Shown: piece after piece, positions 1 to 64,000 of the stretch
Layout of the letters: each line of letters starts with the position of its first letter
Numbering within the stretch: the stretch's first letter is position 1
From: Thalassocella blandensis
Lineage (GTDB): Bacteria > Pseudomonadota > Gammaproteobacteria > Pseudomonadales > Cellvibrionaceae
Direction of reading: 5' to 3'
NCBI GenBank assembly: GCA_945882995.1
Contig: CAMCXE010000001.1
Coordinates: 2,084 to 66,083 of the forward strand
DNA length: 64,000 bases
Translations under genes and position numbers: made by a program
Notes under the pieces: model-generated
What the model was told of the DNA's origin: nothing
The model's database searches: none
The model's input: the letters and a program-made list of their open reading frames with translations, nothing else

Positions 1-776
1 AACCGTTGGCGCAGCTCCATTGCCGAATTAGAATTCGGCAGCAGCCGAGCGGGAATCATATCCCAAGTCGCTCCATCCAATACCCTGCCGTTGGCCTTCT
101 TATTGCGCTTGGCACCATCTTCACCAAAAGCTCCCCACTGCTTAAAAAAGAAGTTCACACCCTTTTCAAGACATTGGTTTCGCACGTTAACTACCCACTC
201 CGCTTGCATGGGTCTGGCGCCTTGGCCGGACTCTCCACCTGCAATAACCCAGTGGATACCTTTCAGGCGGATCTGTCCTAAATCTTCAAGGAATGGCTCC
301 ACCGATAAAAATCGAGTTTTTGCCTTAATGGTTTGAAGAATGCCAATTCTGGGCTTTCCGTATTTGCGATCTTCTACTGAGACGCCAATCCAAGCATTTT
401 CTGGAACCACCCGGGTTTCGAAATACTCTCCCATTCTCAATGCACGCTTTGTTAACACCTGATAGGTGTGGTGAGGTGTCGCTCGGATTGTGTCAAAAAC
501 ACGATCAATGTAATCAAATGGCACCTCTTCGTGAAAGAGGTCGCTCATAGAATTCACAAAGTAAACAGTCGGCTTTTTGCGGCCCATAGGTTGCTCTAAA
601 CGATCCGGCATCAGCGAAACTTTAAAGCCGTTTTCATAGCCTGGGGCACCCATGGCCTGAAGGCGAACAGCCATCGTCTCTGCATAGCAGTGTTTACAAC
701 CCGGCGATACCTTGGTGCAGCCGGTAACCGGATTCCAGGTCTGCTCCGTCCATTCAATTTTGCTAGTCGTTGCCAT
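1..776 (-). CDS. Phage Gp37/Gp68 (DUF5131) family protein, 3' end cut by the window start
   Basis: Absent from the ORF track because it runs off the window. My translation from the ATG at 776-774 gives MATTSKIEWTEQTWNPVTGCTKVSPGCKHCYAETMAVRLQAMG...VNSMSDLFHE...VEPFLEDL...WVIAGGESG...FFFKQWG, which matches my memory of DUF5131 proteins. It is open to position 1. Confidence 0.6.
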   Translation of the reverse strand, partial: MATTSKIEWTEQTWNPVTGCTKVSPGCKHCYAETMAVRLQAMGAPGYENGFKVSLMPDRLEQPMGRKKPTVYFVNSMSDLFHEEVPFDYIDRVFDTIRATPHHTYQVLTKRALRMGEYFETRVVPENAWIGVSVEDRKYGKPRIGILQTIKAKTRFLSVEPFLEDLGQIRLKGIHWVIAGGESGQGARPMQAEWVVNVRNQCLEKGVNFFFKQWGAFGEDGAKRNKKANGRVLDGATWDMIPARLLPNSNSAMELRQR

Positions 777-821
777 AACGAATCCTCTCAAACGTCAAAA
801 CTATTTTCTACAACTGTGTAT

Positions 822-1802
822 TTATACAGATTCCTGAAACCGACCACCACAGGTATTGCAACCAATATCCAATCGAGGCCTACCCCATACCTGATTATCG
901 CAACCGCAGCGGTACTTCACCCTTGTTTGCGGTTTTTTGAGCATTGCCGGTAGTGGCGTTAACTGAACGCACTCCACCGGCAATGCCATTACAGCATCCG
1001 GCTCCCAAGGCGAGCCACCCTTAATCTCGCCGCTAACGCTTAGCGTAGGATCGCCCACAACCCCAGTGGCAGGCTCTGCCTCAGCGGCAGCTAACGGCAC
1101 TAGCGCTGAAGCTGGCTGAGGTGTTGAGCCAATAACATAGATTGCGGATGCGGCAGTCCTACAGCCAGCGCCATCAAAAACCTTTACTGCGCGGGGTGAG
1201 CGGAATGCGGGGATGGTATCAACCCAGCTCAATTTAAATCCCTGGTTAGATAGGGTTTTAATGGCCTCGTGAAGCGGGCCGGAGGCGAGGATGTAATCAT
1301 CCATTTTCTGTCCAACCCTGCCACCGCCCGGCAGGCCAGTGGTGGAGGGCATCAGTCCCAAGGCCTCCATTTTGTCTGCCCACTCTTTATTGTGGTACCC
1401 AGTCCGACTGGGTGTACCGAAATGGTACTGCCACACATGACACTGCTCATGAACAATGGTCTGGCACAGCTCCTCAAGCGGGCTGCCGTAAAAATATTCT
1501 GGGTTAATAGCCAGCTCATCCACATAGGTCTGATCCTGGTTAATCCAACGCTTGCGGGAGAAATACCCCATAACCCGTGGTTGACGCTGAAAAGTAAACA
1601 GGCAGGCTGGAAGCTGCCCAGAAAAAAGCTCCCGATTAAAAAAATCATATAGGAACTCAATCGCCGTATAGGCTTCGCGGGTAGGCAGTGCAGAAGCACT
1701 GGAAACGGAAAAAACCTGCGCAGGAGCGCCGGAAACTGAAAACTGAGCAACCATGGCAATGGATTCTGTATTGTACAAAACAAATATTAGGCTAAGAAGC
1801 AA
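822..1802 (-). CDS. SprT-like zinc metallopeptidase domain protein with C-terminal Cys-rich zinc ribbon
   Basis: HEQCH (HExxH) motif in the context IVHEQCHVWQYHFG...GYHNKEWADKME, plus C-terminal CGCDNQVWG...CNTCGG. The true start may be the internal Met at 1754. Confidence 0.6.
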   Translation of the reverse strand: MLLSLIFVLYNTESIAMVAQFSVSGAPAQVFSVSSASALPTREAYTAIEFLYDFFNRELFSGQLPACLFTFQRQPRVMGYFSRKRWINQDQTYVDELAINPEYFYGSPLEELCQTIVHEQCHVWQYHFGTPSRTGYHNKEWADKMEALGLMPSTTGLPGGGRVGQKMDDYILASGPLHEAIKTLSNQGFKLSWVDTIPAFRSPRAVKVFDGAGCRTAASAIYVIGSTPQPASALVPLAAAEAEPATGVVGDPTLSVSGEIKGGSPWEPDAVMALPVECVQLTPLPAMLKKPQTRVKYRCGCDNQVWGRPRLDIGCNTCGGRFQESV

Positions 1803-1986
1803 AGGCTATCCCTTTGAAGTGAGCATAGCGGGTGCCAAAGGCACTACAGGGGTGATACTGGCGGATCAGGTTAAGTCGTTGGATTGGGCGGCGCGACGCA
1901 TGAAAACGGTTGATAAGGTTTCGGATGGCTGCCTTGCCAGCGTTATTGGCATGATTGAACTCATACTCAATGCCGACGAACCCTAG
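1753..1986 (+). pseudogene. mazF: Truncated MazF/PemK-type toxin remnant (C-terminal half only)
   Basis: SKGYPFEVSIAGAKGTTGVILADQVKSLDWAARR closely resembles E. coli MazF residues around SKGYPFEVVLSGQERDGVALADQVKSIAWRAR. The N-terminal ~50 codons are missing and that position is occupied by the start of the oppositely oriented SprT-like gene. Confidence 0.55.
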
Positions 1987-2162
1987 CTGTTCAATTAGAT
2001 AGGCACATTTTGAATGCGCCACTGCAAAAAATGCCTAGGCAGGAGGGTGAGCTTGCTCTCGACCGCTCGCCGGTGATTGAGCCTGGGCGAATAAGTGTGG
2101 TGTGACTACTCAAATCTACAACTAAAGTGCTAAATTAAACACATGTCAATGGGAGAACAAAC

Positions 2163-2438
2163 ATGAACACCAAAACCGATACCACTGGCACCACCGCCAA
2201 CCCTTGGATGGAAGGCGTAACCTTTGTTGGTGGAAGCAACCAAGACAAAGCTGTGCGCATAGCGCTAGCCTTGGGGCGCGTAACCTGGACTCTTGCAAAA
2301 ATCCTATTCTCTGTCTTGGCGGTATGCACTATCGCCTTGCTTAGCGCGATGGCGGAAAATGACGAGAAGGAGGTGCCGCCTAACGACGTTAATAATCCTT
2401 TCCGTGACCCATACGACCCGTATCGGGACGTACAATAG
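2163..2438 (+). CDS. Small membrane protein, unknown function
   Basis: GGGAGAA SD 6 nt upstream of the ATG. One clear hydrophobic helix (ILFSVLAVCTIALLSAMA). No recognisable family. Confidence 0.4.
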   Translation: MNTKTDTTGTTANPWMEGVTFVGGSNQDKAVRIALALGRVTWTLAKILFSVLAVCTIALLSAMAENDEKEVPPNDVNNPFRDPYDPYRDVQ

Positions 2439-2444
2439 AACACC

Positions 2445-4076
2445 CTATTTTATCTTTTTCACCAGTGATGTAGCTGCACCCTGAGCGGCTTTAGCTGGCG
2501 CAGCAGCCGCGTCACCCAATCCATGCGTGGCCATATTGAAAGATTCGGTTATCCCTATCGCCAACCCACCACCCACAATCCCCATCATCGACGTAAACAG
2601 CACCGGCAGCGCGATGTATAAAAACATCGTGATATAACCGATGACAAGCTTAGTAGTACTGTCCTGCATATTGTCCATGGATAGCGTGGAGTGGTCAGTC
2701 ACGTTGAAAATGCCCGCCAACAAGAAATTATCCAACCAGGAGGCGAGCGCAAATAAAAATGACCAGAACACAATAGAAAAATGCACCAGCGTGAGCTGCA
2801 ATAATTTGCCGACGTTGTACAAGCTAAACATCATTAACAGCGGTAGCAACAGGGTGAGCATCATTAATACCAAAGCCTGCACAATCGGTGCTGCCGACCT
2901 TATGGCATTGGATTTTACCGAGCCGCCAATACTGCCCCACATTATTCCCAGATTCGCCGCTGTAGATTTTAGTGATTCGCCAGTTTGACTCAGGCTCACA
3001 GCAGATACGGCGGGCGTTAAATCACTGGAGACAGGCAAAGCCGCCCGCTTCTGCGCGCTCCCCAATACGGTTTTTAATAGCGCGTCTTGCTGCTCGACAC
3101 CTGGGGAATACCAGTTTTTCGTCACCTGCTCAAAATTGGTCCGCTGAGCAACTGTTAAGCCTTCGTCGTGCGGCAGAGATGCGCTATTGGTCATATCCCA
3201 CAAAACCCGTTTCCGCAAACCGTCATCGCCACCGCGCCCTTTCCACCATTGGTCGCAGGTGGGCCAGCCGGGGCCGGGGCCACCAAAGCCATTGCCTGTC
3301 AGGTCTGGGCCTTTCACGTTGTCGCCACAAAGTTCGCAATAGCCAATAGCGGAAACCGGCTTGACCATAGGCCTTAACTGGTCGTAATAGCCGGGTTGGG
3401 TGATAAAAAACTCCGACCCCATCCATGCTACATCTTGGCTGGGGTTCGGTATGGCGCTGGGAATCGTCGGATTCTCCCGCATAAACTTATTGGACGCGGG
3501 CAAATAACATTCGTTGTAAAACTGTGCGGTTTCGGCCTGCAACTGCGGATCAGTGACATTCAAGGTGCTTAAATCACTAAGCATCGCCCGTACATCCGGT
3601 TTGCAGGGCAGCTCATGCTTTAAGGCGTAGGTGACGGCCTGATTGAGTGGTGCCATAAAAAACCACCAAAACGGGGCACGCGCAACGCTGCTATCAATCA
3701 TGCCTTTAAAGACAGTGGCTTGCTGGTCAAAGGTTGTACCGGTAGCGCCAAAACCGGCGTTACCGTTCACATAGCTAAGGTCAGAGGGACTACATTCCAA
3801 GGTTTTATAGGTGGTTTTTTGTGTGTAGATATTCAGCACTGGCTGAACACCAAAAAACAGCACCGCCAGCATGAGATAGAAGCGCACCTCTAGCGTGCGC
3901 ACAACTTGCTTGGCGGTAATTCCCTCTTTTTCCTGAACCTCTAGCAGGGTTTTTAACACCATCACAATGAAGGGAATTAAGGCGATGCCCGTAGCCGACA
4001 GCAGCGACCAAATACCGTTGTACAGGTGCCACCCAAGCAGGGTGGTATAGAGATCGACAGCGGAACCCGTGAGCAT
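2445..4076 (-). CDS. Conjugal transfer protein, TraG N-terminal-domain-like polytopic membrane protein
   Basis: 543 aa with multiple TM segments at both ends and a large periplasmic middle. It is the last gene of the T4SS operon, as in PFGI-1-type ICEs. Confidence 0.6.
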   Translation of the reverse strand: MLTGSAVDLYTTLLGWHLYNGIWSLLSATGIALIPFIVMVLKTLLEVQEKEGITAKQVVRTLEVRFYLMLAVLFFGVQPVLNIYTQKTTYKTLECSPSDLSYVNGNAGFGATGTTFDQQATVFKGMIDSSVARAPFWWFFMAPLNQAVTYALKHELPCKPDVRAMLSDLSTLNVTDPQLQAETAQFYNECYLPASNKFMRENPTIPSAIPNPSQDVAWMGSEFFITQPGYYDQLRPMVKPVSAIGYCELCGDNVKGPDLTGNGFGGPGPGWPTCDQWWKGRGGDDGLRKRVLWDMTNSASLPHDEGLTVAQRTNFEQVTKNWYSPGVEQQDALLKTVLGSAQKRAALPVSSDLTPAVSAVSLSQTGESLKSTAANLGIMWGSIGGSVKSNAIRSAAPIVQALVLMMLTLLLPLLMMFSLYNVGKLLQLTLVHFSIVFWSFLFALASWLDNFLLAGIFNVTDHSTLSMDNMQDSTTKLVIGYITMFLYIALPVLFTSMMGIVGGGLAIGITESFNMATHGLGDAAAAPAKAAQGAATSLVKKIK

Positions 4077-4087
4077 GGTGTTACCCC

Positions 4088-4417
4088 TTATTTAAGCCAC
4101 TGAAAAACATTTAAACCAAACACCAGCTCGTAAGCCACGCACAGCTTAATCACAAATATGCGAAAACGCGGCACCAAGTCCGGCTGCACCGCCACACCAA
4201 ACCGACGCAGCCAATTTGGCCATTGCCAATACAGCAGCGCGTAAAACGCCAACCGTAAAACTAAAAAATTCAGGGAAAAATGCCGGGACAATTCGGAAAA
4301 AACCAGAATGCCACGGGAATTACTCAGCAGCGCATTACCCAGTGAAAGCGTAACCACCATGGCCAGAATGGCCCCGCCAGCAATCCACGCACCGCGTTTA
4401 GCGAGTTTTAATTTCAT
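4088..4417 (-). CDS. Small T4SS-operon membrane protein
   Basis: 109 aa with 3 predicted TM helices. Its stop/start overlaps the upstream gene (4414-4417). Confidence 0.5.
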   Translation of the reverse strand: MKLKLAKRGAWIAGGAILAMVVTLSLGNALLSNSRGILVFSELSRHFSLNFLVLRLAFYALLYWQWPNWLRRFGVAVQPDLVPRFRIFVIKLCVAYELVFGLNVFQWLK

Positions 4418-5808
4418 GGAGGGGCTACCCCACCGTCTTTGAATTTATCTTCGCGGGTGCGGGGTGTTTCGAGTGACTTGCCTTGAGACGATAAATCCCG
4501 CCCTTCCATGCGCTCCGATAGAAGGCGCGAGGAATTGGTGAGCACTCGGGATTTCACATCCTGCTCAAACAGCACATTGTCAATTTCCCGCTGTAGGCGC
4601 TGTTTGGCGTAGGTGATTTCTTCCTGAGCTTGCTGGTTGGCGGCAAGGTTAGGGTCTTGCTCACCCGCATTAAGCAGATCGCGGGCAATCAGCGCCTTTT
4701 CCATGGTGCGGGACATGGCCAGCTCTGAGGTAAATCGGTTGGCCAGAATGGCCTGCTCGGCTGGCGGCGCTTCACGCAAGCTGCGGATAACTTGGTCGGT
4801 AGCCATAATACCCATGCCGGGTGAGGATAATTTTGTCAGCATGGCATTGGTGATTTTGGATGCTGTCAGCGCGGTTAGTAGGTCTGCTTCGGCAATTTTT
4901 TTCTCATCGGAATGGGTCAGGCGTAAGCCTTGGCCCACTTTGGTTTTCAGTTTTGTACAGTTGGTGCAGGTGCTAATCATGCGCTCCCCCACCACACTTG
5001 TTGTCCATTTGGTAGCGGCGTCCGAATCTTTAAACACACGAGTGATACGTTCGTCACCGGTAACACCGTTGCCACCCTCTGCAGTACTAGCGCCAAGGGT
5101 CACATGGCTGTAGCCTGCCTCAACAGTGTCGGCCACGGTTAAAATCGGCGGCTGGAGGGTGCCATTGGCATTGCGGCCACCTTTCATAACGCCACCCGGC
5201 ATCATAACCCCGCGATCAGCCGCTTTCGTTTCCATATCGTCATCGGTAAATACCGGGTTATCCCCCACGCGGGCGGCGTCAGCCCAAGTGGAGTTTTTGC
5301 TGACACGCAACCAACCGTCCATAGGGTTTCGTCCATTACCCAGGTCATTTTGGAGGTCTCGACAACTCTTTACGGCACCCTGAAAGGAAAATTTGGCGTC
5401 CACTAAGCCTTTGGTCATGAAGTCATAAACACCGGGGTAATTCTCTTGCACCTTCGACAACCCCCAGGCTTGCAACATCCCGGGAGCTGCTGCCACCACA
5501 TCATTGGCTAGGCCGTACAAGGAATGTTGTGCATCTTTAAAGGTGTTTACGATATTAATGCGTGGATCGAACTGGCAATTACGAAACATATTCCATTCAA
5601 CCCCCACCTCTAAATCCACCGTGGTGCGGTTAGATTGGCGGTAATTCACATAAGGGTCAGCACCACCTACTGAGAAATACCAAGTGCCGTCCCCCGTGGG
5701 GCGCACCAATGGGATATCCGCATAGGATGGTGCGAATGCAAACAGCGCAGCAACCAACCCCAGGCTTGTAACGGCTGACTTCGCCATAGTGCTTAATGTG
5801 TGACGCAT
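4414..5808 (-). CDS. Integrating conjugative element protein (PFL_4711 / TIGR03755-like)
   Basis: Signal peptide, 464 aa. Its position between the TIGR03756-like gene and the TraG-like gene fits the family gene order. The family call is from memory and needs an HMM check. Confidence 0.55.
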   Translation of the reverse strand: MRHTLSTMAKSAVTSLGLVAALFAFAPSYADIPLVRPTGDGTWYFSVGGADPYVNYRQSNRTTVDLEVGVEWNMFRNCQFDPRINIVNTFKDAQHSLYGLANDVVAAAPGMLQAWGLSKVQENYPGVYDFMTKGLVDAKFSFQGAVKSCRDLQNDLGNGRNPMDGWLRVSKNSTWADAARVGDNPVFTDDDMETKAADRGVMMPGGVMKGGRNANGTLQPPILTVADTVEAGYSHVTLGASTAEGGNGVTGDERITRVFKDSDAATKWTTSVVGERMISTCTNCTKLKTKVGQGLRLTHSDEKKIAEADLLTALTASKITNAMLTKLSSPGMGIMATDQVIRSLREAPPAEQAILANRFTSELAMSRTMEKALIARDLLNAGEQDPNLAANQQAQEEITYAKQRLQREIDNVLFEQDVKSRVLTNSSRLLSERMEGRDLSSQGKSLETPRTREDKFKDGGVAPP

Positions 5809-5880
5809 AATTGTGACCCTGTTGTATTGCCTAATTTACGCAGCTCTTGCGCACTATCGGTATGCCGGAACAGCCCCGAA

Positions 5881-6843
5881 TTAGGGGTAGGTATCCCATT
5901 GAAATCTGCCAATGTAAAAATCGCCAGCCTTCCTGCAGCACTTGTATGGCCGCCAAAGCGCAAAGACGTAGCCCTCTTTGCTGTCCACATTCCTGCCATC
6001 TGCCCAGGTGGCACTACCTCCAAAGGCATAACCGGAGTGATCCTCCACGGGATAGAGCATTTGGAATTTATGGGTATCGGTATTGCCCGCCTCCACTTCC
6101 GGCGGTGCCCAGCAGCGGTTGCCGCAATCACTACTGGGCGGGACGTAGAGGTGAAACTGGCCGGTGCGGGTAACGATCTCGGCGGCGCGGTGGGCGGCTA
6201 CCGCCGCGTTAATTGCGTCATAAGGGTGGGTGCCCCAGCCGCAACGCGGATACACATTGGCCCACTTGGCCAAAGGCAGCTGCGCCTTGATATAGGGGTA
6301 TCCAATTAATGCCTGCGGAAATAAGCCTTCGATACTCAATGGGCTGTACCACAAAGGGTCGGCTGCCGAATCGAAATACAGCAGCCAAGGCACCTTTACT
6401 GTGGACTGACACATGAGGCCGACTTGGCCTAAGGCGGCATAGGTAGCAACAGCGGGATTGCCAAAAATTCGCACATGCTTGTAATCCACTTGCGTATCGC
6501 CGGGGCGATTTTGTTGCGACATCGTGGCCGGATTGTCATCCCCAATACCAAAACTCGATAGGTCATCAATGGGCATCTTTCCCGAATAGGAAGCGATAGC
6601 TAAGTCGGGAATGTAATGCCCAACCATAGGCGACACCTCGGGGTGGCACTCCAAAAACCCACACTTAACCCAATTGCACTCACCAATGAGCTTCCAGTGC
6701 ATACAGTCCGTGCAAGACAGACTTTTGAGTGCAATATCCCAAGAGGAAATGCCGGCACGGCTCACTGCACTGACACCACCCAGCACCGCCAAGAGTGCGG
6801 CGATTTTTACACTGCGCGAGATGCTCAATTTCGTAAAGTTCAT
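5881..6843 (-). CDS. Integrating conjugative element protein (PFL_4710 / TIGR03756-like)
   Basis: Signal peptide, Cys-rich N-terminus (CTDCMHWKLIGECNWVKCGFLEC), 320 aa. Position in the operon fits. Confidence 0.55.
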   Translation of the reverse strand: MNFTKLSISRSVKIAALLAVLGGVSAVSRAGISSWDIALKSLSCTDCMHWKLIGECNWVKCGFLECHPEVSPMVGHYIPDLAIASYSGKMPIDDLSSFGIGDDNPATMSQQNRPGDTQVDYKHVRIFGNPAVATYAALGQVGLMCQSTVKVPWLLYFDSAADPLWYSPLSIEGLFPQALIGYPYIKAQLPLAKWANVYPRCGWGTHPYDAINAAVAAHRAAEIVTRTGQFHLYVPPSSDCGNRCWAPPEVEAGNTDTHKFQMLYPVEDHSGYAFGGSATWADGRNVDSKEGYVFALWRPYKCCRKAGDFYIGRFQWDTYP

Positions 6844-6845
6844 AG

Positions 6846-7313
6846 CTACTCCGCCGCTCTGTGAGTTTCTCGGTATTGGTCATAATCCTGCACGGCGGCA
6901 GCTATATCCGTGGTGCCGTACACCACAAAACGGCAGTTATCGAAGGCGATAGCGGGAATGCGGGACACACCGCACTGGTACATCACCTCTAAACCCTTCT
7001 GCGCCTCGCGCATCTTGAGGAGAAACGCCTTGCCCTCGGCACTGGCCAGCCAGGCCTTAGCCTGCACTTGCGCCATTTCAGGATTCGGTGGATAACGCGG
7101 CGTTGTCGCATTTAACTCATCGGGTTTAGCGAGATTCCATAAGCGTATTTGGGTGCGTGGAATTTCGGGCGCGGTTATGGCGCCATCGGTAAATACGTCG
7201 ATTCGAGTATCGGCACAGGCCAGCTGAACACTGGTGCCCAGCCAAACCACCAATAGCGCGCCGCCAAAATTGCGAAAGCGCAAGGCATTTGGATTTAATG
7301 CTTCAGTATTCAT
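6846..7313 (-). CDS. Integrating conjugative element protein (PFL_4709 / TIGR03757-like)
   Basis: 155 aa secreted protein directly upstream of and nearly abutting the TIGR03756-like gene. Confidence 0.5.
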   Translation of the reverse strand: MNTEALNPNALRFRNFGGALLVVWLGTSVQLACADTRIDVFTDGAITAPEIPRTQIRLWNLAKPDELNATTPRYPPNPEMAQVQAKAWLASAEGKAFLLKMREAQKGLEVMYQCGVSRIPAIAFDNCRFVVYGTTDIAAAVQDYDQYRETHRAAE

Positions 7314-7536
7314 TTAACGCCTCTATTAACCCGCTCTACAAAACGCATTGCGGCCAAAACCACACATGATTGGGTGGCCCCACCCGACCGTAACTACTAG
7401 CGGCTTACGTGGCTAGTGGGAAGTGGAGCCTTTGTCGCCGATGCAATCATCGGTGGGCTAGTGTCATGGGGCCACCCAAACTCTTTACCGGCGGTGCGGT
7501 AACTGCACCGCACCGCCACCATCTTTAAAAACGCCG

Positions 7537-7746
7537 TTACTTCATTTCATCCGGTACCGGCTCGCAGGCAAATTCCCAGTGCGCTATACCTGCCGCATCA
7601 ACCACCTGCAACGGCGTACCCAGTGAGCGCCGCAAGTCTTGCGGGACGCCATTCACAATCAATCGGTACACATCGCCTTGGCGAATGTCCGACACTAAAA
7701 ATGGTTGCCAGCGGTCATCGCGTAAAATCATGGCAATAGTGGCCAT
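7537..7746 (-). CDS. Small hypothetical protein downstream of the T4SS ATPase
   Basis: 69 aa ORF starting 15 nt after the ATPase stop and followed by a strong hairpin (7490-7517). Confidence 0.45.
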   Translation of the reverse strand: MATIAMILRDDRWQPFLVSDIRQGDVYRLIVNGVPQDLRRSLGTPLQVVDAAGIAHWEFACEPVPDEMK

Positions 7747-7760
7747 AGGTGCCTCCTCAA

Positions 7761-10577
7761 TCAGTCTCGCGCTCGGTTAATACGGCCTTTGGCGAGCTGC
7801 TCACCGATCATTACAGCGGCTTCCATTTCGTCGATGCCGTGTTCATTCATGAGTTTTTTGCGCGCCCGTTTTTCGTCTTTTTCGGTCATACCCAAAGCCA
7901 AACACAATCCCGGTGGCACCATGCGAAATAGCCCTTGCACGTTGTCACTCATAATTACGCCCTCGGTGTATTTGCCCGAGGCCTTGCGGGTGGATAAGAG
8001 CATTTGCCGCTGGTCGTCACTCAGGGCTTTGAATTTTTCGATATTGGTTAATTCGCCCTGGTCGATGAACAAACACATCCACCACTCAAACATGGCCAGC
8101 ATTTTTTCGGAGTCGGCGGGGTAATCTTTCATGTTTTGGGTGGCCTGCCAGAGCCATAAACCCATACGACGACCCAACAATTTGGATACCACTACCAAGT
8201 AGGAGGCGAGCAATTTATTGGTGGTAATAACGTGGGCTTCGTCGGTTAAATTAATGGTGGGCCGCCCGTCACGCTGAGTGCGCTGAGCGCGGGCAATTAC
8301 CTGATTCACAATGGAGATATAGGCCACAGATAACTTGTCGCTGGAGTCGCCACCACTGGCCAAGGCGCCCATTTCAATGCGGATGTAGTCGGCGTCAGGC
8401 AGTTCTTCACCGGGGCGATTAAATAACTCGCCGGCAAAACCATCGGTAAACAACTCCATGGCGTCGGCCATTTCACTAATGCGTTTGGCGCTTTGCGGGC
8501 GATCAGCGGTTTGTGAACGCAAGGCTTTAATCACTTGCTCCGGCAATACATCCACCGAGCCACAGAGGCGGGATTCTTTGGCGGCTTCGATAATGGCTTT
8601 TTTCAATAGGCCTAAGTCGGAGCGGGTCATACGCCCCTCTTCTTTATGCTCCCCACCCGTCACCATCAGCCGCGCAATAATCAGCATTTCACCGAGAATA
8701 TCGCGGGAAACTTTTTCATCGTCGTTATCGCCCGTCTCGGCCTCTTCCAGCTCGGCATCGCCAGTTAACACATGCTCGATAATGCTGGATTCCTGCACCA
8801 CCCGACCCTCGGCATCCACCAAGTCCAGCGCGGGTTTAAATGGCGCAATGGAGGGGGATTCGCCAGGACGAAACACAATATCCACCGTGGATTTGCCGTG
8901 TTTTTTCAAAAACTGGCTAAGCAAACCAAAGGAGTTACCGGCCTCTACCACCACCCAGCGTGGGTTGTAGACGGCGGTAATGAGCATTTGCAAATACACC
9001 AAGGTGGCGGATTTACCGGCACCGGTTGGGCCAAATAAAAACAAGTGGGCATTTTTGGCGCGATCACCCTGCAAAAACGGATCAAAACTAAAACTCTCGC
9101 CGCCGCGATTAAACGACACTATGCCCGGATTGCCGGTACCCACACCGCGCCCATAAATCGGCAGGATATTGGCGAGGTGATGGGTGTAAATAATCCGCTG
9201 GCGAATATCCACTTGATCCAGCGACACATCGTAAGCGCAGGGCAAAAACCGCATGTAGCGATCCATGCGAAACACATCAAACTCGGGATCAATTAAACGC
9301 AATTGGTTTTTATTTAAGAGCGCATCCATTTCGCGCATACGGTCGTCCATGGTGTCGTCATCTTCGGCGCGCAGGGCGATGCCCATGGAATAGGGATACA
9401 GCTTATTGCCTCGCGCAATCTGCATACGCGCATTACCCACCTCTTCGCGTGTGGCGGCGGCTTCCGGGGTGTTGCCTCGGGAGTTTTTTTCAAGGCGCTC
9501 TAAATGCTTACGGATAATGTTTTGCGGCTGTGCCACATAGTTAATGATCAACACCGCACCTTCCGGCAGTTCATCCATAAAGCAGCGGGTACGGGCATTG
9601 GGGCCGGAGCGTTCTTCTTTGGATTCGTACCGCTCGGCTGAGGTTTGCCCCACCACAGGGGCGCGCATCATGCGCTCGATGCTTAACAGAGTGTGTGGCA
9701 GCCCATCAAAATACCAGTTTTTGGTTTTGGCATCGCTGCGCACATCCCGGGTCATTACATCGGAGGATAAATCGAATTCCGCTGTTTTATCGTCGTCGTG
9801 AACATAGGGATTTTGTTTGAGCCAAGCGTCTGCATCGCCTTTGGCGAGCTTAGGCTTAGGATTAAACCAGCGGAATAACCAGTTGCGGATCGGCTCGCCG
9901 GTAAGGCGTTTAAACGTCACTCCCGTGGCTTTGAGCATTTGTTCTACGCGCTTGCACTGAGTATCCAGCTCCATGCTGGGCGTCATGCCCTTGCGGCGCT
10001 CAGCCCCTATGGCTTGGCGACGGTAAAACACCATATAGACTTTGCGTTTGGTGCCGCCCCAGGGCAAACCATTAAGCGGGTCAACAAACAAGCCGCCCGA
10101 GGTGGCCATGTCGCGCACATGCTCGCGCCACACGGTGTCGATAAAATAATGGGTATAGGGGGTTAATTCAGCGTCGCGCTGACCGTGTACGCGTTTGGCA
10201 TGAGCCATTAGCGAATCGGTAATGGCGCAGAATTCGGATTTATCACTCCAGCTATAAACGCTGATTACCCAGGGTGACTGCGCCAACTCTTCAAACGTCC
10301 CGGTGATAAACGAGTTAATGCCATCGCGGATTTGATCCAAGTGGGCATCGGAGCGAGCTTCGGTAGCCACGGGGGTAAGGTCGTAAACTGCCGCAACGGA
10401 TTTAGCGTCCGCCAATAACAACTTGTTATCATCCAGAATATCCAACCAAGGCAACAAGCCGGTAATGGATTTGCGGCGTTTGTAAGCACCTTTTAAATCA
10501 TCATCGGTGATCACGGTTTCGCCGCTGAGCGGCGAACCCTTGACAAAAAAATCATTAAACAAAGCACCGAGATTCAT
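7761..10577 (-). CDS. Conjugative transfer ATPase, VirB4/TraC-like (PFL_4706 family)
   Basis: 938 aa. Walker A motif FGPTGAGKSAT, Walker B-like region LTDEAHV. Size and operon position are typical of the MPF-G ATPase. Confidence 0.9.
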   Translation of the reverse strand: MNLGALFNDFFVKGSPLSGETVITDDDLKGAYKRRKSITGLLPWLDILDDNKLLLADAKSVAAVYDLTPVATEARSDAHLDQIRDGINSFITGTFEELAQSPWVISVYSWSDKSEFCAITDSLMAHAKRVHGQRDAELTPYTHYFIDTVWREHVRDMATSGGLFVDPLNGLPWGGTKRKVYMVFYRRQAIGAERRKGMTPSMELDTQCKRVEQMLKATGVTFKRLTGEPIRNWLFRWFNPKPKLAKGDADAWLKQNPYVHDDDKTAEFDLSSDVMTRDVRSDAKTKNWYFDGLPHTLLSIERMMRAPVVGQTSAERYESKEERSGPNARTRCFMDELPEGAVLIINYVAQPQNIIRKHLERLEKNSRGNTPEAAATREEVGNARMQIARGNKLYPYSMGIALRAEDDDTMDDRMREMDALLNKNQLRLIDPEFDVFRMDRYMRFLPCAYDVSLDQVDIRQRIIYTHHLANILPIYGRGVGTGNPGIVSFNRGGESFSFDPFLQGDRAKNAHLFLFGPTGAGKSATLVYLQMLITAVYNPRWVVVEAGNSFGLLSQFLKKHGKSTVDIVFRPGESPSIAPFKPALDLVDAEGRVVQESSIIEHVLTGDAELEEAETGDNDDEKVSRDILGEMLIIARLMVTGGEHKEEGRMTRSDLGLLKKAIIEAAKESRLCGSVDVLPEQVIKALRSQTADRPQSAKRISEMADAMELFTDGFAGELFNRPGEELPDADYIRIEMGALASGGDSSDKLSVAYISIVNQVIARAQRTQRDGRPTINLTDEAHVITTNKLLASYLVVVSKLLGRRMGLWLWQATQNMKDYPADSEKMLAMFEWWMCLFIDQGELTNIEKFKALSDDQRQMLLSTRKASGKYTEGVIMSDNVQGLFRMVPPGLCLALGMTEKDEKRARKKLMNEHGIDEMEAAVMIGEQLAKGRINRARD

Positions 10578-10613
10578 TACTTACCCCTAGGGTTAATCTG
10601 CTGAGGTTGCGTG

Positions 10614-11150
10614 TTAATACTTGGAACCCGATGGTTTGCGGGCTTTTTTCCTTTTCTCTTCTTTCACTCGCACCTGCTCTTGCTGCACCTCAATGGCGTG
10701 CATCATGGGCCGGACGCTACCAAGGCTTTCACCCGGCATGGAGTATTGGGTGCGCTCATACATGGTAAATCGCGTGAAATACGCGGGTATGGCCGCACCT
10801 GAGTCCCCCACCACATGGGGCCGAACATACATAAACAACTCAGGATTCGGCAGCGCCGGATACAGGTGTTGTATTTGTTGAATATTCGGTGGCAATGGTG
10901 TGCTGTAATTTTCTGCCGCTATAGGCCGCGCCTGAATTTCTGCTTGGCGCAAGCGCATAGCGGCAGCGCCACCACTGGTGGCTTTTTCGTCATAGATTTG
11001 ATCCATGGTTTTTAAGTTTTGCGGTATGACTTTGTTAATGTGTGAGGTGCAGCCTAGGGCAAATAAACACACCCCAAAAGCCGAAAACCGCATCAGCCTT
11101 GTGCAAATTAACGCGGTAGCTGCAACACCATTAGTCGAAGGATTTGGCAT
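10614..11150 (-). CDS. Conjugal transfer region lipoprotein (TIGR03751-like)
   Basis: Internal Met at 11093 gives MRFSAFGVCLFALGC, a lipoprotein-like signal, and is the probable true start. Located immediately upstream of the ATPase. Confidence 0.55.
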   Translation of the reverse strand: MPNPSTNGVAATALICTRLMRFSAFGVCLFALGCTSHINKVIPQNLKTMDQIYDEKATSGGAAAMRLRQAEIQARPIAAENYSTPLPPNIQQIQHLYPALPNPELFMYVRPHVVGDSGAAIPAYFTRFTMYERTQYSMPGESLGSVRPMMHAIEVQQEQVRVKEEKRKKARKPSGSKY

Positions 11151-12612
11151 CTTTGCCTCCTTTGTGGGAATAAACGAGTTTGCGAGCCGCGCTGTTGTAG
11201 TCCACCAATAAATCGCGGGTGATGTGCAGTGCTACGGATTGACCGGGATTTACCAACACCACATCAAAGGAGTCGCGCACTCGGTCTTTGTAAAAATCCA
11301 TGATGGTTTGCACGGAATTCGCGGCGGTTTCATTGTTGGCAAATTTGACGGCATCACCCGTCACTACAGAACCACTCAACCCACTACTGAGCGCCTGAAT
11401 CTGTGTGGTTTCGGCTTGGGCTTTCGCATCAAAATAACTGCGCGCCGCACCCAGCACACCGATGGTGAAAAGCTGTTTCTCGGCATCAGTGATACGCTGC
11501 CCGCCAATACAGGGCACACCCTGTGAACTGGAGATATAGCCAATGGATTCGGCGGCGCGCCCGCCGCCGTCGCTGGCCAAGGGGTCTTGATCATCGGATT
11601 TAGCAGCCAGGCCTTCATCGGTGGTTTTTACAGCGTTTGGTAGGTGCTGAATGCGCCCATCGTGAAACGTAAAGGTGGCTCCCGTGAGGGCCACAGACAC
11701 ACAACTGAGGTTCCAGTTACCCGTAGCCACCCCTTCAAACACAATACCCTTCAAGCCGGGAATACGCAGGCCATTGGTGGCCAGGTTGTCGTCACCCAGA
11801 ATGAATTTCACAGGGAAGCGGTCGCCCACACGCCCGCCCACTGGCACACGGCCAATCATGGCGGTCATGGCGGTGGCATCCATCAAGGTGGCGCGGGCTG
11901 GAATGGTGTAATAGGGTGTGAGAATGCCTTTTTTCTTGTCGCCGGATCGTTTGCCGTCATCCTTTTTGGCTAAGCCGTTGTTAGTCTCGCCCGGGGTCCC
12001 GCCCATGGCGCCACTGCGACTATCCAGCCCATTCAACGCGGATTCACCCGGCGTTAAGGGCTTAACCGACACATAACCCGGCAACATGGTCGGCTCAAAG
12101 GCGGGTTGGTCTTTGTTGTAGCCGGATCGCTTGCGGCTGTCACCACCTTTTAAGCCCAAGTCTTCAGAGCTGAACTGATACCCATTGGTGGTGGTGTTTT
12201 CCATCTTTTGCGATTGCTGGGTCATCTGATCTTTCAGCAATTCGACGTTGTTTTGAAACCCCTCAAATTCGCTTTGAATTTTCTTAACGGTTTCATCACC
12301 CTCTTTACCGGCACCGGTTTTACTTTCAATGCGATTCAACCGCTCCGACTGAATTTTCAATTCTTTCTGGAGTTCGGCGTTTGCGTCTTGCTCCGCTTTA
12401 TAGCGCGCCTGCAACTGACTTAGGGATTCCGACACCGTATCGCCGGCCACCTCTTTTACCTGTGCGGTAGAGGTGCCACCCAAGCTGGGCTTGGCTCCAG
12501 CTTCCTGCTTTACGCCATTTTTGCCGGGGTCATTATTCGCGTTTATCGCTACCACGGTGGCGCCAACCGCTAACACACCAACACCCAGCCAGATAAGTTT
12601 ATTAGTACGCAT
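11131..12612 (-). CDS. Integrating conjugative element protein (PFL_4705 / TIGR03752-like), TM anchor plus coiled coil
   Basis: 493 aa with an N-terminal TM segment, a coiled-coil segment (LSQLQARYKAEQDANAELQKELKIQSERLNRIE) and a beta-rich C-terminal domain. Confidence 0.55.
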   Translation of the reverse strand: MRTNKLIWLGVGVLAVGATVVAINANNDPGKNGVKQEAGAKPSLGGTSTAQVKEVAGDTVSESLSQLQARYKAEQDANAELQKELKIQSERLNRIESKTGAGKEGDETVKKIQSEFEGFQNNVELLKDQMTQQSQKMENTTTNGYQFSSEDLGLKGGDSRKRSGYNKDQPAFEPTMLPGYVSVKPLTPGESALNGLDSRSGAMGGTPGETNNGLAKKDDGKRSGDKKKGILTPYYTIPARATLMDATAMTAMIGRVPVGGRVGDRFPVKFILGDDNLATNGLRIPGLKGIVFEGVATGNWNLSCVSVALTGATFTFHDGRIQHLPNAVKTTDEGLAAKSDDQDPLASDGGGRAAESIGYISSSQGVPCIGGQRITDAEKQLFTIGVLGAARSYFDAKAQAETTQIQALSSGLSGSVVTGDAVKFANNETAANSVQTIMDFYKDRVRDSFDVVLVNPGQSVALHITRDLLVDYNSAARKLVYSHKGGKDAKSFD

Positions 12613-13507
12613 AGCTATCCTCCATCAGCGCCTCAGCAAAGGGTTGCTCCGATACCAAATACACCGTGGTGCGATCTTCTAAGCTGCCCTTTGGTCCGAT
12701 ATTGATATGTTGTGCCGTAACGTGACTGAAGTTACCCCGCACTCGGGAAGGATCGAATTGCAGGCGAATGGGTGTGGCATTGGTTATCAACACTGCCGTG
12801 AGGTACCGATCAAAACCCGCCCATGCACCCACCACCTCCACCGTAAAGCGCTCACCCTGCGAGCTTTGCATCAGCGGAAAATCCCGTGCAATGGGTGTAA
12901 AACTCATTTGATTGATGCGTGAATCTTTCGGGATTAGCCGACTGGGGGCATAAAGTGATTGCGAGGCAAACCGAGTCAACATCACCTCGGGCGGGTCGCG
13001 TAGCGGCTCCTCGGCTTCTTCAAGAACCTGCCCATTAGCCGTCATTTCGGCGGGTGCTGCCTGCCCTTGTGAGTGCGCGGCCGTGGCCGCAGCGGCCTGC
13101 GCCTTGAGTAGCGACGGGTCTTCAATCACTAAATCTTCAGCTTCTGCGCGGGTAGCGGCGCCCACGTCCAACACATAGACCGTAGAGCCATTTTTAGCGG
13201 TGACAATAATGCGGGCTGGGTCAAAAGTGGTTTTGGCCGTCCAGTAAATCATTTGCTCATTCGGGGCCAGGGATGTCAGGTTTTGACTCACCCCTATGGG
13301 TACCTGCACCTGCACGTCTTGCGGGAAGGTCACGCGCACTTCTTTGCCTACGGGCAAAATCAGCGTTAAGGGCTTGTTATCCCACACGCGGCGCTGATCC
13401 GCCTGCGCTTGAGTCGCGCCCAGCAACAACCCGACACCCAAGGCAACACACAGGGGTGCGCGTAACGCACCGCGCTGTAGCGCAAAACTCTTATTACGGC
13501 TTGGCAT
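12602..13507 (-). CDS. Integrating conjugative element protein (PFL_4704 / TIGR03749-like)
   Basis: I placed the start at Met 13507 (MPSRNKSFALQRGALRAPLCVALGVGLLLGATQAQA signal peptide) rather than the track start at 13621, which would overlap the upstream gene heavily. Confidence 0.5.
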   Translation of the reverse strand: MPSRNKSFALQRGALRAPLCVALGVGLLLGATQAQADQRRVWDNKPLTLILPVGKEVRVTFPQDVQVQVPIGVSQNLTSLAPNEQMIYWTAKTTFDPARIIVTAKNGSTVYVLDVGAATRAEAEDLVIEDPSLLKAQAAAATAAHSQGQAAPAEMTANGQVLEEAEEPLRDPPEVMLTRFASQSLYAPSRLIPKDSRINQMSFTPIARDFPLMQSSQGERFTVEVVGAWAGFDRYLTAVLITNATPIRLQFDPSRVRGNFSHVTAQHINIGPKGSLEDRTTVYLVSEQPFAEALMEDSYAY

Positions 13508-14123
13508 TTTTCTTATCCTCTTCGGTTTCAATACGCGCAGGCTGATCATAAAAACCATCCAGTGCCATACCCATCTGGTTGCAGCTACGGTTGTCGGGCA
13601 CCACCCGTAAGGGGTACACAATGCCGGTATCTTTTACTTCTTGCCCCGACACCTGTTCGTACAGCCGAAACGCAATAGCCACGGCATAACCGTTATCACC
13701 CATGGGTTTCACCATCTCCAAGTTGAAGGGTTGTAAGGTGGCCAGGCTGCGGGTTCTGTCCAGCTCACCGGCCTTTTGTTTTTCTTCAAAATTGTGGGTT
13801 AACCAACGCCCAAAACTGGGTGTGACATAGCAGCTATAGGTTTTAATGGCGGCCGGATAATCGTTTTTGCCGGATACGCGCCACTCGTTAAGCTCCCGCC
13901 AAATATTGTGCGCAAAGGCGTAGGCATTGGGCGCCAATAACTCACCGGGCTTAAGCTGTGCGCCCCGGCTTAAATCCGGTGGCACATGCACCGTAAAGGC
14001 ATTTTGGCGGGCATACAGCAATGCTATTAGGCCTAGTGTTATCAAGGTAAGAACGACTAAACCAGCGCGCAGGGTCCAAATATGGCTGTCGCGGGCACTG
14101 ATGGCATGGCGTGGGTTTGACAT
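13494..14123 (-). CDS. Integrating conjugative element protein (PFL_4703 / TIGR03746-like)
   Basis: 209 aa with a single N-terminal TM anchor. Start overlaps the upstream gene stop. Confidence 0.5.
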   Translation of the reverse strand: MSNPRHAISARDSHIWTLRAGLVVLTLITLGLIALLYARQNAFTVHVPPDLSRGAQLKPGELLAPNAYAFAHNIWRELNEWRVSGKNDYPAAIKTYSCYVTPSFGRWLTHNFEEKQKAGELDRTRSLATLQPFNLEMVKPMGDNGYAVAIAFRLYEQVSGQEVKDTGIVYPLRVVPDNRSCNQMGMALDGFYDQPARIETEEDKKNAKP

Positions 14124-14470
14124 TAATTACGCGCTCCTCGGTCAAAACGGTCGGAGGTTTTCAGGAGAGATAACCCGAAAAATCCGCTGGCTTCTTTGGC
14201 CATGAAAAACTTTTCACTTAACCAGGTTTCATAATATTTTTGGCGAATGGATGCGATCCAATTCAGCGCCAAAAACAACAAACCCAAAAACAGCAGCAGA
14301 CCCAATATTATCCCGATCATCAACTTGCCAATGGCAATGCCGATGATCACACCGATAAATAAACCCACCGTCATGGACAAAATCGTAGCAACCACAATTT
14401 CATTGCCGGTGCAGTCCATGTACACCATGGGTTCGCTATTCACGGCATCGGCTAAACGGTCATCAAGCAT
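14123..14470 (-). CDS. Conjugative transfer region membrane protein (TIGR03750-like)
   Basis: 115 aa with two long hydrophobic helices (IVVATILSMTVGLFIGVIIGIAIG / IILGLLLFLGLLFLALNWI). Confidence 0.5.
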   Translation of the reverse strand: MLDDRLADAVNSEPMVYMDCTGNEIVVATILSMTVGLFIGVIIGIAIGKLMIGIILGLLLFLGLLFLALNWIASIRQKYYETWLSEKFFMAKEASGFFGLSLLKTSDRFDRGARN

Positions 14471-14496
14471 CTGGGTCTCCCGCTGTTTCGACTAAC

Positions 14497-14931
14497 TTAC
14501 GCAATCATGCCGCTAATCCAAGTGGCGAAGGCAATAATGGCAATCACCACAATCACGTTGCCCACCACTTCACCCACTACATCACCCCATTTGCCATCTT
14601 CTTCACGGCGCACTTTGTTGATGGATTTCGCGGTGTTTTTAACCAGAATTAAACCGCCGATAATTGCCGATAACCACAAGACGATTTTGATAATGAATTT
14701 AAAAATGGCCACAAAAATATCCACAGGGTCAGAAGTACCATCGACACCCGGCACATCCACCGAAGGCAAATCAAAATCGGCGGCAATGGCGCCATTGCAT
14801 AACAATCCGGCACCCACTAACAGGGCGCAGGTGCGCCAGCTAAGCAGCCCTCGGGCACGGGAAGCCGTGCGCACCAGCGCGCTTTTTGAGGTAGATAAAA
14901 ATTGTTGAGTGTTGGTGGTGTTGGTGTTCAT
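14497..14931 (-). CDS. ICE membrane protein (PFL_4702 / TIGR03745-like), candidate pilin-like subunit
   Basis: 144 aa with a long signal/leader followed by two TM helices. Position in the operon fits. Confidence 0.45.
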   Translation of the reverse strand: MNTNTTNTQQFLSTSKSALVRTASRARGLLSWRTCALLVGAGLLCNGAIAADFDLPSVDVPGVDGTSDPVDIFVAIFKFIIKIVLWLSAIIGGLILVKNTAKSINKVRREEDGKWGDVVGEVVGNVIVVIAIIAFATWISGMIA

Positions 14932-14941
14932 AGCTAATCCC

Positions 14942-15208
14942 CTAGGAGTGAGAGTGATAAAAAATTAAGGTCATAAAAAATAAAATCAAAATAACGCGCA
15001 GCGGTAAAGTAATAAGATCCAAAGGATCATGGTCTATGGAGCGGTGCTGGTAATCATGCCAGGCTGAAAAAATCACTTTCAGAAGGGCCATCGCCAGCAC
15101 AATAATCAGCATCCATGCAAATACCTTAAACATATAAGATGGTTCTTTGGATGTGCTCGCAGGCCCACTCAATGCCTGGGTAAAAGCCGCTCGCGTTCCC
15201 GGATTCAT
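14942..15208 (-). CDS. ICE membrane protein (PFL_4701 / TIGR03758-like)
   Basis: 88 aa with two TM helices. Position in the operon fits. Confidence 0.45.
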   Translation of the reverse strand: MNPGTRAAFTQALSGPASTSKEPSYMFKVFAWMLIIVLAMALLKVIFSAWHDYQHRSIDHDPLDLITLPLRVILILFFMTLIFYHSHS

Positions 15209-15222
15209 CGTGGCGCGATCCC

Positions 15223-15552
15223 TTAGTGCGAATATTCTGAATTTAAGGGTTCGATGCGTCGCGGTGAGCGCGAAGGTTTTTCGAGGTGATTAGCAATGGC
15301 TTGCTGCATCGCCGTTAAATCACTTTGCAAGGCTTGATAATCAAACTGCACCCGTGCGTCTTTTTCGCTCGCGGCTGCGGCTTGTGTGGCCAGCACTTGC
15401 AGATTGTTAATCTCTTTAATAATCGCCAGTAATTGGCGGCGCTCAGCTTCGGTAACACCATCACCGGCAAAGGCGGGGCAGATCAACGCACCCAGAGCCA
15501 AGGCCAGGGCGGATTTTTTCAGGGACGGAAACGGCAGGAATCGCATCTTCAT
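15223..15552 (-). CDS. RAQPRD-family integrative conjugative element protein
   Basis: 109 aa secreted protein. The C-terminal KPSRSPRRIEPLNSEY sits where the family RAQPRD motif lies, and the preceding helix LLAIIKEINNLQVL...DYQALQSDL fits my memory of the family. Confidence 0.6.
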   Translation of the reverse strand: MKMRFLPFPSLKKSALALALGALICPAFAGDGVTEAERRQLLAIIKEINNLQVLATQAAAASEKDARVQFDYQALQSDLTAMQQAIANHLEKPSRSPRRIEPLNSEYSH

Positions 15553-16085
15553 TGGTCGGCCTTTTTTGCAGTAATCAAAACGGGGTAATGGGGAATGTGT
15601 AAAATCTGTGCGATTTCATCCACGGTCATGGGAGCTAAAGGCAATGGCGCTAACTCGGCCTGCAAGCGTTTAAACGCGGCTTCAGTGGCTAAATTGGTGG
15701 CATAACCCTGGGCACCGCTGTGCAACAAATACTGTTTATTGTTTTGCGCCCAGCTCACTGAAAAATCATCGTCGCCCACAATGAAAAACGGCTGCACCAC
15801 GGGTAATGTATGAGCAATAGGCCCGTCTAATTCACCCGCCGTAATGGCTGAACGCACCGGATAGGGGTTAAAACGCACATTAGGCCGCTTGGTCTTTTGC
15901 TCGCGCACAAAGGCGTCTAAATCGGCTTTGCCCGGCACTCCCGATGCACGGGTACCGCCGTAATCTTTAATAACGATAGGTTCGGCATGGTTGGTGCCCG
16001 CCATCATGAGTAAAGCCAATACACCTACGCCCAACATTGCGGTATCCACGGATTTAGCCACGGCTGATCGCTCCATAATTCGCAC
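15549..16085 (-). CDS. ICE protein (PFL_4695 / TIGR03765-like)
   Basis: 178 aa secreted protein between the lytic transglycosylase and the RAQPRD gene. Confidence 0.4.
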   Translation of the reverse strand: MRIMERSAVAKSVDTAMLGVGVLALLMMAGTNHAEPIVIKDYGGTRASGVPGKADLDAFVREQKTKRPNVRFNPYPVRSAITAGELDGPIAHTLPVVQPFFIVGDDDFSVSWAQNNKQYLLHSGAQGYATNLATEAAFKRLQAELAPLPLAPMTVDEIAQILHIPHYPVLITAKKADQ

Positions 16086-16638
16086 AAGACGCGCTCATTT
16101 TTTTGCAGCGGGCATAGACTGCCTCACGATAAGGAATGGCTAAATCAGGGCGTGATGGCGTGTGATAACGCCCTACGGCCACCCACCAATTGGGCTTACC
16201 CTGATCCAGCGTCCACTGAAAGTTTTGCGCCAGTAATTTAGCGGCGTAGTGCAAATTGATCGCTGGGTCCAAAAGCACAGCAGGGTCTTTAAATAATTTG
16301 CCATGGGACGGTAAATAAATTTGCCCAGGGCCAACCGCAATACGCGCTTTTTGGTTGACTGCCAAAAATTGGCGCAGGGCCACCACGGCCTCTTGTTGCG
16401 TGTCAAAAAAATAGGGTTTTAATTCGACGTTCAACGTCCAAGGCCATGGCAAATAATTATTACCCTGCGGATGCTTCATGCCGCTTTCCGCCATCATCAC
16501 GCTGTAAAACACCTCCAGCGGAATACCGTAAGCATTGGCTACCACTTGGTAGGCTTTGGGCACCTCGGCTTGCGCCACACCCGACGCCAACACAACGGCA
16601 AAGCCCAACACTCGAAATACGTTCACCGGCAAACTCAT
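16054..16638 (-). CDS. Lytic transglycosylase (SLT domain)
   Basis: Signal peptide followed by VFYSVMMAESGMKHPQG, with the catalytic E-S motif typical of SLT-domain enzymes in T4SS operons. Confidence 0.65.
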   Translation of the reverse strand: MSLPVNVFRVLGFAVVLASGVAQAEVPKAYQVVANAYGIPLEVFYSVMMAESGMKHPQGNNYLPWPWTLNVELKPYFFDTQQEAVVALRQFLAVNQKARIAVGPGQIYLPSHGKLFKDPAVLLDPAINLHYAAKLLAQNFQWTLDQGKPNWWVAVGRYHTPSRPDLAIPYREAVYARCKKMSASCANYGAISRG

Positions 16639-17405
16639 AAAATCACCCGCACATAACCATCCGCCTTGTGCCAGTAGGCCGCAGGCAGATCCGCTAGCGC
16701 CGCTGGAATGGGGCTGATTTCATTAAAAATGCCGGCTTCGTAGTTGAGGGTGATTTGTTTGAGGTGTACGCGCTCAGGGGGAATACGCGAGGATTTTGCC
16801 CATGTAAATATTTCGGCTTCCGTGGTGGCGCCAATGACGTACACATCAATGTGTGCGGCGGATGCCATCAAGGGATTTAGCATGGCGATGCAGCGAGTAC
16901 TGCATTCGCCTTTACCCACAAAAAACAACACCCGGTCATTGGGTCCCATGTTTTTCAGTAGCGGTTGTTTTTTATCGAGTTCAATTTTGGTTCGCGCAAA
17001 CACAATTTCACGCTCGCGGTTATAGAGCGCCTGCCACTCCATCACCGCCGCCTCACGCCACTGGTCTAGCTCCGCTTCAATACGGGCGTAACGCTGTTTT
17101 TCCTCGGTGGAATTGGCGTAAAACGCCAGCATGGCCAAAGGCGTAGAATGATTTTCCCAAACCGCCCAAGGTGATTTGGCCTTAATCTCTAAGTAGTGTT
17201 TCCACTCAGTTTCACTGAGTTGCCAGTATTCCCAATCTTTCTCGGGCGTGGCGTTAAGGGCTTTACCACCCTTCACGGTTTTTAATGGCCCCTCTTCGTT
17301 ATACAGCCCGATCTTATTTTCAGCGCGCACCACCGACGCCAGCAAACACACCGGCAATATCAATGCGGCAATCAGCGAGGGAATGGGGTTATGGCGCAGG
17401 TACAT
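16635..17405 (-). CDS. ICE protein (PFL_4693 / TIGR03759-like), secreted, with CxxxC motif
   Basis: 256 aa, signal peptide, GKGECSTRC motif. The family call is tentative. Confidence 0.4.
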   Translation of the reverse strand: MYLRHNPIPSLIAALILPVCLLASVVRAENKIGLYNEEGPLKTVKGGKALNATPEKDWEYWQLSETEWKHYLEIKAKSPWAVWENHSTPLAMLAFYANSTEEKQRYARIEAELDQWREAAVMEWQALYNREREIVFARTKIELDKKQPLLKNMGPNDRVLFFVGKGECSTRCIAMLNPLMASAAHIDVYVIGATTEAEIFTWAKSSRIPPERVHLKQITLNYEAGIFNEISPIPAALADLPAAYWHKADGYVRVIL

Positions 17406-17410
17406 AGTGA

Positions 17411-18175
17411 TTACAGGCTCAGGGTTTGGGTGCGGCCAGAAGCCGACACCAAGGCTTGGCGACTGGAGGGGTCAGCATTGAGCAAGGTCCATCCGCGCCA
17501 GCTTTGACCTACCAGCACCATGGGCGAATATTCGCTGTTTTGACGCAGGGTAATGCCCACTTTGCCGCTGTAGCTGCGCACACTCACCAAGGCCACAGCA
17601 CTGGGCAGCGGCGCGGCTTCGGGTTTTTTCGGGGTTGCCGGTCTAGTGGCTAAACGCAGTCGTTTATCGAGCTTTTCCATGCGCGCTGATAGTCCGTTAA
17701 TGGAGCTGTCGTAGCTGCTGAGTTCAGTTTTAAGCGTGACTGTCTCAGCGCGCAGGTTTTCCAGTTGTGTAAATTGCTGATCCTGTTTGCTGTGTAGGCT
17801 TTTCAGGTCGGACTCAATGGCTCCTACGCGGCTTTCTAATTGCTCCAAAGCACTGGGCGCAGGGCGCGGCACGGCCAAACCACCAGCGGTGGTCTGTGCT
17901 GTCTCGGTGGAATCAGCTCCCGACTTACCACCACCACTCAAAGCGGCGGCAATTTTGTCGGCATCTAAAGCACCTGTGGTCTTACCCTTAAAACTGTCAA
18001 ACAAGGGCGAATAATTCCACAGTGCCGCACCAATCAGCCCGGCAGCGGCCAGCGGGACCATAAACCCAAAGGGTTTTTTCGGTTGGCGGCGTGGCGCTCG
18101 CGGTCTTTCATCGGGCGCGTCATCCAGTAGGTCGTGTGGCAATTCGTTATTTTCGTTATTCATGGTTGGCTCCAT
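17411..18175 (-). CDS. Hypothetical T4SS-operon protein with TM anchor and coiled coil
   Basis: Start moved to Met 18175 (MEPTMNNENNE...) so that it follows the upstream stop at 18204. Coiled coil LEQLESRVGAIESDLKSLHSKQDQQFTQLENLRAE. Confidence 0.45.
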   Translation of the reverse strand: MEPTMNNENNELPHDLLDDAPDERPRAPRRQPKKPFGFMVPLAAAGLIGAALWNYSPLFDSFKGKTTGALDADKIAAALSGGGKSGADSTETAQTTAGGLAVPRPAPSALEQLESRVGAIESDLKSLHSKQDQQFTQLENLRAETVTLKTELSSYDSSINGLSARMEKLDKRLRLATRPATPKKPEAAPLPSAVALVSVRSYSGKVGITLRQNSEYSPMVLVGQSWRGWTLLNADPSSRQALVSASGRTQTLSL

Positions 18176-18203
18176 AACAACCCCGCTTGAGGGGTAACAA
18201 TGT

Positions 18204-18908
18204 CTATAAAAACTTTTTAAAGGTGCTGGCCGTGACATAAATCGCAAAACCCATCACAGTCATAATTGGCAGAAACACCAGGGCCGGATGAATGGTGATG
18301 GGCAGCGTTAAATAAAAACCAAAACTGAGCGCAATACTGGGAAAAATCAGCCGTTTGGCGTGGTGGTAACGCATAGCTGACTCATTACCGCCACAGGCTT
18401 TGCGAATATCCCGCTCCGTTAAGCCATCCACCAATGCCACTATGGCCACCAGCACAAAACCCGTAATCGCGCTGACACACACCGCCAGCCGCACGGCAAA
18501 AATAAATACCGTATCAATGGCCGATTCCAAACCATAACCAATCAGGGAAAACACCCAAGAGCTAGAGCGGGTAAACCCTTCGGAAATCGCTTGTAAGCGG
18601 GTAACTTCCATCCAATGCTGGGTGTGGCCCATAAAAATGTCCGCAATTTCTCCGGGGTAAAGCCCCGTTAATAGATTGCGATTAAAGCTGCTGAGATATT
18701 TCAACTCTGCTTCCAGCATGATTTTTGAGTGGGTGTGATCCCACCAGAAATACATGCCGACCCACTCAATCAGAATGGAGATAAATACCGCGCTAATACT
18801 CCACCAGATAAACGTGAAAAAATTGCCCAGGGTAAGCCCCACAAAATGCTCCCACACCCCAGCCTTGCGGTGGCGCGGATGGCGCGTAGAGGTTTTAGCC
18901 GTGCTCAT
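18204..18908 (-). CDS. ICE membrane protein (PFL_4697 / TIGR03747-like)
   Basis: 234 aa, 4-5 TM helices. Start overlaps the traD stop (18905-18908). Confidence 0.5.
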   Translation of the reverse strand: MSTAKTSTRHPRHRKAGVWEHFVGLTLGNFFTFIWWSISAVFISILIEWVGMYFWWDHTHSKIMLEAELKYLSSFNRNLLTGLYPGEIADIFMGHTQHWMEVTRLQAISEGFTRSSSWVFSLIGYGLESAIDTVFIFAVRLAVCVSAITGFVLVAIVALVDGLTERDIRKACGGNESAMRYHHAKRLIFPSIALSFGFYLTLPITIHPALVFLPIMTVMGFAIYVTASTFKKFL

Positions 18909-21022
18909 AGCGTCACCTTCAGCTGCACATCGGGAATGCGGAACCAGTTTTCATTGGTGGATGCCGTGGAGTAGCGCTTTTTCATGTCTGTGTAGAGAAA
19001 ATCGAGATTGGCGGGCAATTCCGATTCATTGCTAAATAACGGCATACGGATTTTGAAGAGCTTGCCACCGAGATAGCCAAAGGCTTGACCTTTGGGCAGG
19101 CGGGTTAAATCGCCTGCGCTGATCATGGGCACCCGCTGCGTGGTGATTTGTTGCTGGGTACCCGAGGTAAAATCAGTGCTGGTGTCTGGATTTACATCGT
19201 CCTGCGCAGACGAACGTGACATCAGGTGATTAATTTCAACATCCGGCAAAAGATCAGTAAGCAGCTCGGCGGTCTTTTTTTCTTTAACGCGCAGCATGAT
19301 CAAATTGCCGAGGTTGCCAATTACCTGCCCGGCTTTAGCGGCACTACCAAACCGCGCTTCAATATCACTCAGGGTTTGGGTGTACACCGTAAGCTGAAAA
19401 CCGGCACCACCGGCTTTGTTGGCCATGGGCACAAATTCTTTGCCTACCAATTCGTTAAACTCATCGGCATGGACACAAATTTTGCGCTTGGTAGCTAGCG
19501 CGGCCAGTTCATCGGGCAAGCCGGAATTCACACCATGTTTATAAATTTCACCGGCGCGACTGGTTAAATCCGAAAACATTGAAGCTCCCACGGCCTGGGA
19601 AACTTCCGCATCGGATAAAGCATCAAGGCCTACATACACAATGCCACCGGTACGAATCACTGTGTCCCAATCAAAAATTGGGCGCTTGTCGGTGAGATCG
19701 AAGTAATCCGGCGAGAGCAATTCACCCGCAGGGCCGGAGGTGAGTTTTTCCAGCAAGGGAAACAAGCTGGCCACCAATTTGTCGTAAAAACTTTTTTCGT
19801 ATTCAAAAGTTTTAATCAGTGCGCCTGCGGTGGGGTCGGTGAGGTTGACCTGTTTGTATATTTGCACCAGTGCCAGCGCATATTTATCGCGGGAGGCTTG
19901 GGTTTTGTCGGGCTTAATGATTTCGCGCAATTGGTCGGCGGTTTGGCGCCAGTTGTGAATACCCGCCATCACTAAGGGTTTTTCACTAGCGGGCTGATCC
20001 AAAATAAACGCTAAATACTCGGATAACAGCGGGTCAATGTCACCGCCATAGCGCAGCAAGTTTTCATAAGTAATGGTTTTACCAATACTCATCAGCGCTT
20101 TGCTCATCACATTCACATAGCGCCAAGTAAATTCGCGGAAGGCCGCTGACGAACCCTCACCCGGCAATTGCGAGGCCACCCGTGACGCAGGCTCAGTAAT
20201 GCGCCCAAAGCTGCCTACCGGGTTATAGCGGGCTGATACAGCGGGATAACCCAGGTGAAAACAATAAAATTGGTGTAAACGTCCAGCCTTTTTGGCCTCA
20301 ACGTACATGCGCTTTAATAAATCGGCGTCACCCTTGGGATCAAACGTAATCACAATGTCCCCATTGTGAATGTCTTGGGTTATGGCCACTTCCGCCAAGC
20401 GTGTTTTACCTACGCGGGTAGTGCCCACCACAAAGGTATGCGCCACGCGCTCGGCTTGTTTAATTGTGGTGTTACTCTCCCCTTCCCATAAACCCACCGC
20501 ATGAATGGCGGCAACACCTTCGGTATAGGGAATAGGCGCAACCGGATTCCACCAGGCTTTTTGGCCAGTAACGCGGGTCATCCAGTGGAGACCAGCCTTG
20601 GTCATCAAGACTTCGGTTTGACGCGCTAGGCGATAACCTAATTGCCTGGGGCGGTCTTTGTGATAATCGAATTCTTGGCGATCAATATCCGCCCGGCGCT
20701 GCGTGTGACGCACCCGCCACTCGAATCCACGCCCTAAAAACAGATCGGTTTTGCTCACGGGAATATCATGCGAGCTGATTCTGTATTCAGGCAATACATG
20801 CAATTCGTATTGGTATTTCAATAGACGGCAGGCGTCATACAAACGCACCCCACCGCGCACCAACAATCCCGCCACCACACCATAGGTCAGCGAAGGTGTA
20901 CTTAATGCCCCCATGCTGATACTCGGGCTTAATCCCACCAACACTGCCGCACAGCCATAGCCGATTGCGCAAGGCATCTCGACGGGCGGTCGCAGCAATT
21001 GTTGTATCGGGTATTTGCTCAT
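18905..21022 (-). CDS. traD: Conjugative coupling protein TraD (type IV coupling protein, PFGI-1/TOL class)
   Basis: 705 aa, two N-terminal TM helices, Walker A motif VVGTTRVGKTR, Walker B-like CVHADEFNE. First gene of the minus-strand transfer operon. Confidence 0.85.
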   Translation of the reverse strand: MSKYPIQQLLRPPVEMPCAIGYGCAAVLVGLSPSISMGALSTPSLTYGVVAGLLVRGGVRLYDACRLLKYQYELHVLPEYRISSHDIPVSKTDLFLGRGFEWRVRHTQRRADIDRQEFDYHKDRPRQLGYRLARQTEVLMTKAGLHWMTRVTGQKAWWNPVAPIPYTEGVAAIHAVGLWEGESNTTIKQAERVAHTFVVGTTRVGKTRLAEVAITQDIHNGDIVITFDPKGDADLLKRMYVEAKKAGRLHQFYCFHLGYPAVSARYNPVGSFGRITEPASRVASQLPGEGSSAAFREFTWRYVNVMSKALMSIGKTITYENLLRYGGDIDPLLSEYLAFILDQPASEKPLVMAGIHNWRQTADQLREIIKPDKTQASRDKYALALVQIYKQVNLTDPTAGALIKTFEYEKSFYDKLVASLFPLLEKLTSGPAGELLSPDYFDLTDKRPIFDWDTVIRTGGIVYVGLDALSDAEVSQAVGASMFSDLTSRAGEIYKHGVNSGLPDELAALATKRKICVHADEFNELVGKEFVPMANKAGGAGFQLTVYTQTLSDIEARFGSAAKAGQVIGNLGNLIMLRVKEKKTAELLTDLLPDVEINHLMSRSSAQDDVNPDTSTDFTSGTQQQITTQRVPMISAGDLTRLPKGQAFGYLGGKLFKIRMPLFSNESELPANLDFLYTDMKKRYSTASTNENWFRIPDVQLKVTL

Positions 21023-21280
21023 CGGTCATAGCGCGCAGTGGACGGGTTAACCAGATACTAGAGCCATCACCGGCGGTATTCAGCAAACAAACCGCACTGG
21101 CCGTGTGCAATTTAATCGCTGCAAAAAAGGCCAAAAACAGCAACACTAAAAACACACCAACCAAACCACTGCAAAACCGAATGGTAAATGGGGCTTATCC
21201 ACCCCAAAAATTTTGCCCCCCATCTTTAAAGACGATGGAGGGCAAAATTCTAAAAAGGCTAAAAGTTAAAGGACTGATAA

Positions 21281-21336
21281 GGGGTAAAAATAACCAAGGG
21301 GGAAAGGGTATTAAGGGCATAAAGGGCGCAAAGGGT
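21281..21336 (+). repeat. Purine-rich block of AAGGG motifs, four of them at exact 9-nt spacing
   Basis: GGG runs at 21281, 21298, 21306, 21315, 21324 and 21333. The last four are exactly 9 nt apart (GAAAGGGTATTAAGGGCATAAAGGGCGCAAAGGGTG). Lies in the divergent intergenic region between the traD and relaxase operons. Confidence 0.8.
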
Positions 21337-21437
21337 GAAAACCCAAAAGGCAGTGCAAAAAGGTTAACATCACAACAAAACGGCGCCAGAGCTAAGCCAG
21401 AGCCAAACCGCCACCCCAACACACAAGAGGCCACCCT

Positions 21438-21878
21438 ATGACCGATACCGCTACCTACCCATCGCACACACTAAACACCAACCAATTCGACGCCAGCCTT
21501 CAGGCGGTGTTAATTACCCTGAACAAAACCGAATGGCTAGCGCCACTCACGCGCATTGCCCGCAATTTTGATGGGGTACCGCCACTGGGTGACATACCCA
21601 TTGATATAGAGATGATCAGCATGCTGTGGTCGCTGGTGGAATCCTATAAAACCGACCCAGATTTGCCCCACGAAACCCTGGCTGCCATCCGTTTTTGCAA
21701 ACTCCTCAATTTCACTGTGCGCGCCAGCCATCCCATCCCCGGCGGCCATAGTTTTTGGAATCCGCTGGAGCAAAGTTTTGCCAGCTTCAAAACGCCCGTC
21801 ACCCGCCTGAGCCAGTCCGGTGACGCCTATCCGCCGGAAGATATTATTAAGCGTTGGGCGCGGGATAATCTGCTGTAA
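21438..21878 (+). CDS. Hypothetical protein, first gene of the relaxase operon (possible relaxosome accessory protein)
   Basis: 146 aa ORF ending 8 nt before the relaxase ATG. No recognisable motif; the role is inferred from position only. Confidence 0.45.
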   Translation: MTDTATYPSHTLNTNQFDASLQAVLITLNKTEWLAPLTRIARNFDGVPPLGDIPIDIEMISMLWSLVESYKTDPDLPHETLAAIRFCKLLNFTVRASHPIPGGHSFWNPLEQSFASFKTPVTRLSQSGDAYPPEDIIKRWARDNLL

Positions 21879-21885
21879 TCTCGCC

Positions 21886-24252
21886 ATGAGTAAAAACACC
21901 CTCCTGCGCGATTTACGCGAACGCCTAGGCAAACTGACAGCCAATAGCGTCGCCACGACGAAAGCCAGCGATGAACCATCCTCGGTGATCCAGGATTTAC
22001 ACGCACTGCCCATTCTCCGCGCTAGCGCCTTACTTGAACGCTTCGGCATTGCCGCCACACTAGACGCATGGCGCACCTTGGCGGGCTTGGACGATAGCGT
22101 TTTCAATGCGCTCATCCAAGACCCTTTCTACCGCTATGCCGAAGCGGTACAGATGGCCCCCGCGTCCGAATCGCACCACCATGCGGGACCGGGCGGCTTA
22201 TTGCTGCACACCTATGATGTGATCACCCTAGCCCTGCAGAAACGGCGCGGCCTGCAATTGCCCATCGGCGGCACCCTGGAGCAAATTGGCAAGCAGCGCC
22301 ACCTGTGGACCTATGCGGTTTTTGCGGGTTGCCTGCTCCACGATATTGGCAAGCTCATGTCCAGTATCCGCATTACCGCCAAAACCAAAACCGGCGATGA
22401 GCGGCCCTGGTCACCCCAAGATGTTCCGCTGCCCGAACAAAAAGATGTGGTGTCTTACCGCATTGAGTTTGTGAAAACACCCTATTCCTACCACGCTCAG
22501 GTGGCCCTGTGTAATTTTGACCTACTACCTCAGAATGGCCGGGCTTGGCTGGCCCGCAACACCCTGATCATGATGCAGCTCTGCGCCCATTTACGCGGCG
22601 ACCGCTACGAAAGCGGCGCACTGGGTGAAATTGTGGAGTCTGCTGATATGACCTCCACCGCCATGAACCTGAAAAAACCCATCCCGCAACGCTTTAGCCA
22701 CGCACCCAGCGTCATCGAGCGGTTTATTCACATCATCCGCCACTGGATTGCAGAGGGCGATATTAAGCTCAACGTGAATGGCGGCATGGGCTGGGTAGGC
22801 AAAGACGGCTATGTGTATATCGTCTGCCGGACACTGGCCAATAAACTTATTGGCTACTGCGACGATATGGCCATTACCGACCTGCCACGCGATCCCGTAA
22901 GAATTTATGACATCCTCCAAGAACACGACTTGGCGCAGTCCACCCCGGATAACAAAGCTATCTGGAACATGAAAATTAGCAGCCTCGACCCCGAGTACAC
23001 CCATTACCTCACCTGCCTGAAATTTGAAATGCGGCGCTTGTGTGTACCCACCCGAATCCCGGCCGCATTTAAAGGTGAGATCGAAGTGGTGGAAGCGGGT
23101 ACCGCGACAAAGAAAGCAAGCCCACCAACCACTGGAAAACCCAGCGAGGACGCTGCAAACACCCCAACAGAAACACAGGAAACCGCATCCACACAGGATG
23201 CTGAATCAAATGGGGGGCAGGCAAAAACTCAGGAAGCTGCGCCGAAAGGCGCTGAAGAAAAAACACAAAAATCTGCACCGCTAGGTGCAGCAGAAAAAAC
23301 ACCGGAAGCAGAAGCCAACCCGGCGCTCGCCATACTCAAGGCCGCTGCGAACAAGCGCCGGGGTAAAAACACACAGGAATCTGCACCGAAAGGTGCGGAA
23401 GAAAAAACACTGGAACCTGCGCCGAAAGGCGCTGAAGAAAAAATACAAGCACCTGAAACCCACACGCAGGAAGCTGCGAAACAACAGGACGCTGCAAAAA
23501 AATCCCCCCCAGCACCCGCGCAGCGGGATAACAACACAGCGGATACTGAGGTATCCAGCGAGGACGCTGAAGAAACGACAATCGAGGAAACTGCACCGGT
23601 ATTTCGGGACGACATTGAGGAGCCCGCACCCTATCGGGCACCTGACGAAAAAACTCAGGAACCTGCGCCGAAAGGCGCTGAAGAAACACCGGAAGCTGCG
23701 CAGAAGGCGCAGGAGGATGAAAAAAATTCACTAGCCGCAAAAAACCAGACACATGAAGCTGGCGAGGATGTGGAAAAGCCCAAGGAAGCTGCGAAGAAAT
23801 ATTCCCGCTACACCGTATCCGGCGAGCCGCTACCGGAAAAACTCACCATGGAGAACAAGCAACTGGCTCACTTTTTTATACCCTGGTTACGCGCCAACAT
23901 GAAAAACAAAACCATGGCCATGAGCGCCCCTGGTGCTCAAATCCATTTTGTGGAGGCCGGCGTTTTTTTGGTGGCACCAGCGATTATGAAATCATTTTTA
24001 TCTGTACATGGGATGGACGGGGAGGTTCATCACGCCACCTTTAGCAAGCGGTTCGCTCGACTACATATACATATTAAATGCCCACCGCTAGGCATCAACG
24101 TACACCAATATTTCACTGTGAATAGCAAGGGCACGACGACAAAGCCATTAACTGGATGGATAGTGCCATACAGCCTCTTCTTTGATGCGGGCGAGACACT
24201 ACCAACCCCCAACCCACACCTAAAAAAGACGGTAACACTGGGTCAAAAATAA
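21886..24252 (+). CDS. traI: MOBH-family conjugative relaxase TraI (HD domain)
   Basis: SESHHHAGPGGLLLHTYDV and CLLHDIGK HD-domain signatures typical of PFGI-1/SXT-class relaxases. Start placed at ATG 21886 (MSKNTLLRDL). Contains an acidic Lys/Glu repeat linker at 23140-23700. Confidence 0.8.
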   Translation: MSKNTLLRDLRERLGKLTANSVATTKASDEPSSVIQDLHALPILRASALLERFGIAATLDAWRTLAGLDDSVFNALIQDPFYRYAEAVQMAPASESHHHAGPGGLLLHTYDVITLALQKRRGLQLPIGGTLEQIGKQRHLWTYAVFAGCLLHDIGKLMSSIRITAKTKTGDERPWSPQDVPLPEQKDVVSYRIEFVKTPYSYHAQVALCNFDLLPQNGRAWLARNTLIMMQLCAHLRGDRYESGALGEIVESADMTSTAMNLKKPIPQRFSHAPSVIERFIHIIRHWIAEGDIKLNVNGGMGWVGKDGYVYIVCRTLANKLIGYCDDMAITDLPRDPVRIYDILQEHDLAQSTPDNKAIWNMKISSLDPEYTHYLTCLKFEMRRLCVPTRIPAAFKGEIEVVEAGTATKKASPPTTGKPSEDAANTPTETQETASTQDAESNGGQAKTQEAAPKGAEEKTQKSAPLGAAEKTPEAEANPALAILKAAANKRRGKNTQESAPKGAEEKTLEPAPKGAEEKIQAPETHTQEAAKQQDAAKKSPPAPAQRDNNTADTEVSSEDAEETTIEETAPVFRDDIEEPAPYRAPDEKTQEPAPKGAEETPEAAQKAQEDEKNSLAAKNQTHEAGEDVEKPKEAAKKYSRYTVSGEPLPEKLTMENKQLAHFFIPWLRANMKNKTMAMSAPGAQIHFVEAGVFLVAPAIMKSFLSVHGMDGEVHHATFSKRFARLHIHIKCPPLGINVHQYFTVNSKGTTTKPLTGWIVPYSLFFDAGETLPTPNPHLKKTVTLGQK

Positions 24253-24273
24253 CTCATATTCGCCCCTAAAACC

Positions 24274-24302
24274 TTGACACCCGGCGTTGCGTAGCGTAAA
24301 AC
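24274..24302 (+). promoter_or_regulatory. Possible sigma70 promoter upstream of parA
   Basis: TTGACA (24274-24279), a 17-nt spacer, then TAAAAC (24297-24302). About 215 nt upstream of the parA ATG. Weak -10. Confidence 0.3.
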
Positions 24303-24519
24303 TTAGATGTGTTTTCGAATTATAAACGTTCGATAACCAGCGTGGCCTGAATTGTGATAGCGCAGGCGGGTTTAAAAAAGGACTTACTTATTGGCAGATT
24401 GCGCGGTGTTTAGCGCCTACAGACATGTAGGTAGAGCTTAAACCTGACCGCCAACCTCCATTAACCCACCGACATAGCACCAATTCCGGTCTCCAAAACA
24501 CCAACTGGGGGCTACAAAA

Positions 24520-25464
24520 ATGTCAAAAATAATCGGAGTCATTTGCACCAAAGGTGGGGTCGGTAAGACCACCACTACCGCTAACCTCGGCGCTATATTG
24601 GCCGATATGAAACAGCGCGTTTTGTTAATAGACGCAGATCCACAACAATCGCTATCGAGACTGTTTGAGATCCCCGCCCACACGAACGACGCTGATCCAC
24701 AACAAGCACTATCGCGGCCGTTCGAGATCGTAGCCCTCGCGAACTTTGGCTTGTCGCAACTCTACAAGTCCGCCAATCCCGCGCAGTGCATTTCCAAAAC
24801 CGGCATTTCAGGGCTGGATATTGTGCTCAATGACGATCCCAGCAGCGACGGCATCATCCCCGCATTTTTGCGGGAGTCATTTACGCACATTCAACACTTG
24901 AGGATTGCGCTCACTGCGCTTGAGGAACAGTACGACTACATACTGATTGACACCCAAGGCGCGAAGGGTATGGTCCAGGAATCGGTGATTTTTGCTGCCG
25001 ACACACTGATCTCACCCATTCAGCCCAAAATTTTAGACACCAGGGAGTTTATCTGCGGGACCGTGGAGCTGGTCAACAAATTCAAGCCTCGCCCCGGCTA
25101 TAACACCATCACTGGACGCCCACTGCCGCCAATCAAGGTGCTGGTGAATATGTGGGATCGCACACTAAACAGCCAAGAAATTCTGCGCGTATTGCGTAGC
25201 CAGTTTGATCGGGAAACCGATGGTGCCATTACCGTACTCAACACCGTGATACCCGACCTATCGGTATACAGCGCCAGTTCCGGCAAAGGCCAACCCGCGC
25301 ACCGCGCTGAAGTGGCTCGCCGTGGCCCTACCCTACCCGCTTGCGACCTGATGATGAATCTGGTTCACGAGCTAGAGCCAAAGCTGTCCGATATAAAGCC
25401 AGACTGGCCGGGCAAGACCCGCGCACCAGCGGCGCTTGAGAGTGTGACCGGAGGTGCGCAATGA
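24520..25464 (+). CDS. parA: ParA/Soj-family partition ATPase
   Basis: Deviant Walker A motif CTKGGVGKTTTTANLG and IDADPQQS motif. Contains an internal 57-nt imperfect duplication. Confidence 0.9.
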   Translation: MSKIIGVICTKGGVGKTTTTANLGAILADMKQRVLLIDADPQQSLSRLFEIPAHTNDADPQQALSRPFEIVALANFGLSQLYKSANPAQCISKTGISGLDIVLNDDPSSDGIIPAFLRESFTHIQHLRIALTALEEQYDYILIDTQGAKGMVQESVIFAADTLISPIQPKILDTREFICGTVELVNKFKPRPGYNTITGRPLPPIKVLVNMWDRTLNSQEILRVLRSQFDRETDGAITVLNTVIPDLSVYSASSGKGQPAHRAEVARRGPTLPACDLMMNLVHELEPKLSDIKPDWPGKTRAPAALESVTGGAQ

Positions 25465-27164
25465 GCACCAACGATATGTCTAACCTTTTAAACCGGCCGC
25501 ACATCAGTGCTATGGGTGGCGCAACCAACGCAATACCGCCAGACCCAGCCGTTAAGACCCGTATTCGCGTCACGCTGGATAATTTGGTGCCATTTCACGA
25601 CAACCCACGCCAAAGCCGCAACCCAAACTACGAAGAGATTAAAGAGTCGATTCGCAATGCGGGCTTGCTTAACGCCCCCAACGTCACCCGCAAAAGCCCG
25701 GACCAGCAGTACATGATTAGGGACGGCGGAAACACCCGCTTGGAGATTCTTAACGAGTTATGGAGTGAAACCGGAGATCGCCGGTATTTTGAGTTCGACT
25801 GCGATTTTTACCCCTATCAAGATGAATTAACCATGCTGCTTCAGCACTGCATTGAGAATGAAATGCGGGGCGGGATGATTTTGATCGAAAGGGGGATGGG
25901 GGCTTCTAAGGCTAAGCAGCAACTGGAGCTGACGGAAGGGCCTCTTTCCAATGTTGCATTAGCCAAAAAACTGAAAACGTTAGGATGGTCAATCAACGAC
26001 CGTAGTCTCGGTATCGCGCTGTATGCTGTAGAAAAACTACTACCAACAATTCCTATCGCATTATGGGAAGGATTGGGAATTGACTCTGTAAGTAAGCTCC
26101 GCAAAATTATCGACGATTGCGGAACCTATTGGGTATCACTGGCAACTCTCGCCGCCAAAGATGAGGCAGAAATTGAATTTGAGGATATTTGGCAATCCGT
26201 TTTTGCAGCACTGGATAGTGAGTATTTTGACGTAGAAACCGCCCGCGACAATCTTGAGGCCGAGATTGCCGAGCGTATCGAATGCCCGCTGATGTCAGTG
26301 CGCGGCGAGATTCAAATGATCAGTAAAGGCTTATCGCAAGGCGGTAATAAGCCTACCAGCCTATTAACCGGTAGGGTTGATTCAGGTTTACCGGCGGCGC
26401 CCGCCACCTCCGCACCACCTAGGCCATCCAGTGCTCCACTTCAGCCCGCCACTTCCATTTTGGGTAGCGGCGGAGCTAGAGCCAACGAATCCGCACCAGC
26501 ACCAATGGCCGCAAAATCGCACCTCGGGCGTGGCGAACAGCCAGCGTATGAAGCGCCTGAGTACAAGCAGGAATTTCCGGGTAACAACTATCACGACCAC
26601 GACGAGGAGGGTGCGCAGGATGTGGTTTCTCAAATCCAACAGCCGCAAGCACCAAGTCAACCGCTAGCGACTGGTAATCCTTATCAATACACACCCACAG
26701 CACAACTGCAAGGCCGCGCCTATGAATTAGCCAAGCAGCTGGCCGAACACTACTGGTTTTCTGACTTACTGATTGATCCGAATGCAATTGGTTACGATCA
26801 GTTCCATATGGGATTTTTAATCGACAGGCCCAGCACCGCCCAACACAATGCAGATATGGCCTTTGAAGCCGGTAAGTTATCCGGACTGTACCAACACCTC
26901 TATTTTCTATCGGCATTACCCGCCACTATCAAACCTAATCTCATGAATAAATGGATGCAAACCGACTGGTTTAACGACTGGAAGAGTCCTGAACGCTCCG
27001 ATGTGCGCACCCTGAAGTTTTGGGTTGACCGCCTATTGATAACGGCCAGACCCTTTTCTTCGACCGGCGAGAGTTCTGACGAGTCCATAGCAATCGAAGC
27101 AATAACTTTAAGGTTATTGCGGGAGCTGGAGCCGATCATCGGCGAATTATCCCAGCGTTGCTAG
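25461..27164 (+). CDS. parB: ParB-like nuclease-domain protein (ICE PFGI-1-class ParB family)
   Basis: N-terminal ParB box region LVPFHDNPRQSRNPNYEEIKESIRNAGLLNAPNVTR...IRDGGNTRLEIL. Start overlaps the parA stop (ATGA). Confidence 0.7.
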   Translation: MSTNDMSNLLNRPHISAMGGATNAIPPDPAVKTRIRVTLDNLVPFHDNPRQSRNPNYEEIKESIRNAGLLNAPNVTRKSPDQQYMIRDGGNTRLEILNELWSETGDRRYFEFDCDFYPYQDELTMLLQHCIENEMRGGMILIERGMGASKAKQQLELTEGPLSNVALAKKLKTLGWSINDRSLGIALYAVEKLLPTIPIALWEGLGIDSVSKLRKIIDDCGTYWVSLATLAAKDEAEIEFEDIWQSVFAALDSEYFDVETARDNLEAEIAERIECPLMSVRGEIQMISKGLSQGGNKPTSLLTGRVDSGLPAAPATSAPPRPSSAPLQPATSILGSGGARANESAPAPMAAKSHLGRGEQPAYEAPEYKQEFPGNNYHDHDEEGAQDVVSQIQQPQAPSQPLATGNPYQYTPTAQLQGRAYELAKQLAEHYWFSDLLIDPNAIGYDQFHMGFLIDRPSTAQHNADMAFEAGKLSGLYQHLYFLSALPATIKPNLMNKWMQTDWFNDWKSPERSDVRTLKFWVDRLLITARPFSSTGESSDESIAIEAITLRLLRELEPIIGELSQRC

Positions 27165-27201
27165 GCCCAAAACCATTCATTTATGCAGGAGATAGGATTT
27201 T

Positions 27202-27747
27202 ATGCGTACAAACATGATCAATGGGCTGAATCGTGAAGCCCTGCTACTCTCGGTATCGGCATTAAAAAATGACGACACTCACTTAATCAACGAACTAGGC
27301 TTGCAACACCTTAGCGAAGGGGTAAGGCTCAAGATTGCCAAGCTGAGCTTACACCAAGTGTTGGTGGCCGCCGATTTTAGGGGGGCTCTTGCAGAGGTCA
27401 AAATCGTCCCGCGCCAGATGGAGTATTTTATCAACATGGCCACCAGTAAGTCAGAGGAAGACGCCATGATTGACGAGGCGATTGCCAGCGGTATGCGCCA
27501 GCCAGTACTTCAAGAGCTTAAAGGCACCACCCGCCGCGAGTACACCGCACGTCGCACCAAACTCAAGCTGCCAGAAAACCCTCGGGGTCGTATCGAAAAT
27601 CTCAGTGAAGATGATGAGCTGATAGTGCTCCGTAGTTGGCGCAAACACGCCGACATTAGTGACCCATTAGCGCGCTACCTGGCCGTGCATCATGAAACCG
27701 GCATCGGGTTGGATAGAGCCTACTTGGCCATCAACCAAACAAACTAG
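27202..27747 (+). CDS. Hypothetical ICE-conserved protein (DUF2857-like by position and size)
   Basis: 181 aa following parB, as in SPI-7/PAPI-1-type islands. The family assignment is from memory only. Confidence 0.4.
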   Translation: MRTNMINGLNREALLLSVSALKNDDTHLINELGLQHLSEGVRLKIAKLSLHQVLVAADFRGALAEVKIVPRQMEYFINMATSKSEEDAMIDEAIASGMRQPVLQELKGTTRREYTARRTKLKLPENPRGRIENLSEDDELIVLRSWRKHADISDPLARYLAVHHETGIGLDRAYLAINQTN

Positions 27748-27763
27748 CGGGGAATAATCAGTT

Positions 27764-29467
27764 ATGAGCACCTCCTCGTCAAGTCCGTTTGAGGCCATAA
27801 AACGCCAGATCGACCGTGCCGCCACCAATCTCATTGAGCAGCGCACAGGAGGTGGTGCCGGTGAAGAGGATGAAATTGCCGTCCTCTTCACCGGCAACTG
27901 GCACGACTCCATACCACGTCGCTTGATTGTTGATGATGTGTTGTCGCCGGTTGAAAAAATTACTTGGCAGGTTATCCGGCTCTCCGTGGTCAACCCATCG
28001 CAGCCGGGGTCGGCTCCGCGCCGTGCCGACCTTGCCAGACATATCAATTGCTCAGCCCCTACCGTCACCAACTCACGCAACATGCTGCGCATTCAACGCT
28101 GGATGACCTTCTGTAAGGCCGTGCGCAAGCAAGGGCGGTTTGTGGGTGAAATCTACCTATTACATGATGAACCGTTTTCACTGGCCACCACCCTTGAGGT
28201 CGATCCGTCTTACATTGAGTTTCTGGAGAAGACTGCTAGCAATGGCAACAAAAATAGCTCACTGCGCAAAGCCGCTGCTACCGAGCTAAAAGCCATTGAT
28301 GCCTTGCGTGGCGACATCAAGCCAGTCAACGAAGTTGAACAAATCGTCAATCGCATTAGTTGGGTGACCGCTAGAGAAATTGGTTACGGCGCGGGGCCGG
28401 GTAATGAGGACACTCCTGAGTCTCACCATGGAAAGATTCTTTCTATGGTGAGCAACCCTGCCAGCACCACGCCATTGGTTAATAAAAAACCTGATCAGGC
28501 TGCAACCAAGGAAACACCGCACCATGGAAAGATTCTTTCCATGGTTGAAGTTGATCAAAAAACGCTCCAGAGCAAAATTCTTTCTCCGGTGAACACCCCG
28601 GAAAATCACCAGAGAAAGAATCTTTCCATGGTGGAAAATGACCAGAGCAAGATTCTTTCCATGGTGGAAAAGTCAGTTAGTCAGTTGGTTTGTAGTAGTA
28701 GTTTATATATAAATAAAAATATTAATGCGCAGGCGGGCGCACACATGCAGGCGCACACAGGCACGCAGGCGCTCGTGCGCGTAGATGAGGCAATTGAAAT
28801 TCAGTCACCGCAGGTCGATCAGCTTGAGCAATTCGATCAAGTCGAGTTATGCGATCTGGACGAGTTTGAGGCCGACATGCTGGCGGCAGAGCGGGGTTTT
28901 GCTGAACTGGAATCACCAGCGGACACGGGTGGCCATCCAGCCAGCGCAGCCCGCAAAACCGGGGAGGAGGGATTTGACGCGGAAACCTTCGAGGATTTGA
29001 TGGATTACCGCCCGCAACACGCCCACTACGAAGACTTGGAATTGCTCGTAAAAACCTACTTGCCCGATATTGCCAGCCCTCGGATCAGTGAGTATGTGCG
29101 GTATTTGCTGGTGACACGTAAGGCTCAGATTCCGCGCATAGCGAGAATGGTTAAGCCTTTGCCGCCGCTGTACCGTAGGCACGTATTGTTTCAGCTGGTG
29201 AGCAAAGCAGCAGCGGATCGCAATGGTTGGTCGAAGGTCGAGCTGGGAAATTTAGCTAGCTACTGCGGCGCCCTCGTTGCAAGCCTGAAGCGCGGCGATT
29301 TTTACATGGACGAATTTGCCACCACATTGCTCGAAGCCGTTGTGGCAGACCGCGAGCCGTACATTCCGACCACAGCTGAAAAACGCGAGCAGTGGCAGTA
29401 CATGAACCTGCCGGACGGGCCGGATTATTACAAGGGGAAGCATTATGAGATTCCTGAGCAAGAGTAA
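27764..29467 (+). CDS. Putative island replication protein (STY4528-like), with embedded iteron / AT-rich module
   Basis: 567 aa. Position after parB and the DUF2857-like gene matches the SPI-7-family replication-protein slot. The middle of the gene carries five dyad-symmetric repeats and a 26-nt pure A/T tract. Confidence 0.45.
   Translation: MSTSSSSPFEAIKRQIDRAATNLIEQRTGGGAGEEDEIAVLFTGNWHDSIPRRLIVDDVLSPVEKITWQVIRLSVVNPSQPGSAPRRADLARHINCSAPTVTNSRNMLRIQRWMTFCKAVRKQGRFVGEIYLLHDEPFSLATTLEVDPSYIEFLEKTASNGNKNSSLRKAAATELKAIDALRGDIKPVNEVEQIVNRISWVTAREIGYGAGPGNEDTPESHHGKILSMVSNPASTTPLVNKKPDQAATKETPHHGKILSMVEVDQKTLQSKILSPVNTPENHQRKNLSMVENDQSKILSMVEKSVSQLVCSSSLYINKNINAQAGAHMQAHTGTQALVRVDEAIEIQSPQVDQLEQFDQVELCDLDEFEADMLAAERGFAELESPADTGGHPASAARKTGEEGFDAETFEDLMDYRPQHAHYEDLELLVKTYLPDIASPRISEYVRYLLVTRKAQIPRIARMVKPLPPLYRRHVLFQLVSKAAADRNGWSKVELGNLASYCGALVASLKRGDFYMDEFATTLLEAVVADREPYIPTTAEKREQWQYMNLPDGPDYYKGKHYEIPEQE
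28424..28667. repeat. Five copies of a dyad-symmetric ~23-27 bp repeat (consensus CACCATGGAAAGATTCTTTCCATGGTG); iteron candidates
   Basis: Copies at 28424-28450, 28520-28546, 28571-28591 (degenerate), 28613-28634 and 28646-28667. CCATGGAAAGA-T-TCTTTCCATGG is a perfect palindrome in copy 2. Confidence 0.85.
28689..28727. other. AT-rich tract (26 consecutive A/T at 28702-28727) inside a coding region; candidate DNA-unwinding element
   Basis: TTTATATATAAATAAAAATATTAAT in an otherwise balanced-GC gene, immediately 3' of the iteron-like repeats and followed by a GC-rich block with 3x GCAGGCG (28728-28790). Confidence 0.6.
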
Positions 29468-29494
29468 AAAAATAACCAGTCTGGTTGGTGACCG

Positions 29495-29566
29495 GTGTGC
29501 AAAAAATAACCAGCTCGATAGCCTATCGAGGTGTGCAAAAAATAACCAGCTCGATAGCCTATCGAG
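29495..29566. repeat. Perfect 36-bp tandem direct repeat (2 copies plus partial flanking copies), each containing the 17-bp palindrome CTCGATAGCCTATCGAG
   Basis: GTGTGCAAAAAATAACCAGCTCGATAGCCTATCGAG at 29495-29530 and 29531-29566. A partial third copy (GTGTGCAA) lies at 29567 and a partial earlier copy (AAAAAATAACCAG) at 29467-29479. Confidence 0.9.
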
Positions 29567-29575
29567 GTGTGCAAT

Positions 29576-29731
29576 ATGACATCCGATGACAGTAAGGCGG
29601 CGGCGATATTTGAGATAGCTTTCTCGGAATTTCGTGACCCGCGCAGCTTGGAGGTGCCGCAAGGGTGTGCTGGATGCGATGAAAGGCACCGATTGATTAA
29701 TGAGTACGCGGGCAAGAATCTTAGTGAATAA
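29576..29731 (+). CDS. Small unannotated ORF (51 aa), below the ORF-track cutoff
   Basis: MTSDDSKAAAIFEIAFSEFRDPRSLEVPQGCAGCDERHRLINEYAGKNLSE. GAGG lies 10 nt upstream of the ATG. Ends 17 nt before the next gene. Confidence 0.3.
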   Translation: MTSDDSKAAAIFEIAFSEFRDPRSLEVPQGCAGCDERHRLINEYAGKNLSE

Positions 29732-29748
29732 CTTTTTGAGGAATTTCT

Positions 29749-30720
29749 ATGAGTGACGATTGGAACCAGCCGGGACAAAGCGACCCTATTTCTGGACCTG
29801 GCACTGTGAATATGACTCCAGGCAAGCTCAGCATGAAGGCTGAGGTAAAGTTTCATAGCCGTTTAGCGATCAACCTGTTTCGGGGTCGCAAGGCTGATCC
29901 GGCCAAGGGTATTCGACCCATCATTGGTTTGGCTCGGTTTGCTCAGCAGTCAGCGCAGGTGTGGTCATCAGCTAGTCGTGATGACCCTATGGCGGATATG
30001 ATTTTGATACGAATTGAGGAGGCGCACGATGCGGCTGAGTTGTTGCTGAAAAACTGTCTTGCGGTGGCGGAGGGGATGCTGGAGTCGCTCAATGGTTTTT
30101 CCATTGATGTTGAGGAGAGTATTCGGCCCGTAAGTTTGGAGCTGAAGTTCTATTCGCCTTGGGCATGGAAAGGCGCATTGCTTCTAAAAAAATACGATGA
30201 ATTGGTTCGCGCTAGTCTCACCGCCCGACACATGGGTTTATTGACTTCCGAAGACTGGACAAAAACCATTAACTCTACCGGTACTGCCATACGTCATATG
30301 TTTGTGCAGGCTGATGCGTTTGTCATGACCCCTCTCAAGCGGAGCAACTTCACGCGCACCAAGAAAGCGGTGGAGAAAAAATATGCCGAGCGGAAACGTG
30401 CGTTTTTGTATGTGCCGCGTGAAGTATTGATTGGCGAACTTCGTGCGAAGCTCTCACCGCCTATTAAAAAATATGAACAGATTGAGCGTGAGGAGCGGGC
30501 TTTGGAGCGACAGGAGGATGATCGTCGCCGCGCCATTGCTAGGGCGGAGAGTGGGGTTGTGGTAGCAAGGCCCAGCTGGATAAGTGCCAGAGATACCATA
30601 ACAACGGACGCTAGGGTTACTGAGGTCACGGGTAGTACAGCCGACAATGTGGCGGGTAGTATTGTCAGTGACAACATTGAAAATATGATTAACGCGACCT
30701 CCAATACAGGAGCACCATGA
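29749..30720 (+). CDS. Hypothetical ICE protein (PFL_4669 / TIGR03761-like by position)
   Basis: 323 aa with a GAGGA SD. The family call is tentative and based on remembered gene order (PFL_4669-like, DUF3158, ssb, topoisomerase). Confidence 0.4.
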   Translation: MSDDWNQPGQSDPISGPGTVNMTPGKLSMKAEVKFHSRLAINLFRGRKADPAKGIRPIIGLARFAQQSAQVWSSASRDDPMADMILIRIEEAHDAAELLLKNCLAVAEGMLESLNGFSIDVEESIRPVSLELKFYSPWAWKGALLLKKYDELVRASLTARHMGLLTSEDWTKTINSTGTAIRHMFVQADAFVMTPLKRSNFTRTKKAVEKKYAERKRAFLYVPREVLIGELRAKLSPPIKKYEQIEREERALERQEDDRRRAIARAESGVVVARPSWISARDTITTDARVTEVTGSTADNVAGSIVSDNIENMINATSNTGAP

Positions 30721-30721
30721 T

Positions 30722-31414
30722 ATGAATTACGCGAACACTCACAAGACTGATGTCAATTACAGAAACACTATGGTTAGTGACGCGGCGCATCCTTTAAAGG
30801 GCTTTTTAATGGATAAGGGGGAGCGCACCTCTTTACGCTTAATGTGCGAGCTTGAGCGGCGAACCAAGCTCATTGGTCGCGCCATGCAAGCGCTCAGTGA
30901 TGAGCATGCGCGCATAGCGAATGAATTTGGATGTGACTACTTGCGACTGTATTGTCTGCGTCAAGATCGTTACTGTACGGGCGTTGGACGCGGCAATAAC
31001 CGGTTAGATCCACGCATTGTGGATTTTGGATTAAAAGACAGCCTTGCACTGGTGTGGCTGGCCAATCCGGTGTTATGCAGGCGTAGTGGTAATAAGCTTA
31101 AAAGTTCGCGCCGACTGTCTCCGTTCTCACCGGATCAGAAAGATTTTGAGGTGGTCAGCCAAATATTGCGCGAGGATGCACCGGATTACTATCTCACTAT
31201 TGCGGCAGTGGAGACGATTAGGATCTCGCTGAACAGTAGCTTCAAAGCCCTCCGTAATTTAACCGTGGATGCCATGAAGGTGAATTACGAAGCTGGGCTG
31301 AAAGAGATGCCGGAATTTTCATCGGCAACAATGAAGGCTAGTGAAAAATTGTTTCAGGTGCTGGATCCAACCGGCGAGACGGCAATGACCATGCGCGGTT
31401 TATTTTCCTGCTAA
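30722..31414 (+). CDS. Hypothetical ICE protein (DUF3158-like by position)
   Basis: 230 aa. Start is 1 nt after the upstream stop. Confidence 0.4.
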   Translation: MNYANTHKTDVNYRNTMVSDAAHPLKGFLMDKGERTSLRLMCELERRTKLIGRAMQALSDEHARIANEFGCDYLRLYCLRQDRYCTGVGRGNNRLDPRIVDFGLKDSLALVWLANPVLCRRSGNKLKSSRRLSPFSPDQKDFEVVSQILREDAPDYYLTIAAVETIRISLNSSFKALRNLTVDAMKVNYEAGLKEMPEFSSATMKASEKLFQVLDPTGETAMTMRGLFSC

Positions 31415-31561
31415 GACGCTCATTGGAGAATAGTGGTTGGATTGGTGTAATCGCACTGGTTGAGGTCGAATTGTTGGTTGTGAATCGAATTCAACGCTAT
31501 AGACTTAACACTGTAGAACCGAGTGACTCCGTGTTTTACAGTCCTAGAGTTAAGTTGACTT

Positions 31562-31584
31562 GGGGTGCTTAGCACCCCTTTTTT
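31562..31584 (+). terminator. Rho-independent terminator
   Basis: GGGGTGC-TTA-GCACCCC followed by TTTTTT. Confidence 0.75.
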
Positions 31585-31595
31585 ATGGTTGGTGC

Positions 31596-31820
31596 ATGAT
31601 GAATAGTGATGCTGAATTTACTGAGTTGCGCGAATCGCGCTTGGCTGATGAGTGGAACCAGAAGTATCGGGTTGGCGCTCATGTGGAGTTTGTGAAGGAT
31701 TCGGGTGAGGTAGTCAAAACCCGCACCTCTTCAGAGGCGCATGTTTTATGTGGGCAAGCGGTGATTTTGTTGTCCGGGTTTAAGGGGTGTTGCTCATTGT
31801 CGGCGGTAAAAAAACGCTAA
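31596..31820 (+). CDS. Small hypothetical protein
   Basis: Start moved to ATG 31596 because the track start (31560) lies inside the terminator hairpin. 74 aa, beta-rich (VGAHVEFVKDSGEVVKTRT...). Confidence 0.4.
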   Translation: MMNSDAEFTELRESRLADEWNQKYRVGAHVEFVKDSGEVVKTRTSSEAHVLCGQAVILLSGFKGCCSLSAVKKR

Positions 31821-31923
31821 GTTTTAACCAAATATTGAGTGTCACAAAAAGCAATTTGATGATACTTAATCCGCCTTAAAACAATTATTTTATAACCTCA
31901 ATCCAGTCAATATTGAGGTTTGT

Positions 31924-32487
31924 ATGAGCACCCTAGGTAACCTGCAGCGCTTTAATGAACTACTGAGCAGCCACGACTCGGCCCCACTTTATACCTTCTT
32001 GTACTCCCTAACGATTGAAGACCTGATCGTGCTGTTTCAGGAGGTGGGCATCGAGGTTACGAATTCAGCTGAGCTAAAAAAGGTCTTGGTGTCGGTAGCG
32101 TCTGATGACTTGGTGGAGCTTCGACTATCCATGAGGCAGCCACAACCAAAGCTATCCATTCCGTTATTGCAGGCGCAGCCAGTAAGTCGGGCGTCACCCT
32201 CGCGACCCAAAACCGCGTCACCTGAAGCCTATAACACCTATGTAGACAAAATTAACATGGCAGCCACCAGGGCGGTGAAAATGCCTAATCGCCAGGAGGG
32301 GGTAAAGCTCTGTAAAACACTGTTAGCCCGGCTAGATCATCTGAAGCTGGTAAAACGCGAACCGGGCGGTGAATACCGCCGGACTGAGTATGTGACTGCC
32401 ATCGAGTTACGGCTGCGCCGATTCTTGCGTGACAACGAGTTTGAGAGTGTGGCCATCATTGACGAAGAGTTGGCGGCACTGGCCTAG
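31924..32487 (+). CDS. Hypothetical protein
   Basis: 187 aa. The SD (GAGG) is embedded in a 9-bp hairpin, 31894-31902 / 31912-31920. Confidence 0.5.
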   Translation: MSTLGNLQRFNELLSSHDSAPLYTFLYSLTIEDLIVLFQEVGIEVTNSAELKKVLVSVASDDLVELRLSMRQPQPKLSIPLLQAQPVSRASPSRPKTASPEAYNTYVDKINMAATRAVKMPNRQEGVKLCKTLLARLDHLKLVKREPGGEYRRTEYVTAIELRLRRFLRDNEFESVAIIDEELAALA

Positions 32488-32643
32488 TGTGGCCTAGTGC
32501 AGTGTAAATGCCTCGCTATATTGCTCAGGCGGAAAACATTTTGTTGCTGGTTTACGCGCCAGCAAGTCTCTAGTGTTAAGTGGTAGGCACTGCCATTCAT
32601 TGGTATGTGCCGCCACAACAAACTAACGGGTGAGGGTGCGGCA

Positions 32644-33117
32644 ATGGCGCGTGGTGTCAATAAATTTACAGTGTTAGGACGGGTGGGTTCAGACCCAGTT
32701 TTAAAAGTGTTGCCAGCGGGCGGCAATGTGGTAAACCTGAGTATTGCCACCTCCTCAATATGGAAAGATAAGAAGACTGGCGAAAAGAAGGAAAGAACCG
32801 AGTGGCACCAGGTAGTACTGTTTAACCGCTTGGCTGACATAGCTTTCGAGTATGCCAAAAAAGGCCGCGAGGTTTATGTAGAGGGGCCACAACGAACCCG
32901 CTCTTGGAAGGACAAGCAGGGTGAAACTCGCTACCAGACAGAAACCGTTGCTTCGGATTTTCAATTGCTGGGCAGTAATCCCAATGCTTCTGAGCAAACG
33001 CAAAATAGCGCAGCGAGTGAATCCCCTCCTGGCTATGGTGTTGATCCTGATTTTGCCAATGATTTTGCCAATGACACACAGCTGGAATATTTTCCGGATG
33101 ATGAGATCCCGTTTTAG
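32644..33117 (+). CDS. ssb: Single-stranded DNA-binding protein
   Basis: MARGVNKFTVLGRVGSDPVLK...TEWHQVVLFNRLADIA OB-fold signature and the acidic C-terminal tip DDEIPF. Confidence 0.9.
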   Translation: MARGVNKFTVLGRVGSDPVLKVLPAGGNVVNLSIATSSIWKDKKTGEKKERTEWHQVVLFNRLADIAFEYAKKGREVYVEGPQRTRSWKDKQGETRYQTETVASDFQLLGSNPNASEQTQNSAASESPPGYGVDPDFANDFANDTQLEYFPDDEIPF

Positions 33118-33119
33118 AG

Positions 33120-33620
33120 ATGGTGGGACTCAAGTTGGTCATGGTGGATAGGTATCACAAGGGTCGCGTTCGGCCTTACGCTGAAGCAGCGGCCCTCAAC
33201 GTCATTGATAAACGTGTGGCAAAACTGGTTGAGATTCTCAATTGCGAGGGTGTCATCTACACCCGAGGCAGTTGCCAGGGGCATGGTTTTCCTTTTGTAA
33301 GAGTGCCTCCCTATGTGTCATTCAAAACCAGTGCGGCTATCGCACTGGCCTTCGACACTAGGCTCCAACAACTGTACGCGTCCTCAGTGGAGAAGCTGCA
33401 TTATTGTTGGAGGATAAAAATCAGTATCGACGACGATGGTAGCCTCACTTATGTGTTAGGAATCCCAGATTTATCATCGGGTAAATTGTGGTATGCCTTG
33501 CGGTATTGTATTGACCGGGATTTTCAATTGATTGGCTCTGCCGCTCAAACACTCCTTCAGCTTTTAAATTACCAGAACTCCGAAGTGGTGAGCCAAGTAA
33601 GTCAGTGCAATCATACCTAA
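33120..33620 (+). CDS. Hypothetical protein
   Basis: 166 aa ORF starting 3 nt after ssb. Confidence 0.45.
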   Translation: MVGLKLVMVDRYHKGRVRPYAEAAALNVIDKRVAKLVEILNCEGVIYTRGSCQGHGFPFVRVPPYVSFKTSAAIALAFDTRLQQLYASSVEKLHYCWRIKISIDDDGSLTYVLGIPDLSSGKLWYALRYCIDRDFQLIGSAAQTLLQLLNYQNSEVVSQVSQCNHT

Positions 33621-33758
33621 CAACAGGAGAACTAAAGTTATCTGTGCTTTTTGTTCACCGCGTCTTACACCAAACGGATCTTTTGAATTGCAATTATTAC
33701 AGTCTGTTGCGGTTGGGCTAAGCCCTTTGCCGCAGTCTACACATTGAGTAAGTGCCAT
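33564..33758 (-). CDS. Small zinc-ribbon plus TM protein (tentative)
   Basis: CVDCG...CNNC zinc-ribbon pattern followed by a hydrophobic helix. Convergent, with a 57-nt overlap onto 33120-33620. Confidence 0.3.
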   Translation of the reverse strand: MALTQCVDCGKGLSPTATDCNNCNSKDPFGVRRGEQKAQITLVLLLLGMIALTYLAHHFGVLVI

Positions 33759-33985
33759 AAATATTTTCCTGCTGTTGACCGCTGAATATTGAGTTGAACC
33801 CAGGTGTACAACCCTAACGCTCGGTTACAGCTGCTTACCGCAGCAACCTTACAGAGTTGGTTGTAAATTGCGCACAGCAATAACCGATTAACGCTGGATG
33901 GCGTGATCCTTACCGCATAGTGTTGGGTATCGCGCATTTTATTGGAATCGACTCATGGGTAACAGTACAGGCAGAGGGTGTAGTC

Positions 33986-35887
33986 ATGAGTAAGACGTTA
34001 TTTGTGGTGGAGTCACCTAACAAGGCCAAGTCCATTAAAAAATATTTCCCTGAATTTACCGTGGTGGCCACGGTTGGGCATTTTCGGGATTTGCCGGTTG
34101 ACCGGCTGGGTGTGGATGAAATCACCCATAAGCCAGAATACGTCACCATGCACGACAAGACCGAAGTGGAAATAAAACTGCGAGCCGCCGCCAAGGATGC
34201 TGACACCATCATCTTGGCCACTGACCCGGATCGTGAAGGGGAGGCCATTGCCGCCCATGTGGCTAATTGTTTAGGGGATAAATACAAAACCCGAACCTCT
34301 CGGATCACTTACGTTGAAGTGAGCCAAAAAGCCATTACCGAAGCCTTGACCAAAAAACGCAATATTGATTGGTCATTAGTGCGCGCCCAAGAAGCGCGCC
34401 GGGTGATTGATCGGTATGTGGGTTATTTGGTATCGCCCGTCTTGTCGGATAAATTACGCAAAGTTAAAGCGGGCATTCCCTACCTATCTGCCGGTCGTGT
34501 GCAGACCGTCGCGGTTAAATTAGTCGTTGAGCGCAGCACAGAAATTCGCAATTTTAAGCCAGTAGAGCATTACGCTGTGGTGGCAAAACTGCGCCATGGC
34601 GCCGTAGGATTTTTGGCTTTCTGGCAACCACCGGGGGACACTGGAAGATCGGCATTGGTGACGGTAAAGGCGCAGGCGGAGGATGTAAAAAACCGCACCT
34701 CGGTACTCTGGGCAGTCTCTGTAGTGAAGCGCGCAGTGAGCGAAGCGCCACCCAAACCCCTCACCACCAGTAGCTATTTAAAAATGGTATCCGGGCGTTT
34801 TAAGTTGACCACTAAAAATGCCATGAGTGTGGCCCAGAAATTATTCGAGCAGGGTTTAATTACCTATCACCGTACCGACAGCCCCATGATGGCGCCGGAT
34901 TTTGTGGCAAAAATTCGCGCTTTTGCGGCGGGGCATCAATTGCCCTTGCCAGCCAAAGCCCGCGAGTACAAAGCCAAGGATAACGCCCAGGAAGGCCACG
35001 AATGTTTACGGGTCACTGATATTGGGATGACGCAGATTTATGCGGGAGATCCACTGACGGAAGCGGTGTACCACGCCATTTGGCAGATCACCTTGGAATC
35101 ACAACTGGCGGATGCCGAGGATGAGCAAACGATCATTACTTGGAAAAACCCCCATCAAGACGCCTTTGTATCCAAAGGCAAGGTGCAAAAAAAAGCAGGC
35201 TGGCGTAGTGCCCGCAATCTTGTGACACTGAACAAAAACACTCACGGGGGAAAGCACAGCGAGGACGCTGAACAAGACAACAGCGAGGACGCTGAAAAAA
35301 CCGGGGGGGAAAACACACAGGAGAATCAACAACTACCCATCATTCAGGAGTCGTTGCAATTGCAGCCGGAGACTGTGGAATTACTCACCAAACAAACCAA
35401 ACCGCCAGCGTTTTACAATGAAAAAACCCTGGTGGAAATGCTGGAAAAATTAGGCATCGGCAGGCCAAGCACCTACGCTTCCATTATCGAAACCATCGTC
35501 AACAAAGCCTATGTCACCCGCGATGCTAAATCGCTAAGATTGGAGCCTACCAGTGCTGGTAGCGCGATAGTATGCGTATTGGACGGCGGTTTTTCATTTA
35601 CAGAATATGCCTACACTTCAGCGCTTGAAGAACTATTTGATCAGATCGCCAATCGCAAAATAGATTACCTCACCGTGGTGAATACCGCGCACAAATCCAT
35701 TACGGAGGAGATTGAAGATTTTGCCAAGGCGACGCTTTCGCCTGAGGCGCAAGCATTAACTCAAGCCATTACCCTGAACAGCCAAGCCCAGTCTTCGTCT
35801 ACACAGGCAAAGAGTGGATCTAAAAGTAAAACCAAAACAAAAGCCACTAGCACCGCGAAAGCCAAATCTGGCAAGGGGAAAGCGTAA
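33986..35887 (+). CDS. Type IA DNA topoisomerase (TopA-like core, no C-terminal zinc fingers)
   Basis: Toprim start LFVVESPNKAKSIKKYF, DPDREGEAIA, and the active-site region ITYHRTDS. Lys-rich C-terminal tail. Start placed at ATG 33986. Confidence 0.85.
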   Translation: MSKTLFVVESPNKAKSIKKYFPEFTVVATVGHFRDLPVDRLGVDEITHKPEYVTMHDKTEVEIKLRAAAKDADTIILATDPDREGEAIAAHVANCLGDKYKTRTSRITYVEVSQKAITEALTKKRNIDWSLVRAQEARRVIDRYVGYLVSPVLSDKLRKVKAGIPYLSAGRVQTVAVKLVVERSTEIRNFKPVEHYAVVAKLRHGAVGFLAFWQPPGDTGRSALVTVKAQAEDVKNRTSVLWAVSVVKRAVSEAPPKPLTTSSYLKMVSGRFKLTTKNAMSVAQKLFEQGLITYHRTDSPMMAPDFVAKIRAFAAGHQLPLPAKAREYKAKDNAQEGHECLRVTDIGMTQIYAGDPLTEAVYHAIWQITLESQLADAEDEQTIITWKNPHQDAFVSKGKVQKKAGWRSARNLVTLNKNTHGGKHSEDAEQDNSEDAEKTGGENTQENQQLPIIQESLQLQPETVELLTKQTKPPAFYNEKTLVEMLEKLGIGRPSTYASIIETIVNKAYVTRDAKSLRLEPTSAGSAIVCVLDGGFSFTEYAYTSALEELFDQIANRKIDYLTVVNTAHKSITEEIEDFAKATLSPEAQALTQAITLNSQAQSSSTQAKSGSKSKTKTKATSTAKAKSGKGKA

Positions 35888-36105
35888 TGACCACTGAGAG
35901 CACTGATGAATCCATCAAGCAAGACATTGAAGGCTTGGTTACTTATCGGTTAGTGGGTCATGCGGATATGCCTGCAGACCAATGCCCGCGTTGCGGTACC
36001 GGCAAAATACATACGCAAATTCTTGAGACGGGTGTGAATGCGGGAAAGCTATTTATGGGTTGCAAGCGGTTTCCAAACTGCCGCTATTTTAATTGGGTGC
36101 ATTAA
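35887..36105 (+). CDS. Stand-alone topoisomerase-type C4 zinc-finger protein
   Basis: CPRCGTGKIH...GKLFMGCKRFPNCRYFNW resembles the zf-C4 topoisomerase motif. Its ATG overlaps the topoisomerase TAA by 1 nt (TAATG). Confidence 0.6.
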   Translation: MTTESTDESIKQDIEGLVTYRLVGHADMPADQCPRCGTGKIHTQILETGVNAGKLFMGCKRFPNCRYFNWVH

Positions 36106-36138
36106 GCAAACGGGCTTTAAATGCCTGCAAATTTTTAA

Positions 36139-36648
36139 ATGAGACGTGGAGACGCAACTGTGAAGATTAACCAAACCTTGCTGGGCCTTATGCTGTCCAG
36201 CGCCATACCTTCCGCCATGGCGGTAGATGTGACCACTGACAGTGGAACGCATTTTGTGAGCACTGATCGCTACACCAAGCAGGCCATCGAGGCGAGAGGC
36301 GATCAGGTATCACCCCTTGAATCCATCATATCCGCGGCATTCGGTGATGAAGTGAAAACCGTAGGTCAGGCAGTGAAAGAGCTACTCGAAGGCAGTGGAT
36401 ACAGCTGGGCGGCACCCACGGGCAATGACGATGCCATGCTCAATGACTTGCCATTGCCGGTGGTTAATCGTGATATTGGGCCAATTCGTTTGCGTGATGC
36501 ACTCACTACCGTGACGGGCAAAGCTTGGCGTTTACACATTGATGAATTACACCGCTCGGTGTGGTTTGAGGTGAATAGACCGGAACCGATTCAGGCGGCC
36601 CCCGCACCCAAGGTCGAGACACATAAGCGCAGCAATAGGGTGAAATAG
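36139..36648 (+). CDS. PilL/TcpQ-like conjugative transfer region protein (TIGR03748-like)
   Basis: Signal peptide (probable GTG start at 36160 after GGAGA). C-terminal LPLPVVNRDIGPIRLRDALTTVTGKAWRLHIDELHRSVWFEV resembles the TcpQ/PilL domain. Tentative. Confidence 0.45.
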   Translation: MRRGDATVKINQTLLGLMLSSAIPSAMAVDVTTDSGTHFVSTDRYTKQAIEARGDQVSPLESIISAAFGDEVKTVGQAVKELLEGSGYSWAAPTGNDDAMLNDLPLPVVNRDIGPIRLRDALTTVTGKAWRLHIDELHRSVWFEVNRPEPIQAAPAPKVETHKRSNRVK

Positions 36649-36651
36649 CTT

Positions 36652-36858
36652 ATGTTGATAATCTCTCGTCGCATCGGTGAGGTTCTGCGCATTAACGAAG
36701 ATGTACGAATCATGGTGCTGGATGTTGATAAGCACAGTGTTAAGTTGGGTATTCAGGCGCCCAGGCATGTTGTTGTTGATCGTGAAGAGATTTATGTGCA
36801 GCGATTGCAAGCGGGTGCCGGTTTGCCAGCCCCTGCCGCGCAGAGCAACCCGCAATAG
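36652..36858 (+). CDS. csrA: CsrA/RsmA-family post-transcriptional regulator (ICE-borne paralog)
   Basis: MLIISRRIGEVLRINEDVRIMVLDVDKHSVKLGIQAPRHVVVDREEIY aligns along its length with E. coli CsrA ([48 protein letters not shown]). Confidence 0.85.
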   Translation: MLIISRRIGEVLRINEDVRIMVLDVDKHSVKLGIQAPRHVVVDREEIYVQRLQAGAGLPAPAAQSNPQ

Positions 36859-36873
36859 AGCGAGGATTATCTT

Positions 36874-37371
36874 TTGAGCGGTTTTTTGAGTGAAAGTGAA
36901 AGTGACGCGCGCCTTAGAGTGAGTGCGATGGAGGAGATGAAGGAGGATATGGCGAGTATAGCGAGCGACCTACATAAGTTTTGCGATGGCACCGAATCCA
37001 TTAAGGTGGTGAAGGTGGCTAATTGCTGTGAGCGAATGCTTCAGCTTAATCAGTTGAGGTATATTTTTATGTCACGCCATGCTTATTTTTTAGCATGTTA
37101 TACAGGCGGTTATCCGGGTTTGGATAGGTGGGCAGAAGAATTGCGTTGCGTTGTGATCAGTATCTGTGACCAAGCCGCCAAAGATTTTGCCATCGTCCTC
37201 AGTTGGCTGCCGTCCGAACAATCCATTCTCGAGGTGATAGATCAGCCAGGCGATACGGAGGGGCCAGCGAAAGACTATTCCTCCAGAATGGAGGAAGAGA
37301 CCATATTAAGTAAGCGAAATATGTCACTGAAAATGCGATTGCTGCGGCTAATCAAGTCACGAAAAATATAA
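36874..37371 (+). CDS. Hypothetical protein
   Basis: 165 aa with a TTG start in the track. An alternative ATG (MEEMKEDM) lies about 54 nt downstream. Confidence 0.4.
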   Translation: MSGFLSESESDARLRVSAMEEMKEDMASIASDLHKFCDGTESIKVVKVANCCERMLQLNQLRYIFMSRHAYFLACYTGGYPGLDRWAEELRCVVISICDQAAKDFAIVLSWLPSEQSILEVIDQPGDTEGPAKDYSSRMEEETILSKRNMSLKMRLLRLIKSRKI

Positions 37372-37402
37372 GGGTATTGAGTCGGCAAATGCGCGCCAGT
37401 CC

Positions 37403-37623
37403 TTGCTATGATAAAAGAGCAAATAAAGTGCAGCGGCTTTTTCCTCGCTGAACCTTAGTTCCACCCGTTCCATCTAGATCATTCAATAACGCAAACCTTC
37501 GGGTTTGATGATCGGTCGCAAGACTGCGTTAATTCTGAGTGTTATCGCTCACCCATCGGGGAATTCAAAATCCTGATGGGGTGATGAATTCCCCATTTTT
37601 TTATCAAAATTGAGGATCGTCAC
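37403..37623 (+). promoter_or_regulatory. Type A structured leader, copy 1 (extended -10, conserved hairpins, intrinsic terminator/attenuator)
   Basis: TGCTATGAT extended -10, CAGCG/CGCTG hairpin followed by GAACCTT, CAAACC-UUCG-GGUUUG hairpin, GUC-GCAA-GAC hairpin, and the terminator GGGGAATTC(19 nt)GAATTCCCC-A-T7 at 37558-37602. About 90 percent identical to 38133-38259. Confidence 0.7.
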
Positions 37624-38076
37624 ATGAGCACAACATCTACCACTCCATCCAAGTCCGTTAATGCTGTCACCGCCAAACTGGTCCAAACGCGCCGTCGCAT
37701 GTTAATGCTGCCGACGTATTTCCCTGGTACGTTTATGGTTGCCGAAGGCACCATCTATTCGTTTTTGGATCGGCTGAGTCAGGATTATCAAGGCGGTTTT
37801 TGGGATTTCTTTGAATTGTCCAACGGCGGTTTTTATATGGCGCCCAAGGCCAGTGCAACGGCTCTCAAAACGCATTTCACTATTAGCGTGCCGTTTGGTA
37901 ATGGCTATGAAGGTGAATTGACCTGTGATGCGGCAGGGATAGTGGCTTGTATTTTTGCCTATACCTATTTGGCAGAAACAACTGGCAAAGACTATTACCT
38001 TGACCTGTATGACAACCTGCGAAATTTCGCCTATGGCCACCCAGAAGCAGCTCAAATTCTGAGAGCCATCGACTAA
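37624..38076 (+). CDS. Antirestriction protein (ArdB/KlcA / Pfam Antirestrict family, YfjX-like)
   Basis: FELSNGGFYMAP, CDAAGIVACIFAY and the C-terminal HPEAAQILRAID closely parallel E. coli YfjX (YTLSNGGAFMAP, AEAAGIAVCL, HPESSAIMRIID). Confidence 0.85.
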   Translation: MSTTSTTPSKSVNAVTAKLVQTRRRMLMLPTYFPGTFMVAEGTIYSFLDRLSQDYQGGFWDFFELSNGGFYMAPKASATALKTHFTISVPFGNGYEGELTCDAAGIVACIFAYTYLAETTGKDYYLDLYDNLRNFAYGHPEAAQILRAID

Positions 38077-38094
38077 TTGCAGAGTATTTAGATT

Positions 38095-38122
38095 AAGACC
38101 ATCCTCGGGTGGTCTTTTTTTT
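38095..38122 (+). terminator. Rho-independent terminator
   Basis: AAGACCA-TCCTCGGG-TGGTCTT followed by a T-run. Confidence 0.75.
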
Positions 38123-38132
38123 GCGCTAATTT

Positions 38133-38352
38133 TTGCTATGATGAAAGAGCAAAAAAGTGCAGCGGCTTTTTCCTCGCTGAACCTTTGTAGCATCCAGATC
38201 ATTCAATAACGCAAACCTTCGGGTTTGATGATCGGTCGCAAGACTGCGTTAACCTTACTCAATGAGCATTTCGCTCGCCACCCACTGGGGCAAACACTTG
38301 CCCATTGGGGGTTTGTGTTTCTCCGGTATTTTCTTACTTTTGGAGAAACACT
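38133..38352 (+). promoter_or_regulatory. Type A structured leader, copy 2 (ends in an SD-sequestering hairpin)
   Basis: Same 5' 127 nt as copy 1. The 3' part has the perfect 10-bp stem GTGTTTCTCC (38315-38324) / GGAGAAACAC (38342-38351), which covers the SD 2 nt before the ATG. Confidence 0.7.
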
Positions 38353-39207
38353 ATGAACGCTCAAGCAAACACCACCACTCGCAACGCATCCGTTTCAACC
38401 GCTCGTTCATCTCGCCCTGCGCAAGCCGTGCGAGGTCAATCAGCTAAGCAAGCCGACAGTCACTACTTTAATGCACACTTGGAAGGTATGGGGTATCTCA
38501 ACAATATCCGTGAGATCCAAGGTAAAAGCGGCACGTTTGTGTCGGTGCAATTTTGTATGCTGGAAGGCAAGCCAGACAGTGTGGAGAAAATTTATATCTC
38601 TCTCACGGTACCGGCGGATGATGTAAAAGATTTGCTTACCCAGCATTGGGACGCAATCAATAGCGGTGATGAAGACTCCAAAGTGTATGCCGGATTGCGC
38701 TTGTCGCATTTTCGCGCAGAACCTTTTATGTACGGTGCGAATAGTGCAAAGTCCGGGCAGCTGGGCGTTAACTATTCAGCCCGTGCCATAAAGGTCATGC
38801 ACTTGAAGGTGGGTAGCCAGACAATCGTGTTAAGCTCTCGCGATAGCGAGGCGAAAACCGATTATGGTGTGCCCGCCAAACGAACCGTTGCACCCAAAGC
38901 GGTACCTGCGGCCAGTAATGACACCGGTTTATTTGATAAACCTTTATCGGTGGAATTACGCAAAGATGATCCTAACTTTCAAACGATCGCTGATCGTTTG
39001 CGAGGTGATGGTTATCGCTGGCACAGTGATCGGTTTGCCTGGGTAATGCCTCATGTAACACTTGAGGCCAGCAACCCAAGCTTTACCGAGAAACAGCAGG
39101 CACTCGTGGCGGAAGGATATCGTTCTGATGATGGCTTGGTGTACCACATGACCTTTGGTCGTGGTGCCAGACCACAACAGGCTCGATATTCCGGTAACCG
39201 TCATTAA
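38353..39207 (+). CDS. Hypothetical ICE protein (DUF3577 / STY4534-like, tentative)
   Basis: Start placed at ATG 38353 after the GGAGAA SD. HYFNAHLEGMGYLNNIREIQGKSGTFVSVQFCMLEG resembles my memory of DUF3577 island proteins. Confidence 0.45.
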   Translation: MNAQANTTTRNASVSTARSSRPAQAVRGQSAKQADSHYFNAHLEGMGYLNNIREIQGKSGTFVSVQFCMLEGKPDSVEKIYISLTVPADDVKDLLTQHWDAINSGDEDSKVYAGLRLSHFRAEPFMYGANSAKSGQLGVNYSARAIKVMHLKVGSQTIVLSSRDSEAKTDYGVPAKRTVAPKAVPAASNDTGLFDKPLSVELRKDDPNFQTIADRLRGDGYRWHSDRFAWVMPHVTLEASNPSFTEKQQALVAEGYRSDDGLVYHMTFGRGARPQQARYSGNRH

Positions 39208-39784
39208 GTTCGGATGGTTCGCAAAATGCTTCAGGATAGGGTTTTCCCTATGCCTGGAGCGTTTTTCAAAGTGGTTTGATGACAGACTTTTTTGAAAAAC
39301 TCCCGCCCACGTCGGTAACGTGGAACCTTGCCCTTTATTGGGCGATCTCGGCACGTCGAATGCAACCGAGACAAACGAAACGCAGTTTCTCCCCAGTTGT
39401 TGCAAAGTAGTTTTCGACATATTTAGATGTAAGTAACCAGAGCGGGTGTACTGTGGGTGACTCCGAACAGTACAAAACCATGCCGGTTAGTAAAATTACA
39501 TCACAGACAGCTTGTATCCAGTGAGACGGGTTAAATGCAGGCGGTGATCTCCCCAAAAAAGCGGCTCAGCAATGGGCCGTTTTACTCAGGATTTTTAGCT
39601 GAGTGTTTTGAGTAAAACCAGTATAGAGTTGGCACTGTTTTTACTCAAGGCACTTGGTGCCAGACTCCCCCAAATAGCGACCACACGCAGAACAATATGT
39701 GGACCCTTTGTGCGGACTTGACCGTGCTCGGTAGTTGCCTATGACAATGACCTGCCAGATTATTTTCATAGCAAATCTGCAAGA

Positions 39785-39820
39785 CAAAAAAGTCACCCTC
39801 CGTGCAGTAAGGCGGAGGGT
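39785..39820 (-). terminator. Probable Rho-independent terminator on the minus strand
   Basis: 8-bp stem ACCCTCCG / CGGAGGGT (39795-39802 / 39813-39820), followed on the minus strand by GAC and T6. Confidence 0.5.
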
Positions 39821-40030
39821 TAAATCTCCCGCCACCTCTCCCCACCCCCTAGATCTGCCTTTACCCTTCTAATCACCCAATCCCAGACCGCCCAATCAAA
39901 TCGACACACCCAGTTCCAATTGAATCTGGATGCTGCCGTGTTCGTGGCGTAATCTTGATACCAACGGAACGCGTGAACTATCATCCCCGGTTTGCGTTCC
40001 TGCGCCACGATTAACCCACGAGGATTCTCT

Positions 40031-40348
40031 ATGCGATATGCCCGATTGATCCATGCCGTATTACTTGCCTCAGGCCTGTCCAGTGCCGTCCAGGCTTCGC
40101 CACCCGCCTCGCAAAAATCGCTCAATGACGCTCAAGCCAAGCTCAACGCGGAAGTCTTAGCGCAGCCATTTTCATTTGAGCAAGAGCAAGCCGTGGAAAC
40201 CTACATTGAGGAGCGTTTGCGCTTACGCGAAGAACCGCTGCGCACGGCGCCAGCCGCTTGGCGCAACCACTACGATTGCCATAAGTTGCACAACTACGAC
40301 GACTACCGTGATTGTCGGTATTACCAGCGTTATTACCAAGCGCGTTAA
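40031..40348 (+). CDS. Small secreted protein, unknown function
   Basis: MRYARLIHAVLLASGLSSAVQA signal peptide. The C-terminus is rich in Y/R/C (CHKLHNYDDYRDCRYYQRYYQAR). Confidence 0.5.
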   Translation: MRYARLIHAVLLASGLSSAVQASPPASQKSLNDAQAKLNAEVLAQPFSFEQEQAVETYIEERLRLREEPLRTAPAAWRNHYDCHKLHNYDDYRDCRYYQRYYQAR

Positions 40349-40420
40349 TGTTAATGCCGGCAATCGCCGCCCCGAGTTCCACCGCTGTACCCACAATAAC
40401 AAGCAATACTCACTTACTCG

Positions 40421-41197
40421 ATGAAGGAAATGATTATGAAAAACGCCGTAAAAGCTGTAGCAATTCTGGGTTTTAGTGCGTGGTTGGCCGGTTGCGCTGC
40501 CACACAAACTGCCATCAGCAAGAAAGACTTGGATGTGCAAACCAAAACCAGCACCAGCATTTTTGTGGATGCGGTACCTATGCCTAAGCGCACCATATTT
40601 TTAGATATTCGCAGTGGGGTGCAGGAATTTGACCGCAATGCGTTTAAGCAATTTGTTTCTCAGCAGTTTGCAAGTAATGCCAATGCCTACCGCTTGGTGG
40701 ATGACCCGGAGGCCGCTCAGTTCTCCATGGTGGCTTATGTAGTCAACCTAGAAAAAGCCAGCCCCACCGCTGCGCAGGCGGCTTTAGGTCAGGGTTTTGT
40801 GGGGGGTAACAGCACCACCAATGCTGTGTTGGCGGGCGCTGCATTGGGTAGCATGGGCTCCAATAGCGGCTACAAAGGTGCCATTGGCGGCGGCTTAGCC
40901 TTAGGCGCTGCGGATTTTGTGGCGGGCAATATGGTGAAAGATGTGACCTATTTGCTGGTAGTGGATGTACAAATTAAAGAGCGCGCTGCCAATGGCGCCA
41001 TTGTGCGTAAAGACACGGCGATCAACACTAAGGTGTCCGATGACGGCAAATCCCGCCAAACGGTGTCTGAGGTTTCCAATCAAAAAGAATACCGCACCCG
41101 CATTGTGACCACGGCCAATAAAGTGAACTTGAAGCTGGAGGAGGCTCAACCGCTGATGTTCTCCAAAACCGCTTACGCACTATCGGGATTCTTCTGA
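40421..41197 (+). CDS. traT: TraT surface-exclusion / complement-resistance outer-membrane lipoprotein
   Basis: Lipobox LAGC. Alignable to F TraT over its whole length (AISKKDLDVQTKTS..., VKDVTYLLVVDVQIKER..., YRTRIVTTANKVNLKLEEA versus F NVEDVNYTMITDVQIAER, YQTRVVSNANKVNLKFEEA). Confidence 0.85.
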   Translation: MKEMIMKNAVKAVAILGFSAWLAGCAATQTAISKKDLDVQTKTSTSIFVDAVPMPKRTIFLDIRSGVQEFDRNAFKQFVSQQFASNANAYRLVDDPEAAQFSMVAYVVNLEKASPTAAQAALGQGFVGGNSTTNAVLAGAALGSMGSNSGYKGAIGGGLALGAADFVAGNMVKDVTYLLVVDVQIKERAANGAIVRKDTAINTKVSDDGKSRQTVSEVSNQKEYRTRIVTTANKVNLKLEEAQPLMFSKTAYALSGFF

Positions 41198-41348
41198 TTT
41201 AACCAACTTGCAATTCAATGGCGCTCCATAGGGGCGCTTTTTTTTGCCCCAAAATAACTCGGTCGAGGCAAATACAATTTGATGGCCTTCAAAAAATTCT
41301 GGCGCGGATAAGCTTGTATTACTGCCCGTTCATATTTTGGAGAAAGCC

Positions 41349-44300
41349 GTGTCGCATCCGTTTTCATTTGCACTTAAGCCGTTGGCTGCCGTTATCGCCT
41401 TGCTGGCCATTACTGCGACTCCCGCTAGTGCTGGCACCCCCGCGCAAATCAGCTTCCAAAACATCATGGATAACCGCGATGTCACCACTGGCGAAGTGGA
41501 TGCGGTATTGCAAGACAGTCAGGGCTTTTTGTGGATCGGCGGGGCCAGTGGCCTCTATCGGTTTGACGCCTACGACTTAAAACCCATGGATACGCGGCTG
41601 GATGATGGCAAGACCACTAAGGCTATTAAATTCACCAAGGCGATTTTTGAGGATTCCCACCACAAGCTGTGGGTTTCAACCCGGAACGGACTGTATCGGT
41701 ACGATCCGATATTGGATCGTATTGAGGCGCTCCAGGACGATCCCGCGCAAACACTAAAAATTAGCAGCGCCAACTTTTTAAAAACCGTTGAATTACCCAC
41801 TGGTGAAATACTGGGGTGCTCGCTGGCCGGTCTGTTTGTCATCGACCCGCAAACACTCAAATACACGGTGATTACACCCAACAACAAAAAAATTGATTGG
41901 CTACAAGGCAAGGGCGTGAACACCGCGCTAGTTGCAGCGAACGGCGATGTTTGGCTGGGTACGGATCAGGGCCTGGAGTACGTTGAATGGAAAACCAAAA
42001 CCTTCATCTTGCGAAAACCGCTTCCAGAGCAGCCGCAGTTGGTAGCCGAGAATTTTGTGACCAGCATCGCCACGGCTGGCGATGACCAGCTTTGGCTGGG
42101 CACCTCACGAGGGTTGGTGTTGTACGATACAAAATCGCTACACTCCAAGCAGTTCCTTAATAATCCAGCTGATCCTAGCAGTTTAGGCGGCAATGACATT
42201 TGGGATTTGCTGGTGGATTCCAAGGGTGCCTTATGGATCGCCACCGATGGCGGCGGGCTGGATGTATTCGATCCCGAGACTCAAACCTTCACCAATCACA
42301 AATTTGAGCCGGGTCGGGCCACTTCCCTAAATTCCGACAAGCCACGCACGGTATACGAAGATAAAAACGGCGATATTTGGGCGGGAAATTTCCCGAATGG
42401 CCTGAATTTTTACGACCGCTCCAGCGCCGCCATACAAACCTATGCCCGTGATCTCACCAACCCCAACAGCCTGAGTCACAGCGCCATTATTTCCGTCGCT
42501 GAGGCGGATAAGGGCAATTTGTGGGTGGGCACCGATGGTGGCGGATTAAATTATTTTAATCGCGCCACTGGCGAGTTTACCGCGTATAAAAATGACCCCA
42601 ATACGGCCAATTCTTTGGGTGGAAATTCTGTGCCGTCGCTCTTTGTGGATACGGCAGGCGCGGTGTGGCTGGGCACCTTCGGTGCAGGGCTAAACCGTTT
42701 TAATCCGCAGGATAAAACCACCACCCGCTATCCGTTTGAAAACCGAACGCCCACAGAGGCGGTGAGTGTTGCAAAAGCCCTGAACGGGGCCGCTGTGTGG
42801 TCCATTAAGCCGGACAAAGACAACCCTACGCTGTTGTGGCTAACCTCGCGCACCGGCGGAATTAGCCGATTGGATACGCGTACAGGGGAGTTTACGAATT
42901 ATTTTCATGTGGATGGGGACCCGAGTTCCATTGCGAATAATTCCACCTGGACAACCCTTGAGGACTCCACGGGCAATTTTTGGGTAGGTACGGCGGGCGG
43001 TTTAGACCGGCTAGACAAGGCTACGGGCAAATTCGAGCATTATTCTGGCCTGAGCAATTCATCCGCTATTAGTTTGTTGGAGGACAGCAAACAGCGTTTA
43101 TGGGTGGGCACGGACGCAGGTTTAAATTTATTGGACCCGGCCACCAAAACCTTCCAGTCGTTCACCAAGGCAGATGGGTTTGTTGACGACACTATCCGTC
43201 GCATAGTAGAGGATCACAATGGTCTGATCTGGGTAAGTACGTTTAATGGGTTTGCGTCATTGAATCCAGAAACACACAAAATCAAGACCTATAACCGCAT
43301 CGCAGGCCGATTGACCGGGGGCTTTTCTCGCTCGGGTATGTTAACCAGTCGCGGCGAAATAGTATTTGGTGGTGTAAACGGCTTGCGTATTTTTAAGCCG
43401 GATCAGCTTGAAGAAAACGCCGAGTGGCCGCAGGTGGCGCTCACTGATTTCAAGATATTCAGTGATAGCGTAGCTATAGGTGGTGACGACAAGTTGCTGA
43501 CCAGCGCCATTAATGCTACCAATCTAATCACGCTGGACCATACAAAATCCATGTTCACGCTGGAATTTACCGCGCTCAATTTCCGTGATTCTGCAAAAAA
43601 CGAATTCGCCTATAAGCTCGAAGGATTCGATAAAGATTGGATTAATGCCGGTACGGCGCGCACGGCAAAATACACCAATCTGAGTGCAGGCACCTATGTG
43701 TTCAGGGTGAGCGGCAGCAATAACGATGGGGTTTGGAATGAAGCCGGTAAAAGCCTCACCATTGTTCAATTGCCCCCACCCTGGAAAACCTGGTGGGCCT
43801 ATACGCTTTATGGGTTGATGTTTGCGGGGCTGGTGGCGGCATTTATTCGCCAGCAAATTCGTAAGCGCCAGATTATTTTGGAGCAGAACAAAATTCTGGA
43901 GATAAAGGTTGCCGAACGCACGGCGGAAGTGGTGGAGAAGGGCAAAGATATTCAAGCCATGCTGGTGAATATTCGCCAGGGACTATTCACTATTACGTCA
44001 GCGGGATTGGTTCATAACCAGTATTCGGCTTATCTTGAGACTATTTTTGAGTCACAGGATATAGCGGGGAAAGGTGTGGATGAGCTGCTGCTTTCGCGCT
44101 CTGAACTAGGGTCTGACGCTCTGGATTCTACGCAGGCCGCGCTCTTCGCAATCCTAGGTGAGAGCGAATTCAATTTCGAGTGCAACGGCTATTTGTTGCC
44201 GACCGAATTAGTTGTTCGTGTCAGCGGGCACGATAAAATCCTAGCCCTAGAGTGGAACCCCATCATTGAAAATGATGTTGTGAGCAAACTCATGGTGTCG

Positions 44301-45437
44301 GTCAGGGATGTAACGCTCTTGAAAAAAATGGAGGCCGAGGCTAGCGAACAAAAACGACAATTGGAGATTGTGGGCCAGTTACTCGGTATGAGCGCCGAGA
44401 AATTCTTAAACTTTGAGGCGGCTGCCGAAGCCTACATAGCCGCCAATCAAAACGCCCTTGAAAGTGCTCCACCTGAAAAAGACGAGACAACCATTGGCCT
44501 ACTTTTCCGCAATATGCACACCATCAAAGGCAACAGCCGCACCTTTGGCTTGAGCTATTTAAGCAATGTGGTGCATGAGGTGGAGTCAACGTATACCGAA
44601 CTAAAATCGTCCACGGAAAAACCGTGGGAGCCGTCTGCATTATTGCGTGACCTCACCAAAGCGAAAACCGCTTTGGCGGAATACAGCCATATTTATCGGA
44701 ATGTATTGGGTAGATCGCAAAACGAGCAGGAGCGCCAAGCGGGTTTTTGGATGCCCAACACCATGATGCAAAAAATACTGCATTTTGTGGACGGTGGCCT
44801 GCTGATGGATTTGAAAGTGTATGTAAGCAGAATTAATGCTAAACCCCTCGATGAATGCCTGAGCGACGTTACCGCGTCGCTAATTTCCATTGCCGCGCAG
44901 CTCGACAAAAAAGCGCCTAGCGTGATTATCCCCGCCAGCAATATCCGCATTAAACAAAACGCGCAGCAATTATTGCGTGACGTGTTTTCGCATATTTTGC
45001 GTAACTCACTCGATCACGGCCTTGAGCCACCCCTTGAGCGTGTTGCCAATGGCAAGCCCGAGGAGGGCACCATCATCATCACGCCTAGCGTGGTCGATGA
45101 TGCGCTCCATATTTTCGTCAGTGACGATGGACGCGGCCTAAACCTGCGCGCCTTGCATGGCAAAGGCATAAAACTAGGCTGGTGGGCGGAGGATGAAACA
45201 CCCTCGGTAGAGCACATGGCGCAGCTTATATTCGAGTCCGGCGTGTCCACAAAATCCACGATTTCCGATGTGTCGGGCCGTGGTGTAGGTATGGATGCGG
45301 TGCGCCAGTTTCTCATGGAGCGAGGCGGCTCAGTCGGCATAGAGTTAGACCTAGACGCATTGCCAGATACAGGTTTTGTAGCGTTTGCACTGGCCATCGT
45401 TTTACCAGCGAATACGTTTTTTGAAACGGAGGCATAA
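41349..45437 (+). CDS. Sensor histidine kinase: periplasmic two-component-regulator propeller repeats plus Y_Y_Y domain, TM, HPt domain and HATPase domain (CheA-like core)
   Basis: Many GLxxFD/LWIGT-type beta-propeller repeats. YAYKLEGFDKDW...YVFRV (Y_Y_Y), a TM segment, the HPt signature NMHTIKGNSRTFG, N-box LRNSLDHGLE, G1 DDGRGL, G2 GRGVGMD. Probable GTG start at 41349 after GGAGAA. Confidence 0.75.
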   Translation: MSHPFSFALKPLAAVIALLAITATPASAGTPAQISFQNIMDNRDVTTGEVDAVLQDSQGFLWIGGASGLYRFDAYDLKPMDTRLDDGKTTKAIKFTKAIFEDSHHKLWVSTRNGLYRYDPILDRIEALQDDPAQTLKISSANFLKTVELPTGEILGCSLAGLFVIDPQTLKYTVITPNNKKIDWLQGKGVNTALVAANGDVWLGTDQGLEYVEWKTKTFILRKPLPEQPQLVAENFVTSIATAGDDQLWLGTSRGLVLYDTKSLHSKQFLNNPADPSSLGGNDIWDLLVDSKGALWIATDGGGLDVFDPETQTFTNHKFEPGRATSLNSDKPRTVYEDKNGDIWAGNFPNGLNFYDRSSAAIQTYARDLTNPNSLSHSAIISVAEADKGNLWVGTDGGGLNYFNRATGEFTAYKNDPNTANSLGGNSVPSLFVDTAGAVWLGTFGAGLNRFNPQDKTTTRYPFENRTPTEAVSVAKALNGAAVWSIKPDKDNPTLLWLTSRTGGISRLDTRTGEFTNYFHVDGDPSSIANNSTWTTLEDSTGNFWVGTAGGLDRLDKATGKFEHYSGLSNSSAISLLEDSKQRLWVGTDAGLNLLDPATKTFQSFTKADGFVDDTIRRIVEDHNGLIWVSTFNGFASLNPETHKIKTYNRIAGRLTGGFSRSGMLTSRGEIVFGGVNGLRIFKPDQLEENAEWPQVALTDFKIFSDSVAIGGDDKLLTSAINATNLITLDHTKSMFTLEFTALNFRDSAKNEFAYKLEGFDKDWINAGTARTAKYTNLSAGTYVFRVSGSNNDGVWNEAGKSLTIVQLPPPWKTWWAYTLYGLMFAGLVAAFIRQQIRKRQIILEQNKILEIKVAERTAEVVEKGKDIQAMLVNIRQGLFTITSAGLVHNQYSAYLETIFESQDIAGKGVDELLLSRSELGSDALDSTQAALFAILGESEFNFECNGYLLPTELVVRVSGHDKILALEWNPIIENDVVSKLMVSVRDVTLLKKMEAEASEQKRQLEIVGQLLGMSAEKFLNFEAAAEAYIAANQNALESAPPEKDETTIGLLFRNMHTIKGNSRTFGLSYLSNVVHEVESTYTELKSSTEKPWEPSALLRDLTKAKTALAEYSHIYRNVLGRSQNEQERQAGFWMPNTMMQKILHFVDGGLLMDLKVYVSRINAKPLDECLSDVTASLISIAAQLDKKAPSVIIPASNIRIKQNAQQLLRDVFSHILRNSLDHGLEPPLERVANGKPEEGTIIITPSVVDDALHIFVSDDGRGLNLRALHGKGIKLGWWAEDETPSVEHMAQLIFESGVSTKSTISDVSGRGVGMDAVRQFLMERGGSVGIELDLDALPDTGFVAFALAIVLPANTFFETEA

Positions 45438-45442
45438 CAGCC

Positions 45443-45634
45443 ATGGGCGCACTAGAAACTATTACAGGTCAGCATTCAGTGCTCGCTTTGATCGCGGTGT
45501 TTCACTGGACGCTTGGCGCGGCCGCGCTGCTGATTTGTCCCCAGTGGGAGTGGCGAATGACAGGGGTGTCGTGTGTATTCGCGGGCACCATGGCGGCTGT
45601 ACTGCCGGTACTGGCCGCCATGGGTTATGCCTAG
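45443..45634 (+). CDS. Small membrane protein (tentative)
   Basis: 63 aa with two hydrophobic helices, starting 6 nt after the kinase stop. Confidence 0.35.
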   Translation: MGALETITGQHSVLALIAVFHWTLGAAALLICPQWEWRMTGVSCVFAGTMAAVLPVLAAMGYA

Positions 45635-45821
45635 CCGTGGTGGGCGGCGTTTGACGCTTGGCAAATTGGGTGCAGTCTCTCCTGCGGTCAAACCACTGGG
45701 CAGGTTTCGCTGGCGCCAGACACAGTAGTCGGCCTCCTTGGTGCTATTCCTATCCTAGGATATTCCGCTCGCACCTTCAGGCGGCTACGGCTGCAAACGC
45801 TGTGCGTTATTAGCTATTAGT

Positions 45822-45905
45822 TTGACAGTCACGAAAATTTTTGCCAACAATAGTGTGACAGTCACTAAAAATAAAAATTGCCGTTTTCGTGACGGTCACT
45901 ATAAT
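45822..45905 (+). promoter_or_regulatory. Promoter with three palindromic operator-like boxes GTGAC-N-GTCAC
   Basis: Boxes at 45822-45832 (TTGACAGTCAC), 45855-45865 (GTGACAGTCAC) and 45889-45899 (GTGACGGTCAC), spaced 33-34 bp apart. TATAAT at 45900-45905 abuts box 3. TTGCCG lies 16 nt upstream. Confidence 0.6.
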
Positions 45906-45941
45906 TAAGTTACCCGCCACTTCTCGCTATGGGTATATTTT

Positions 45942-46238
45942 ATGATTGACGCTAATGACAACTTCACGATGGACGCTTTCACTGAGGCGCCCCGCCGCAA
46001 AGGCCGCCCGCCCACTGGCAAAGCCATGACGCCATCCGCGCGTAAGGCGGCTCAGCGCAGGCGTGATTTTATGGCGCTGTGTACCGACTTGGGCGCTATT
46101 GATTTTCACGGGGCCTCTATAACCTCGTTGCTGGAATATTTGCCGAAAGCGATTGCTGCGGGCCGCGTCTTGGCGGTTGAGGCAATTGCCGCCGAGCTGA
46201 TTTTGCGGGCAACACACAATAGCGATAATCACGCGTAA
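45942..46238 (+). CDS. Small basic protein, possible DNA-binding regulator
   Basis: 98 aa. Basic N-terminus APRRKGRPPTGKAMTPSARKAAQRRR. Sits behind the three-box promoter. Confidence 0.45.
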   Translation: MIDANDNFTMDAFTEAPRRKGRPPTGKAMTPSARKAAQRRRDFMALCTDLGAIDFHGASITSLLEYLPKAIAAGRVLAVEAIAAELILRATHNSDNHA

Positions 46239-46267
46239 ATCAGCACCAACAATCGAGCGGGGTCTCT

Positions 46268-46528
46268 GTGATGGGAATTTTTGAGGTGGTTGGTTCGGGT
46301 ACCGGCATTGCCGGGGCCATACTCTTGGCGCTAAAAATCCGCTATTCGCCATGGGCCTGGCCACTTTGGGTGCTGTCTTGTTTTGCATGGATTTTGTTTG
46401 GCTTGTCCACTCAAGCCTATCCCTTGGTTGTGCAAAATGCTGTGTTTATCGGTATCAATATCATTGGCACATGGACTTGGCTGGTTAAGCCGTGGCTTCT
46501 GCGCCCCGCGCAGGAAAACAAAATATAA
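46268..46528 (+). CDS. Small 3-TM membrane protein (PnuC/SemiSWEET-like, tentative)
   Basis: 86 aa, Trp-rich TM helices (YSPWAWPLWVLSCFAWILFGL, FIGINIIGTWTW) reminiscent of PnuC-type repeats. Confidence 0.4.
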   Translation: MMGIFEVVGSGTGIAGAILLALKIRYSPWAWPLWVLSCFAWILFGLSTQAYPLVVQNAVFIGINIIGTWTWLVKPWLLRPAQENKI

Positions 46529-46557
46529 CCTCTGAATTATGTAGCAGCCGCACAAAG

Positions 46558-49500
46558 CTATTCGATGGGTAAATGACTCGGTACGGACACCTCCACACAA
46601 TTGCGCCCCGATTGTTTGGCCGTGTAAAGCGCCACATCCGCCAGCTTTAACATTTTATCAAAGGTGTCATCCGGCTTAATGCAGGCAGACACACCCATGC
46701 TAATGGTGACGCTCAACGGGTTGTCACCCTGCTCAAAGGTGTGTGCCGCTACAGCCACGCGGATTTTCTCGGCAAGGCGCACCGCGCTGTCCAGTGTGGT
46801 ACTGGGGCACATCAACACAAACTCCTCGCCGCCCCAGCGGGCCAAGTGGTCGCCCGACCGAATATTCTGCAAAACCACGTCTACCAAACCCTTAATCACC
46901 CTGTCTCCAGCATCATGGCCACGGTTGTCGTTAATGCGCTTGAAGTGGTCAATATCAAAAATCATTAAGCACACGCCCTTTTTCATTTCGTCGTTGATAA
47001 ACAGACCGGCAATGATTTGATTAAGACCGTGGCGGTTATAAATCCCGGTCATGGCGTCGGTAGCGGATAGGGTTTTGTATTTGTCGGTTTGGTTATGCAG
47101 GTGAACCCAGTAACGGCGCCCAATCTCAGCGGCCAGCAACAACAATCCGTAAAGCCCGTAAGCCCAGCTCGTGCGCCAAAAAGGCGGGGTAATTTCAATG
47201 GCAAGACTGGTTTCGCTGGTCATGCCGGGAGTTGCATGGTTGGCGGCGCGCACCCGGAAGCGGTACTGACCTGGAGCCAGGTTGGTATAGGTGGCGGAGC
47301 CTGCGGGTGTGCCCATGCGCCACTGGGTGTCGAAACCTTCCAGCCTGTAGCTGTAGTCATAGCTTGCTGAAGAGACAAAATTTAGGCCCACATAATCAAT
47401 GGAAAACATTGGGTCGCTCCAAGCTAGTTGAAGTTTTTCGGTATGACCTAAGTCTTGGCTCAAAAGTGATCCGGCACTGCCGGGGATTTGTGGTGTGCTG
47501 CCAAGGCGCAGCTCAGTAAGCACTACGCGGTGTAGGTTGGCGGGACTGTCCATCCCGGCACCCTTGGCGGTGACTTTGACCGGATCAAACTCGGTGACCC
47601 CTTCAGTACTGCCGATCCACAAGTGCTGCTGGCGATCTAGCAGCGCCGCGTTGCGCGTCACGCTAGACCCGGCTAGGCCGTGGCGTTTGCGGTAGGTTTG
47701 AACATGGCGACTAACGGGGTCAATATGGGCCAAGCCGTTGATGGTGCCTAGCCACACGCCGCCCTGAGCGTCTTCGATGATGGTGCTGATGGAATTAGAT
47801 GGCAGCCCATTATGGGTGGTGAGCCTACTGAACTGCTCTTTAGTGGGGTCTAGGATGCTCACCCCATCACTCTTGGTGCCCACCCAAATATTGCCCTTGG
47901 AATCCTCCATAAGCGCCAGTATGTGATCCGCTGCAAGGCTGTTAGGGTCGCTGGCACTATGGGTGTAATGGGTGAACCTGCGCGTGGCGATATTGAATTT
48001 ATCCAACCCCTTGAGCGTGCCCAGCCACAAGTTACCTCGGCTGTCCGGCAGCAAGGCTTTAACAAAATCATACGCCAGGGAATTGGGATTGGAGGGGTTG
48101 TGGCTGAAGTTTTCAAAACTGTCGGTGTCGGGACGGTACAGACCAAAGCCCCCTCGCTCCAAATAACACACCCAAAGGTTGCCGGTTTTATCGCGGGCAA
48201 TTTGTGAAATGTAGGGGCTGGCCACCGCGCCGGGGTTATTGGCGTCTGGGTAGTAATTCTTGAAAGTCGCCGTCTGGCGATTAAACCGATGCAGGCCACC
48301 CGACCAAGTGCCCACCCAAAGATTACCACTGGTGTCTTCGCCCAAACTGGTCACCGCATTAAAGCGTAGGCTGTTCGGGTTTTTGGGGTTGGCGGTGTAG
48401 CGAGTGCTAGCGCCAGTCACAGGGCTGATGGAGACTAATCCCGTTTCGCTGCCCACCCAAATAAGGCCTTGGGAATCCTGAAACACACTGGTGATTTGAT
48501 CGAGTGGCTGAGTATTGTCTATGGCGCCTGCGATCTTGTGCGGAATAAAGGTGGCCTTGTGTTCATCGTACAGGTTGACGCCATCCGGGAAGGTGCCAAC
48601 CCATACGTTGCCATCACGGTCTTCAAAAATATCCCGCACTTGATTTGACCGCAAAGAGCCGGGATCAAGGGCATCATGTCGCACGCGGGTAAATTCATCG
48701 GTGCTAGCATCGTAAACCGCAAGCCCGCCATGGTCGGTGGCCACCCACAGGGTTTGGTGGTATTCCCGAATATCCCGTATGGCATCGCTCCCCAGTGACC
48801 GCTCATTATCGGGGTTAGACCGGTAAATTCTGAAGGTTCGCCGGTCGGCGTTCATGCGGCTCAGCCCGCCCGAATAGGAGCCCACCCAGATTTGCCCAAG
48901 GTGGTCTTCATAGATACGCTCAATATCACCCTCTTGGAGCGATGCGGGATCATTGGCGTCGTGGCGCCACCGCTCAAATTTACCGGTCAGCGGGTCAAAT
49001 ACATTCAAGCCTTTGCTTGTAGTTCCAATCCAGACTTTTTGGTGAGAGTCGATAAACAGCGAGCGCGCATTATCGCCGCTCAAGCTGTTCGGGTTGGCGG
49101 CATCGGCCATGTGCTTGCGAAAGCCGGTGCGGTCGGCACTCAGCACATTGAGGCCTGCGGAGGTGCCGATATACAGTTGGTTCTGGGCGTCTACCGCTAG
49201 GGCCATGATCAGGCTACTGCTTAAATCCTTAGCGCCGGAACCTTCCTGGTACCGGGTAAAATCGTCGGTTTGCGCGTTGTAGCGGTTTAAGCCATTAAAA
49301 GTGCCCAGCCAAAGCACACCGGATTTATCCACGGCAAGTGCGGCTATGTAGTTGGACGATAGGGAGCGAGGGTTGAATGGGTCGTAAAAATAGAATTTGA
49401 AGTGCTGCGAATCGTAGCGCGCCAAGCCGTATTCACCGGCAAACCACATAAACCCGTGGCGGTCTTGAATGATGTCTTTAATGGCGCCGATGGATTGTTG

Positions 49501-49617
49501 TTCAGCGCCATCCGCTGTTAACAGGCGCTGAAAACGTAAATTCAGCTGCGCGTTCGGTGCGGCCGCTACAACAGCTCCGCTCCACAATACAATTAGTACC
49601 ACCACCCAACGAAACAC
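46558..49617 (-). CDS. Sensor diguanylate cyclase: propeller repeats plus Y_Y_Y domain, TM, GGDEF domain
   Basis: Same repeat architecture as the kinase. YSYRLEGFDTQW...YRFRV, a TM segment, then a GGDEF domain with RWGGEEF and DIDHFKRINDNRGHDAGD. Confidence 0.85.
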   Translation of the reverse strand: MFRWVVVLIVLWSGAVVAAAPNAQLNLRFQRLLTADGAEQQSIGAIKDIIQDRHGFMWFAGEYGLARYDSQHFKFYFYDPFNPRSLSSNYIAALAVDKSGVLWLGTFNGLNRYNAQTDDFTRYQEGSGAKDLSSSLIMALAVDAQNQLYIGTSAGLNVLSADRTGFRKHMADAANPNSLSGDNARSLFIDSHQKVWIGTTSKGLNVFDPLTGKFERWRHDANDPASLQEGDIERIYEDHLGQIWVGSYSGGLSRMNADRRTFRIYRSNPDNERSLGSDAIRDIREYHQTLWVATDHGGLAVYDASTDEFTRVRHDALDPGSLRSNQVRDIFEDRDGNVWVGTFPDGVNLYDEHKATFIPHKIAGAIDNTQPLDQITSVFQDSQGLIWVGSETGLVSISPVTGASTRYTANPKNPNSLRFNAVTSLGEDTSGNLWVGTWSGGLHRFNRQTATFKNYYPDANNPGAVASPYISQIARDKTGNLWVCYLERGGFGLYRPDTDSFENFSHNPSNPNSLAYDFVKALLPDSRGNLWLGTLKGLDKFNIATRRFTHYTHSASDPNSLAADHILALMEDSKGNIWVGTKSDGVSILDPTKEQFSRLTTHNGLPSNSISTIIEDAQGGVWLGTINGLAHIDPVSRHVQTYRKRHGLAGSSVTRNAALLDRQQHLWIGSTEGVTEFDPVKVTAKGAGMDSPANLHRVVLTELRLGSTPQIPGSAGSLLSQDLGHTEKLQLAWSDPMFSIDYVGLNFVSSASYDYSYRLEGFDTQWRMGTPAGSATYTNLAPGQYRFRVRAANHATPGMTSETSLAIEITPPFWRTSWAYGLYGLLLLAAEIGRRYWVHLHNQTDKYKTLSATDAMTGIYNRHGLNQIIAGLFINDEMKKGVCLMIFDIDHFKRINDNRGHDAGDRVIKGLVDVVLQNIRSGDHLARWGGEEFVLMCPSTTLDSAVRLAEKIRVAVAAHTFEQGDNPLSVTISMGVSACIKPDDTFDKMLKLADVALYTAKQSGRNCVEVSVPSHLPIE

Positions 49618-49756
49618 GCATTACCCCGCTTAAACCAATAGTTGGCATTTCTTTTAGTTAAGCAGGTGGCATGGCGAGTGCTGGCTAACCGATCCAATCA
49701 AATTGTATTGGGTTTGCGCGAATATAGATTGCGGTGATCTAAGCGCCAGAATCGAA

Positions 49757-49945
49757 TTGCGCAACAGTCCATTCAGTGCAATGATTAAAGCGCAAAACGT
49801 CTCAACGAACGTACCGTTGACCCTTAAGAGCTGCGCACTGAATCTGTAATCGCAGTATGGCTTTACGGCCTGATTCTATTTTTTAAAACCCGCGCGGGAG
49901 AAATCCCGACCGGGGTGCTCTCGCATTTTTTTTGGAGAGTACCCT
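49757..49945 (+). promoter_or_regulatory. Type B promoter plus structured leader, copy 1 (upstream of radC)
   Basis: TTGCGC, 17 nt, TGcAATGAT. Hairpin TCAACG(7 nt)CGTTGA followed by CCCTT. CGGGA-GAAA-UCCCG hairpin. SD-sequestering stem 49914-49922 / 49935-49943. Confidence 0.7.
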
Positions 49946-50401
49946 ATGCAATACGCACTGAAATCTGACGATGAAGTGATTCAAACCGCCCTCAGTATTA
50001 TGGAGGCGCGGGCACACAAAGGTGGCGCCGGATTATCCAGCCCTAAATTGGCCAGCAATTTATTTATGTTGCGCTTAGGTAATTTAGAGCATGAGGTTTT
50101 TTGTGTGGCGTTCCTGGATAACCAAAACCGCTTAATCGCGGCAGAGGATATGTTCAGGGGCACCATTGACGGCGCCAGTGTCTACCCTCGGGAAGTGGTT
50201 AAACGCGCCCTGCAGCTTAATGCGGCGGCGGTGATGTTTGCCCACAATCACCCCAGCGGACTGACAACGCCTAGTACTGCGGATAAGCAAATAACCAAGC
50301 GATTAAATGAGGCGCTCGCGCTGATTGATATTCGGGTGCTGGATCACTTTGTGGTGTCAGCAGTGGAATACACCTCCTTTGCTGAGCAGGGGTGGTTATG
50401 A
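49946..50401 (+). CDS. radC: RadC-like JAB/MPN domain protein
   Basis: [27 protein letters not shown]-like motif and overall RadC length (151 aa). Confidence 0.85.
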
Positions 50402-50592
50402 GCTTGATTAACGCCGTGCCGCAACAACAAATACTCTGGCGCTACAGCCTTGTTACGGGGAATTGGCACCCGGTTAGAATCTGCGATCCTAAAAATGCCG
50501 CCGCATGGCTGCAAATATTTCAGGATGATGAGCCAGGTGTTGATTTCAGACTCGAAAAAACGCGGCCCGGGAGAAAACCCCTAGGTCGGTGA
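50398..50592 (+). CDS. Small hypothetical protein translationally coupled to radC
   Basis: Its ATG overlaps the radC stop (ATGA). 64 aa. Confidence 0.4.
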
Positions 50593-50631
50593 TTTGCGAT
50601 TTTAGAATTTTACCTATGGTGAAAGCACGAA

Positions 50632-50792
50632 AATAAAAAGCTCCCTCAAAATGCTGAAACGGGAGCGCCCAATCTTCGGATTGGGTGGCATTAAACCTAA
50701 CAGGCGAAAGCCTTCACTCAACCCACTGGGGCAATTTTCCCAGTGGGGAAAGTTGTGTCTCCAGTGGGTTAATTTAATTTGGAGATACAACC
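50632..50792 (+). promoter_or_regulatory. Type C structured leader / intercistronic element, copy 1
   Basis: Nearly identical to 51904-52064. Hairpins GCUCCC...GGGAGC, CCCAAUC-UUCG-GAUUGGG, AGGC-GAAA-GCCU and CCCACUGGGG / CCCAGUGGGG / CCAGUGGG (alternative pairings), plus the SD stem 50755-50762 / 50781-50788. Confidence 0.7.
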
Positions 50793-51905
50793 ATGAATGT
50801 TACTACCAACTTCAACAAAATTACTGGATGTCACGTCTACAACGCGAAGCTTTATTTTTCAGCCATAGTGGCTTTTGAGCATTCCGCTTTGTTTAGGGTT
50901 GATGGCTCTATCGGGACACCAGAAACGGTGTCTGCAATGGTGGATTTTCTCCATGCTCTCGACACTGCACTAGGAGTCACCAATTCTGGATTTGTCGCAG
51001 TGTATGTGGTTCGGGGTATAGAGGCTTCCACCGACGTTTTTTACAGCCTGGAAAAGCAGAGACCCCGGGAAATCGGTGCTGGATTTGTAAGCCAGCTAGA
51101 GGATAGTGATCTTACTTGCGGAGTGTTTGTTAGCCCTGCAAGCGAATCCATTGGGTCTACTGATTACGATGAGCTTGTAATCTTCAACCCTGCCGGTCCT
51201 GTAACCATCAAACTCACCGATCAGGCGAGTGTGGTGGCCAAACTTGCAGAGCTGAGTGATTACGTCATTTTATCGACCACAGGCATGGCAAAAGATTTTG
51301 ACCGTGATGATGTGTTTGACGTGGTTGGGTATTTTGCGGCGAAAACTGGGCAACCGGTTGCAGTCGAAAGGCCCGCTGTTGTTGCTGAGGCTCCCTCACC
51401 AAAGGATATTGTCATCGAGTCAATAATCCCTAATGGAGAGCGTGTTTTTGCAATGGCGGTTTTTCCCAACGGTTATGCTCATGAGTCAGAGTTTGCCAGT
51501 GAGAGCGAGGCTCGCGGTTATGTGGCAACACTGAACACCATGGGTCAAGCGTCCAGAACTTGTGCCAATGATGCAGTTTCGGCGATGGATACAGCCAAGG
51601 TTGCGGTAAATCAGGCTCAGCCTAGGTTTATCCCGTGCTCCAATTCCGAGGTCGTAATTGATTGCGGAGGGCAGTGGTCTTTGGAGGTGTTGAAGTCTGT
51701 TTGTGCCAATGGTGCAATTTCCGAGGAGGATGCAGCCAAGCTCGCGGCAAAGTGTGCGCAAGCGGCAAAGCTGTTAACCGAGGTGGCTCAGGCAGTGACT
51801 TATGAAAATCTCAGTGAAATTTTAGGGTGGACTTCATCCTGGGTGATCGAGATGATCGAAGGTTTAACGGCCAGTGAGTTTACGAAGTTTCAGGCAGTGA
51901 AATAA
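50793..51905 (+). CDS. Hypothetical protein
   Basis: 370 aa with a GGAG SD 8 nt upstream. No recognisable motif. Confidence 0.55.
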   Translation: MNVTTNFNKITGCHVYNAKLYFSAIVAFEHSALFRVDGSIGTPETVSAMVDFLHALDTALGVTNSGFVAVYVVRGIEASTDVFYSLEKQRPREIGAGFVSQLEDSDLTCGVFVSPASESIGSTDYDELVIFNPAGPVTIKLTDQASVVAKLAELSDYVILSTTGMAKDFDRDDVFDVVGYFAAKTGQPVAVERPAVVAEAPSPKDIVIESIIPNGERVFAMAVFPNGYAHESEFASESEARGYVATLNTMGQASRTCANDAVSAMDTAKVAVNQAQPRFIPCSNSEVVIDCGGQWSLEVLKSVCANGAISEEDAAKLAAKCAQAAKLLTEVAQAVTYENLSEILGWTSSWVIEMIEGLTASEFTKFQAVK

Positions 51906-52064
51906 TAAAAAGCTCCCTCTAAATGCTGAAACGGGAGCGCCCAATCTTCGGATTGGGCGGCATTAAACCTAACAGGCGAAAGCCTTGACTCAACCCACTG
52001 GGGCAATTTTCCCAGTGGGGAAAGTTGTGTCTCCAGTGGGTTATTTTATTTTGGAGATATGACT
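51904..52064 (+). promoter_or_regulatory. Type C structured leader / intercistronic element, copy 2
   Basis: Starts at the stop codon of the upstream gene. Only a few mismatches relative to copy 1. Confidence 0.7.
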
Positions 52065-52550
52065 ATGGGTGTAGGTGTTTATTGGCAAGAAAATGCGTTT
52101 ACCGTGTTTGTTGATGATGAGGAGTTGTATGCTGAATACAGCATCGAAAAACAGCAGCACGAAAACATTGAGCATGACGACGACTACCAATCGTTGCACG
52201 AGGATTTTGTGCAAGAAGTCTTGGAGCTGTTGCCGGAATCGTATGAGGTATTAACCGATACTTGGGAGGGTGGTTACAGCTTCGGAGATGTATCGCGTCA
52301 AATACTGGCTGAAAACGGCTTCTATCGCGTTTCACTGGTAGATTGGCATGGTATGCAGGCGATCAATGTAGAGTTGCGTCAAGCACACTACAGCGATTCT
52401 TGGGAGTTTAATCCTTTGGCTGTGCATCATCATGGCCGAGCGGCCACGAAGATTTTTGATGCGTTAGCTGAGCGGTTTGCGTTGCGCGGCAGGACAAGTG
52501 GCTGGACTACCGGCTGTTATGTGAAATCAACCGAAAAACTTGCCGCCTAG
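52065..52550 (+). CDS. Hypothetical acidic protein
   Basis: Start placed at the second ATG (52065) to keep the 8-nt SD spacing seen in copy 1. The track start is 52059. Confidence 0.5.
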   Translation: MGVGVYWQENAFTVFVDDEELYAEYSIEKQQHENIEHDDDYQSLHEDFVQEVLELLPESYEVLTDTWEGGYSFGDVSRQILAENGFYRVSLVDWHGMQAINVELRQAHYSDSWEFNPLAVHHHGRAATKIFDALAERFALRGRTSGWTTGCYVKSTEKLAA

Positions 52551-52652
52551 CGGTACCTGAAGTGTTTTAGCGCAAGCTAAAGCACTTTTTTTGTGCCTGC
52601 CGTTTGGTGGCGGACCCATTGGCCACCAGCAGAGGCCACGCTCAATCAGCCC

Positions 52653-52895
52653 TTGAAAATTTCGTATTTCGGTGCAATCATTAAGGCGTATAACGTCTCA
52701 GCGAACGCACCGCTGAACCTTTGTTACAACGTCTTGGCGAACGTACCGCCGAACCTTTATAGCTGCGCACCAGGTTTGCAATCGCAGCAAGACGCAAGTC
52801 TGACCTGACACTACACCACCCATCGGGGAGTCTAATCCTCCCCTCCGGGACGGTGATGCTCCCCAGTTTAATTCCTAAACTTCGGAGCAGGCACC
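52653..52895 (+). promoter_or_regulatory. Type B promoter plus structured leader, copy 3 (hairpin module duplicated)
   Basis: TTGAAA, 17 nt, TGcAATCAT. Two tandem hairpin modules, TCAGCG(7)CGCTGA-ACCTTT and TTGGCG(7)CGCCGA-ACCTTT. SD stem 52857-52862 / 52884-52889. Confidence 0.7.
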
Positions 52896-53102
52896 ATGCA
52901 AGCATCTTTCAAAGCAACTGAATTTCACACTGTTGAAGCCACATTCGGCGGTCTTGTCAGCACTAAGCTGACAGACTCTCGGGTACCTGGCGAGACGTTT
53001 GAAAAACAACTCTCGTTGGAGTCTTACAATAACCTTGTGAGATTCATTCAAGAGAACGATCATCGCTATGCCATTACTATGGCAAAGCGTATGTTTCACT
53101 AG
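52896..53102 (+). CDS. Small hypothetical protein, paralog 1
   Basis: 68 aa. C-terminal SLESYNNLVRFIQENDHRYAITMAKRMF parallels the neighbouring gene. Confidence 0.45.
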   Translation: MQASFKATEFHTVEATFGGLVSTKLTDSRVPGETFEKQLSLESYNNLVRFIQENDHRYAITMAKRMFH

Positions 53103-53129
53103 AGCGTTACCCCTAGTTGGCTTCAAGCG

Positions 53130-53184
53130 ATTAGGGAGCCTCCTAAAAACACTTATTTCAGGTGGTTTTAGGAGGTTCCCTAAT
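53130..53184 (+). other. Long near-perfect 19-bp stem hairpin between the two small paralogs
   Basis: ATTAGGGAGCCTCCTAAAA (53130-53148) pairs with TTTTAGGAGGTTCCCTAAT (53166-53184), 18 of 19 positions, with a 17-nt loop. Confidence 0.8.
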
Positions 53185-53206
53185 CATCAACACTTGGAGT
53201 TACATC

Positions 53207-53419
53207 ATGGCTACACAATCTTTTGCAGCAAACGGTCGTCACATTGTTAAAGTTGTTTTGAATGTTGGCACGGGTTTATGTGATGTTTTGGTGAGTGATT
53301 CAGTCACCAGCAAAACCTTCACAAAATCCATGGTGCTATCGCAGTACAATCGTTTGGTAGATTGGCTGAAAGAAAATGATCACAGTTTTGCAATGAACTC
53401 CATTCATTCTTACTTTTGA
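53207..53419 (+). CDS. Small hypothetical protein, paralog 2
   Basis: 70 aa from ATG 53207 (GGAG 7 nt upstream). VLSQYNRLVDWLKENDHSFAMNSIHSYF matches paralog 1. Confidence 0.45.
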   Translation: MATQSFAANGRHIVKVVLNVGTGLCDVLVSDSVTSKTFTKSMVLSQYNRLVDWLKENDHSFAMNSIHSYF

Positions 53420-53449
53420 TCACGAGGTTTATATGCCAAACGCCTGAAA

Positions 53450-53478
53450 GGCCCGCAAGTAAATTGCGGGCCTTTTTT
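53450..53478 (+). terminator. Rho-independent terminator between convergent genes
   Basis: GGCCCGCAA-GTAAA-TTGCGGGCC followed by TTTTTT. Confidence 0.8.
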
Positions 53479-53508
53479 GTTGCTCGAAGGTCCAGCAAGC
53501 AAATTGCA

Positions 53509-54264
53509 TCAAGCGCCGGATTGGCTGGCGGTGTTTTGATTGAGCTGCTCCCATGCCGCCACATCCGCCTCGGTGGCCGAGCCAGAGGCCAGTGCGCGTT
53601 CACGCAAATACTCCTTAATTTGCTCAAGATTCCAGTCCGCAGGCAATCCGTGAGTGCGCAGGTAATCATCCCTCACCTCTTGCCGCGTTAAAAACGCTTC
53701 GCGCTCCATAGCCGTGGAGTAAGAAAACCCGGAAGGGTCGCCAAAAAATATTTCATAGCGACTAATAACGCCTTGGCGTGTGCCGGGGTATTTCGCATGA
53801 AAGGCGTTTACTGCCGATTCAATATGGTCAATGTCATTGGTGTCGGTGACAAAGCCCCATTCAATATAATCATTCAATACCTGGCGGCGGTAGCGAGCGG
53901 AGTTGTAAAACAGTACGCGCAGGCGACGCTCTTTGGTGTCTAGGCGGGATTCATCGCCAAAAAACCACTCGCTAATGGTGAGCGGCTTTTTGGTGGTTTC
54001 ACTGTTTTGCGTGGCCAATTCGTCCAGTTTATCGAATAGGGCTTGGCCGGTTAATCCTATAAACGGGGTTTGATCAAAAGGCTTGGTTTCCAGCCGGGAT
54101 TTTTCGCTGGTTTGGTAGGCTTCAAATTCGGGAATGTCGTCACGCATGGCCATACCCTTGTAGATCATAAAAAAACTGGCCGCTGCGCCTTCATCAAAAC
54201 CGCGCTCCTGCATTAGGGTGCGACTCACAATGACGTGTTCGTTATGGGATAAGGGTCTGTACAC
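53509..54264 (-). CDS. Hypothetical protein, third gene of the vapBC operon
   Basis: 251 aa. GTG start with a GGAGG SD. Only 15 nt downstream of the vapC stop. No recognisable motif. Confidence 0.55.
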   Translation of the reverse strand: MYRPLSHNEHVIVSRTLMQERGFDEGAAASFFMIYKGMAMRDDIPEFEAYQTSEKSRLETKPFDQTPFIGLTGQALFDKLDELATQNSETTKKPLTISEWFFGDESRLDTKERRLRVLFYNSARYRRQVLNDYIEWGFVTDTNDIDHIESAVNAFHAKYPGTRQGVISRYEIFFGDPSGFSYSTAMEREAFLTRQEVRDDYLRTHGLPADWNLEQIKEYLRERALASGSATEADVAAWEQLNQNTASQSGA

Positions 54265-54279
54265 ACTGGCCTCCGGGAT

Positions 54280-54696
54280 TTACAGCCAAGGATTAAGAAG
54301 TTTTACACCCGTCAATTCAAAATCGAGTGTATTGCGAGTCACTACTGTCATGCTATGAATAATTCCCGTTGCGGCAATAAACGCATCCCGCTCGGAGCGA
54401 GGGTCGGGAATGTGCAGCCCAGCGCAGCACTGCGCCACGGCCACGTCTATGGGTAAAATGCGCCCTGCAAAGGCGGGTATCACTTGCTCGTCGAGCCAGC
54501 GTCGTAGCATATCGCTTTGCACCGGGTCTTTCTGTGCGACGCGACGAATACCCAGTTCAAGTTCCATGATGGTTATCACTGATAAATGCAGTGAATCCGT
54601 GGCCACCGCCTGCGCCCAAGTCACCACACCCTTATGGGCGCGCCCTGCCCGCCCTTTGCGCAGCTCGGACACCACATGGGTATCGAGTAAATACAT
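54280..54696 (-). CDS. vapC: Type II toxin VapC (PIN domain ribonuclease)
   Basis: MYLLDTHVVSELRK...ITIMELELG...AFIAATGIIHSMTVVTRNTLDF, a typical PIN/VapC-FitB pattern with conserved acidic residues. Confidence 0.85.
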   Translation of the reverse strand: MYLLDTHVVSELRKGRAGRAHKGVVTWAQAVATDSLHLSVITIMELELGIRRVAQKDPVQSDMLRRWLDEQVIPAFAGRILPIDVAVAQCCAGLHIPDPRSERDAFIAATGIIHSMTVVTRNTLDFELTGVKLLNPWL

Positions 54697-54962
54697 CAGG
54701 ATAAATCCGGTATTTGCGCCGCAACGGCAATTTTTTGAGGCTCGAATTCAATTGTGTCATCAGCGGGCATGGACAGTAATTCGGTAATGTTTGGCTGCTT
54801 ACCCGTCATGCGACGAAATTCATCGAAGGTCATGAGCACATAGGAAGGCTTGCCGCGATCGGTGATAAATACCGGCCCCTGCAAGGCGGCCCGCTTGGCG
54901 CCGCCGGTGTCTTGATTGAATTCGCGGCTGGAAACGGATGTTGTCGGCATGGTAAACCCCAA
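54696..54962 (-). CDS. Type II antitoxin (Phd/YefM-type) partner of VapC
   Basis: SSREFNQDTGGAKRAALQGPVFITDRGKPSYVLMTFDEF is a typical Phd/YefM N-terminus. Its stop overlaps the vapC start. The likely true start is Met 54950. Confidence 0.75.
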   Translation of the reverse strand: MGFTMPTTSVSSREFNQDTGGAKRAALQGPVFITDRGKPSYVLMTFDEFRRMTGKQPNITELLSMPADDTIEFEPQKIAVAAQIPDLS

Positions 54963-55053
54963 TTAAGTAGCAATGTATAAACAATAGCGCTTAGCTGGCT
55001 TGGCTGCAAGTTTATTTATTTTGCGAATTTGTGAGTGGCACAAAAAACTACGG

Positions 55054-55246
55054 TTGCGATTTCGGGGTTTGGGTGCAATGATTAAAGGGCAAAACGTCTC
55101 AGCGAACGTACCGCTGAACCTTAGAGTTGCGCATCGAATCTGCAATCGCAGCATGGCTTAATCGCCTGATTCTATTTTTTTCTAACCCGCGTGGGAGTCA
55201 TCCCGCATGGGGTGCTCTTCGCATTTTATTTTTGGAGAGCATCACC
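55054..55246 (+). promoter_or_regulatory. Type B promoter plus structured leader, copy 2
   Basis: TTGCGA, 17 nt, TGcAATGAT. Hairpin TCAGCG(7)CGCTGA-ACCTTAG. SD stem 55211-55218 / 55236-55243. Alignable to copy 1 all the way to the ATG. Confidence 0.7.
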
Positions 55247-55792
55247 ATGATTTCAGTACCCGGCACCATCAAAATCCGCAGTGTAGAAGGCCGTTTTGGC
55301 TCCTTCAATGTGGCCACACTCGATTGCTCCATCGGTTCGTTTACGGTCAAAGACGCCTCTATTGAGGAGTTTGACCAGGGCGTTTATACCGGTGATTTTG
55401 TGATTGAAAAAATTAAACCACAAAGTTACATCTCAAACGGCCGCATGGTGGTTGAGGTTCGAGCCATACTCAGCGCCATTATGCTGAGTCGGGATTCGGT
55501 ACATCAGCCCTGTGATGAATTTGAGTCGCTAGAGCAAGACCCGATGGAAGCCGAAGCGGGTGTTGATGAAGGCCCAGAGCCTGAATTGACCCCGGCACCG
55601 GATGAGGTGGAGGTTGAAGTGGTTGATGATGAGCTGGACGAAGCTGCCCGTTTATTCGGAATACTTTGGCCGCTCGGTAACGTCATTAAACTCGACCCAA
55701 CCATTAACCGTGCGTTGTTCCGTCAGCAAAAAGATTACCTGAAAAATGCAGGTTTTCGCTTTGTTGCCGCCGATCAACACTGGTTACGGTAA
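55247..55792 (+). CDS. Hypothetical ICE protein (DUF3275-like, tentative) with acidic linker
   Basis: Start at ATG 55247 (MISVPGTIKIRSVEGRFGSFNVATL...). OB-like N-terminal region and an acidic stretch EAEAGVDEGPEPELTPAPDEVEVEVVDDELDE. Confidence 0.45.
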   Translation: MISVPGTIKIRSVEGRFGSFNVATLDCSIGSFTVKDASIEEFDQGVYTGDFVIEKIKPQSYISNGRMVVEVRAILSAIMLSRDSVHQPCDEFESLEQDPMEAEAGVDEGPEPELTPAPDEVEVEVVDDELDEAARLFGILWPLGNVIKLDPTINRALFRQQKDYLKNAGFRFVAADQHWLR

Positions 55793-55804
55793 GGGGGTTG
55801 TGTC

Positions 55805-56926
55805 ATGGCACTTATCTTTCAACGCTTAGCGCGTAACTTTATCAAAAATGGCTACTTCCCCACGGATGAAGCCACCATTTCTCGCGTATTGGCCATGCTT
55901 GAAGCCCCGGTAGGACAGGTCAGAATTTGTGACCCCTGTTGTGGCGAAGGTATTGCCTTGGCGGAATGTGCGCATTACTTGAAAGATGCCGGTTCCTCGG
56001 TGTTTAGTGCAGGCATTGAATTTAATGCCGAGCGCGCCAGCAATGCTAAGCAGTTACTCGATCATGTTGTGCATTCCGATATTCAGGACTGTGTAATGAG
56101 TAACGGCCAGTTCAACTTACTGTGGTTAAACCCGCCGTATGGTGATCGCATTACCGACCAAACGCTAAGCACTAACGCCTCGGAAAAACAGGGGCGCGAC
56201 CGCTTGGAGAAGTATTTTTTATCCCGCGCAATGCCCACTTTAGCGTTTGGTGGCTTGCTCATTTTTATCATTCCGCACTATGTGCTGGATCGACACCTCG
56301 CCAAACAGCTTGCTCGTAGTCTGAGTGAATTGTCGGTGTATCGCTTGCCTGAAGATCAATTCAAGCAGGTGGTAATTATGGGGTATCGACGCCGAGGGGA
56401 AGTTGCCGCCGGTGATGCTGAGATCGTGAATCGCCTCGTGAATATTTCGGGTGATCGTGACTTGGCTCCAGAACTGCCCGAAGTCCCTGAGCGGTTTTAT
56501 CAGGTTTCCACGGTAACGCCCGATGTACAAAGGCGCTGCTTGGAATTTCGCTCAGTAAGGCCTACGGCGGAACAGGCTTGGGAAGTTTCACAGCTACACC
56601 CCTGCTTGTGGGATGAATTTTCATTGCACTTTGGTCGGAGTGACGCGGTAAAACGCCCACCCGCTCGGGCGCTTTCGGATTGGCACTTATCCCTCATGTT
56701 GGCTGCTGGCCAAGTATCGGGTGTAGTGACTTCCAAAAGTGGTCGGCAATTGTTAGTAAAAGGCAGTACCCATAAGGAAAAGGAGCTAACCACGACCTTT
56801 AGCGAGGACGCGGATGGCAATCTGGAAGAAACCAGAATCCTGACCGATAGGTTTGTGCCTGTGATTAAAGCCATTGATGTAACGCCTGGCGCTGCAACCT
56901 TTGGTGATGTTTTGACGATACGTTAA
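55805..56926 (+). CDS. N6-adenine DNA methyltransferase-like protein (DUF6094-type)
   Basis: SAM-binding motif I ICDPCCGEGIAL and catalytic motif IV LWLNPPYG (NPPY). Confidence 0.7.
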   Translation: MALIFQRLARNFIKNGYFPTDEATISRVLAMLEAPVGQVRICDPCCGEGIALAECAHYLKDAGSSVFSAGIEFNAERASNAKQLLDHVVHSDIQDCVMSNGQFNLLWLNPPYGDRITDQTLSTNASEKQGRDRLEKYFLSRAMPTLAFGGLLIFIIPHYVLDRHLAKQLARSLSELSVYRLPEDQFKQVVIMGYRRRGEVAAGDAEIVNRLVNISGDRDLAPELPEVPERFYQVSTVTPDVQRRCLEFRSVRPTAEQAWEVSQLHPCLWDEFSLHFGRSDAVKRPPARALSDWHLSLMLAAGQVSGVVTSKSGRQLLVKGSTHKEKELTTTFSEDADGNLEETRILTDRFVPVIKAIDVTPGAATFGDVLTIR

Positions 56927-56945
56927 ACCGGCATTTATGCCATTT

Positions 56946-56979
56946 CCCGATTGGGCCTTCCAATCGGGAGGCCTTTTTT
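56946..56979 (+). terminator. Probable Rho-independent terminator
   Basis: CCCGATTGG-GCCTT-CCAATCGGG, then AGGCC and TTTTTT. An alternative stem is GGCCT/AGGCC directly before the T-run. Confidence 0.6.
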
Positions 56980-57008
56980 ATTTTTTCTTTAATTTAAAAG
57001 GTGAGCAT

Positions 57009-57731
57009 ATGTTGGATGATTTTTACAGTATCAAAGAGGCGTCAATGCCAATGTTTGTGGATTCGTATTTGGTGGACGAAGGCCGGTTGTTGTTTTGTTC
57101 TTTGTGGGGTGGTGAGACGGCGATGCAGGAGTTTTTAGCGCGCTTAACACTGCCGGAAGCCGAATTCGGATTGCGAGAATTTACCCTCCTAGACCCCGAT
57201 GACGGAAGGATGTACGACGAAATTTCGGTGGGTAATGCTGCCGAACTTTCCAAGCTCACCGCCAGAACACCCTCCACAACGGTGCTCGGGTCGCTCTGCC
57301 ATGTTTGGCTGTACGACCCGGTATTGCAAAAACACAGCGCGGCTCGCCGCGAGCGGTATTTGTTAATGCGCCAGGGGTTTACATCTGATCCAGATGGTGT
57401 CCTCAGTGATATTTGGTCAGCCATTAAGGAGCTTTGTCACATACCCTTGATGGATGTGTGGGAAAGACCCATTACGGCTTACATGACTACACAAACGTGG
57501 CTGTACGACATAGAAGGTGTAGGTGGTGTTGATGGTTTAAAAATCACCATACCGGAACAGGAGTTTACGGAGGCAGTGCAGGCGATGTTGCGCGACGGGA
57601 CATTAAGTCTTGACCCGGCACCGCCAACACCTAATCCATTAACACCGGATGATCCTGAAGTTGTACAACCTGAAAAACAGCGCGGCCCGGTTATGCAGTC
57701 TGAGCTGTTTGGCACGGTTTCACTGTTTTGA
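57009..57731 (+). CDS. Hypothetical protein between the methylase and the helicase
   Basis: 240 aa from ATG 57009 (GGTGAG upstream). No recognisable motif. Confidence 0.5.
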   Translation: MLDDFYSIKEASMPMFVDSYLVDEGRLLFCSLWGGETAMQEFLARLTLPEAEFGLREFTLLDPDDGRMYDEISVGNAAELSKLTARTPSTTVLGSLCHVWLYDPVLQKHSAARRERYLLMRQGFTSDPDGVLSDIWSAIKELCHIPLMDVWERPITAYMTTQTWLYDIEGVGGVDGLKITIPEQEFTEAVQAMLRDGTLSLDPAPPTPNPLTPDDPEVVQPEKQRGPVMQSELFGTVSLF

Positions 57732-57910
57732 GGAGAGTAAAAATCGTGACTTTCACGAACCCGTAAGCGAAGTCAGGGCGCAAGCCTGGGGTTCATTGTA
57801 ATTTGTAAACACTCACTGTTTTCATTTGAAAACAACACCTTGACCCTGCGGGCACAAACTCCCGTAGGGGCTTGTGTTGGCGGGGTTTTCTTATTTTTGA
57901 GGAAACCTTT

Positions 57911-60274
57911 ATGAGCGCAGTAACCACTTTAAACACCACTGAAATTGCTGATGTAAACAATGTTGATACCAGCGTTTCGCTGTCTGCCGGGGAGTTGATC
58001 GAAGCGGCAGACACTATGAATTTGCGGGATTTTATCAGTGAATTTGGCGCCGATTTATTAGCGGCAGTCGAACGCGATAATCCACCCGTGTACACCGCTG
58101 GTTGCCCAGTCTTGTCGCGCAGTCATGTACTGCAAAACTTGCTGCGTAAACCGTTTGAAGCCCAAGCAGAAGCCGTGCAAGCCTTGGCTGCACTGTTATT
58201 CGACAAGGGTGAAAAAGCGGCCATTTTGAATGCGGAAATGGGCACCGGCAAAACCATGATGGCAATTTCGCTAGCGGCAGTAGCGCAGCGTGAAGGCTTC
58301 CGAAATACCTTAATCATTAGTCCACCGCACTTGGTGTACAAATGGCGACGGGAAATTCAGGAGACTATACGCGGTGCAAAAGTTTGGGTGCTAAACGGCC
58401 CAGATACCCTGGCTAAATTGCTGAAGTTGCGTGAAGCCCTGCGGGTTGCACCGTCTGATATGCCCGAGTTCTTCATCATCGGGCGGGTCAGAATGCGGCT
58501 TGGGTATCACTGGCGTCATGCGTTTACGCTGCGTCGCTTTCGTCGTTTGGTCTGTGAGGATCAAACCGGCGGTGGTGAAGGTGTACGGCGGATTGCACTG
58601 GCAACAGAGCATCCCGCCTGCGGACACTGCGGTGAATGGGTAAAGAATGAGGATGGCGATTTGCAAAGCGCACTCGACATTCAAATTCAAACCAAACAAC
58701 TGCGCTGCAAAAAATGCAATTCAGCCTTGTGGACGCTGATGCGGCCCAAAGCGGCACCGGTGGGACAAGGTGAGGTGGTGAAAAAGGCCTTGTGCCAATT
58801 GCCCACCATTGGCCCCAAAACAGCGGATCGTTTGATCGGCATGTTCGGAGCCAAAATGCTTGAAGGTATGCTAGCCGACAACATTTATGAGTTTGTGAAC
58901 CTCATGGATGAAGACGGCGAGCTGGTGTTTTCGGATCGTCAAGCCACTCGCATGGAGCGGGCGCTTGCCACTACCGAGTTCAGTTTTGGCCAAGGCGGCT
59001 ATCAGGCTACAGAATTCCTCAAGCGTTATATGCCGAAGGGTTTTGTGGATCTACTGGTAGTGGACGAAGGGCACGAATATAAGAACGAAGGCAGTGCGCA
59101 AGGGCAAGCCATGGGTGTATTGGCGGCGCTCTCCAAAAAGGTATTGCTGTTAACGGGTACTTTAATGGGGGGTTATGCCAGTGACCTGTTCTTTTTGTTG
59201 TGGCGCTCTATGCCCCACCGCATGATAGAACTGGGTTTTAAATGCAGTGGTCGCGGCTCTATGGCGGCAGCTTCCATGGCGTTTATGCGGGAGCATGGCG
59301 TACTGAAAGACATTTACAAAACCAAGGAAGGCGGTAATCACCGCACCGCCCGTGGCAATCGCACGGTGGTGAGCACGGTAAAAGGCCCAGGCTTTGGCCC
59401 ATTAGGCATAGCCCAATGCGTTTTGCCGTTCACGGTGTTTTTGAAACTTAAAGACATTGGGCAAAAAGTATTACCGCCTTACCAGGAGTATTACGTTGAG
59501 ATCGACATGGAAAGCGAACAGCGTTATCAATATTTAAAAATGGAGAAAAAATTGACCCAAGAACTCAAGGAGGCTTTGCGTAAAGGGGATAAGAGCTTAA
59601 TGGGTGTTGTACTCAACACACTGTTAGCTTGGCCGGACACCTGTTTTATGCCAGAGGTTGTTAAGCACCCCAGAACCCGTGAAGTATTGGCGATAGCTCC
59701 AGCGTTATTTAAAGATGACGGTATGGAAACGCCAAAAGAGACTTGGTTAAAGCAATATTGCTTGGATCAGCAACAAGATGGACGCCGCGTACTGGTTTAT
59801 ACCAGCTACACCGGCAAGCGTGATACCTGTAATCGCTTAAAGCACATGCTAAGCGAAGCAGGGTTAAAAGTCGCCGTGCTGCGCTCCACCGTCGCCACAG
59901 AAAAGCGTGAAGACTGGGTAGCGGATCAAGTGGATAAAGGCATTGAGGTAATTATCTGCAACCCCGAACTGGTGAAAACCGGGCTGGATTTGCTGGAATT
60001 TCCTTCAATCGTCTTTATGCAAACCGGCTACAACGTGTACACCTTGATGCAAGCGGCCAGACGCTCATGGCGTATTGGCCAAACCAACGATGTTGACGTG
60101 GTATTTTTAGGCTACGCCCAATCCGCACAAAGTCGCTGCCTTTCACTAATGGCAGAGAAAATAGCGGTAAGCCAGTCCACCTCGGGGGACATTCCCGACT
60201 CAGGACTCGACTCGCTGAATCAGCGTGGCGATAGTGTTGAGGTGGCTATGGCAAGGGATTTGTTAGCTGCGTAA
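57911..60274 (+). CDS. SNF2-family helicase with inserted zinc ribbon
   Basis: Motif I NAEMGTGKTMMA, motif II VVDEGHEYKN, motif III LLTGTLMGG, motif VI QAARRSWRIGQ. Insertion CGHCGEWV...CKKCNSALW between motifs I and II. Start at ATG 57911. Confidence 0.8.
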   Translation: MSAVTTLNTTEIADVNNVDTSVSLSAGELIEAADTMNLRDFISEFGADLLAAVERDNPPVYTAGCPVLSRSHVLQNLLRKPFEAQAEAVQALAALLFDKGEKAAILNAEMGTGKTMMAISLAAVAQREGFRNTLIISPPHLVYKWRREIQETIRGAKVWVLNGPDTLAKLLKLREALRVAPSDMPEFFIIGRVRMRLGYHWRHAFTLRRFRRLVCEDQTGGGEGVRRIALATEHPACGHCGEWVKNEDGDLQSALDIQIQTKQLRCKKCNSALWTLMRPKAAPVGQGEVVKKALCQLPTIGPKTADRLIGMFGAKMLEGMLADNIYEFVNLMDEDGELVFSDRQATRMERALATTEFSFGQGGYQATEFLKRYMPKGFVDLLVVDEGHEYKNEGSAQGQAMGVLAALSKKVLLLTGTLMGGYASDLFFLLWRSMPHRMIELGFKCSGRGSMAAASMAFMREHGVLKDIYKTKEGGNHRTARGNRTVVSTVKGPGFGPLGIAQCVLPFTVFLKLKDIGQKVLPPYQEYYVEIDMESEQRYQYLKMEKKLTQELKEALRKGDKSLMGVVLNTLLAWPDTCFMPEVVKHPRTREVLAIAPALFKDDGMETPKETWLKQYCLDQQQDGRRVLVYTSYTGKRDTCNRLKHMLSEAGLKVAVLRSTVATEKREDWVADQVDKGIEVIICNPELVKTGLDLLEFPSIVFMQTGYNVYTLMQAARRSWRIGQTNDVDVVFLGYAQSAQSRCLSLMAEKIAVSQSTSGDIPDSGLDSLNQRGDSVEVAMARDLLAA

Positions 60275-60281
60275 AACCTTT

Positions 60282-60302
60282 AACCCTCTTCGGAGGGTTT
60301 TT
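60282..60302 (+). terminator. Rho-independent terminator (UUCG loop) after the helicase
   Basis: AACCCTC-TTCG-GAGGGTT followed by TTTTT. Confidence 0.8.
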
Positions 60303-60391
60303 GTTTATGCTCCCCGCGCTATCCACTTCGCCGTAAAGGTGCTTGTAGTGATAGTGAGGGCAACTACCTGATTTTAATGCTATATTATCTC

Positions 60392-60598
60392 GTAAGTTGT
60401 AGTTTCCCGCCGCTAAGGCGGTTTAAAGTATGAAATTCAGCGACTTTATGTTGATTTCGCGTTTCCCGCCGCTAAGGCGGTTTAAAGGATCAAATAGAAA
60501 CCAAGCCCGTTTAGCAAACCGTTTCCCGCCGCTAAGGCGGTTTAAAGACGCATAGCATTACCGTCATCCTGAATGCCATTGCTTCCCGCCGCTAAGGC
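60392..60598 (+). CRISPR. Orphan CRISPR mini-array, type I-F-like 28-nt repeat geometry: 3 intact repeats, 1 degenerate terminal repeat, 3 spacers
   Basis: GTTTCCCGCCGCTAAGGCGGTTTAAAG is identical at 60392, 60451 and 60511 (periods 59 and 60). Unique 31-33 nt spacers. Degenerate repeat GCTTCCCGCCGCTAAGGCTT... at 60571. AT-rich leader with TGcTATATT at 60368-60376. No cas genes in the window. Confidence 0.7.
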
Positions 60599-60606
60599 TT
60601 TTGTAG

Positions 60607-60630
60607 GTTTAGAGGCGTTTACCCGCCGAT
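60607..60630 (+). repeat. Spacer-less repeat-like hairpin (solitary CRISPR-repeat-like unit)
   Basis: GTTTACCCGCCGATTAGGCGGATC keeps the CCGCC/GGCGG stem and the 5-nt loop size of the array repeat, but lies only 9 nt after the degenerate repeat. Confidence 0.5.
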
Positions 60631-60637
60631 TAGGCGG

Positions 60638-60660
60638 ATCGTTCGTTAAACCCTCTTTGG
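60638..60660 (+). terminator. Rho-independent terminator, near-duplicate of 60282-60302
   Basis: AAACCCTC-TTTG-GAGGGTTT followed by a T-run. Confidence 0.8.
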
Positions 60661-60689
60661 AGGGTTTTTTAATATCTGGCGGTTAAATT

Positions 60690-61529
60690 ATGGATTTCGA
60701 TACCAAGCTGCCGTTTGCAGTTAGCCTGGCCTCAGGTCTGTTAATTGAGGTGGATGACGCGGAGCCCGGCAGGAGTTGTAATTGTGTCTGCCCAAGCTGT
60801 AGGCAAGGAGTTGTTGCAAGACAGGGTCAAAAGAATCGCTGGTGTTTTGCTCACGATAAAGACTCGGAGCACAAACCGACCAAGATTTGTGAAGTATCAT
60901 TTTATAGCTGCTGCCGACTATTTATTATTGAGTCGGTACTGGGGAAAAAGCCCGAATTCATTGCTTTGCCTGATTATCTAATCGGAGAGTATAGAAAAGA
61001 TTTTTCCATGGTACCCCTCACCGACACCCTATCAGGCGGAACATTTCCCGTATTAGAGGTGCGCGGCAGCGAAGCGCATGACTCGCACGATTTCACACTC
61101 ATGCTTGAGGGGCGTACCGTAGACGTGTTCTTAAGCTATCCCGGCAGGAAGAAACCCGGCCCCCCATTTTCGGCGGCAGCCATCAAAATTGACTTATCAA
61201 TCTTGCAGAAGCGGTACGCGGAAACTGAGACGGGGCGCTACCTGTTCCGTGGGCTTGTGAATGAAATATTTGAAGAGCGATATTCTGCTGAATGTATAAA
61301 GTGGTTGTACACCCCGGAGGAGCAGGCTATACGAGATGGATTGCGTGAGCGCCTAAAGAATGAAGTTCAATTTGAGCAAGACTACGATGAATGGCGCAGC
61401 CAACTACCAACAAAACTACAACCAAAAAACAAAGCTGAAACACTCAAATGCGAAGACTGTGGTAGCGAGTATTACCCCGGCCAACCCTGCGTTAAATGCC
61501 GCAGAAAGAAAGAGTTGCACATCATATAA
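60690..61529 (+). CDS. Zinc-finger protein with CoiA-like N-terminus and C-terminal zinc ribbon, unknown function
   Basis: GLLIEVDDAEPGRSCNCVCPSCRQGVVARQGQKNRWCFAH resembles the CoiA-type N-terminal finger. VDVFLSY...AAIKIDLS resembles the CoiA nuclease-core layout. C-terminal CEDCGSEYYPGQPCVKC. Tentative. Confidence 0.4.
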   Translation: MDFDTKLPFAVSLASGLLIEVDDAEPGRSCNCVCPSCRQGVVARQGQKNRWCFAHDKDSEHKPTKICEVSFYSCCRLFIIESVLGKKPEFIALPDYLIGEYRKDFSMVPLTDTLSGGTFPVLEVRGSEAHDSHDFTLMLEGRTVDVFLSYPGRKKPGPPFSAAAIKIDLSILQKRYAETETGRYLFRGLVNEIFEERYSAECIKWLYTPEEQAIRDGLRERLKNEVQFEQDYDEWRSQLPTKLQPKNKAETLKCEDCGSEYYPGQPCVKCRRKKELHII

Positions 61530-61607
61530 ACGACATGGCCGATTTTAGATTTTTGGTGTGGCCAACCAAAGCGGCTAAATTCACCACCTAATTTGAAGGA
61601 TGATGTT

Positions 61608-62039
61608 ATGGGAAATCATTTGCGCGTGGCGGCATCGAACGGCGAGATTATTGAAAAGTCCCTGTTGGCGCAGGAACAAGACAGCGTAACGACTAGACCA
61701 TATCGTCGATGGATTGTGTCGACCCTGCTGCTTGTCCCTAAATTGTCTTTAAAGTTGGCTATTTTTGCCCTACTCGGTATTCGCTATGCGCTGTTTTTTG
61801 TTCTCTATTGGCTGCGAATACTGATTTACCCCGTTATGAGCCTGGTTTGCGGGCTGACTCTTCTCGCGGCTCTGCTTATGCTTTTAAACACGAGCTATGA
61901 GCCTCGCCTTTTTGTGGCGGCAAGATTGGGGGGGTTCTCATTCGGGTGTTTTCTCTTCGTCTGGTTTTACGATGGGCTACTGTTGGTGTTGAGCCCAAGG
62001 TCGATCATCATTGATGATGGGCGAGACAACGATCACTAG
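61608..62039 (+). CDS. Membrane protein, unknown function
   Basis: Start at ATG 61608 (GGATGA upstream). 4 predicted TM helices. Confidence 0.45.
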   Translation: MGNHLRVAASNGEIIEKSLLAQEQDSVTTRPYRRWIVSTLLLVPKLSLKLAIFALLGIRYALFFVLYWLRILIYPVMSLVCGLTLLAALLMLLNTSYEPRLFVAARLGGFSFGCFLFVWFYDGLLLVLSPRSIIIDDGRDNDH

Positions 62040-62088
62040 CAATAACGCCCGCTGCAAATTCTTTTTGGGGCGCTTTACTGCGCAAGAT

Positions 62089-62112
62089 ACTTATAGTCCG
62101 TGGACCTATCAT
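62089..62112 (+). promoter_or_regulatory. C-box-like operator upstream of the controller gene
   Basis: ACTTATAGTC-CGTG-GACCTATCAT resembles the GACTnnnAGTC-n4-GACTnnnAGTC C-box layout of C-protein-controlled R-M systems. About 25 nt upstream of the C-gene ATG. Confidence 0.5.
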
Positions 62113-62134
62113 CATCATGTTGCTCTAATTGCGT

Positions 62135-62368
62135 ATGCCCAAACATCATGATGACTTCCTCGCATGGTTCGGTGGTCGAGTTAGAGCGCTCAGGCACCAG
62201 AAGAACCTTTCCCAAGAAGAATTGGCCGAACAGGCCGGGATAGATCGCACCTATGTGGGTGGGGTTGAGCGCGGGGAGCGTAATGTAAGTCTATTAAATG
62301 TTAAAAGACTTGCAGATGCTCTGGGTATCGACCCCAAGGATCTATTCAGCGATGATTTCAAATTTTGA
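62135..62368 (+). CDS. Restriction-modification controller (C) protein, XRE-family HTH
   Basis: LSQEELAEQAGIDRTYVGGVERGERNVSLLNVKRLADALGI is a typical C-protein HTH. Its 3' end overlaps the downstream endonuclease gene. Confidence 0.75.
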   Translation: MPKHHDDFLAWFGGRVRALRHQKNLSQEELAEQAGIDRTYVGGVERGERNVSLLNVKRLADALGIDPKDLFSDDFKF

Positions 62369-63530
62369 ACACCTTTCCCTCATACCTTATCGATTAAAGC
62401 AATTTCGTGAACAGTCGGGATTTACTGCTGCACAGGTTGAGGAGTGTTTAATTCTCGGCCCGGGGTGGGTTCACGCAATCGAGTCGGGATTAATTATCCC
62501 GAGTCTCGATCTGGTTGCATCACTACTATCGGTCTACAGCAAGAGTCTCGCTGATCTCGCAGAAGGCGCTACGGGCGCCGTGCCCAGTATTCATCGGTCA
62601 ATAGTAGCTGCTGCCAATGGTCAGAACATAGACGTCAATTTTGAATATTCAAAACATGATGCAACATATAAACTTCTTAATGCGACCATTGAGCAATTTA
62701 ATGAGGTTGTGTTAACGCTACGCAATGGCTTGGCTCGGCTTAGCAGCTTGAATAATGACGACAGTGACCTAGCTAAATCCATTAAAACAGAAAGCGTAGC
62801 GAGCGCCTTTCTAAAGGCGGTAATGCTTTGGCCTTCCGCAAATCCTTCAGATATTTGGTGGTTTGTCGTTTATCGCGCTTATTGCGATCAATACAATCAT
62901 CCATCTGAGCATTCTAGGCTTGATTACACGCAAAGCTGGAAGCGGACTGGCGGATGGGCTTTAGAAAAAATTTTAGAAAAACATTATTCCCCTATACTTG
63001 CGCAGCATGGTATTAATTTAGTAATTGCAGACGGTGCACGGAAGTCGCGGCTCATTCAACGCATCAGTATAGGGCATCGCCTTGAGGCCGATAAAATTGA
63101 TATCCTCCTCACAGTGGGTGAAGGGGTGTCGGAAAAATTAATTGGTGTTGTTCATGTTAAGGCAAGTTTTGCTGAACGCAGAACAGACGATGTACCAATG
63201 AGTCAAGCCCTGGTGAAGGCTGGCTACATTTCTCCGCTCTGGACTATGGATTGTAAAAGTAGTCCATCCACAAACCCGATAAACCGTGGCGAGCTGGGTG
63301 AGGTTTTCATCGGGCAAGGAGTGGATTATAGGAGCGCAAAACGCAAAGATATTGAAGATGACAGGTATTTCTCCGCCTGCTTCTCATATAACAAAAACAC
63401 CAAACCAACACCAGATGAATATAACGCAAGAGCGCGGGTTGTGGTTTGTGATTTTTCCACCCCAAACGATTTATTTGTGCGATTCATTGTGACCGAACGG
63501 GACCGAGTTAGATTAATGCTTGGGATTTAA
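62352..63530 (+). CDS. Putative type II restriction endonuclease with N-terminal HTH-like region
   Basis: Assigned by context: it follows the C gene with a 17-nt overlap and is convergent with a DNA methyltransferase. Possible PD-(D/E)xK elements (RLEADKIDILL, VHVKASF). Specificity unknown. Confidence 0.5.
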   Translation: MISNFEHLSLIPYRLKQFREQSGFTAAQVEECLILGPGWVHAIESGLIIPSLDLVASLLSVYSKSLADLAEGATGAVPSIHRSIVAAANGQNIDVNFEYSKHDATYKLLNATIEQFNEVVLTLRNGLARLSSLNNDDSDLAKSIKTESVASAFLKAVMLWPSANPSDIWWFVVYRAYCDQYNHPSEHSRLDYTQSWKRTGGWALEKILEKHYSPILAQHGINLVIADGARKSRLIQRISIGHRLEADKIDILLTVGEGVSEKLIGVVHVKASFAERRTDDVPMSQALVKAGYISPLWTMDCKSSPSTNPINRGELGEVFIGQGVDYRSAKRKDIEDDRYFSACFSYNKNTKPTPDEYNARARVVVCDFSTPNDLFVRFIVTERDRVRLMLGI

Positions 63531-64000
63531 CTGCTGCCACATCACAAAGCCTTTCGTTTGATGCACCTACTTGTTCGCGGTCAATTTCAAAACCAATATA
63601 CGTGCAGCCCAGCCTTAGCGCAGCCATTCCTGTGGTGCCAGAACCCGAAAATGGATCAAGCACCACAACGTCTTCTCCAGATTTGCCATATGCATCAATG
63701 CAGCGGTACGGCAGCTCTTCTGGGAATCGTGAGAAATGTTTAACCCCGTCTATTTTTTCATTTGCAAACTCCCACACGCTTCGCACGGGTGGTGTCACGC
63801 GGAAGCTATGCTGCTCATTTTTTGCCAGCAAATAAATTGGCTCATGACAGCGGTGAGGTCTGCGGCACTTTCCCTCCGGCATTGGATTTTTTTTTCGCCA
63901 TATCACTTCGCCTCGGTAAACATATCCTGAATCAGAAAGGTTCAATATCAATCGGTAAGGCAGGGCCAGCAAGTTGCCGTACTGTAACCAGCCGGTATCT
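63508..64000 (-). CDS. DNA methyltransferase (N4/N6, beta-class), 5' end outside the window
   Basis: SAM-binding motif VVLDPFSGSGTTGMAA near the C-terminus. The frame stays open upstream of the track start (…DTGWLQYGNLLALPYRL), so the catalytic DPPY-type motif should lie beyond 64000. Confidence 0.75.
   Translation of the reverse strand, partial: DTGWLQYGNLLALPYRLILNLSDSGYVYRGEVIWRKKNPMPEGKCRRPHRCHEPIYLLAKNEQHSFRVTPPVRSVWEFANEKIDGVKHFSRFPEELPYRCIDAYGKSGEDVVVLDPFSGSGTTGMAALRLGCTYIGFEIDREQVGASNERLCDVAAVKSQALI

What the first reader, a model, noticed from the sequence alone, without database searches (positions are those of the whole stretch)
28424..28790. Lambda-ori-like module (dyad iterons, pure A/T tract, GC-rich repeats) embedded in the putative replication-protein gene
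The middle of the 567-aa gene contains five copies of a dyad-symmetric element. The best copy is CACCATGGAAAGATTCTTTCCATGGTT, whose core CCATGGAAAGA-T-TCTTTCCATGG is a perfect palindrome. Copies lie at 28424, 28520, 28571, 28613 and 28646.

They are followed by 26 consecutive A/T bases (28702-28727) and then a GC-rich block with three GCAGGCG and two GCGCACACA units (28728-28790). At the protein level the repeats read HHGKILSMV / QRKNLSMV. Strict DNA palindromy is not needed to encode a peptide repeat, so selection appears to act on the DNA.

Established parallel: phage lambda ori (four dyad-symmetric iterons followed by an AT-rich region) lies inside gene O, which encodes the initiator that binds them. 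RK2-type oriV also combines iterons, an AT-rich region and a GC-rich region. This suggests an ICE-borne origin, for an excised plasmid-like state, that the gene product itself recognises.
Basis: partly seen in the sequence, partly recalled or inferred. Interest (0 to 1): 0.7.

Follow-up and report, generated by a model that had tools for sequence, protein, structure and literature searches.

The report
Replication origin inside its initiator gene
The repeats are real DNA-level protein-binding sites plus an easily melted A/T stretch, sitting inside the gene of a DNA-binding protein on a conjugative element. This is most likely the element's replication origin, matching a 'putative oriV' already proposed but never tested for its relatives (pKLC102, PFGI-1, ICEHin1056).

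Summary
Five 27-bp dyads (28424-28666), a 25-nt pure A/T run (28702-28726) and a 72% GC block lie in the disordered linker of a STY4528-family gene (27764-29467).

Selection acts on the DNA. In 13 homologous genes, codon choice makes the units far more palindromic than synonymous recoding allows (z=16). The arms co-vary by amino-acid-changing compensatory substitutions. In pKLC102, ICEHin1056 and three plasmids the equivalent dyads sit in different reading frames. Dyad spacings all fall near n x 10.8 bp, so the sites share one face of the helix. The serines before the A/T tract use AGT in 47 of 56 cases, against 20% elsewhere.

The cumulative GC skew of the whole 64-kb window has its global minimum at 28,610, inside the array, and this does not depend on gene strand. 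No integrase and no other Rep gene was found.

The same layout was published as a sequence-based 'putative oriV' for PFGI-1, pKLC102 and ICEHin1056. In ICEclc the homologous palindrome did not recruit the ParB-like protein BisD.

Best reading (about 0.6): a lambda-O/ori-like vegetative origin bound by the winged-helix domain of its own gene product. Origin firing and self-binding are inferred, not shown. This is a new member of a known, untested kind.

The parts
27764..29467 (+). STY4528-family gene (567 aa), the candidate initiator. It has an N-terminal winged-helix domain, a disordered linker and a C-terminal helical domain.
   Evidence: The ORF is. NCBIfam NF040582 matches aa 40-228 at 121.7 bits, below the curated cutoff of 130. 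Synteny ParA-ParB-DUF2857-[gene]-AcaB/PFL_4669 is conserved in all homolog loci.
27881..28378 (+). N-terminal winged-helix-turn-helix domain (aa ~40-205), the predicted dyad-binding part.
   Evidence: In the AF2 model, 10-residue block means of pLDDT over this span run 52-93, mostly 75-93, with helices 62-73, 87-94 and 98-110 and a beta hairpin at 114-133. Foldseek gives weak hits to dimeric MarR-type wHTH proteins and primosome DnaB (E~0.03), and to phage HTH-domain proteins (E 3e-4).
28382..28858 (+). Disordered linker (aa 207-365) whose coding DNA carries the whole cis module.
   Evidence: pLDDT is about 30 throughout. Length and sequence are variable in alignment A1, apart from the repeats and the SSS..N.NINA motif.
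28424..28450 (.). Dyad 1, CACCATGGAAAGATTCTTTCTATGGTG (12 of 13 arm pairs).
28520..28546 (.). Dyad 2, CACCATGGAAAGATTCTTTCCATGGTT (perfect 12+1+12 core).
   Evidence: (I13)
28565..28591 (.). Dyad 3, CTCCAGAGCAAAATTCTTTCTCCGGTG (9 of 13, degenerate).
28607..28633 (.). Dyad 4, CACCAGAGAAAGAATCTTTCCATGGTG (11 of 13). It is in inverse orientation relative to dyad 1.
   Evidence: I1 (96% complementary to 28424-28451)
28640..28666 (.). Dyad 5, GACCAGAGCAAGATTCTTTCCATGGTG (9 of 13).
28693..28702 (+). (TAG)3 / (AGT)3 trinucleotide run, read as Ser311-313, directly abutting the A/T tract.
   Evidence: S311 and S312 are invariant in 22 homologs. AGT is used for 47 of 56 Ser codons in this run across 13 genes, against 60 of 300 elsewhere.
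28702..28726 (.). 25-nt pure A/T tract, the predicted DNA-unwinding element.
   Evidence: A/T content of this segment exceeds the codon-usage null across 13 genes (z=10). It is the lowest-GC point of the gene in the window and 13 of 17 relatives examined, and the lowest-GC point of the middle part of the gene in three more.
28727..28790 (.). GC-rich block (72% GC; 14-nt unit x2.4) bounding the A/T tract.
   Evidence: A GC-rich stretch with CGCGC/GCACAC motifs follows the A/T tract in 10 of 13 clade members.
28610..28610 (.). Global minimum of cumulative GC skew for the 64-kb window.
   Evidence: The effect of side is independent of gene strand.
29021..29413 (+). C-terminal helical domain (aa ~420-550). 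Its inferred role is a partner or helicase-recruitment domain.
   Evidence: 10-residue block means of pLDDT are 89-97 over aa 431-540 and fall to about 75-78 at the domain edges. It is conserved in A1. There is no Pfam or PHROG match, so the function is inferred only.
29467..29575 (.). Intergenic direct repeats: AAAAAATAACCAG x3 and a 36-bp unit x2.2. Each full unit carries the palindrome CTCGATAGCCTATCGAG. This is either the iteron-like half of the published 'putative oriV' or a promoter/operator of the downstream AcaB/PFL_4669 gene.
   Evidence: (D3, D5, I8). Equivalent arrays are found in relatives, with periods of 36, 38, 57, 58 and 100 bp, and 46 bp is reported for PFGI-1. Palindromic repeats also follow the gene in three plasmids. 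No such array was found in L007. The 16-mer GTRCAAAAAWTAACCA is shared with ICEHin1056.
25461..27747 (+). Upstream ParB-family (BisD-like, 25461-27164) and DUF2857 (BisC-like, 27202-27747) genes. These are context and the source of a rival binding protein.
   Evidence: ICEclc gene order from PMC7423338
29749..30720 (+). AcaB / PFL_4669-family gene immediately downstream. It is the landmark used in the literature to place the putative oriV.

Best explanation
The module is the vegetative replication origin (oriV) of a conjugative element of the pKLC102 / ICEclc / ICEHin1056 / SPI-7 family (MOBH relaxase, MPF_G transfer genes). It is embedded in the gene of its own initiator, as lambda ori is embedded in gene O.

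Proposed mechanism, with shown and inferred steps marked:
1. Five 27-bp dyads lie on one face of the helix (shown). Dimers of the N-terminal winged-helix domain of the STY4528-family protein encoded by the same gene bind them (inferred).
2. The resulting nucleoprotein array strains the adjacent (TAG)3 + 25-nt A/T tract. That tract is fenced by a GC-rich block and melts (inferred from the anatomy).
3. The conserved C-terminal helical domain recruits a replicative helicase. This would be host DnaB here, or the element's own DnaB paralog in ICEHin1056, pKLC102 and pPant4 (inferred).
4. Replication proceeds in both directions. This is supported for this element by the GC-skew V centred on the array.

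The sites can sit in a coding region because that stretch encodes a disordered linker. In this clade the linker tolerates whatever peptide the palindromes dictate (HQxKNLxPV).

The 36-bp direct repeats after the stop codon are probably a second, accessory part: either control iterons or the promoter/operator of the next gene.
For: 1. DNA-level selection.
- Forty-three peptide-defined units in 13 genes of 32-48% protein identity to the window protein in alignment A1 show 9.72 of 13 palindromic pairs, against 6.30 under synonymous recoding (z=16).
- Compensatory, amino-acid-changing arm changes (AGA/TCT, AGC/GCT, GGC/GCC, AGT/ACT, GGT/ACC) give 55 double-sided cells against 30.5 in shuffles (0 of 500). 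Slid controls give 1-11.
- Dyads in pKLC102, ICEHin1056, a Stutzerimonas plasmid, pPant4 and pSGI4 lie in different reading frames within one gene.
- Single copies are inverted, both in the window and in pKLC102.

2. Evidence for a double-stranded DNA protein array.
- All 36 inter-dyad spacings fall near n x 10.8 bp, with a mean cosine of 0.71. None of 5000 random sets of multiples of 3 reached this.
- The outer CC/GG and A11/T17 are invariant.
- There are no other copies in the 64 kb.

3. An unwinding element.
- The A/T tract exceeds codon-usage expectation (z=10), and the serines before it use AGT in 84% of cases against 20% elsewhere.
- It is the lowest-GC point of the gene in most relatives, and a GC block follows it.

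4. Protein architecture. A wHTH domain, a disordered linker and a helical domain.

5. Strand asymmetry.
- The cumulative GC-skew minimum of the 64-kb window is at 28,610.
- The effect of side is 0.051+-0.012 at all sites and 0.090+-0.016 at third codon positions, independent of gene strand. Eight of nine strand/side-discordant genes follow side.
- The maximum at 63,365 is about half of the 66.7-kb contig away.

6. No competing function in view. No integrase, tRNA or other Rep gene was found among ORFs of 150 aa or more. SSB and topoisomerase III genes lie just downstream.

7. Literature.
- The equivalent region was proposed as oriV in PFGI-1, pKLC102 and ICEHin1056.
- pKLC102 reaches about 30 copies per chromosome (PMC7685784).
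- The homologous palindrome of ICEclc (bisS-3 in orf96323) did not recruit the ParB-like BisD (PMC12409273).
Against: - No experiment shows origin activity or self-binding for any member of the family.
- In ICEclc, copy-number increase of the excised element needs the relaxase TraI and oriT1, which points to a relaxase-driven route.
- The skew V is not reproduced in pKLC102 (uniformly negative skew) or pPant4. It is only approximate in ICEHin1056 and the Stutzerimonas plasmid.
- The local skew step seen in 12 of 13 clade loci could reflect the composition of homologous genes.
- The protein has no sequence or confident fold match to a characterised initiator. There is no Pfam hit, no hit in the PDB sequence search, and Foldseek E-values are 0.03 or worse against PDB.
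- The NCBIfam score is below that family's curated cutoff.
- There is no DnaA box in the module.
- Spacing and unit statistics treat related arrays as independent, so the P values are optimistic.
Confidence: 0.6

Rival explanations
1. The dyad array is a non-replicative double-stranded DNA binding platform in the element's regulatory core. It could be an autoregulatory roadblock or operator for the parA-parB-DUF2857-STY4528 operon. It could also be a nucleation or centromere-like site for a partner other than the ParB-like protein, or an enhancer-type site feeding the BisDC-like activation cascade. On this reading the A/T tract serves bending rather than melting.
For: - The module lies in the operon that encodes the master regulators in ICEclc (bisD, bisC), and the next promoter lies just downstream.
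- Deleting orf96323-inrR lowered Pint reporter output in ICEclc.
- ICEclc replication is relaxase/oriT1-dependent.
- Phased dyads and co-evolving half-sites fit any dimeric DNA-binding protein equally well.
Against: - BisD did not form foci on the homologous ICEclc palindrome.
- An operator does not explain the codon-defying A/T tract with a GC fence that is conserved family-wide.
- It also does not explain the skew minimum inside the array.
- No sigma-70-like promoter is predicted in the module above background.
- The sites are absent from all other promoters in the window.
Confidence: 0.2
2. The dyads act as hairpins in single-stranded DNA after conjugative entry. They would serve as a single-strand initiation (priming) site or a single-strand promoter in the leading region, which also carries ssb and anti-restriction genes.
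For: - Base-pair-preserving compensatory changes are the classical signature of a hairpin.
- The region is followed by ssb and topoisomerase genes, and in homologs by anti-restriction genes.
- The element is conjugative.
Against: - Spacing locked to the B-DNA helical repeat argues for recognition of duplex DNA.
- Within one element, variant copies carry uncompensated changes, while differences between elements are concerted.
- The outer and central bases are sequence-invariant, not just paired.
- The palindromes are perfect, with a 1-nt centre and no loop.
- A hairpin model needs neither the A/T tract nor the skew V.
Confidence: 0.07
3. The module is the origin of transfer (oriT) used by the MobH relaxase encoded 3.5 kb upstream, and any replication from it is rolling-circle.
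For: - The relaxase gene is nearby in this window (21820-24252).
- oriT regions contain inverted repeats and A/T-rich DNA.
- ICEclc replication depends on relaxase and oriT1.
Against: - The module travels with the STY4528-family gene, not with the relaxase. In ICEHin1056, pKLC102 and the Stutzerimonas plasmid, mobH is about 7 kb, 15 kb and 44 kb away respectively along the circle.
- Rolling-circle replication predicts a uniform skew, not a V.
- I could not find the position of ICEclc oriT1 in the held papers, so this is not formally excluded.
Confidence: 0.04
4. The repeats matter as peptide motifs (short linear motifs in a disordered linker) or as mRNA hairpins, and the DNA palindromy is a by-product of how the repeat arose.
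For: In the window's clade the units are always in the same frame and give a recognisable peptide, [HD]Q.K[NIF][LF]..V.
Against: - Codon choice is pushed 16 SD towards palindromy.
- Arm covariation changes the amino acids.
- In five more distant relatives the dyads occupy different frames and encode unrelated peptides.
- One copy is inverted.
- There is no Rfam match.
- Common mismatches are A-C, not G-U.
Confidence: 0.03

Closest known systems
'Putative oriV' of PFGI-1, pKLC102, ICEHin1056, SPI-7 and PAPI-1 (Mavrodi 2009 PMC2647930; Juhas 2007 PMC2258188; Klockgether 2004, cited there but not held)
   Same: - The position is the same: inside or after the STY4528-family gene, immediately upstream of the PFL_4669-family gene.
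- The parts are the same: four or five copies of a 19-27-bp palindrome, then the A/T-richest stretch of the gene, then an intergenic array of direct repeats that each hold an inverted repeat.
- I verified this on pKLC102 and ICEHin1056 and on three further plasmids.
   Different: - The dyad sequence differs: CCAGAGAAAGA-N-TCTTTCTCTGG type here, against GAGTTCGGA-N-TCCGAACTC in the published elements.
- In this clade the dyads are kept in one frame and appear as peptide repeats.
- There are only 2.2 downstream repeats, against 4-16.
- No integrase is in view.
- A clear skew V is present here and absent in pKLC102.
- The published assignment was by eye, stated that no Rep was encoded, and was never tested.
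Phage lambda ori within gene O (established knowledge)
   Same: - Several dyad-symmetric initiator sites are followed by an A/T-rich region, all inside the initiator's own ORF.
- They lie in the segment that encodes the linker between an N-terminal DNA-binding domain and a C-terminal partner-binding domain.
- Replication is bidirectional.
   Different: - No homology to O was detected. The Pfam, PHROG and PDB sequence searches of the protein returned no replication-initiator family of any kind.
- The sites are 27 bp and spaced 33-96 bp apart, not close-packed 19-mers.
- A GC-rich fence and an extra intergenic repeat array are present.
- Binding and helicase recruitment are untested here.
ICEclc candidate site bisS-3 (CTTCGGAtTCCGAAG in orf96323) and the true bisS sites of the ParB-like CTP clamp BisD (Antar 2025, PMC12409273)
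   Same: - orf96323 occupies the same slot as the window's gene, after bisD (parB) and bisC (DUF2857).
- Its palindrome has the TTCGGAnTCCGAA core of the pKLC102-type dyads.
   Different: - bisS-3 did not recruit BisD.
- The functional bisS sites (GAGCTATCCCCnGGGGATAGCTC) lie in inrR and ssb, and are unlike the window's dyads.
Iteron origins of theta plasmids (RK2 oriV/TrfA, Rep_3 family; established knowledge)
   Same: Repeated initiator sites lie next to an A/T-rich unwinding region and a GC-rich stretch. Element-specific site sequences change with the initiator.
   Different: - The sites here are dyads, with one copy inverted, rather than same-orientation direct repeats.
- There is no DnaA box in the module.
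- There is no Rep_3/TrfA domain.
- The origin lies inside the coding sequence.
DnaA-box/DnaA-trio basal unwinding system of bacterial oriC (PMC8287927)
   Same: A run of three 5'-TAG-3' (3'-GAT-5') trinucleotides directly abuts the A/T-rich region. It is conserved by codon choice in the clade.
   Different: There is no DnaA box within the required 16 bp, or anywhere in 28000-29700. The polarity relative to the dyads does not match the oriC arrangement. This is a lead only.

Membership tests
pKLC102/PFGI-1-type putative oriV module | Lies in or after the STY4528-family gene, between the DUF2857 gene and the PFL_4669/AcaB-family gene. | tested here: met
   The same synteny is seen in 17 related loci.
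pKLC102/PFGI-1-type putative oriV module | Four or more copies of a roughly 20-27-bp palindrome within the gene. | tested here: met
   Five copies are present. pKLC102 and ICEHin1056 have four each.
pKLC102/PFGI-1-type putative oriV module | An A/T-rich segment directly after the palindromes. | tested here: met
   The 25-nt A/T run is at 28702-28726. The tract is the lowest-GC stretch of the gene in the window and 13 of 17 relatives, and of its middle part in three more.
pKLC102/PFGI-1-type putative oriV module | An intergenic array of direct repeats, each holding an inverted repeat, before the PFL_4669 gene. | tested here: met
   A 36-bp unit x2.2 with the palindrome CTCGATAGCCTATCGAG. There are fewer copies than in relatives.
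pKLC102/PFGI-1-type putative oriV module | The same dyad sequence (GAGTTCGGA-N-TCCGAACTC core). | tested here: not met
   The window's clade uses CCAGAGAAAGA-N-TCTTTCTCTGG. The architecture is conserved but the sequence is not.
pKLC102/PFGI-1-type putative oriV module | Supports autonomous replication. | not testable with these tools
   No experiment was found for any member. The only indirect support is the GC-skew minimum at 28,610.
STY4528 family (NCBIfam NF040582) | Scores above the curated cutoff of the family HMM. | tested here: not met
   121.7 bits against a cutoff of 130, and only aa 40-228 align, to profile positions 3-182 of 323. It is a divergent relative. tblastn links it to annotated members at 28-36% identity over the N-domain.
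Lambda O / ori-in-initiator-gene arrangement | Initiator sites and an A/T-rich region lie inside the initiator ORF, in an inter-domain linker. | tested here: met
   This is conditional on the protein being the initiator.
Lambda O / ori-in-initiator-gene arrangement | The protein belongs to the phage O replication-protein family. | tested here: not met
   The Pfam, PHROG and PDB sequence searches returned no phage replication-protein family.
Lambda O / ori-in-initiator-gene arrangement | The gene product binds the sites and recruits the helicase. | not testable with these tools
   There is only a phylogeny-confounded correlation between recognition-helix residues and the dyad core.
Iteron-type theta origin (Rep_3/TrfA class) | A Rep_3/TrfA-type initiator, plus DnaA box(es) beside the iterons. 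| tested here: not met
parS/bisS centromere of a ParB-family CTP clamp | Bound by the element's ParB-family protein. | not testable with these tools
   It was tested experimentally by others on the homologous ICEclc site and was negative (PMC12409273). The window's dyads do not resemble bisS or the chromosomal parS quoted there.
oriC basal unwinding system (DnaA boxes + DnaA-trios) | At least three NAN trios within 16 bp of a DnaA box. | tested here: not met
   The trios are present at 28693-28701. No DnaA box with up to 1 mismatch lies between 27437 and 34110. The definition is from PMC8287927.

The most novel reading that the evidence does not exclude
The STY4528-family gene with its embedded dyad array, TAG-trio/A-T tract and GC fence is a self-contained lambda-O-like replicon. 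It would make this integrase-less MOBH/MPF_G element a true theta-replicating plasmid.

Its specificity would diversify by coupled change of the recognition helix (SRN, SRE or ARQ variants) and of both dyad arms. That would create incompatibility-type lineages across the whole ICEclc/pKLC102/SPI-7 family.

The codon-enforced (TAG)n run would let the initiator hand the melted strand to host DnaA, or to a DnaA-like single-strand binder, without any DnaA box.
Probability: 0.2. Interest if true: 0.7.

Novelty: new member of a known kind. Interest (0 to 1): 0.5.

Why it matters
ICEs of the ICEclc / pKLC102 / SPI-7 / ICEHin1056 family spread antibiotic resistance, virulence and catabolic genes. How they persist and amplify when excised is unsettled.
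- pKLC102 reaches tens of copies per chromosome.
- ICEclc seems to rely on its relaxase.
- The 'oriV' drawn on maps since 2004 has never been tested.

This window gives that annotation an evolutionary footing. The sites are maintained by compensatory change against the genetic code. They are helically phased and are flanked by a codon-defying unwinding tract. In this element they coincide with a replication-type skew switch.

It also names a concrete candidate initiator, whose gene houses the origin. The result is a small, clonable and directly testable replicon. If confirmed, it would blur the ICE/plasmid boundary further and provide a typing marker (the dyad sequence) for this family.

Tried and rejected
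- Peptide-repeat explanation: rejected by the synonymous-recoding null and by the frame-shifted dyads in relatives.
- Known RNA element: no Rfam match beyond noise.
- Internal promoter or terminator: counts do not exceed shuffles, and nothing lies in the module on the + strand.
- DnaA boxes: none in 28000-29700.
- ParB/BisD centromere: the homologous ICEclc site tested negative in the literature. No bisS-like palindrome was found in the window's inrR/ssb region.
- Direct evidence that the protein is an initiator:
  - Pfam, PHROG and PDB sequence searches gave nothing.
  - Foldseek on the full-length model gave only generic winged-helix hits, primosome DnaB at E~0.03, and phage HTH proteins.
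- Nucleotide similarity of the module to any plasmid: none.
- Replicating the skew V in complete relatives:
  - It failed for pKLC102 and pPant4. pPant4 also carries a second Rep gene.
  - It was approximate for ICEHin1056 and a Stutzerimonas plasmid.
- Local skew step in 12 of 13 clade loci: not used as independent evidence, because the genes are homologous.
- Position of ICEclc oriT1 relative to orf96323: not found in the held papers.
- Organism of the window: the exact protein is in NCBI/ENA on a 66,693-nt contig without a name.
- The genome-contig scan returned only 6 loci, from Cellvibrio-like MAGs.


Full report
**1. What is in the sequence.**
The 567-aa ORF at 27764-29467 (+) carries five in-frame 27-nt dyad units, at 28424, 28520, 28565, 28607 and 28640. 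Copy 2 holds a perfect 12+1+12 palindrome. The 23-nt core with up to 3 mismatches occurs nowhere else in the 64 kb, and none is expected by chance. Copy 4 is 27 of 28 identical to the reverse complement of copy 1, but differs from copy 1 itself at 5 positions (I1). The array therefore contains an inverted copy.

That block holds three GCAGGCG and two GCGCACACA.

**2. Context.**
The gene sits in the conserved order:
- MobH relaxase (21820-24252)
- ParA
- ICE-type ParB (TIGR03764)
- DUF2857
- this gene
- AcaB/PFL_4669 family
- then SSB and topoisomerase III

This is the core of the ICEclc / pKLC102 / PFGI-1 / ICEHin1056 / SPI-7 family. In ICEclc the order is parA-shi-bisD(parB)-bisC(DUF2857)-orf96323-orf95213-inrR-ssb (PMC7423338).

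The gene's N-terminal 190 residues match NCBIfam 'STY4528 family pathogenicity island replication protein' at 121.7 bits, just under the curated cutoff of 130. tblastn links it to annotated members on pKLC102, ICEHin1056 and other plasmids.

An AlphaFold2 model built on 22 homologs shows three regions:
- a confident winged-helix domain (aa ~40-205);
- a disordered stretch (aa 207-365, pLDDT about 30) that corresponds exactly to the DNA carrying dyads, A/T tract and GC block;
- a confident helical C-terminal domain (aa ~420-550).

**3. Is selection on DNA or on peptide?**
All homologs found (at most 40% BLASTP identity to the window protein) carry a variable number of [HD]Q.K[NIF][LF]..V repeats followed by a conserved SSS..N.NINA.AR motif. 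I fetched the DNA of 12 such genes and ran four tests.

- *Synonymous recoding.* Units were defined from the peptide alone. Forty-three units show 9.72 of 13 complementary arm pairs, against 6.30 +- 0.21 when the same peptides are re-encoded with each gene's own codon usage (z = 16; no null replicate above 7.02).
- *Arm covariation.* The arms co-vary by changes that alter the amino acids: AGA/TCT, AGC/GCT, GGC/GCC, AGT/ACT, GGT/ACC. There are 55 double-sided cells against 30.5 in column shuffles (0 of 500), and 1-11 when the partner column is slid. Three column pairs carry most of it: 7-21, 9-19 and 12-16.
- *Reading frame.* In pKLC102, ICEHin1056, a Stutzerimonas plasmid, pPant4 and pSGI4 the equivalent dyads (GAGTTCGGA-N-TCCGAACTC type) occupy different reading frames within one gene. 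They encode unrelated peptides, and pKLC102 also has an inverted copy.
- *Serine codons and A/T content.* The serines before the A/T tract use AGT in 47 of 56 cases, against 60 of 300 elsewhere in the same genes. The tract is more A/T-rich than codon usage predicts (summed z = 10). A GC-rich stretch with CGCGC/GCACAC motifs follows in 10 of 13 clade members.

That criterion was tested and not met.

**4. What kind of DNA element?**
The 36 spacings between neighbouring dyads in 12 elements are 33, 42-45, 54-56, 66, 75, 84-87, 96, 105-108 and 120 bp. All are close to integer multiples of about 10.8 bp. The mean cosine is 0.71, and none of 5000 random sets of multiples of three reached it. Related arrays are not independent, so this P value is optimistic.

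Sites on one face of duplex DNA, invariant outer CC/GG and A11/T17, concerted between-element change with uncompensated within-element variants, and restriction to a single array all point to cooperative binding of a dimeric protein to double-stranded DNA. They do not point to RNA or single-strand hairpins.

The array is directly followed by the least stable DNA of the gene, fenced by GC-rich DNA. That is the standard anatomy of an initiator-binding region plus unwinding element.

**5. Independent evidence from strand composition.**
The cumulative GC skew of the whole window falls from 1 to 28,610, then rises to 63,365. The global minimum lies inside the dyad array. This is not a gene-orientation artefact:
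- The four + strand genes left of the array (relaxase, parA, parB, DUF2857) have negative skew.
- Four of the five - strand genes to its right have positive skew.
- In a length-weighted regression on 44 genes, the effect of side is 0.051 +- 0.012 at all sites and 0.090 +- 0.016 at third codon positions. The strand effect is 0.009 +- 0.012 and -0.081 +- 0.016 respectively.

The database contig that holds this exact protein is 66,693 nt. If it is circular, the skew maximum lies roughly opposite the minimum.

No tRNA, integrase or other replication initiator was found among ORFs of 150 aa or more, and the relaxase gene abuts parA. In integrated relatives, parA instead sits at the element's left end next to unrelated genes. 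The window's element may therefore live as a plasmid replicating bidirectionally from this module.

There are caveats:
- pKLC102 has uniformly negative skew, and pPant4 shows no relation.
- ICEHin1056 has its minimum 2.7 kb from the module, and the Stutzerimonas plasmid has its detrended minimum about 1.2 kb away. Both are only approximate.
- The local step seen in 12 of 13 clade loci may be a gene-composition effect.

**6. What is already known.**
- Mavrodi et al. 2009 described in PFGI-1 a 'putative oriV' of about 1,100 bp immediately upstream of PFL_4669. Its first half is A+T-rich with four copies of a perfect 23-bp palindrome. Its second half has four 46-bp direct repeats, each holding an inverted repeat. 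They also stated that no Rep protein is encoded (PMC2647930).
- Juhas et al. 2007 say the same kind of oriV is present in ICEHin1056, pKLC102, SPI-7 and PAPI-1 (PMC2258188).
- I confirmed on the sequences that in pKLC102 and ICEHin1056 the palindromes lie inside the STY4528-family gene and the direct repeats (57 bp x14, 36 bp x5) lie after it.
- The window has the same second half: 36-bp repeats x2.2 at 29494-29575, each with CTCGATAGCCTATCGAG. They even share the 16-mer GTRCAAAAAWTAACCA and the 36-bp period with ICEHin1056.
- Most other homologs examined have such arrays with periods of 38, 58 or 100 bp, or palindromic repeats after the gene. None was found in L007.

None of these assignments was tested experimentally in the papers I could read. 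pKLC102 is reported to reach about 30 copies per chromosome (PMC7685784).

**7. Rivals.**
- *ParB-type centromere.* The most obvious rival has been tested by others. In ICEclc the palindrome in orf96323 ('bisS-3', CTTCGGAtTCCGAAG) did not recruit mCherry-BisD. The true bisS sites lie in inrR and ssb (PMC12409273).
- *Non-replicative regulatory platform.* This remains possible (0.2). The module sits in the regulatory operon. Deleting orf96323-inrR lowered reporter output in ICEclc. ICEclc copy-number increase depends on TraI and oriT1 (PMC6561031).
- *Single-strand hairpin functions (0.07).* These fit the covariation but not the helical phasing, the invariant bases, the uncompensated within-element variants or the skew V.
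- *oriT (0.04).* This is unlikely because the module travels with the STY4528-family gene while the relaxase lies 7-44 kb away in relatives.
- *Peptide or mRNA function (0.03).* This is essentially excluded.

**8. Best explanation and its status.**
The best explanation is a vegetative origin embedded in its initiator gene, working like lambda ori/O (confidence about 0.6).

Shown:
- DNA-level selection on phased dyads
- a codon-defying A/T tract with a GC fence
- location in a disordered linker between a wHTH domain and a helical domain
- family-wide conservation of the layout
- a strand-independent skew switch at the array in this element

Inferred:
- that the gene's own wHTH domain binds the dyads
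- that the tract melts
- that the C-terminal domain recruits a helicase

The only hint of self-recognition is that recognition-helix variants go with particular dyad cores: SRN-MLRI with AGAAAGA, SRE with GGC/GGA cores, and ARQ with AGC/AGT-AAAA. This is confounded by phylogeny.

The protein is not a member of the lambda O, Rep_3 or TrfA families. Structural matches are generic winged-helix hits plus weak hits to primosome DnaB and phage HTH proteins.

**9. Verdict.**
The feature is a new, sequence-divergent member of a module already annotated as a putative origin in related elements.

Its value lies in three things. It gives quantitative evolutionary support. It identifies the host gene as the likely initiator. 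And the element appears to carry a replication-type skew centred on the module. Together these make a 20-year-old untested annotation directly testable with a 1.4-2 kb clone.

Noticed in passing
window 29467-29575: Just after the stop codon there are three copies of AAAAAATAACCAG and a perfect 36-bp direct repeat x2.2. Each full unit holds the palindrome CTCGATAGCCTATCGAG. ICEHin1056 has a 36-bp repeat in the same place with the near-identical 16-mer GTACAAAAATTAACCA followed by a different palindrome. That suggests one conserved and one element-specific binding site per unit.
   Followed up: partly
window 28693-28701: (TAG)3 on the + strand, read as Ser-Ser-Ser with AGT codons, directly abuts the A/T tract and is conserved by codon choice in the clade. 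It formally matches the DnaA-trio consensus 3'-GAT-5' of bacterial oriC, but there is no DnaA box nearby.
   Followed up: partly
window 50732-50755 and 52004-52027: The identical 24-bp palindrome CAATTTTCCCAGTGGGGAAAGTTG occurs twice, 1.27 kb apart. Each copy lies about 40-60 bp upstream of an ORF with no family match (50793-51905 and 52059-52550). Its TTCCC..GGGAA core recalls the ICEclc bisS site (ATCCCCnGGGGAT), so it is a candidate operator or ParB/BisD-type site.
   Followed up: no
window 23223-23447 and 24631-24744: The neighbouring genes also carry in-frame tandem DNA repeats. The relaxase gene has a 36-nt unit x6.2 (peptide APKGAEEKTQE-like). The parA gene has a 57-nt unit x2. These are not palindromic.
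   Followed up: no
window 1-64000 (relaxase 21820-24252 abutting parA 24520-25464): No integrase, no tRNA gene and no second replication initiator were found among ORFs of 150 aa or more. In related integrated ICEs, parA lies at the element's end and the integrase lies next to the relaxase. The window, which covers 64 of a 66.7-kb contig, may be a plasmid or an assembled circular form.
   Followed up: partly
window 28286-28609 (- strand): A 107-aa ORF on the opposite strand reads HRKNLSMV-like peptides. This is a mirror artefact of the palindromes and not evidence of a gene.
   Followed up: yes
window 27099-27120: The 22-bp palindrome GCAATAACTTTAAGGTTATTGC (11+11, one mismatch) lies at the 3' end of the ParB-family gene. 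Its role is unknown.
   Followed up: no
whole window: DnaA-box-like 9-mers (TTATCCACA with up to 1 mismatch) occur 26 times, against 12.8 +- 3.7 expected (0 of 100 shuffles). None lies between 27437 and 34110.
   Followed up: no
L012 (pKLC102 record 14,416-15,456): Fourteen or more tandem 57-bp repeats fill the 1-kb gap after the STY4528-family gene of pKLC102, each with the inverted repeat GGTGGTGCCACTGGCACCAC. The period of this downstream array varies widely between relatives (36, 38, 46, 57, 58 and 100 bp).
   Followed up: partly

Follow-up and report, generated by a model that had tools for sequence, protein, structure and literature searches.

Why are the ribosome-binding sites of so many accessory genes buried in local hairpins? 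The question is raised by the window, a stretch of 64,000 nucleotides of Thalassocella blandensis DNA, whose element is an ICE of the PFGI-1/ICEclc/pKLC102 class (MPF_G). In an initial annotation, eight unrelated genes were listed whose Shine-Dalgarno (SD) sequence forms the 3' arm of a stem-loop. A shared translational gate was proposed, with an RNA thermometer, a CsrA-type activator or the single-stranded state after transfer as its candidate mechanisms. The core of this idea, a gate that acts on accessory or establishment genes but spares the T4SS core, is supported: the locks of this genome stand out statistically as extreme, and many related ICEs have them too, behind radC-type leaders. 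The three mechanisms fare less well.

Shine-Dalgarno hairpins in the window

The SD hairpins are real: all seven coordinate pairs listed in the annotation pair as described, and the equivalent hairpin expected in copy C2 was borne out as well, with arms at 52024-52035 / 52052-52063 (Table 1). The trap stems have 6-12 bp, with GGAG or GAGG within the 3' arm, and they end 1-6 nt before the ATG, where 2-6 nt had been given. The loops, described as U-rich, contain at least 50% U in six of the eight hairpins, but they are pyrimidine-rich rather than U-rich in GC-rich relatives. Comparison of the arms also confirms that G-C and G.U pairs swap positions between types B1 and B2 while pairing is kept; the two share the 5' arm GGTGC, opposite which B1 has GTACC and B2 has GCATC.

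Other parts of the description need to be amended. Seven of the eight hairpins are extreme, but the one in front of gene 31924 is weak and by itself does not reach significance. Further, the locks were held to be independent of leader family; they do differ in sequence, yet all belong to one conserved module of two hairpins, in which the trap is preceded by a hairpin termed P1.

Table 1. SD traps, P1 hairpins and the alternative platform in the window (all on the + strand; energies in kcal/mol)
Feature	Position	Sequence	MFE	dG_open (percentile)	Remark
Weak SD hairpin, gene 31924	31894..31920	AACCTCAAT / ATTGAGGTT, 9 bp, loop 9 nt	-9.0	10.5 (90th)	without P1, without leader family
Partial SD trap before ssb (32644)	32608..32643	UGCCGCCAC .. 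GUGAGGGUGCGGCA		12.6 (95.6th)	
Alternative platform, sister type A1 leader, ardB/klcA-like gene (start 37624)	37550..37602	P1 CACCCAUC..GAUGGGGUG; terminator-like hairpin GGGGAAUUCA..UGAAUUCCCC, then U7		7.8	P1 interlocks with terminator-like hairpin; no strong SD trap
P1 decoy hairpin, type A2 leader	38281..38311	CCCACUGGGGCAA-ACAC-UUGCCCAUUGGGGG			P1 5' half GGGGCAAACAC mimics SD arm GGAGAAACAC
SD trap, DUF3577 gene (start 38353)	38315..38351	GTGTTTCTCCGG / TTGGAGAAACAC, 13-nt U-rich loop	-21.7	17.7 (99.7th)	
P1 region, type B1 leader	49888..49916	ACCC-GCGC-GGGAGAAAUCCCG-ACC-GGGGU			includes SD-like CGGGAG
SD trap, radC (start 49946)	49913..49944	GGGTGCTCTC / GAGAGTACCC, loop GCAUUUUUUUUG	-21.6	14.7 (98.5th)	gene with RadC Pfam match
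P1, type C1	50722..50747	CCCACUGGG-GCAAUUUU-CCCAGUGGG			alternative partner of 5' arm: CCAGUGGG inside trap
SD trap, gene 50793 (370 aa, no family)	50752..50791	GTTGTGTCTCCA / TGGAGATACAAC	-17.8	16.7 (99.4th)	
P1, type C2	51994..52019				
SD trap, gene 52065 (161 aa)	52024..52063	GTTGTGTCTCCA / TGGAGATATGAC	-16.9	16.4 (99.2th)	differences from C1 preserve pairing via three G.U pairs
P1, type B3	52825..52843	GGGGAG-UCUAAUC-CUCCCC			5' arm SD-like, 3' arm anti-SD-like
SD trap, gene 52896 (68 aa)	52852..52895	GGTGATGCTCC / GGAGCAGGCACC	-20.5	15.2 (98.7th)	loop holds inner hairpin
P1 region, type B2 leader	55185..55213	ACCC-GCGU-GGGAGUCAUCCCG-CAU-GGGGU			
SD trap, DUF3275 gene (start 55247)	55211..55243	GGTGCTCTTC / GGAGAGCATC, loop GCAUUUUAUUUUU	-22.2	15.8 (98.9th)	
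P1-type CCC/GGG hairpins 5' of SNF2 trap	57844..57870	CCCUGCGGG..CUCCCGUAGGGG			
SD trap, SNF2 helicase	57882..57909	GGGGTTTTCTTA / TGAGGAAACCTT, loop UUUU	-20.2	15.8 (99.0th)	start corrected to ATG at 57911

Genome-wide statistics of the locks

Whether the hairpins differ from what any gene of this genome might carry was judged by a systematic folding scan of 2718 of its genes, with gene starts taken from our own simple gene finder. The measure was dG_open, the predicted cost of freeing positions -15..+3; all energies in this work are predictions. The genome has a mean of 6.2 kcal/mol, a 95th percentile of 12.25 and a 99th percentile of 15.8, and seven of the eight traps lie at 14.7-17.7 kcal/mol, which corresponds to the 98.5-99.7th percentile. 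The MFE of positions -45..+12 is -16.9 to -22.2 kcal/mol for these seven genes. The whole genome has eight uninterrupted SD-containing stems of 9 bp or more, and five of these are on this contig. In a Fisher test, 7/29 ICE genes stand against 40/2666 elsewhere (p = 3.6e-7); with paralogous leaders collapsed, the ICE count is 5/27 (p = 6e-5).

The T4SS-side genes (n=20) are ordinary in the same scan, with a median dG_open of 6.0 and no difference from the genome, in agreement with the annotation, in which no traps were noticed before them. None had been noticed before ssb either, but this gene is partly trapped.

The stability of the stems bears directly on the thermometer reading, according to which the hairpins melt on a temperature upshift. 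SD sequestration near U-rich sequence does resemble fourU elements. However, the stems, with 9-12 bp, are mostly perfect, the module is found in hosts from very different habitats, and at 50 C the predicted dG_open is still 11-14 kcal/mol, so that the SD helix does not melt in the physiological range. This reading is therefore rejected as scarcely credible.

The radC leaders of related elements

The leaders lie on the gene strand and precede ardB, DUF3577, radC and DUF3275-methylase genes, a layout that is the same in canonical radC copies. As with radC RNA (RF01754), they occupy 5' UTRs in several copies per MPF_G ICE. The Rfam radC model itself gave no match in the window, neither at the gathering score (40 bits) nor at E<=10, and 0 matches in a search of the whole genome. 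With a model of our own (R1), run with filters off, the two type C units scored 9.4 and 9.0 bits, a weak partial match that covers model positions 95-140; the type A and B leaders were detected by neither model. Apart from these roughly 9 bits for type C, the window's leaders thus go undetected, and the case for their link to radC is one of context and architecture. In types A and B, look-alikes of the radC consensus helices (a CAGC-type hairpin, a second hairpin, a UUCG hairpin followed by GAUC, and a terminal CCAUCG..CGAUGG hairpin) were seen by eye only.

In related ICEs, Rfam radC matches are found upstream of DUF3577, and P1 and the trap follow about 100 nt further on. With model R1, some 150 radC copies were recovered from about 60 of the 80 related loci, and all of them lie on the strand of the gene. 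Eighty distinct radC-to-gene tails end in the same module, namely the G/C hairpin P1 and then an anti-SD:SD hairpin with a pyrimidine-rich loop. Their median dG_open is 14.7 kcal/mol as against 7.5 for 5'-shuffles, 78 of the 80 lie above their own shuffle mean, and the median for GC-matched control ORFs taken from these loci is 8.4 (Mann-Whitney p = 9e-18). The SD-anti-SD pairing is thus beyond chance, as is expected of a translational expression platform. The module recurs before non-homologous genes with stems that are different and always complementary; they vary between gene classes and even among the closest DUF3275 relatives (L028, L108, L109), and still pair. In an alignment of 13 sequences, 95.7% of the cells pair, as against 48-57% with the partners slid, and three trap pairs have changes on both sides. 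The lock is not universal, as the median dG_open of 63 distinct DUF3275 leaders is 7.1-7.6, no higher than in shuffles.

Related elements also bear on control by CsrA/Rsm, in which the CsrA paralog of the ICE (36652-36858) or the host CsrA would bind the GGA of P1 and of the SD and repress or open the trap. The element does carry a CsrA-family gene (64 bits), GGA motifs are present in P1 and in the trap 25-40 nt apart, and in one relative (G275) a csrA copy lies 2.6 kb away from the DUF3275 gene. However, the GGA motifs lie in stems and not in hairpin loops, in two relatives (G088 and G363) that combine canonical radC leaders with the locks the single csrA is 360-700 kb away from the ICE, and a third (G318) is without any csrA. 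The ICE paralog is therefore not a general activator, as had been suggested, and CsrA/Rsm control is quite improbable.

RNA or single-stranded DNA

It may also be supposed that the hairpins act in the transferred strand as a Frpo-like promoter, a priming site or a protein site, their overlap with the SD being incidental. The genes are of leading-region type and all in one orientation next to the relaxase, and single-stranded promoters are known for such genes (PMC11541004). However, every stem takes in the SD and stops at the AUG. A long stem with paired -35 and -10 hexamers was not seen; of the extended -10, only TGCT is paired. Folded as RNA, leaders reach z-scores of -2.99 and -3.99; for the B2 leader, -2.99 as sense RNA compares with -0.65 as antisense DNA and -1.11 as sense DNA, all relative to shuffles. 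G.U pairs (59 of 750) outnumber A.C mismatches (12) by 5 to 1. The hairpins were rejected as Frpo/ssi promoters, since neither DNA strand of the B2 leader folds better than its shuffles. The suggested coupling to the single-stranded state thus finds no support, and a function at the DNA level is very improbable. In a relative, the module is transcribed within the mRNA, as RNA-seq contigs cover leader and CDS continuously.

A proposed default-off translational platform

We consider it fairly likely that the hairpins form the expression platform of radC-class mRNA leaders, a platform that keeps translation off by default and is opened when a decoy exchanges strands with it. They would be the last element of long structured leaders on PFGI-1/ICEclc/pKLC102-class ICEs, and such leaders precede genes of the anti-restriction/establishment type (ardB, DUF3577, radC, DUF3275-methylase, SNF2 and small unknown genes). 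P1, the proposed decoy, is a G/C hairpin with one arm SD-like (GGGAG, GGGGAG, CAAGGGA) and the other anti-SD-like (CUCCC, UCCCUUG). In the trap directly 3' of it, the real anti-SD pairs with the real SD and also with the spacer as far as the AUG, and the loop between the two arms is poor in purines and rich in U or pyrimidines. This sequestration of the SD is unusually stable, and translation would be off by default. For the switch to the on state, the SD-like strand of P1 or the P1 loop would pair with the anti-SD by strand exchange and free the SD. Such refolding would be driven by a signal to which the conserved domain further upstream in the leader responds; an RNA-binding factor and a processing event are examples. 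In the opened trap, the pyrimidine-rich loop would probably offer extra anti-SD registers or a ribosome landing site (protein S1).

The folding predictions are consistent with such an exchange. With 100 nt of context the opening cost drops (type C, 5.1-5.6 kcal/mol; type B, 10-11 kcal/mol), and in the predicted SD-open folds the anti-SD is paired by the SD mimic. In type B3, for instance, the real anti-SD GCUCCCC is paired by GGGGAGU, and in type C1 the SD-open fold is predicted just 5.1 kcal/mol above the closed one. The drop is -3.0 kcal/mol for radC tails as against -1.6 for equally structured background genes (p = 1e-4). The upstream parts of the leaders also pair better with their own anti-SD arm than with the arms of other classes (p = 1e-4), an effect that is modest and heterogeneous by class. 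As the closed state is favoured by 5-15 kcal/mol, the switching itself is something that we infer.

On the sister type A1 leader, the place of the trap is taken by a terminator-type platform. An intrinsic-terminator layout (G+C-rich stem, then U-tract) fits only this ardB leader (37558-37602). The traps were rejected as intrinsic terminators, their U-run being in the loop, between the arms. Riboswitch classes often use both terminator-type and translational platforms.

A simpler alternative is a constitutive throttle or stabiliser, in which the hairpins never switch, keep translation of potentially costly proteins low and protect the mRNA, with ribosome entry via standby at the U-rich loop. 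In its favour, the analysis brought no trigger to light, the closed state is by far the preferred one, and lock strength varies widely among relatives. Moreover, between runs of a relative the RNA depth of the region differs by a factor of more than 1000, and transcription alone could therefore supply the regulation. Against this, strong canonical SDs (GGAG, AGGAG) are conserved in strong stems, where a weak SD would be the cheaper throttle; every trap has beside it a conserved decoy hairpin, one arm of which resembles an SD and the other an anti-SD; and a terminator platform is also found on the same leader type. We regard a constitutive role as unlikely, and the switchable platform is retained as the preferred reading.

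Comparison with known systems

RNA thermometers (ROSE, fourU) likewise pair the SD in a local hairpin; the stems here are far too stable and without destabilising mismatches. CsrA/RsmA target leaders share the GGA-containing SD region and the CsrA paralog on the element, but differ in the placement of GGA, which is within stems here, and in that locked relatives are without an ICE csrA. The Frpo single-stranded promoters (PMC11541004) and the timing by the Reg576 repressor (PMC6294495) concern the same gene class (ssb, anti-restriction, orphan methylase) with the same need for timed expression. They act on transcription, at the DNA level, whereas the conserved feature here is mRNA structure at the ribosome-binding site.

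Translational riboswitch and attenuator platforms, such as the four-segment ermC leader, likewise have four segments in a row that can pair as 1:2 and 3:4 (off) or as 1:3 / 2:3 (SD free), and the terminator used by a sister leader is a further likeness. In contrast to them, no ligand and no conserved leader peptide was found here (the 9-codon ORF of B1 is not kept in B2), and the decoy hairpin is itself an SD/anti-SD look-alike.

The radC RNA motif (Rfam RF01754) was described by Weinberg et al. 2010 (PMC2864571). In MPF_G ICEs, 80% of the RNA genes are radC or STAXI RNAs (PMC5587801). The window's leaders share with it the element family, the 5' UTR position before radC, anti-restriction, methylase and DUF3577 genes, the several copies per element and, as judged by eye, a multi-hairpin domain with a UUCG-type hairpin. 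Canonical copies are followed by the same P1 and trap module, but the Rfam model and the original description end before it and name no expression platform. As the same two-hairpin lock ends the radC leaders of related elements, it is probably the missing on/off part of this long-known, functionally unexplained RNA family.

The element and its leaders

In the window, Pfam and NCBIfam models match a TraI_2 relaxase, a T4CP, a ParB and a PilL2 of the PFGI-1 class, an STY4528-family replication protein, an AcaB-like regulator, SSB, topoisomerase III, ArdB/KlcA, DUF3577, RadC, DUF3275, a DUF6094 methylase, an SNF2 helicase and a CsrA paralog. The element is an integrated conjugative element (ICE) of the PFGI-1/ICEclc/pKLC102 class (MPF_G). 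ICEs of the PFGI-1/ICEclc class spread catabolic, resistance and virulence traits across the Proteobacteria. A long repeated leader of type A, B or C lies ahead of each trapped gene, i.e., each gene whose Shine-Dalgarno (SD) sequence is paired with an upstream anti-SD just before the start codon. The leaders belong to the ardB/klcA-like gene (A1), DUF3577 (A2), radC (B1), DUF3275 (B2), gene 52896 (B3), and genes 50793 and 52065 (C1 and C2). The trapped genes are the anti-restriction and establishment-type genes of the ICE. No traps were found at the starts of the Reg_prop/Y_Y_Y and TraT cargo genes.

Positions of features in the window
Feature	Position (nt)	Remark
T4CP gene (minus strand) diverging from a 146-aa ORF and the TraI_2 relaxase (plus strand)	18905-24252	577-bp spacer at 20861-21437, likely the oriT region by analogy with the gonococcal genetic island
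parB start (PFGI-1 class)	25461	overlaps the end of parA
ssb start region	32608-32643	
CsrA-family paralog, 68 aa	36652-36858	inside the ICE; 64 bits
Type A1 leader (ardB/klcA)	37550-37623	
TraT	40436	cargo between the DUF3577 and radC modules
Two large Reg_prop/Y_Y_Y sensor proteins	41349-49587	a hybrid histidine kinase and a GGDEF protein; cargo flanked by the DUF3577 and radC modules
Type C 5' half	50639-50684	9.4 bits, positions 95-140 of our radC model
Type C 5' half	51911-51956	9.0 bits, positions 95-140 of our radC model
Trap arms of copy C2 (gene 52065)	52024-52035 / 52052-52063	paired
G>A variant in the B2 trap	55212	freshwater metagenome, run X1; G.U pair becomes A-U
CoiA_N-domain protein	60690-61529	just past the CRISPR mini-array
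HTH_31 domain fused to a BsaWI-like restriction endonuclease domain	62298-63530	

Trapped starts in the genome

The initial annotation had observed hairpins that bury the ribosome-binding site of several accessory genes, and this observation was confirmed and extended to the radC leaders of relatives. All seven arm pairs located in it form helices, and the hairpin expected by equivalence in copy C2 is present too. The stems are 6-12 bp long, end 1-6 nt before the ATG and hold GGAG or GAGG in the 3' arm. The local MFE (-45..+12) lies between -16.9 and -22.2 kcal/mol in seven genes and is -9.0 in gene 31924, a candidate with a weak hairpin. The described exchange of G.U and G-C pairs between B1 and B2 is also borne out: the shared 5' arm GGUGC is partnered by GUACC in B1 and by GCAUC in B2.

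If such hairpins were equally frequent and stable before other genes of this genome, they would carry little meaning. A systematic scan found the opposite. Genes were called with a simple Markov gene finder over the whole 3.96 Mb assembly, and for each of the 2718 usable starts the free energy needed to make positions -15..+3 single-stranded (dG_open) was computed. The genome has a mean of 6.2 kcal/mol, with the 95th and 99th percentiles at 12.25 and 15.8, while the window traps require 14.7-17.7 (98.5-99.7th percentile) and gene 31924 requires 10.5 (90th percentile). Contiguous SD-containing stems of at least 9 bp occur eight times in the genome, five of them on this contig. Trapped starts make up 7/29 in the ICE vs 40/2666 elsewhere (Fisher's test, p = 3.6e-7; p = 6e-5 with paralogous leaders collapsed).

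No such traps had been noticed before the T4SS genes, ssb or the topoisomerase. This held for the T4SS-side genes (20 genes, genome-like median of 6.0 kcal/mol), whereas ssb is partly trapped, with a dG_open of 12.6 (95.6th percentile). In ssb, a helix of its own, UGCCGC..GCGGCA, closes at the AUG, and its 3' strand contains the SD, GAGGG. Strong structure was seen at the parB start as well (14.8 kcal/mol); it probably reflects translational coupling and not a leader lock.

The link to radC RNA

The radC RNA (Rfam RF01754) has been an orphan motif since 2010. It was described in the 5' UTRs of radC, integrase, methylase and anti-restriction genes, with no expression platform named (Weinberg et al., PMC2864571 supplement). 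Of the RNA genes in MPF_G ICEs, 80% are reported to be radC and STAXI RNAs (Cury et al., PMC5587801). Rfam scans of the window, at the gathering threshold and at E<=10 on 36 kb and 5.7 kb, returned no family, terminator-like noise alone. In two related loci, strong radC matches (112.7 and 131.7 bits) lie 5' of DUF3577 genes. About 100 nt past the end of the model, both loci have a G/C hairpin and then a hairpin that sequesters the SD and has a pyrimidine-rich loop, as in GGUGUGUCUCC..GGAGAUUCACC-AUG.

A covariance model of our own was built from ten Rfam-positive radC copies, and related loci were retrieved with a 5-sequence DUF3275 protein alignment, a 10-protein alignment being too divergent. 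Among 80 DUF3275-containing loci, which come from many Proteobacteria, the model recovers about 150 radC copies, spread over about 60 of the loci. A locus usually has 3-5 copies, and all copies lie on the gene strand. The best matches of the model in the window are weak and fall in the 5' halves of type C, which may be a truncated radC relative. The window leaders are best read as divergent radC-class variants missed by Rfam. A metagenome scan gave two relatives only.

The lock is a general property of radC tails. For 80 distinct tails that lead from radC to a gene and reach an ATG in at most 120 nt, the median dG_open is 14.7 kcal/mol vs 7.5 in shuffles of the 5' 30 nt; 78 of them exceed their own shuffle mean, and in 80% the observed value is reached by at most 5% of shuffles. 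In GC-matched control ORFs taken from these loci, the median is 8.4 (Mann-Whitney against the tails, p = 9e-18). Each of at least six non-homologous gene classes (265-aa, 218-aa, 83-aa and 78-aa proteins, DUF3577 and RadC) has its own stem sequence. When 13 sequences of one class are aligned, 95.7% of cells are paired vs 48-57% with slid partners, and the trap helix carries three two-sided changed pairs and six one-sided G.U changes.

Initially, the lock was taken to be conserved in all DUF3275 leaders. This reading was excluded by comparing 57-63 distinct orthologous leaders, mostly short intergenic regions after DUF3577, with shuffles: the opening cost of the leaders is not above that of shuffles. 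The lock follows radC-type leaders and not the DUF3275 gene. The closest DUF3275 relatives of the window (loci L028, L108 and L109; 47-49% identity) do have a trap with U-rich loop and P1, the decoy hairpin directly 5' of it, with other stems. In L108 (2880-3000) and L109 (metagenomic), the leader consists of terminator, P1 and trap with the upstream domain absent, and therefore P1 and trap can stand alone.

A decoy and two platforms

A P1 hairpin is found 5' of every trap. Its SD-like arm (SD') reads GGGAG, GGGGAG, GAGGGGA or CAAGGGA, and its anti-SD-like arm (aSD') is often exactly the real anti-SD (CUCCC, UCCCUUG). The segment order is therefore SD', aSD', aSD, SD; some DUF3275 leaders have aSD', SD', aSD, SD. 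When 100 nt of context are included, the predicted opening cost drops, to 5.1-5.6 kcal/mol in type C, 10-11 in type B, 14.7 in A2 and 9.8 in the SNF2 gene, with the SD still paired in the ensemble. In the predicted SD-open folds, the SD mimic pairs with the anti-SD: CUGGGGCAAACAC with GUGUUUCUCCGG in A2, GGGGAGU with GCUCCCC in B3, and AACCCACUGG with CCAGUGGGUU in type C. The context effect is -3.0 kcal/mol in radC tails vs -1.6 in equally structured background genes (p = 1e-4). Leaders pair with their own anti-SD arm at -10.0 kcal/mol vs -8.35 with arms of other classes (p = 1e-4), to a degree that varies by class.

In the type A1 leader, P1 is interlocked with a terminator-like hairpin, GGGGAAUUCA..UGAAUUCCCC followed by U7, and the SD is weakly structured. 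As the linker has zero length and the two helices are mutually exclusive, P1 would act as an antiterminator. With the terminator-like end of A1 and the trap of A2, the same leader type thus carries two kinds of platform. It was also considered that the U-rich loop of the traps is a terminator U-tract behind an SD-mimic:anti-SD hairpin; this was dropped because the directly upstream stems are too weak and type C has no tract.

Folding as RNA, and transcription

Coupling to the single-stranded DNA state after transfer had been suggested as a mechanism. The B2 leader, however, folds significantly as sense RNA (z -2.99, 0/200 shuffles as good) and as neither DNA strand (antisense z -0.65, sense z -1.11, not significantly better than shuffles), which argues against it. 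The A2 leader reaches z -3.99 as RNA, and trap helices contain 59 G.U among 750 pairs vs 12 A.C single mismatches. The sense and antisense MFE of the 63-nt trap regions differ marginally (p = 0.06).

In public RNA-seq contigs from a host with a canonical relative (about 97% identical to locus L100), the radC motif, tail and CDS are covered continuously from about 5145. Summed depth amounts to 1e5-1e6 in two runs of the study, against 38-632 in two others. For the radC-DUF3577-DUF3275 region (L100 4800-6900), contig depth, a rough measure of RNA level, differs more than 1000-fold between runs X14 and X18 and runs X16 and X17. Thus, the mRNA includes the leaders, and transcription is strongly regulated too. 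In two of those runs this region ranked with the most abundant RNAs. Lake metatranscriptome contigs cover coding parts of relatives only. A promoter scan found a complete -35/-10 for B3 only; TGCTATGAT and TGCAATGAT are putative extended -10 motifs.

Candidate triggers

An RNA thermometer, another mechanism proposed earlier, is rejected, since the opening cost is still 11-14 kcal/mol at 50 C. Nor does the CsrA of the ICE fit as a general activator: genomes G088 and G363 have canonical leaders and locks and no csrA near the ICE. A csrA copy lies next to DUF3275 in G275, and G318 has no csrA at all, and the GGA motifs sit in stems. A second csrA of the genome, on contig C24, outscores the ICE paralog. 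A leader peptide was rejected; the 9-codon ORF of B1 is down to 2 codons in B2 and is not conserved. An RNA-binding factor on the conserved upstream leader domain and cleavage in the single-stranded pyrimidine-rich loop are candidate triggers. The interpretation put forward in the initial annotation is thus supported in part: its core, a shared translational gate on accessory and establishment genes with ordinary T4SS genes, is supported, and its thermometer, CsrA and single-stranded DNA mechanisms fare less well.

A probable default-off switch on establishment genes

The best reading is that the hairpins serve radC-class leaders as a translational platform whose default state is off. SD sequestration in itself is ordinary. 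Three things are new: a decoy-plus-trap module that is conserved, the attachment of this module to an RNA family that had been an orphan, and its deployment on almost all establishment genes in a large class of ICEs. None of them was found in the searchable literature. The radC copies and the divergent leaders missed by Rfam share a conserved ribosome-binding-site lock, and a vague 'cis-regulatory?' label thereby becomes a testable mechanism, with the anti-SD arm and the decoy arm as small mutation targets.

A wider proposal, which we advance tentatively and consider rather doubtful, is that radC-class leaders with P1 and trap form one widespread modular RNA switch, gating nearly all establishment and anti-restriction genes of PFGI-1/ICEclc/PAPI-1-class ICEs in answer to a transfer-linked signal. 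Such a signal could come from an RNA-binding factor of the ICE or the host, from a processing event or from the state in which the element finds itself just after entry. If true, the orphan RNA family would gain a function, and establishment genes would have a third, post-transcriptional way of being timed, beside single-stranded promoters and repressor dilution.

Follow-up and report, generated by a model that had tools for sequence, protein, structure and literature searches.

The 64,000-nt stretch of Thalassocella blandensis DNA analysed here (the window) carries a PFGI-1/pKLC102-type integrative conjugative element (ICE); the family includes PAPI-1, pKLC102, ICEclc and SPI-7 and is important in medicine and bioremediation. 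Within this element, leaders of a common layout precede the antirestriction, DUF3577/STY4534, radC, DUF3275 and SNF2 helicase genes and three unnamed ORFs, with the DUF3275 gene being followed by a DUF6094 methyltransferase gene. The layout runs from an extended -10 box lacking a -35 through a 5' hairpin (P0), a pseudoknot domain, an AU-rich spacer and a hairpin H1 to a second hairpin, H2, which buries the SD and the AUG (Table 1).

Two of these leaders, copy 1 (A1) before the antirestriction gene and copy 2 (A2) before the DUF3577 gene, had been singled out in an earlier sequence-only reading as a module duplicated at about 90% identity around an identical 57-nt core. The core stands as the longest run identical in the two copies, and the identity holds when counted over the longer copy; across the aligned columns it reaches 97.5% (117 of 120 positions), A2 being without 10 nt of linker relative to A1, and the bounds of both modules are now placed exactly. 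The shared hairpins and other listed features were each found where that reading had put them, in both copies. The pair is thus real, but what had been missed is a family of at least eight members and the 3' architecture common to them. Judged by their conserved pairing, A1 and A2 are genuine mRNA leaders with structure and no private duplication, since the mobile element has at least eight such leaders.

Each copy opens with a putative extended -10 promoter, as had been proposed, and this assignment is backed by TGnTAnnnT boxes which, read by eye, lie similarly close upstream of the 5' hairpin in nine related DUF3577 leaders. A P0-type hairpin followed by CUU(U)A is likewise seen again in homologous leaders. 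The proposal of a transcribed, structured 5' leader is supported at the level of sequence. In A1, an AAG upstream of P0 can pair with the CUU and so close the 5' end.

Table 1. Coordinates of the leaders, their parts and associated features in the window.
Feature	Position	Strand	Description	Basis
Possible ninth pseudoknot domain	33807-33887	+	Upstream of topB; UCGGUU/AACCGA; weak	Descriptor scan only
ICE-encoded CsrA paralogue	36652-36858	+	68 aa; candidate trans regulator	Pfam PF02599, E 1.2e-17
A1 module	37403-37532		130 nt	
A1 extended -10 box	37404-37412	+	TGCTATGAT; no usable -35	Sequence
A1 P0	37431-37456	+	5' hairpin CAGCG-N10-CGCTG, then AACCUU	Sequence
A1 identical core	37476-37532		57 nt	
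A1 pseudoknot domain	37477-37531	+		Covariance-model match, permutation test, pair counts
A1 P1	37477-37513		Outer stem GATCAT/ATGATC enclosing CAAACC-TTCG-GGTTTG	
A1 pseudoknot pairing	37487-37493 / 37525-37531	+	TAACGCA with TGCGTTA	Complementarity
A1 P2	37515-37524		GTC-GCAA-GAC	
A1 H1	37550-37583	+	Clamped hairpin CACCCAUCG...GAUGGGGUG; also potential antiterminator	MFE folds
A1 terminator-like hairpin (A1 only)	37558-37567 / 37585-37594; T7 37596-37602	+	GGGGAATTCA / TGAATTCCCC	Sequence
A1 H2	37581-37626	+	Sequesters SD GAGGA (37612-37616) up to ATG at 37624	MFE
Antirestriction-gene terminator (plus a T run)	38095-38116		Upstream of A2	
A2 module	38133-38252		120 nt	
A2 extended -10 box	38134-38142	+	TGCTATGAT; about 10 nt past the antirestriction-gene terminator	Sequence
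A2 P0	38160-38185	+	5' hairpin CAGCG-N10-CGCTG, then AACCUU	Sequence
A2 identical core	38196-38252		57 nt	
A2 pseudoknot domain	38197-38251	+	Same sequence as in A1	Repeat comparison, covariance model, pair counts
A2 P1	38197-38233		As in A1	
A2 P2	38235-38244		As in A1	
A2 H1	38278-38312	+	Hairpin CCACCCACUGGGGCA...UGCCCAUUGGGGGU	Folds
A2 H2	38315-38355	+	GUGUUUCUCC/GGAGAAACAC, stem 38315-38324 / 38342-38351, U-rich loop; ATG at 38353	Sequence, folds
Leader B1	49777-49945	+	Before radC; TGCAATGAT box, P0, pseudoknot domain 49831-49876 (GAAUC/GAUUC), H1, H2	
Leader C1	50615-50792	+	Before 370-aa ORF; TATGGT box, GAAA hairpin, H1, H2	
C1 pseudoknot domain	50640-50692	+	AAUGC/GCAUU; P2 loop C(UUCG)G	
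Leader C2	51912-52064	+	Before 161-aa ORF; pseudoknot domain, H1, H2 only	Repeat family D2
Leader B2	52673-52895	+	Before 68-aa ORF; TGCAATCAT box, P0 tandemly duplicated, H1, H2	
B2 pseudoknot domain	52762-52807	+	CAGGU/ACCUG; P2 AGAC-GCAA-GUCU	
Leader B3	55074-55246	+	Before DUF3275 gene; B1-like layout	
Leader H	57747-57910	+	Before SNF2 helicase; pseudoknot GAACCC/GGGUUC, P2 GGC-GCAA-GCC, H1, H2	

Members of the family differ in how much of the 5' part they carry. Leader H is without P0, and its position implies that the helicase starts at the ATG at 57911. C2 lies between cistrons and has neither promoter nor P0; since a promoter is likewise missing from the leader upstream of ard in the related locus L015, the element is not itself a promoter. 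The candidate upstream of topB has no H1/H2 platform and is a doubtful member.

The pseudoknot domain folds independently and comprises three helices, namely P1, P2 and a pairing of the P1 loop with the strand directly 3' of P2. Among 30 instances, the Watson-Crick run between the two pseudoknot strands averaged 5.4 bp with the leader's own partner and 2.6 bp with the partners of other leaders, and runs of at least 5 bp were found in 87% and 3.8% of these pairings, respectively. The observed mean was attained in none of 5000 permutations, and 25 different pseudoknot sequences were represented. In a covariance-model alignment in which the pseudoknot was not modelled, 93.9% of the pseudoknot pair cells were paired compared with 70.8% in shuffles, the covariation score was 0.604 against 0.208 (none of 500 shuffles reached the observed value), and five of the six pairs showed changes on both sides even though the alignment had not been fitted to them. 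P1 and P2 were paired in 97.6% and 97.2% of cells, with compensatory changes. What the sequence-only reading had offered as a pseudoknot candidate is therefore borne out by compensatory change, in the permutation test as well as in the pair counts.

A covariance model built from other leaders recovered both copies far beyond chance. The first model, whose seed contained no type A copy, found A1 and A2 at E values of about 4e-4 and 8e-4, and after one iteration, with both now inside the rebuilt model, each stood at about 1e-6 (1.4e-6 for A1). Every match lay on the + strand. Two rounds recovered seven window copies, but even with filters off the models failed to match leader H, the topB candidate, the classical radC RNAs and most of the L015 copies. 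MAFFT alignments of the domain were structurally inconsistent, and only a length-matched seed of six sequences was usable. A loose P1-P2-pseudoknot descriptor had a high background, with 219 + strand and 162 - strand matches compared with about 145 for shuffled sequence, and served only to nominate candidates that were then curated.

Related metagenomic ICEs carry such leaders as well; in independent elements of this kind, homologous leaders precede the DUF3577 genes. Retrieval was guided by the DUF3577 protein and its alignment, which yielded five proteins, four genome loci and five metagenome loci of a rare lineage; homologues of the antirestriction protein were mostly on contigs too short for use. 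The pairings, whose loss from homologues had been named as one outcome that would count against the module, are kept there through many compensatory changes. When the region was compared by blastn with plasmids and with E. coli genomes, matches were confined to the coding sequence of antirestriction genes, or there were none; two plasmids matched in this way were set aside as unrelated MOBP/MOBQ replicons.

Downstream of the pseudoknot domain, MFE folds predicted a CCC/GGG-clamped H1 followed by an H2 sequestering the SD and AUG in 26 of 27 leaders folded, the exception being the doubtful topB candidate. The H1 pattern, CCCnnnGGG(A)...(U)CCCnnnGGG, is likewise found in 26 of the 27, and the AU-rich spacer, H1 and H2 are predicted for all eight full leaders of the window. 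In A1, the predicted H2 pairs GTGATGAATTCC with GGATCGTCAC and gives the SD a modelled unpaired probability of 0.16; in A2, the perfect 10-bp stem over the SD was confirmed as first described. Because H1 and H2 are shared by 26 of 27 leaders, copy 1 included, the earlier view that the two copies end in different, gene-specific expression platforms is only partly right. A pseudoknot domain set within a fixed two-part leader that ends in a hairpin burying the SD and AUG points to translational control.

Copy 1 does carry a terminator-like hairpin, formed in the RNA by GGGGAAUUCA and UGAAUUCCCC plus U7 (37558-37602), that is incompatible with both H1 and H2. Its position, its U7 and its distance of 21 nt from the ATG were correct in the sequence-only reading, but the stem has 10 bp instead of 9 and encloses a 17-nt loop, and it is because of this loop length that a consensus terminator scan missed it. 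The G/C-ended stem, the U7 tract so near the ATG and the mutual exclusion with H1 or H2 might suggest an attenuator, the layout seen in the sequence-only reading, with the antirestriction gene controlled chiefly by premature termination at 37602. We regard this as unlikely, since such a loop is atypical and the scan gave no call, the MFE structure favours H1 and H2 although the hairpin is present in the centroid structure, and no terminator of this type occurs in A2 or in the only other antirestriction-gene leader sampled, that of L015. The A1 terminator is apparently a copy-specific overlay that is not conserved in other leaders.

The sequence-only reading had treated the module as novel, but its architecture fits two published motifs, the radC RNA and the repeat unit of STAXI, both described in the same study (Weinberg et al., 2010, Genome Biol 11:R31, PMC2864571). 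Like radC RNA, the leaders here begin with a 5' hairpin flanked by a short outer stem. A linker leads to P1 and an abutting, often tetralooped P2; the P1 loop forms a pseudoknot with the strand just 3' of P2, and additional hairpins follow, up to a stem that sequesters the SD ahead of the ATG. P0 with its short outer stem, P1 and the abutting P2 were recognised in the leaders, P0 being absent in C2 and H, and the script that finds the P1-loop pseudoknot (radC cov_SS_cons_1) in them also recovers it in three of four published radC seeds. The gene set is the same (radC, antirestriction, methyltransferases and ICE genes), the leaders of the Antirestrict, DUF3577/STY4534, RadC, DUF3275 and SNF2 genes lie in the 5' UTRs of DNA-handling genes as radC RNAs do, and both are present several times in one ICE. 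The Rfam radC model gave three matches of 90-102 bits in a classical ICE plasmid used as a positive control (L016), and one of these RNAs lies directly upstream of the STY4534/DUF3577 gene, which is the orthologous position of A2.

At the level of sequence the two diverge. The conserved nucleotides of radC RNA, CAUGCCC (CRUGCCC linker) and GRYCUUCAAGGCURC (GYAGCC..GRYCUUCRAGGCURC), are absent from these leaders, in which the linker reads AACCUU or CUUUA and the P1 arms vary; the P1 loop has 13-17 nt or an inserted hairpin as opposed to 11 nt in radC, and the pseudoknot has 5-8 bp as opposed to the 4 annotated. None of the leaders reached the RF01754 gathering score of 40 bits, and the Rfam scan proposed in the sequence-only reading returned no match to RF01754 or RF01728 in the window or in ten related loci (L001-L010), whether at gathering, E<=5 or E<=10. 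Conversely, covariance models built from these leaders did not match the classical radC RNAs. With no cross-matching of models in either direction, the case for homology to radC is one of architecture and genomic position, not of sequence. Given the match in architecture and the lack of an Rfam match, we place the leaders as a variant of a known orphan class and call them a divergent form of the radC/STAXI type of RNA leader.

The likeness to STAXI, parsed by eye from the published alignment, is that its repeat unit equals the pseudoknot domain of the leaders; the example from Salmonella Typhi SPI-7 reads CGCUUC-A-CAACC-UGAAA-GAAGCG, then CCUG..AGG, then GGUUG. The STAXI loop signature, in which the 5' pseudoknot strand is followed by UGAAA or UGCAA, can be read in about half of the leaders, and UUCG loops, frequent in STAXI, occur in them too. 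Within the same superfamily of ICEs, STAXI is found next to genes for ssb, topoisomerase, antirestriction and integrase. It consists of two to three tandem units and was filed as a possible sRNA or ssDNA, whereas the leaders here have a single pseudoknot unit each and always form a 5' UTR with an SD platform. radC and STAXI, which have been orphan motifs since 2010, have their pseudoknot unit in common. The class extends beyond what the Rfam models cover, and annotation pipelines will miss leaders such as these. The literature searched yielded no functional work on radC RNA or on DUF3577 leaders.

As to how such leaders act, a riboswitch would take the pseudoknot domain as a small-molecule aptamer whose ligand alters the platform, by termination in copy 1 and by SD exposure elsewhere. 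A compact pseudoknot of conserved architecture upstream of many genes would suit this, as would the terminator/antiterminator pair of copy 1; radC itself was marked "complex" by Weinberg et al., who left its riboswitch status open (PMC2864571). Known aptamers, however, retain a fixed pocket, while here the helices differ almost wholly between copies, and a 20-sequence MAFFT alignment of the domain, structurally inconsistent as noted, has no invariant column and a single column conserved at 90% or more. The copy 1 terminator is not conserved, and domain and platform have no strand in common. In a secondary-structure model of 17 leaders the mean SD unpaired probability was 0.196, 0.195 and 0.194 irrespective of the state of the pseudoknot strands, so that blocking or removing them left the SD pairing unchanged and competition between sensor and platform strands was not predicted. 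On these grounds we consider a riboswitch very improbable. Of the two options in the earlier phrase "riboswitch-like or protein-controlled", the competing-strand riboswitch is unpredicted and the protein-controlled leader is the more plausible half.

The strand on which the structural signals lie bears on a further alternative. P2 loops were GNRA or UUCG in 16 of 30 instances, read on the + strand (UUCG in three of the 30, and again in P1b of A1 and A2), and G-U exceeded A-C combinations by 15 to 6, or by 12 to 3 with one mis-parse removed, small numbers in either case. Such loops and G-U pairs indicate a sense-strand RNA. The alternative would have the hairpins fold in the transferred strand, either as an Frpo-like ssDNA promoter for early expression of the genes in the recipient or as a priming signal for early copying of the strand there. 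Frpo-type ssDNA promoters are common in the leading regions of plasmids (Masai and Arai, 1997; Samuel et al., 2024, PMC11541004), they occupy the same niche of conjugative elements, upstream of genes for anti-defence and ssDNA handling, and they too contain hairpins; the ICE region is rich in ssDNA, DNA-processing and anti-restriction genes, all on one strand, and the authors of STAXI raised a possible ssDNA role for that motif (PMC2864571). An Frpo, however, must fold in the template (-) strand, whereas the tetraloops and G-U pairs here are on the sense strand; the - strand DNA fold of copy 1 is unexceptional (z -1.5), and - strand folds give only local hairpins. Unlike Frpo, the leaders have no -35/-10 duplex mimic, their -10 box lying outside any conserved long stem and its partner not being conserved in homologues. 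Promoter-less copies between cistrons also speak against a ssDNA element, as does a 3' hairpin placed exactly on the SD and AUG, where it is relevant only in RNA. Strand and anatomy led us to reject the Frpo-like reading, and we give a ssDNA role of the kind described scarcely any credence.

Upstream of the structured part, the type A and B leaders have in common a box, TGCWATGATWAAAGnGCAAA, with a related form in C1; the TGCWATGATWAAAG motif occurs six times against 1.8 expected, and one of the published radC seeds is preceded by a similar GUGCAAUCAgAAGGC string. Such a box could be a DNA operator bound by an ICE repressor or activator, for instance the AcaB-like protein encoded at 29749-30720, and responsible for zygotic induction, with the RNA structures being secondary. 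A precedent exists in the CUP elements of the IncN plasmid pKM101 (Delver and Belogurov, 1997, as cited in PMC6289460), which, as far as that citing account describes them, follow the same logic of a repeated unit before each leading-region or anti-restriction gene under one common control, and are DNA operators/promoters bound by the ArdK repressor. Unlike CUPs as described there, the unit here is mostly transcribed, is conserved as RNA pairing and bears no sequence relation to CUP. An operator would account for at most the first 25 nt or so, whereas what persists in the pseudoknot domain, H1 and H2 is the pairing rather than the sequence; the structures also occur where the box does not (C2, H and the L015 ard leader), and no palindromic operator is evident in it. 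As the principal explanation an operator is distinctly unlikely, though it can coexist with an RNA explanation.

We judge it somewhat more probable than an even chance that the repeats are modular cis-acting 5' leader RNAs of the radC/STAXI class, fronting each DNA-processing or anti-restriction "establishment" gene of a PFGI-1/pKLC102-type ICE. Transcription would start a few nt past the -35-independent extended -10 box, and P0 and the short AAG/CUU stem would close the 5' end. H2 would keep translation initiation low; release, or additional repression, would come from a trans-acting factor that reads the conserved RNA shapes, not from a strand-swapping riboswitch. The pseudoknot and P0 may form a 5' protective or insulating domain, or a handle for a protein, roles that would also suit internally processed cistrons such as that behind C2. 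In copy 1 only, disruption of H1 would additionally let the terminator form. Overall, the ICE establishment genes would share one post-transcriptional setting and, if so, this would explain how such ICEs set the level at which their anti-restriction and ssDNA-handling genes are expressed while the element establishes itself in a new host.

A bolder extension, which we hold to be doubtful, is that radC, STAXI and the present leaders form one pseudoknot-leader superfamily, the operators of a dedicated post-transcriptional "establishment regulon" in PFGI-1/pKLC102/SPI-7-type ICEs, in which SD occlusion would keep all anti-restriction and DNA-processing genes translationally silent until they are switched together. 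The switch might then be an RNA-binding protein encoded by the element itself, in this case its CsrA paralogue, or a signal in the fresh transconjugant. Such a regulon, if real, would be the RNA-level counterpart of Frpo promoters and CUP operators.

The best candidate for the trans-acting factor would be a CsrA-type protein, either the ICE paralogue or the host CsrA, binding GGA both in the SD and in H1, at the top of the latter or at its 3' edge. The ICE csrA gene lies 550 nt upstream of copy 1, and its product scores 71 bits against an NCBIfam CsrA cut-off of 73; its proximity makes it a concrete and testable candidate regulator. Only L013 has a homologue in the corresponding position, and the gene is absent from the available sequence of L001, L003, L008 and L015. 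As a universal partner of the leaders the ICE csrA was rejected, being present only in the window and L013. Besides the GGA in the SD, at least one more precedes the SD window in 25 of 27 leaders (34 in total against 18.4 expected), which resembles CsrA/RsmA-repressed leaders with their two or more GGA sites, one overlapping the SD; unlike the loop-displayed GGA of those targets, however, the upstream GGA here, at the top or 3' edge of H1, is mostly base-paired within the stem in MFE folds. The link between CsrA and the leaders, drawn from these motif counts and gene positions, is accordingly a weak one. Control of ICE traits by CsrA homologues that the ICE itself encodes has precedents, with csrT genes being found on Legionella ICEs; most related ICEs sampled here are without a csrA of their own, and the window ICE resembles the csrT-bearing Legionella elements in encoding a CsrA paralogue of its own.

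The structured leader family to which copies 1 and 2 belong is real and well supported. The description of these two copies in the sequence-only reading was borne out, with all of the named pieces found in the sequence. Copy 1, before the antirestriction gene, extends over 37403-37532 (130 nt), and copy 2, before the DUF3577/STY4534 gene, over 38133-38252 (120 nt); the two agree at 117 of the 120 aligned positions, the linker of copy 2 is shorter by 10 nt, and the longest identical run is indeed 57 nt. The box TGCTATGAT, the 5' hairpin CAGCG-N10-CGCTG followed by AACCTT, the GATCAT/ATGATC stem enclosing CAAACC-TTCG-GGTTTG, and the GTC-GCAA-GAC hairpin were each located, as were the proposed pseudoknot strands (TAACGCA, complementary to TGCGTTA) and the 10-bp stem over the Shine-Dalgarno sequence (SD) of copy 2. 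No usable -35 box was seen in either copy, and a consensus promoter scan of the + strand called no -35/-10 pair. A strong terminator called by consensus scan at 38095-38116 ends the antirestriction gene, with the box of copy 2 following after approximately 10 nt.

The window is an ICE of the PFGI-1/pKLC102/ICEclc/SPI-7 kind, and searches for repeats and motifs, and then inspection of its intergenic regions, identified related leaders preceding radC (B1), a 68-aa ORF (B2), DUF3275 (B3), a 370-aa ORF (C1), a 161-aa ORF (C2) and the helicase gene (H). Within leader B2 the 5' hairpin unit is tandemly duplicated at 52699-52757 (CAGCGAACGCACCGCTGAACCTT, then TGGCGAACGTACCGCCGAACCTT, 36 nt apart). 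Relatives were gathered via DUF3577 homologues, which gave approximately 14 loci in the collections searched, all from Gammaproteobacteria MAGs or metagenomes. In all nine loci where the upstream region was available, a leader of the same build precedes the DUF3577 gene, with several loci carrying further copies before other genes.

Coordinates of genes in the window and of radC RNAs in the comparison plasmid
Feature	Position	Strand	Basis
Type IV secretion + coupling genes	822-21022	-	
MOBH TraI	21820	+	
ParA	24520	+	
DUF2857	27202	+	
AcaB-like	29749	+	
SSB	32605	+	
TopB	33920	+	
PilL2-like	36139	+	
CsrA paralogue	36652-36858	+	
Antirestriction	37624	+	
DUF3577/STY4534	38353	+	
TraT	40421	+	
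Sensor cargo	41337-49617	+	
RadC	49946	+	
DUF3275	55247	+	
DUF6094 methyltransferase	55805	+	
SNF2 helicase	57872 (ORF call, TTG)	+	
radC RNAs of L016 (NZ_CP076684.1)	18618-18761, 19977-20122, 23812-23950		Rfam radC model

Read 5' to 3', the first element is an extended -10 box (TGnTAnnnT), which in the related DUF3577 leaders precedes the first hairpin by a short and similar distance. This hairpin (P0) is followed by CUU(U)A, which is able to pair with AAG just 5' of P0. The pseudoknot domain comprises P1 (5-8 bp, with a loop of 13-17 nt that is longer in leaders with an additional hairpin in it, such as copies 1 and 2) and P2 (3-7 bp, beginning 0-2 nt past P1), and the 5-8 nt right after P2 pair with the initial portion of the P1 loop. 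The spacer leading to the platform is AU-rich and in some leaders contains a small hairpin; in the platform, H1 has the form CCCnnnGGG(A)-loop-(U)CCCnnnGGG and H2 has a U-rich loop and a 3' arm running from the SD through the start codon. Because the layout of the helicase leader puts H2 over GAGGAAACC, the true start of that gene, within 57872-57913, is likely the ATG at 57911 rather than the TTG of the mechanical ORF call. Leader C2 and the antirestriction-gene leader of related locus L015 begin directly after the preceding ORF and have neither box nor P0, indicating a pseudoknot-plus-platform unit that works between cistrons too and does not by itself constitute a promoter.

The pseudoknot domain is conserved. 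Among 30 curated instances, the post-P2 strand matched the P1 loop of its own leader over a longest Watson-Crick run of 5.4 on average, compared to 2.6 with non-homologous partners, and 0 of 5000 permutations attained the own-partner mean; runs of at least 5 occurred in 87% of own pairs and 3.8% of cross pairs. Homologs lacking the conserved pairing had been named as grounds against the leader, and the pairing was kept across the 25 different pseudoknot sequences that these instances contain. The covariance-model check proposed earlier also recovered both copies: a seed of six leaders, with no type A member and the pseudoknot not modelled, matched copy 1 at E 4e-4 and copy 2 at E 8e-4, and one iteration in which the first matches were added to the model recovered seven window copies at E 1e-10 to 2e-5, with all matches on the + strand. 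In the resulting alignment 93.9% of cells were paired (70.8% in shuffles), the covariation score was 0.604 (0.208 in shuffles, 0/500; 0.03-0.15 in slid controls), and five of the six pseudoknot pairs showed two-sided changes.

The P2 tetraloops (13 GNRA and 3 UUCG among 30), the excess of G-U over A-C pairs when both are treated alike (15 to 6, and 12 to 3 once one mis-parse is removed) and the exact placement of H2 on SD and AUG argue for sense-strand RNA as the folded molecule rather than the template DNA strand, whose predicted fold for copy 1 was unremarkable (z -1.5). A single-stranded DNA promoter or priming site is thus an unlikely reading of the leaders: the structural signals are on the wrong strand for either, intercistronic copies occur, and a promoter of this type would lack its duplex mimic of -35/-10. 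Operator repeats at the DNA level, of the CUP kind, could account for no more than the promoter box, a reading which is compatible with the RNA model.

The sequence-only reading took the expression platforms to be gene-specific; this did not hold, since H1 plus H2 are predicted in 26 of 27 leaders and the platform is, as modelled, conserved. The exception is a candidate upstream of topB (33689-33887), where the TGCAATTATTACAG box is weak and a pseudoknot domain is possible (P1 TACAACC/GGTTGTA, P2 ATTGC/GCAAT, pseudoknot TCGGTT/AACCGA), whose membership is uncertain because H1/H2 are absent. Predicted SD accessibility was low (mean unpaired probability 0.19-0.20) and was the same with the pseudoknot strands free, blocked or removed, suggesting that the two halves are thermodynamically independent modules. 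This is at odds with a strand-swap form of the proposed riboswitch-like architecture, as is the absence of invariant nucleotides from the alignment of the pseudoknot domain, imperfect as it is; with both a competing strand and a conserved pocket absent, we consider a riboswitch improbable. The attenuator layout proposed for copy 1 is possible. Its terminator-like stem and U7 are present, with a stem of 10 bp and a 17-nt loop instead of the 9 bp described, and overlap both H1 and H2, such that loss of H1 would favour termination; this feature is local to copy 1, not conserved among the compared leaders, and its long loop was not called by the consensus terminator scan. Under the two-module RNA model, H2 would keep translation low, P0, the closing stem and the pseudoknot would form a structured 5' end with a possible role in protecting or insulating the mRNA or as a protein handle, and a trans factor would set the level of all leaders jointly.

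These leaders do not form a new category but a variant, diverged in sequence, of an orphan RNA class first described in 2010. An Rfam scan of the window and ten related loci gave no match to the leaders, which current Rfam models miss. As described in the supplement of Weinberg et al. (2010; PMC2864571), the radC motif (RF01754) runs from an outer stem and P0 through a linker to P1 (11-nt loop), the abutting P2 and an annotated pseudoknot (GRYC paired with GRYC), followed by hairpins and an SD-sequestering stem. It precedes radC, antirestriction, methyltransferase and integrase genes; on this description its architecture is the same as that of the window leaders. The parser used here recovered P1, P2 and the pseudoknot in three of four published radC seeds. 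The Stutzerimonas megaplasmid NZ_CP076684.1 (pKLC102/PFGI-1 type; PLSDB type non-mobilizable) carries three canonical radC RNAs at 90-102 bits, one of them directly 5' of the STY4534/DUF3577 gene, the position of copy 2. Because models built from our leaders do not match classical radC RNAs, the leaders are placed in the radC/STAXI class, as a divergent variant, by architecture and position, not by sequence. In the published STAXI (RF01728) alignment for SPI-7, Yersinia and Photorhabdus, each repeat appears by eye to be the same P1-P2-pseudoknot unit as the radC core, and its loop signature, the pseudoknot 5' strand followed by UGAAA/UGCAA, can be read in approximately half of our leaders. Both motifs come from the same ICE superfamily (SPI-7, PAPI-1 and ICEclc hosts; supplement files 84 and 86 of PMC2864571), and the main-text passages and radC supplement note consulted in that paper draw no link between them. 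No functional study of radC was found in the literature searched. The value of the present leaders lies in a clear two-module anatomy, in a common pseudoknot unit that ties radC to STAXI, and in a neighbouring CsrA gene that puts the long-standing question of function within reach of a test.

This CsrA paralogue (68 aa; Pfam E 1.2e-17; NCBIfam 71 bits, cut-off 73 bits) lies 550 nt upstream, flanked by the PilL2-like gene and a 165-aa ORF. Judged by eye and not from an alignment, it retains the N-terminal and REEIY residues of E. coli CsrA. GGA occurs upstream of the SD in 25 of 27 leaders (34 in total, 18.4 expected), usually at the top or 3' edge of H1. Since these GGA are mostly paired, and an ICE csrA homologue occurs elsewhere among the sampled loci only in L013 (2102-2254), CsrA regulation of the leaders is a lead, not a result.

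Further repeats were observed in the window. At 23187-23748, within the part of TraI (MOBH relaxase) that separates its two Pfam domains, the coding sequence contains an imperfect array of 36-nt period, probably a repetitive linker. A 567-aa ORF (27764-29467) holds, internally or at its end, four copies of a near-perfect 26-nt palindrome (CACCATGGAAAGATTCTTTCCATGGTG), and a perfect 36-nt tandem duplication comes just after them (28424-28677 and 29494-29565 for these repeats together); these may be partition or origin sites. A CRISPR-like mini-array at 60402-60615 combines three intact repeats of 27 nt (GTTTCCCGCCGCTAAGGCGGTTTAAAG) with a degenerate fourth, and has a period of 59-60 nt and unique spacers of approximately 32 nt, with no cas gene among the scanned ORFs of the region and no Rfam CRISPR match; an AT-rich stretch lies upstream, and terminator-like hairpins flank the array at ~60283-60306 and 60650-60675. 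Between leaders B2 and B3, two overlapping small ORFs on the - strand (138 and 88 aa; 54280-54962) resemble, on inspection by eye, a VapC/PIN-type pair of type II toxin and antitoxin genes.
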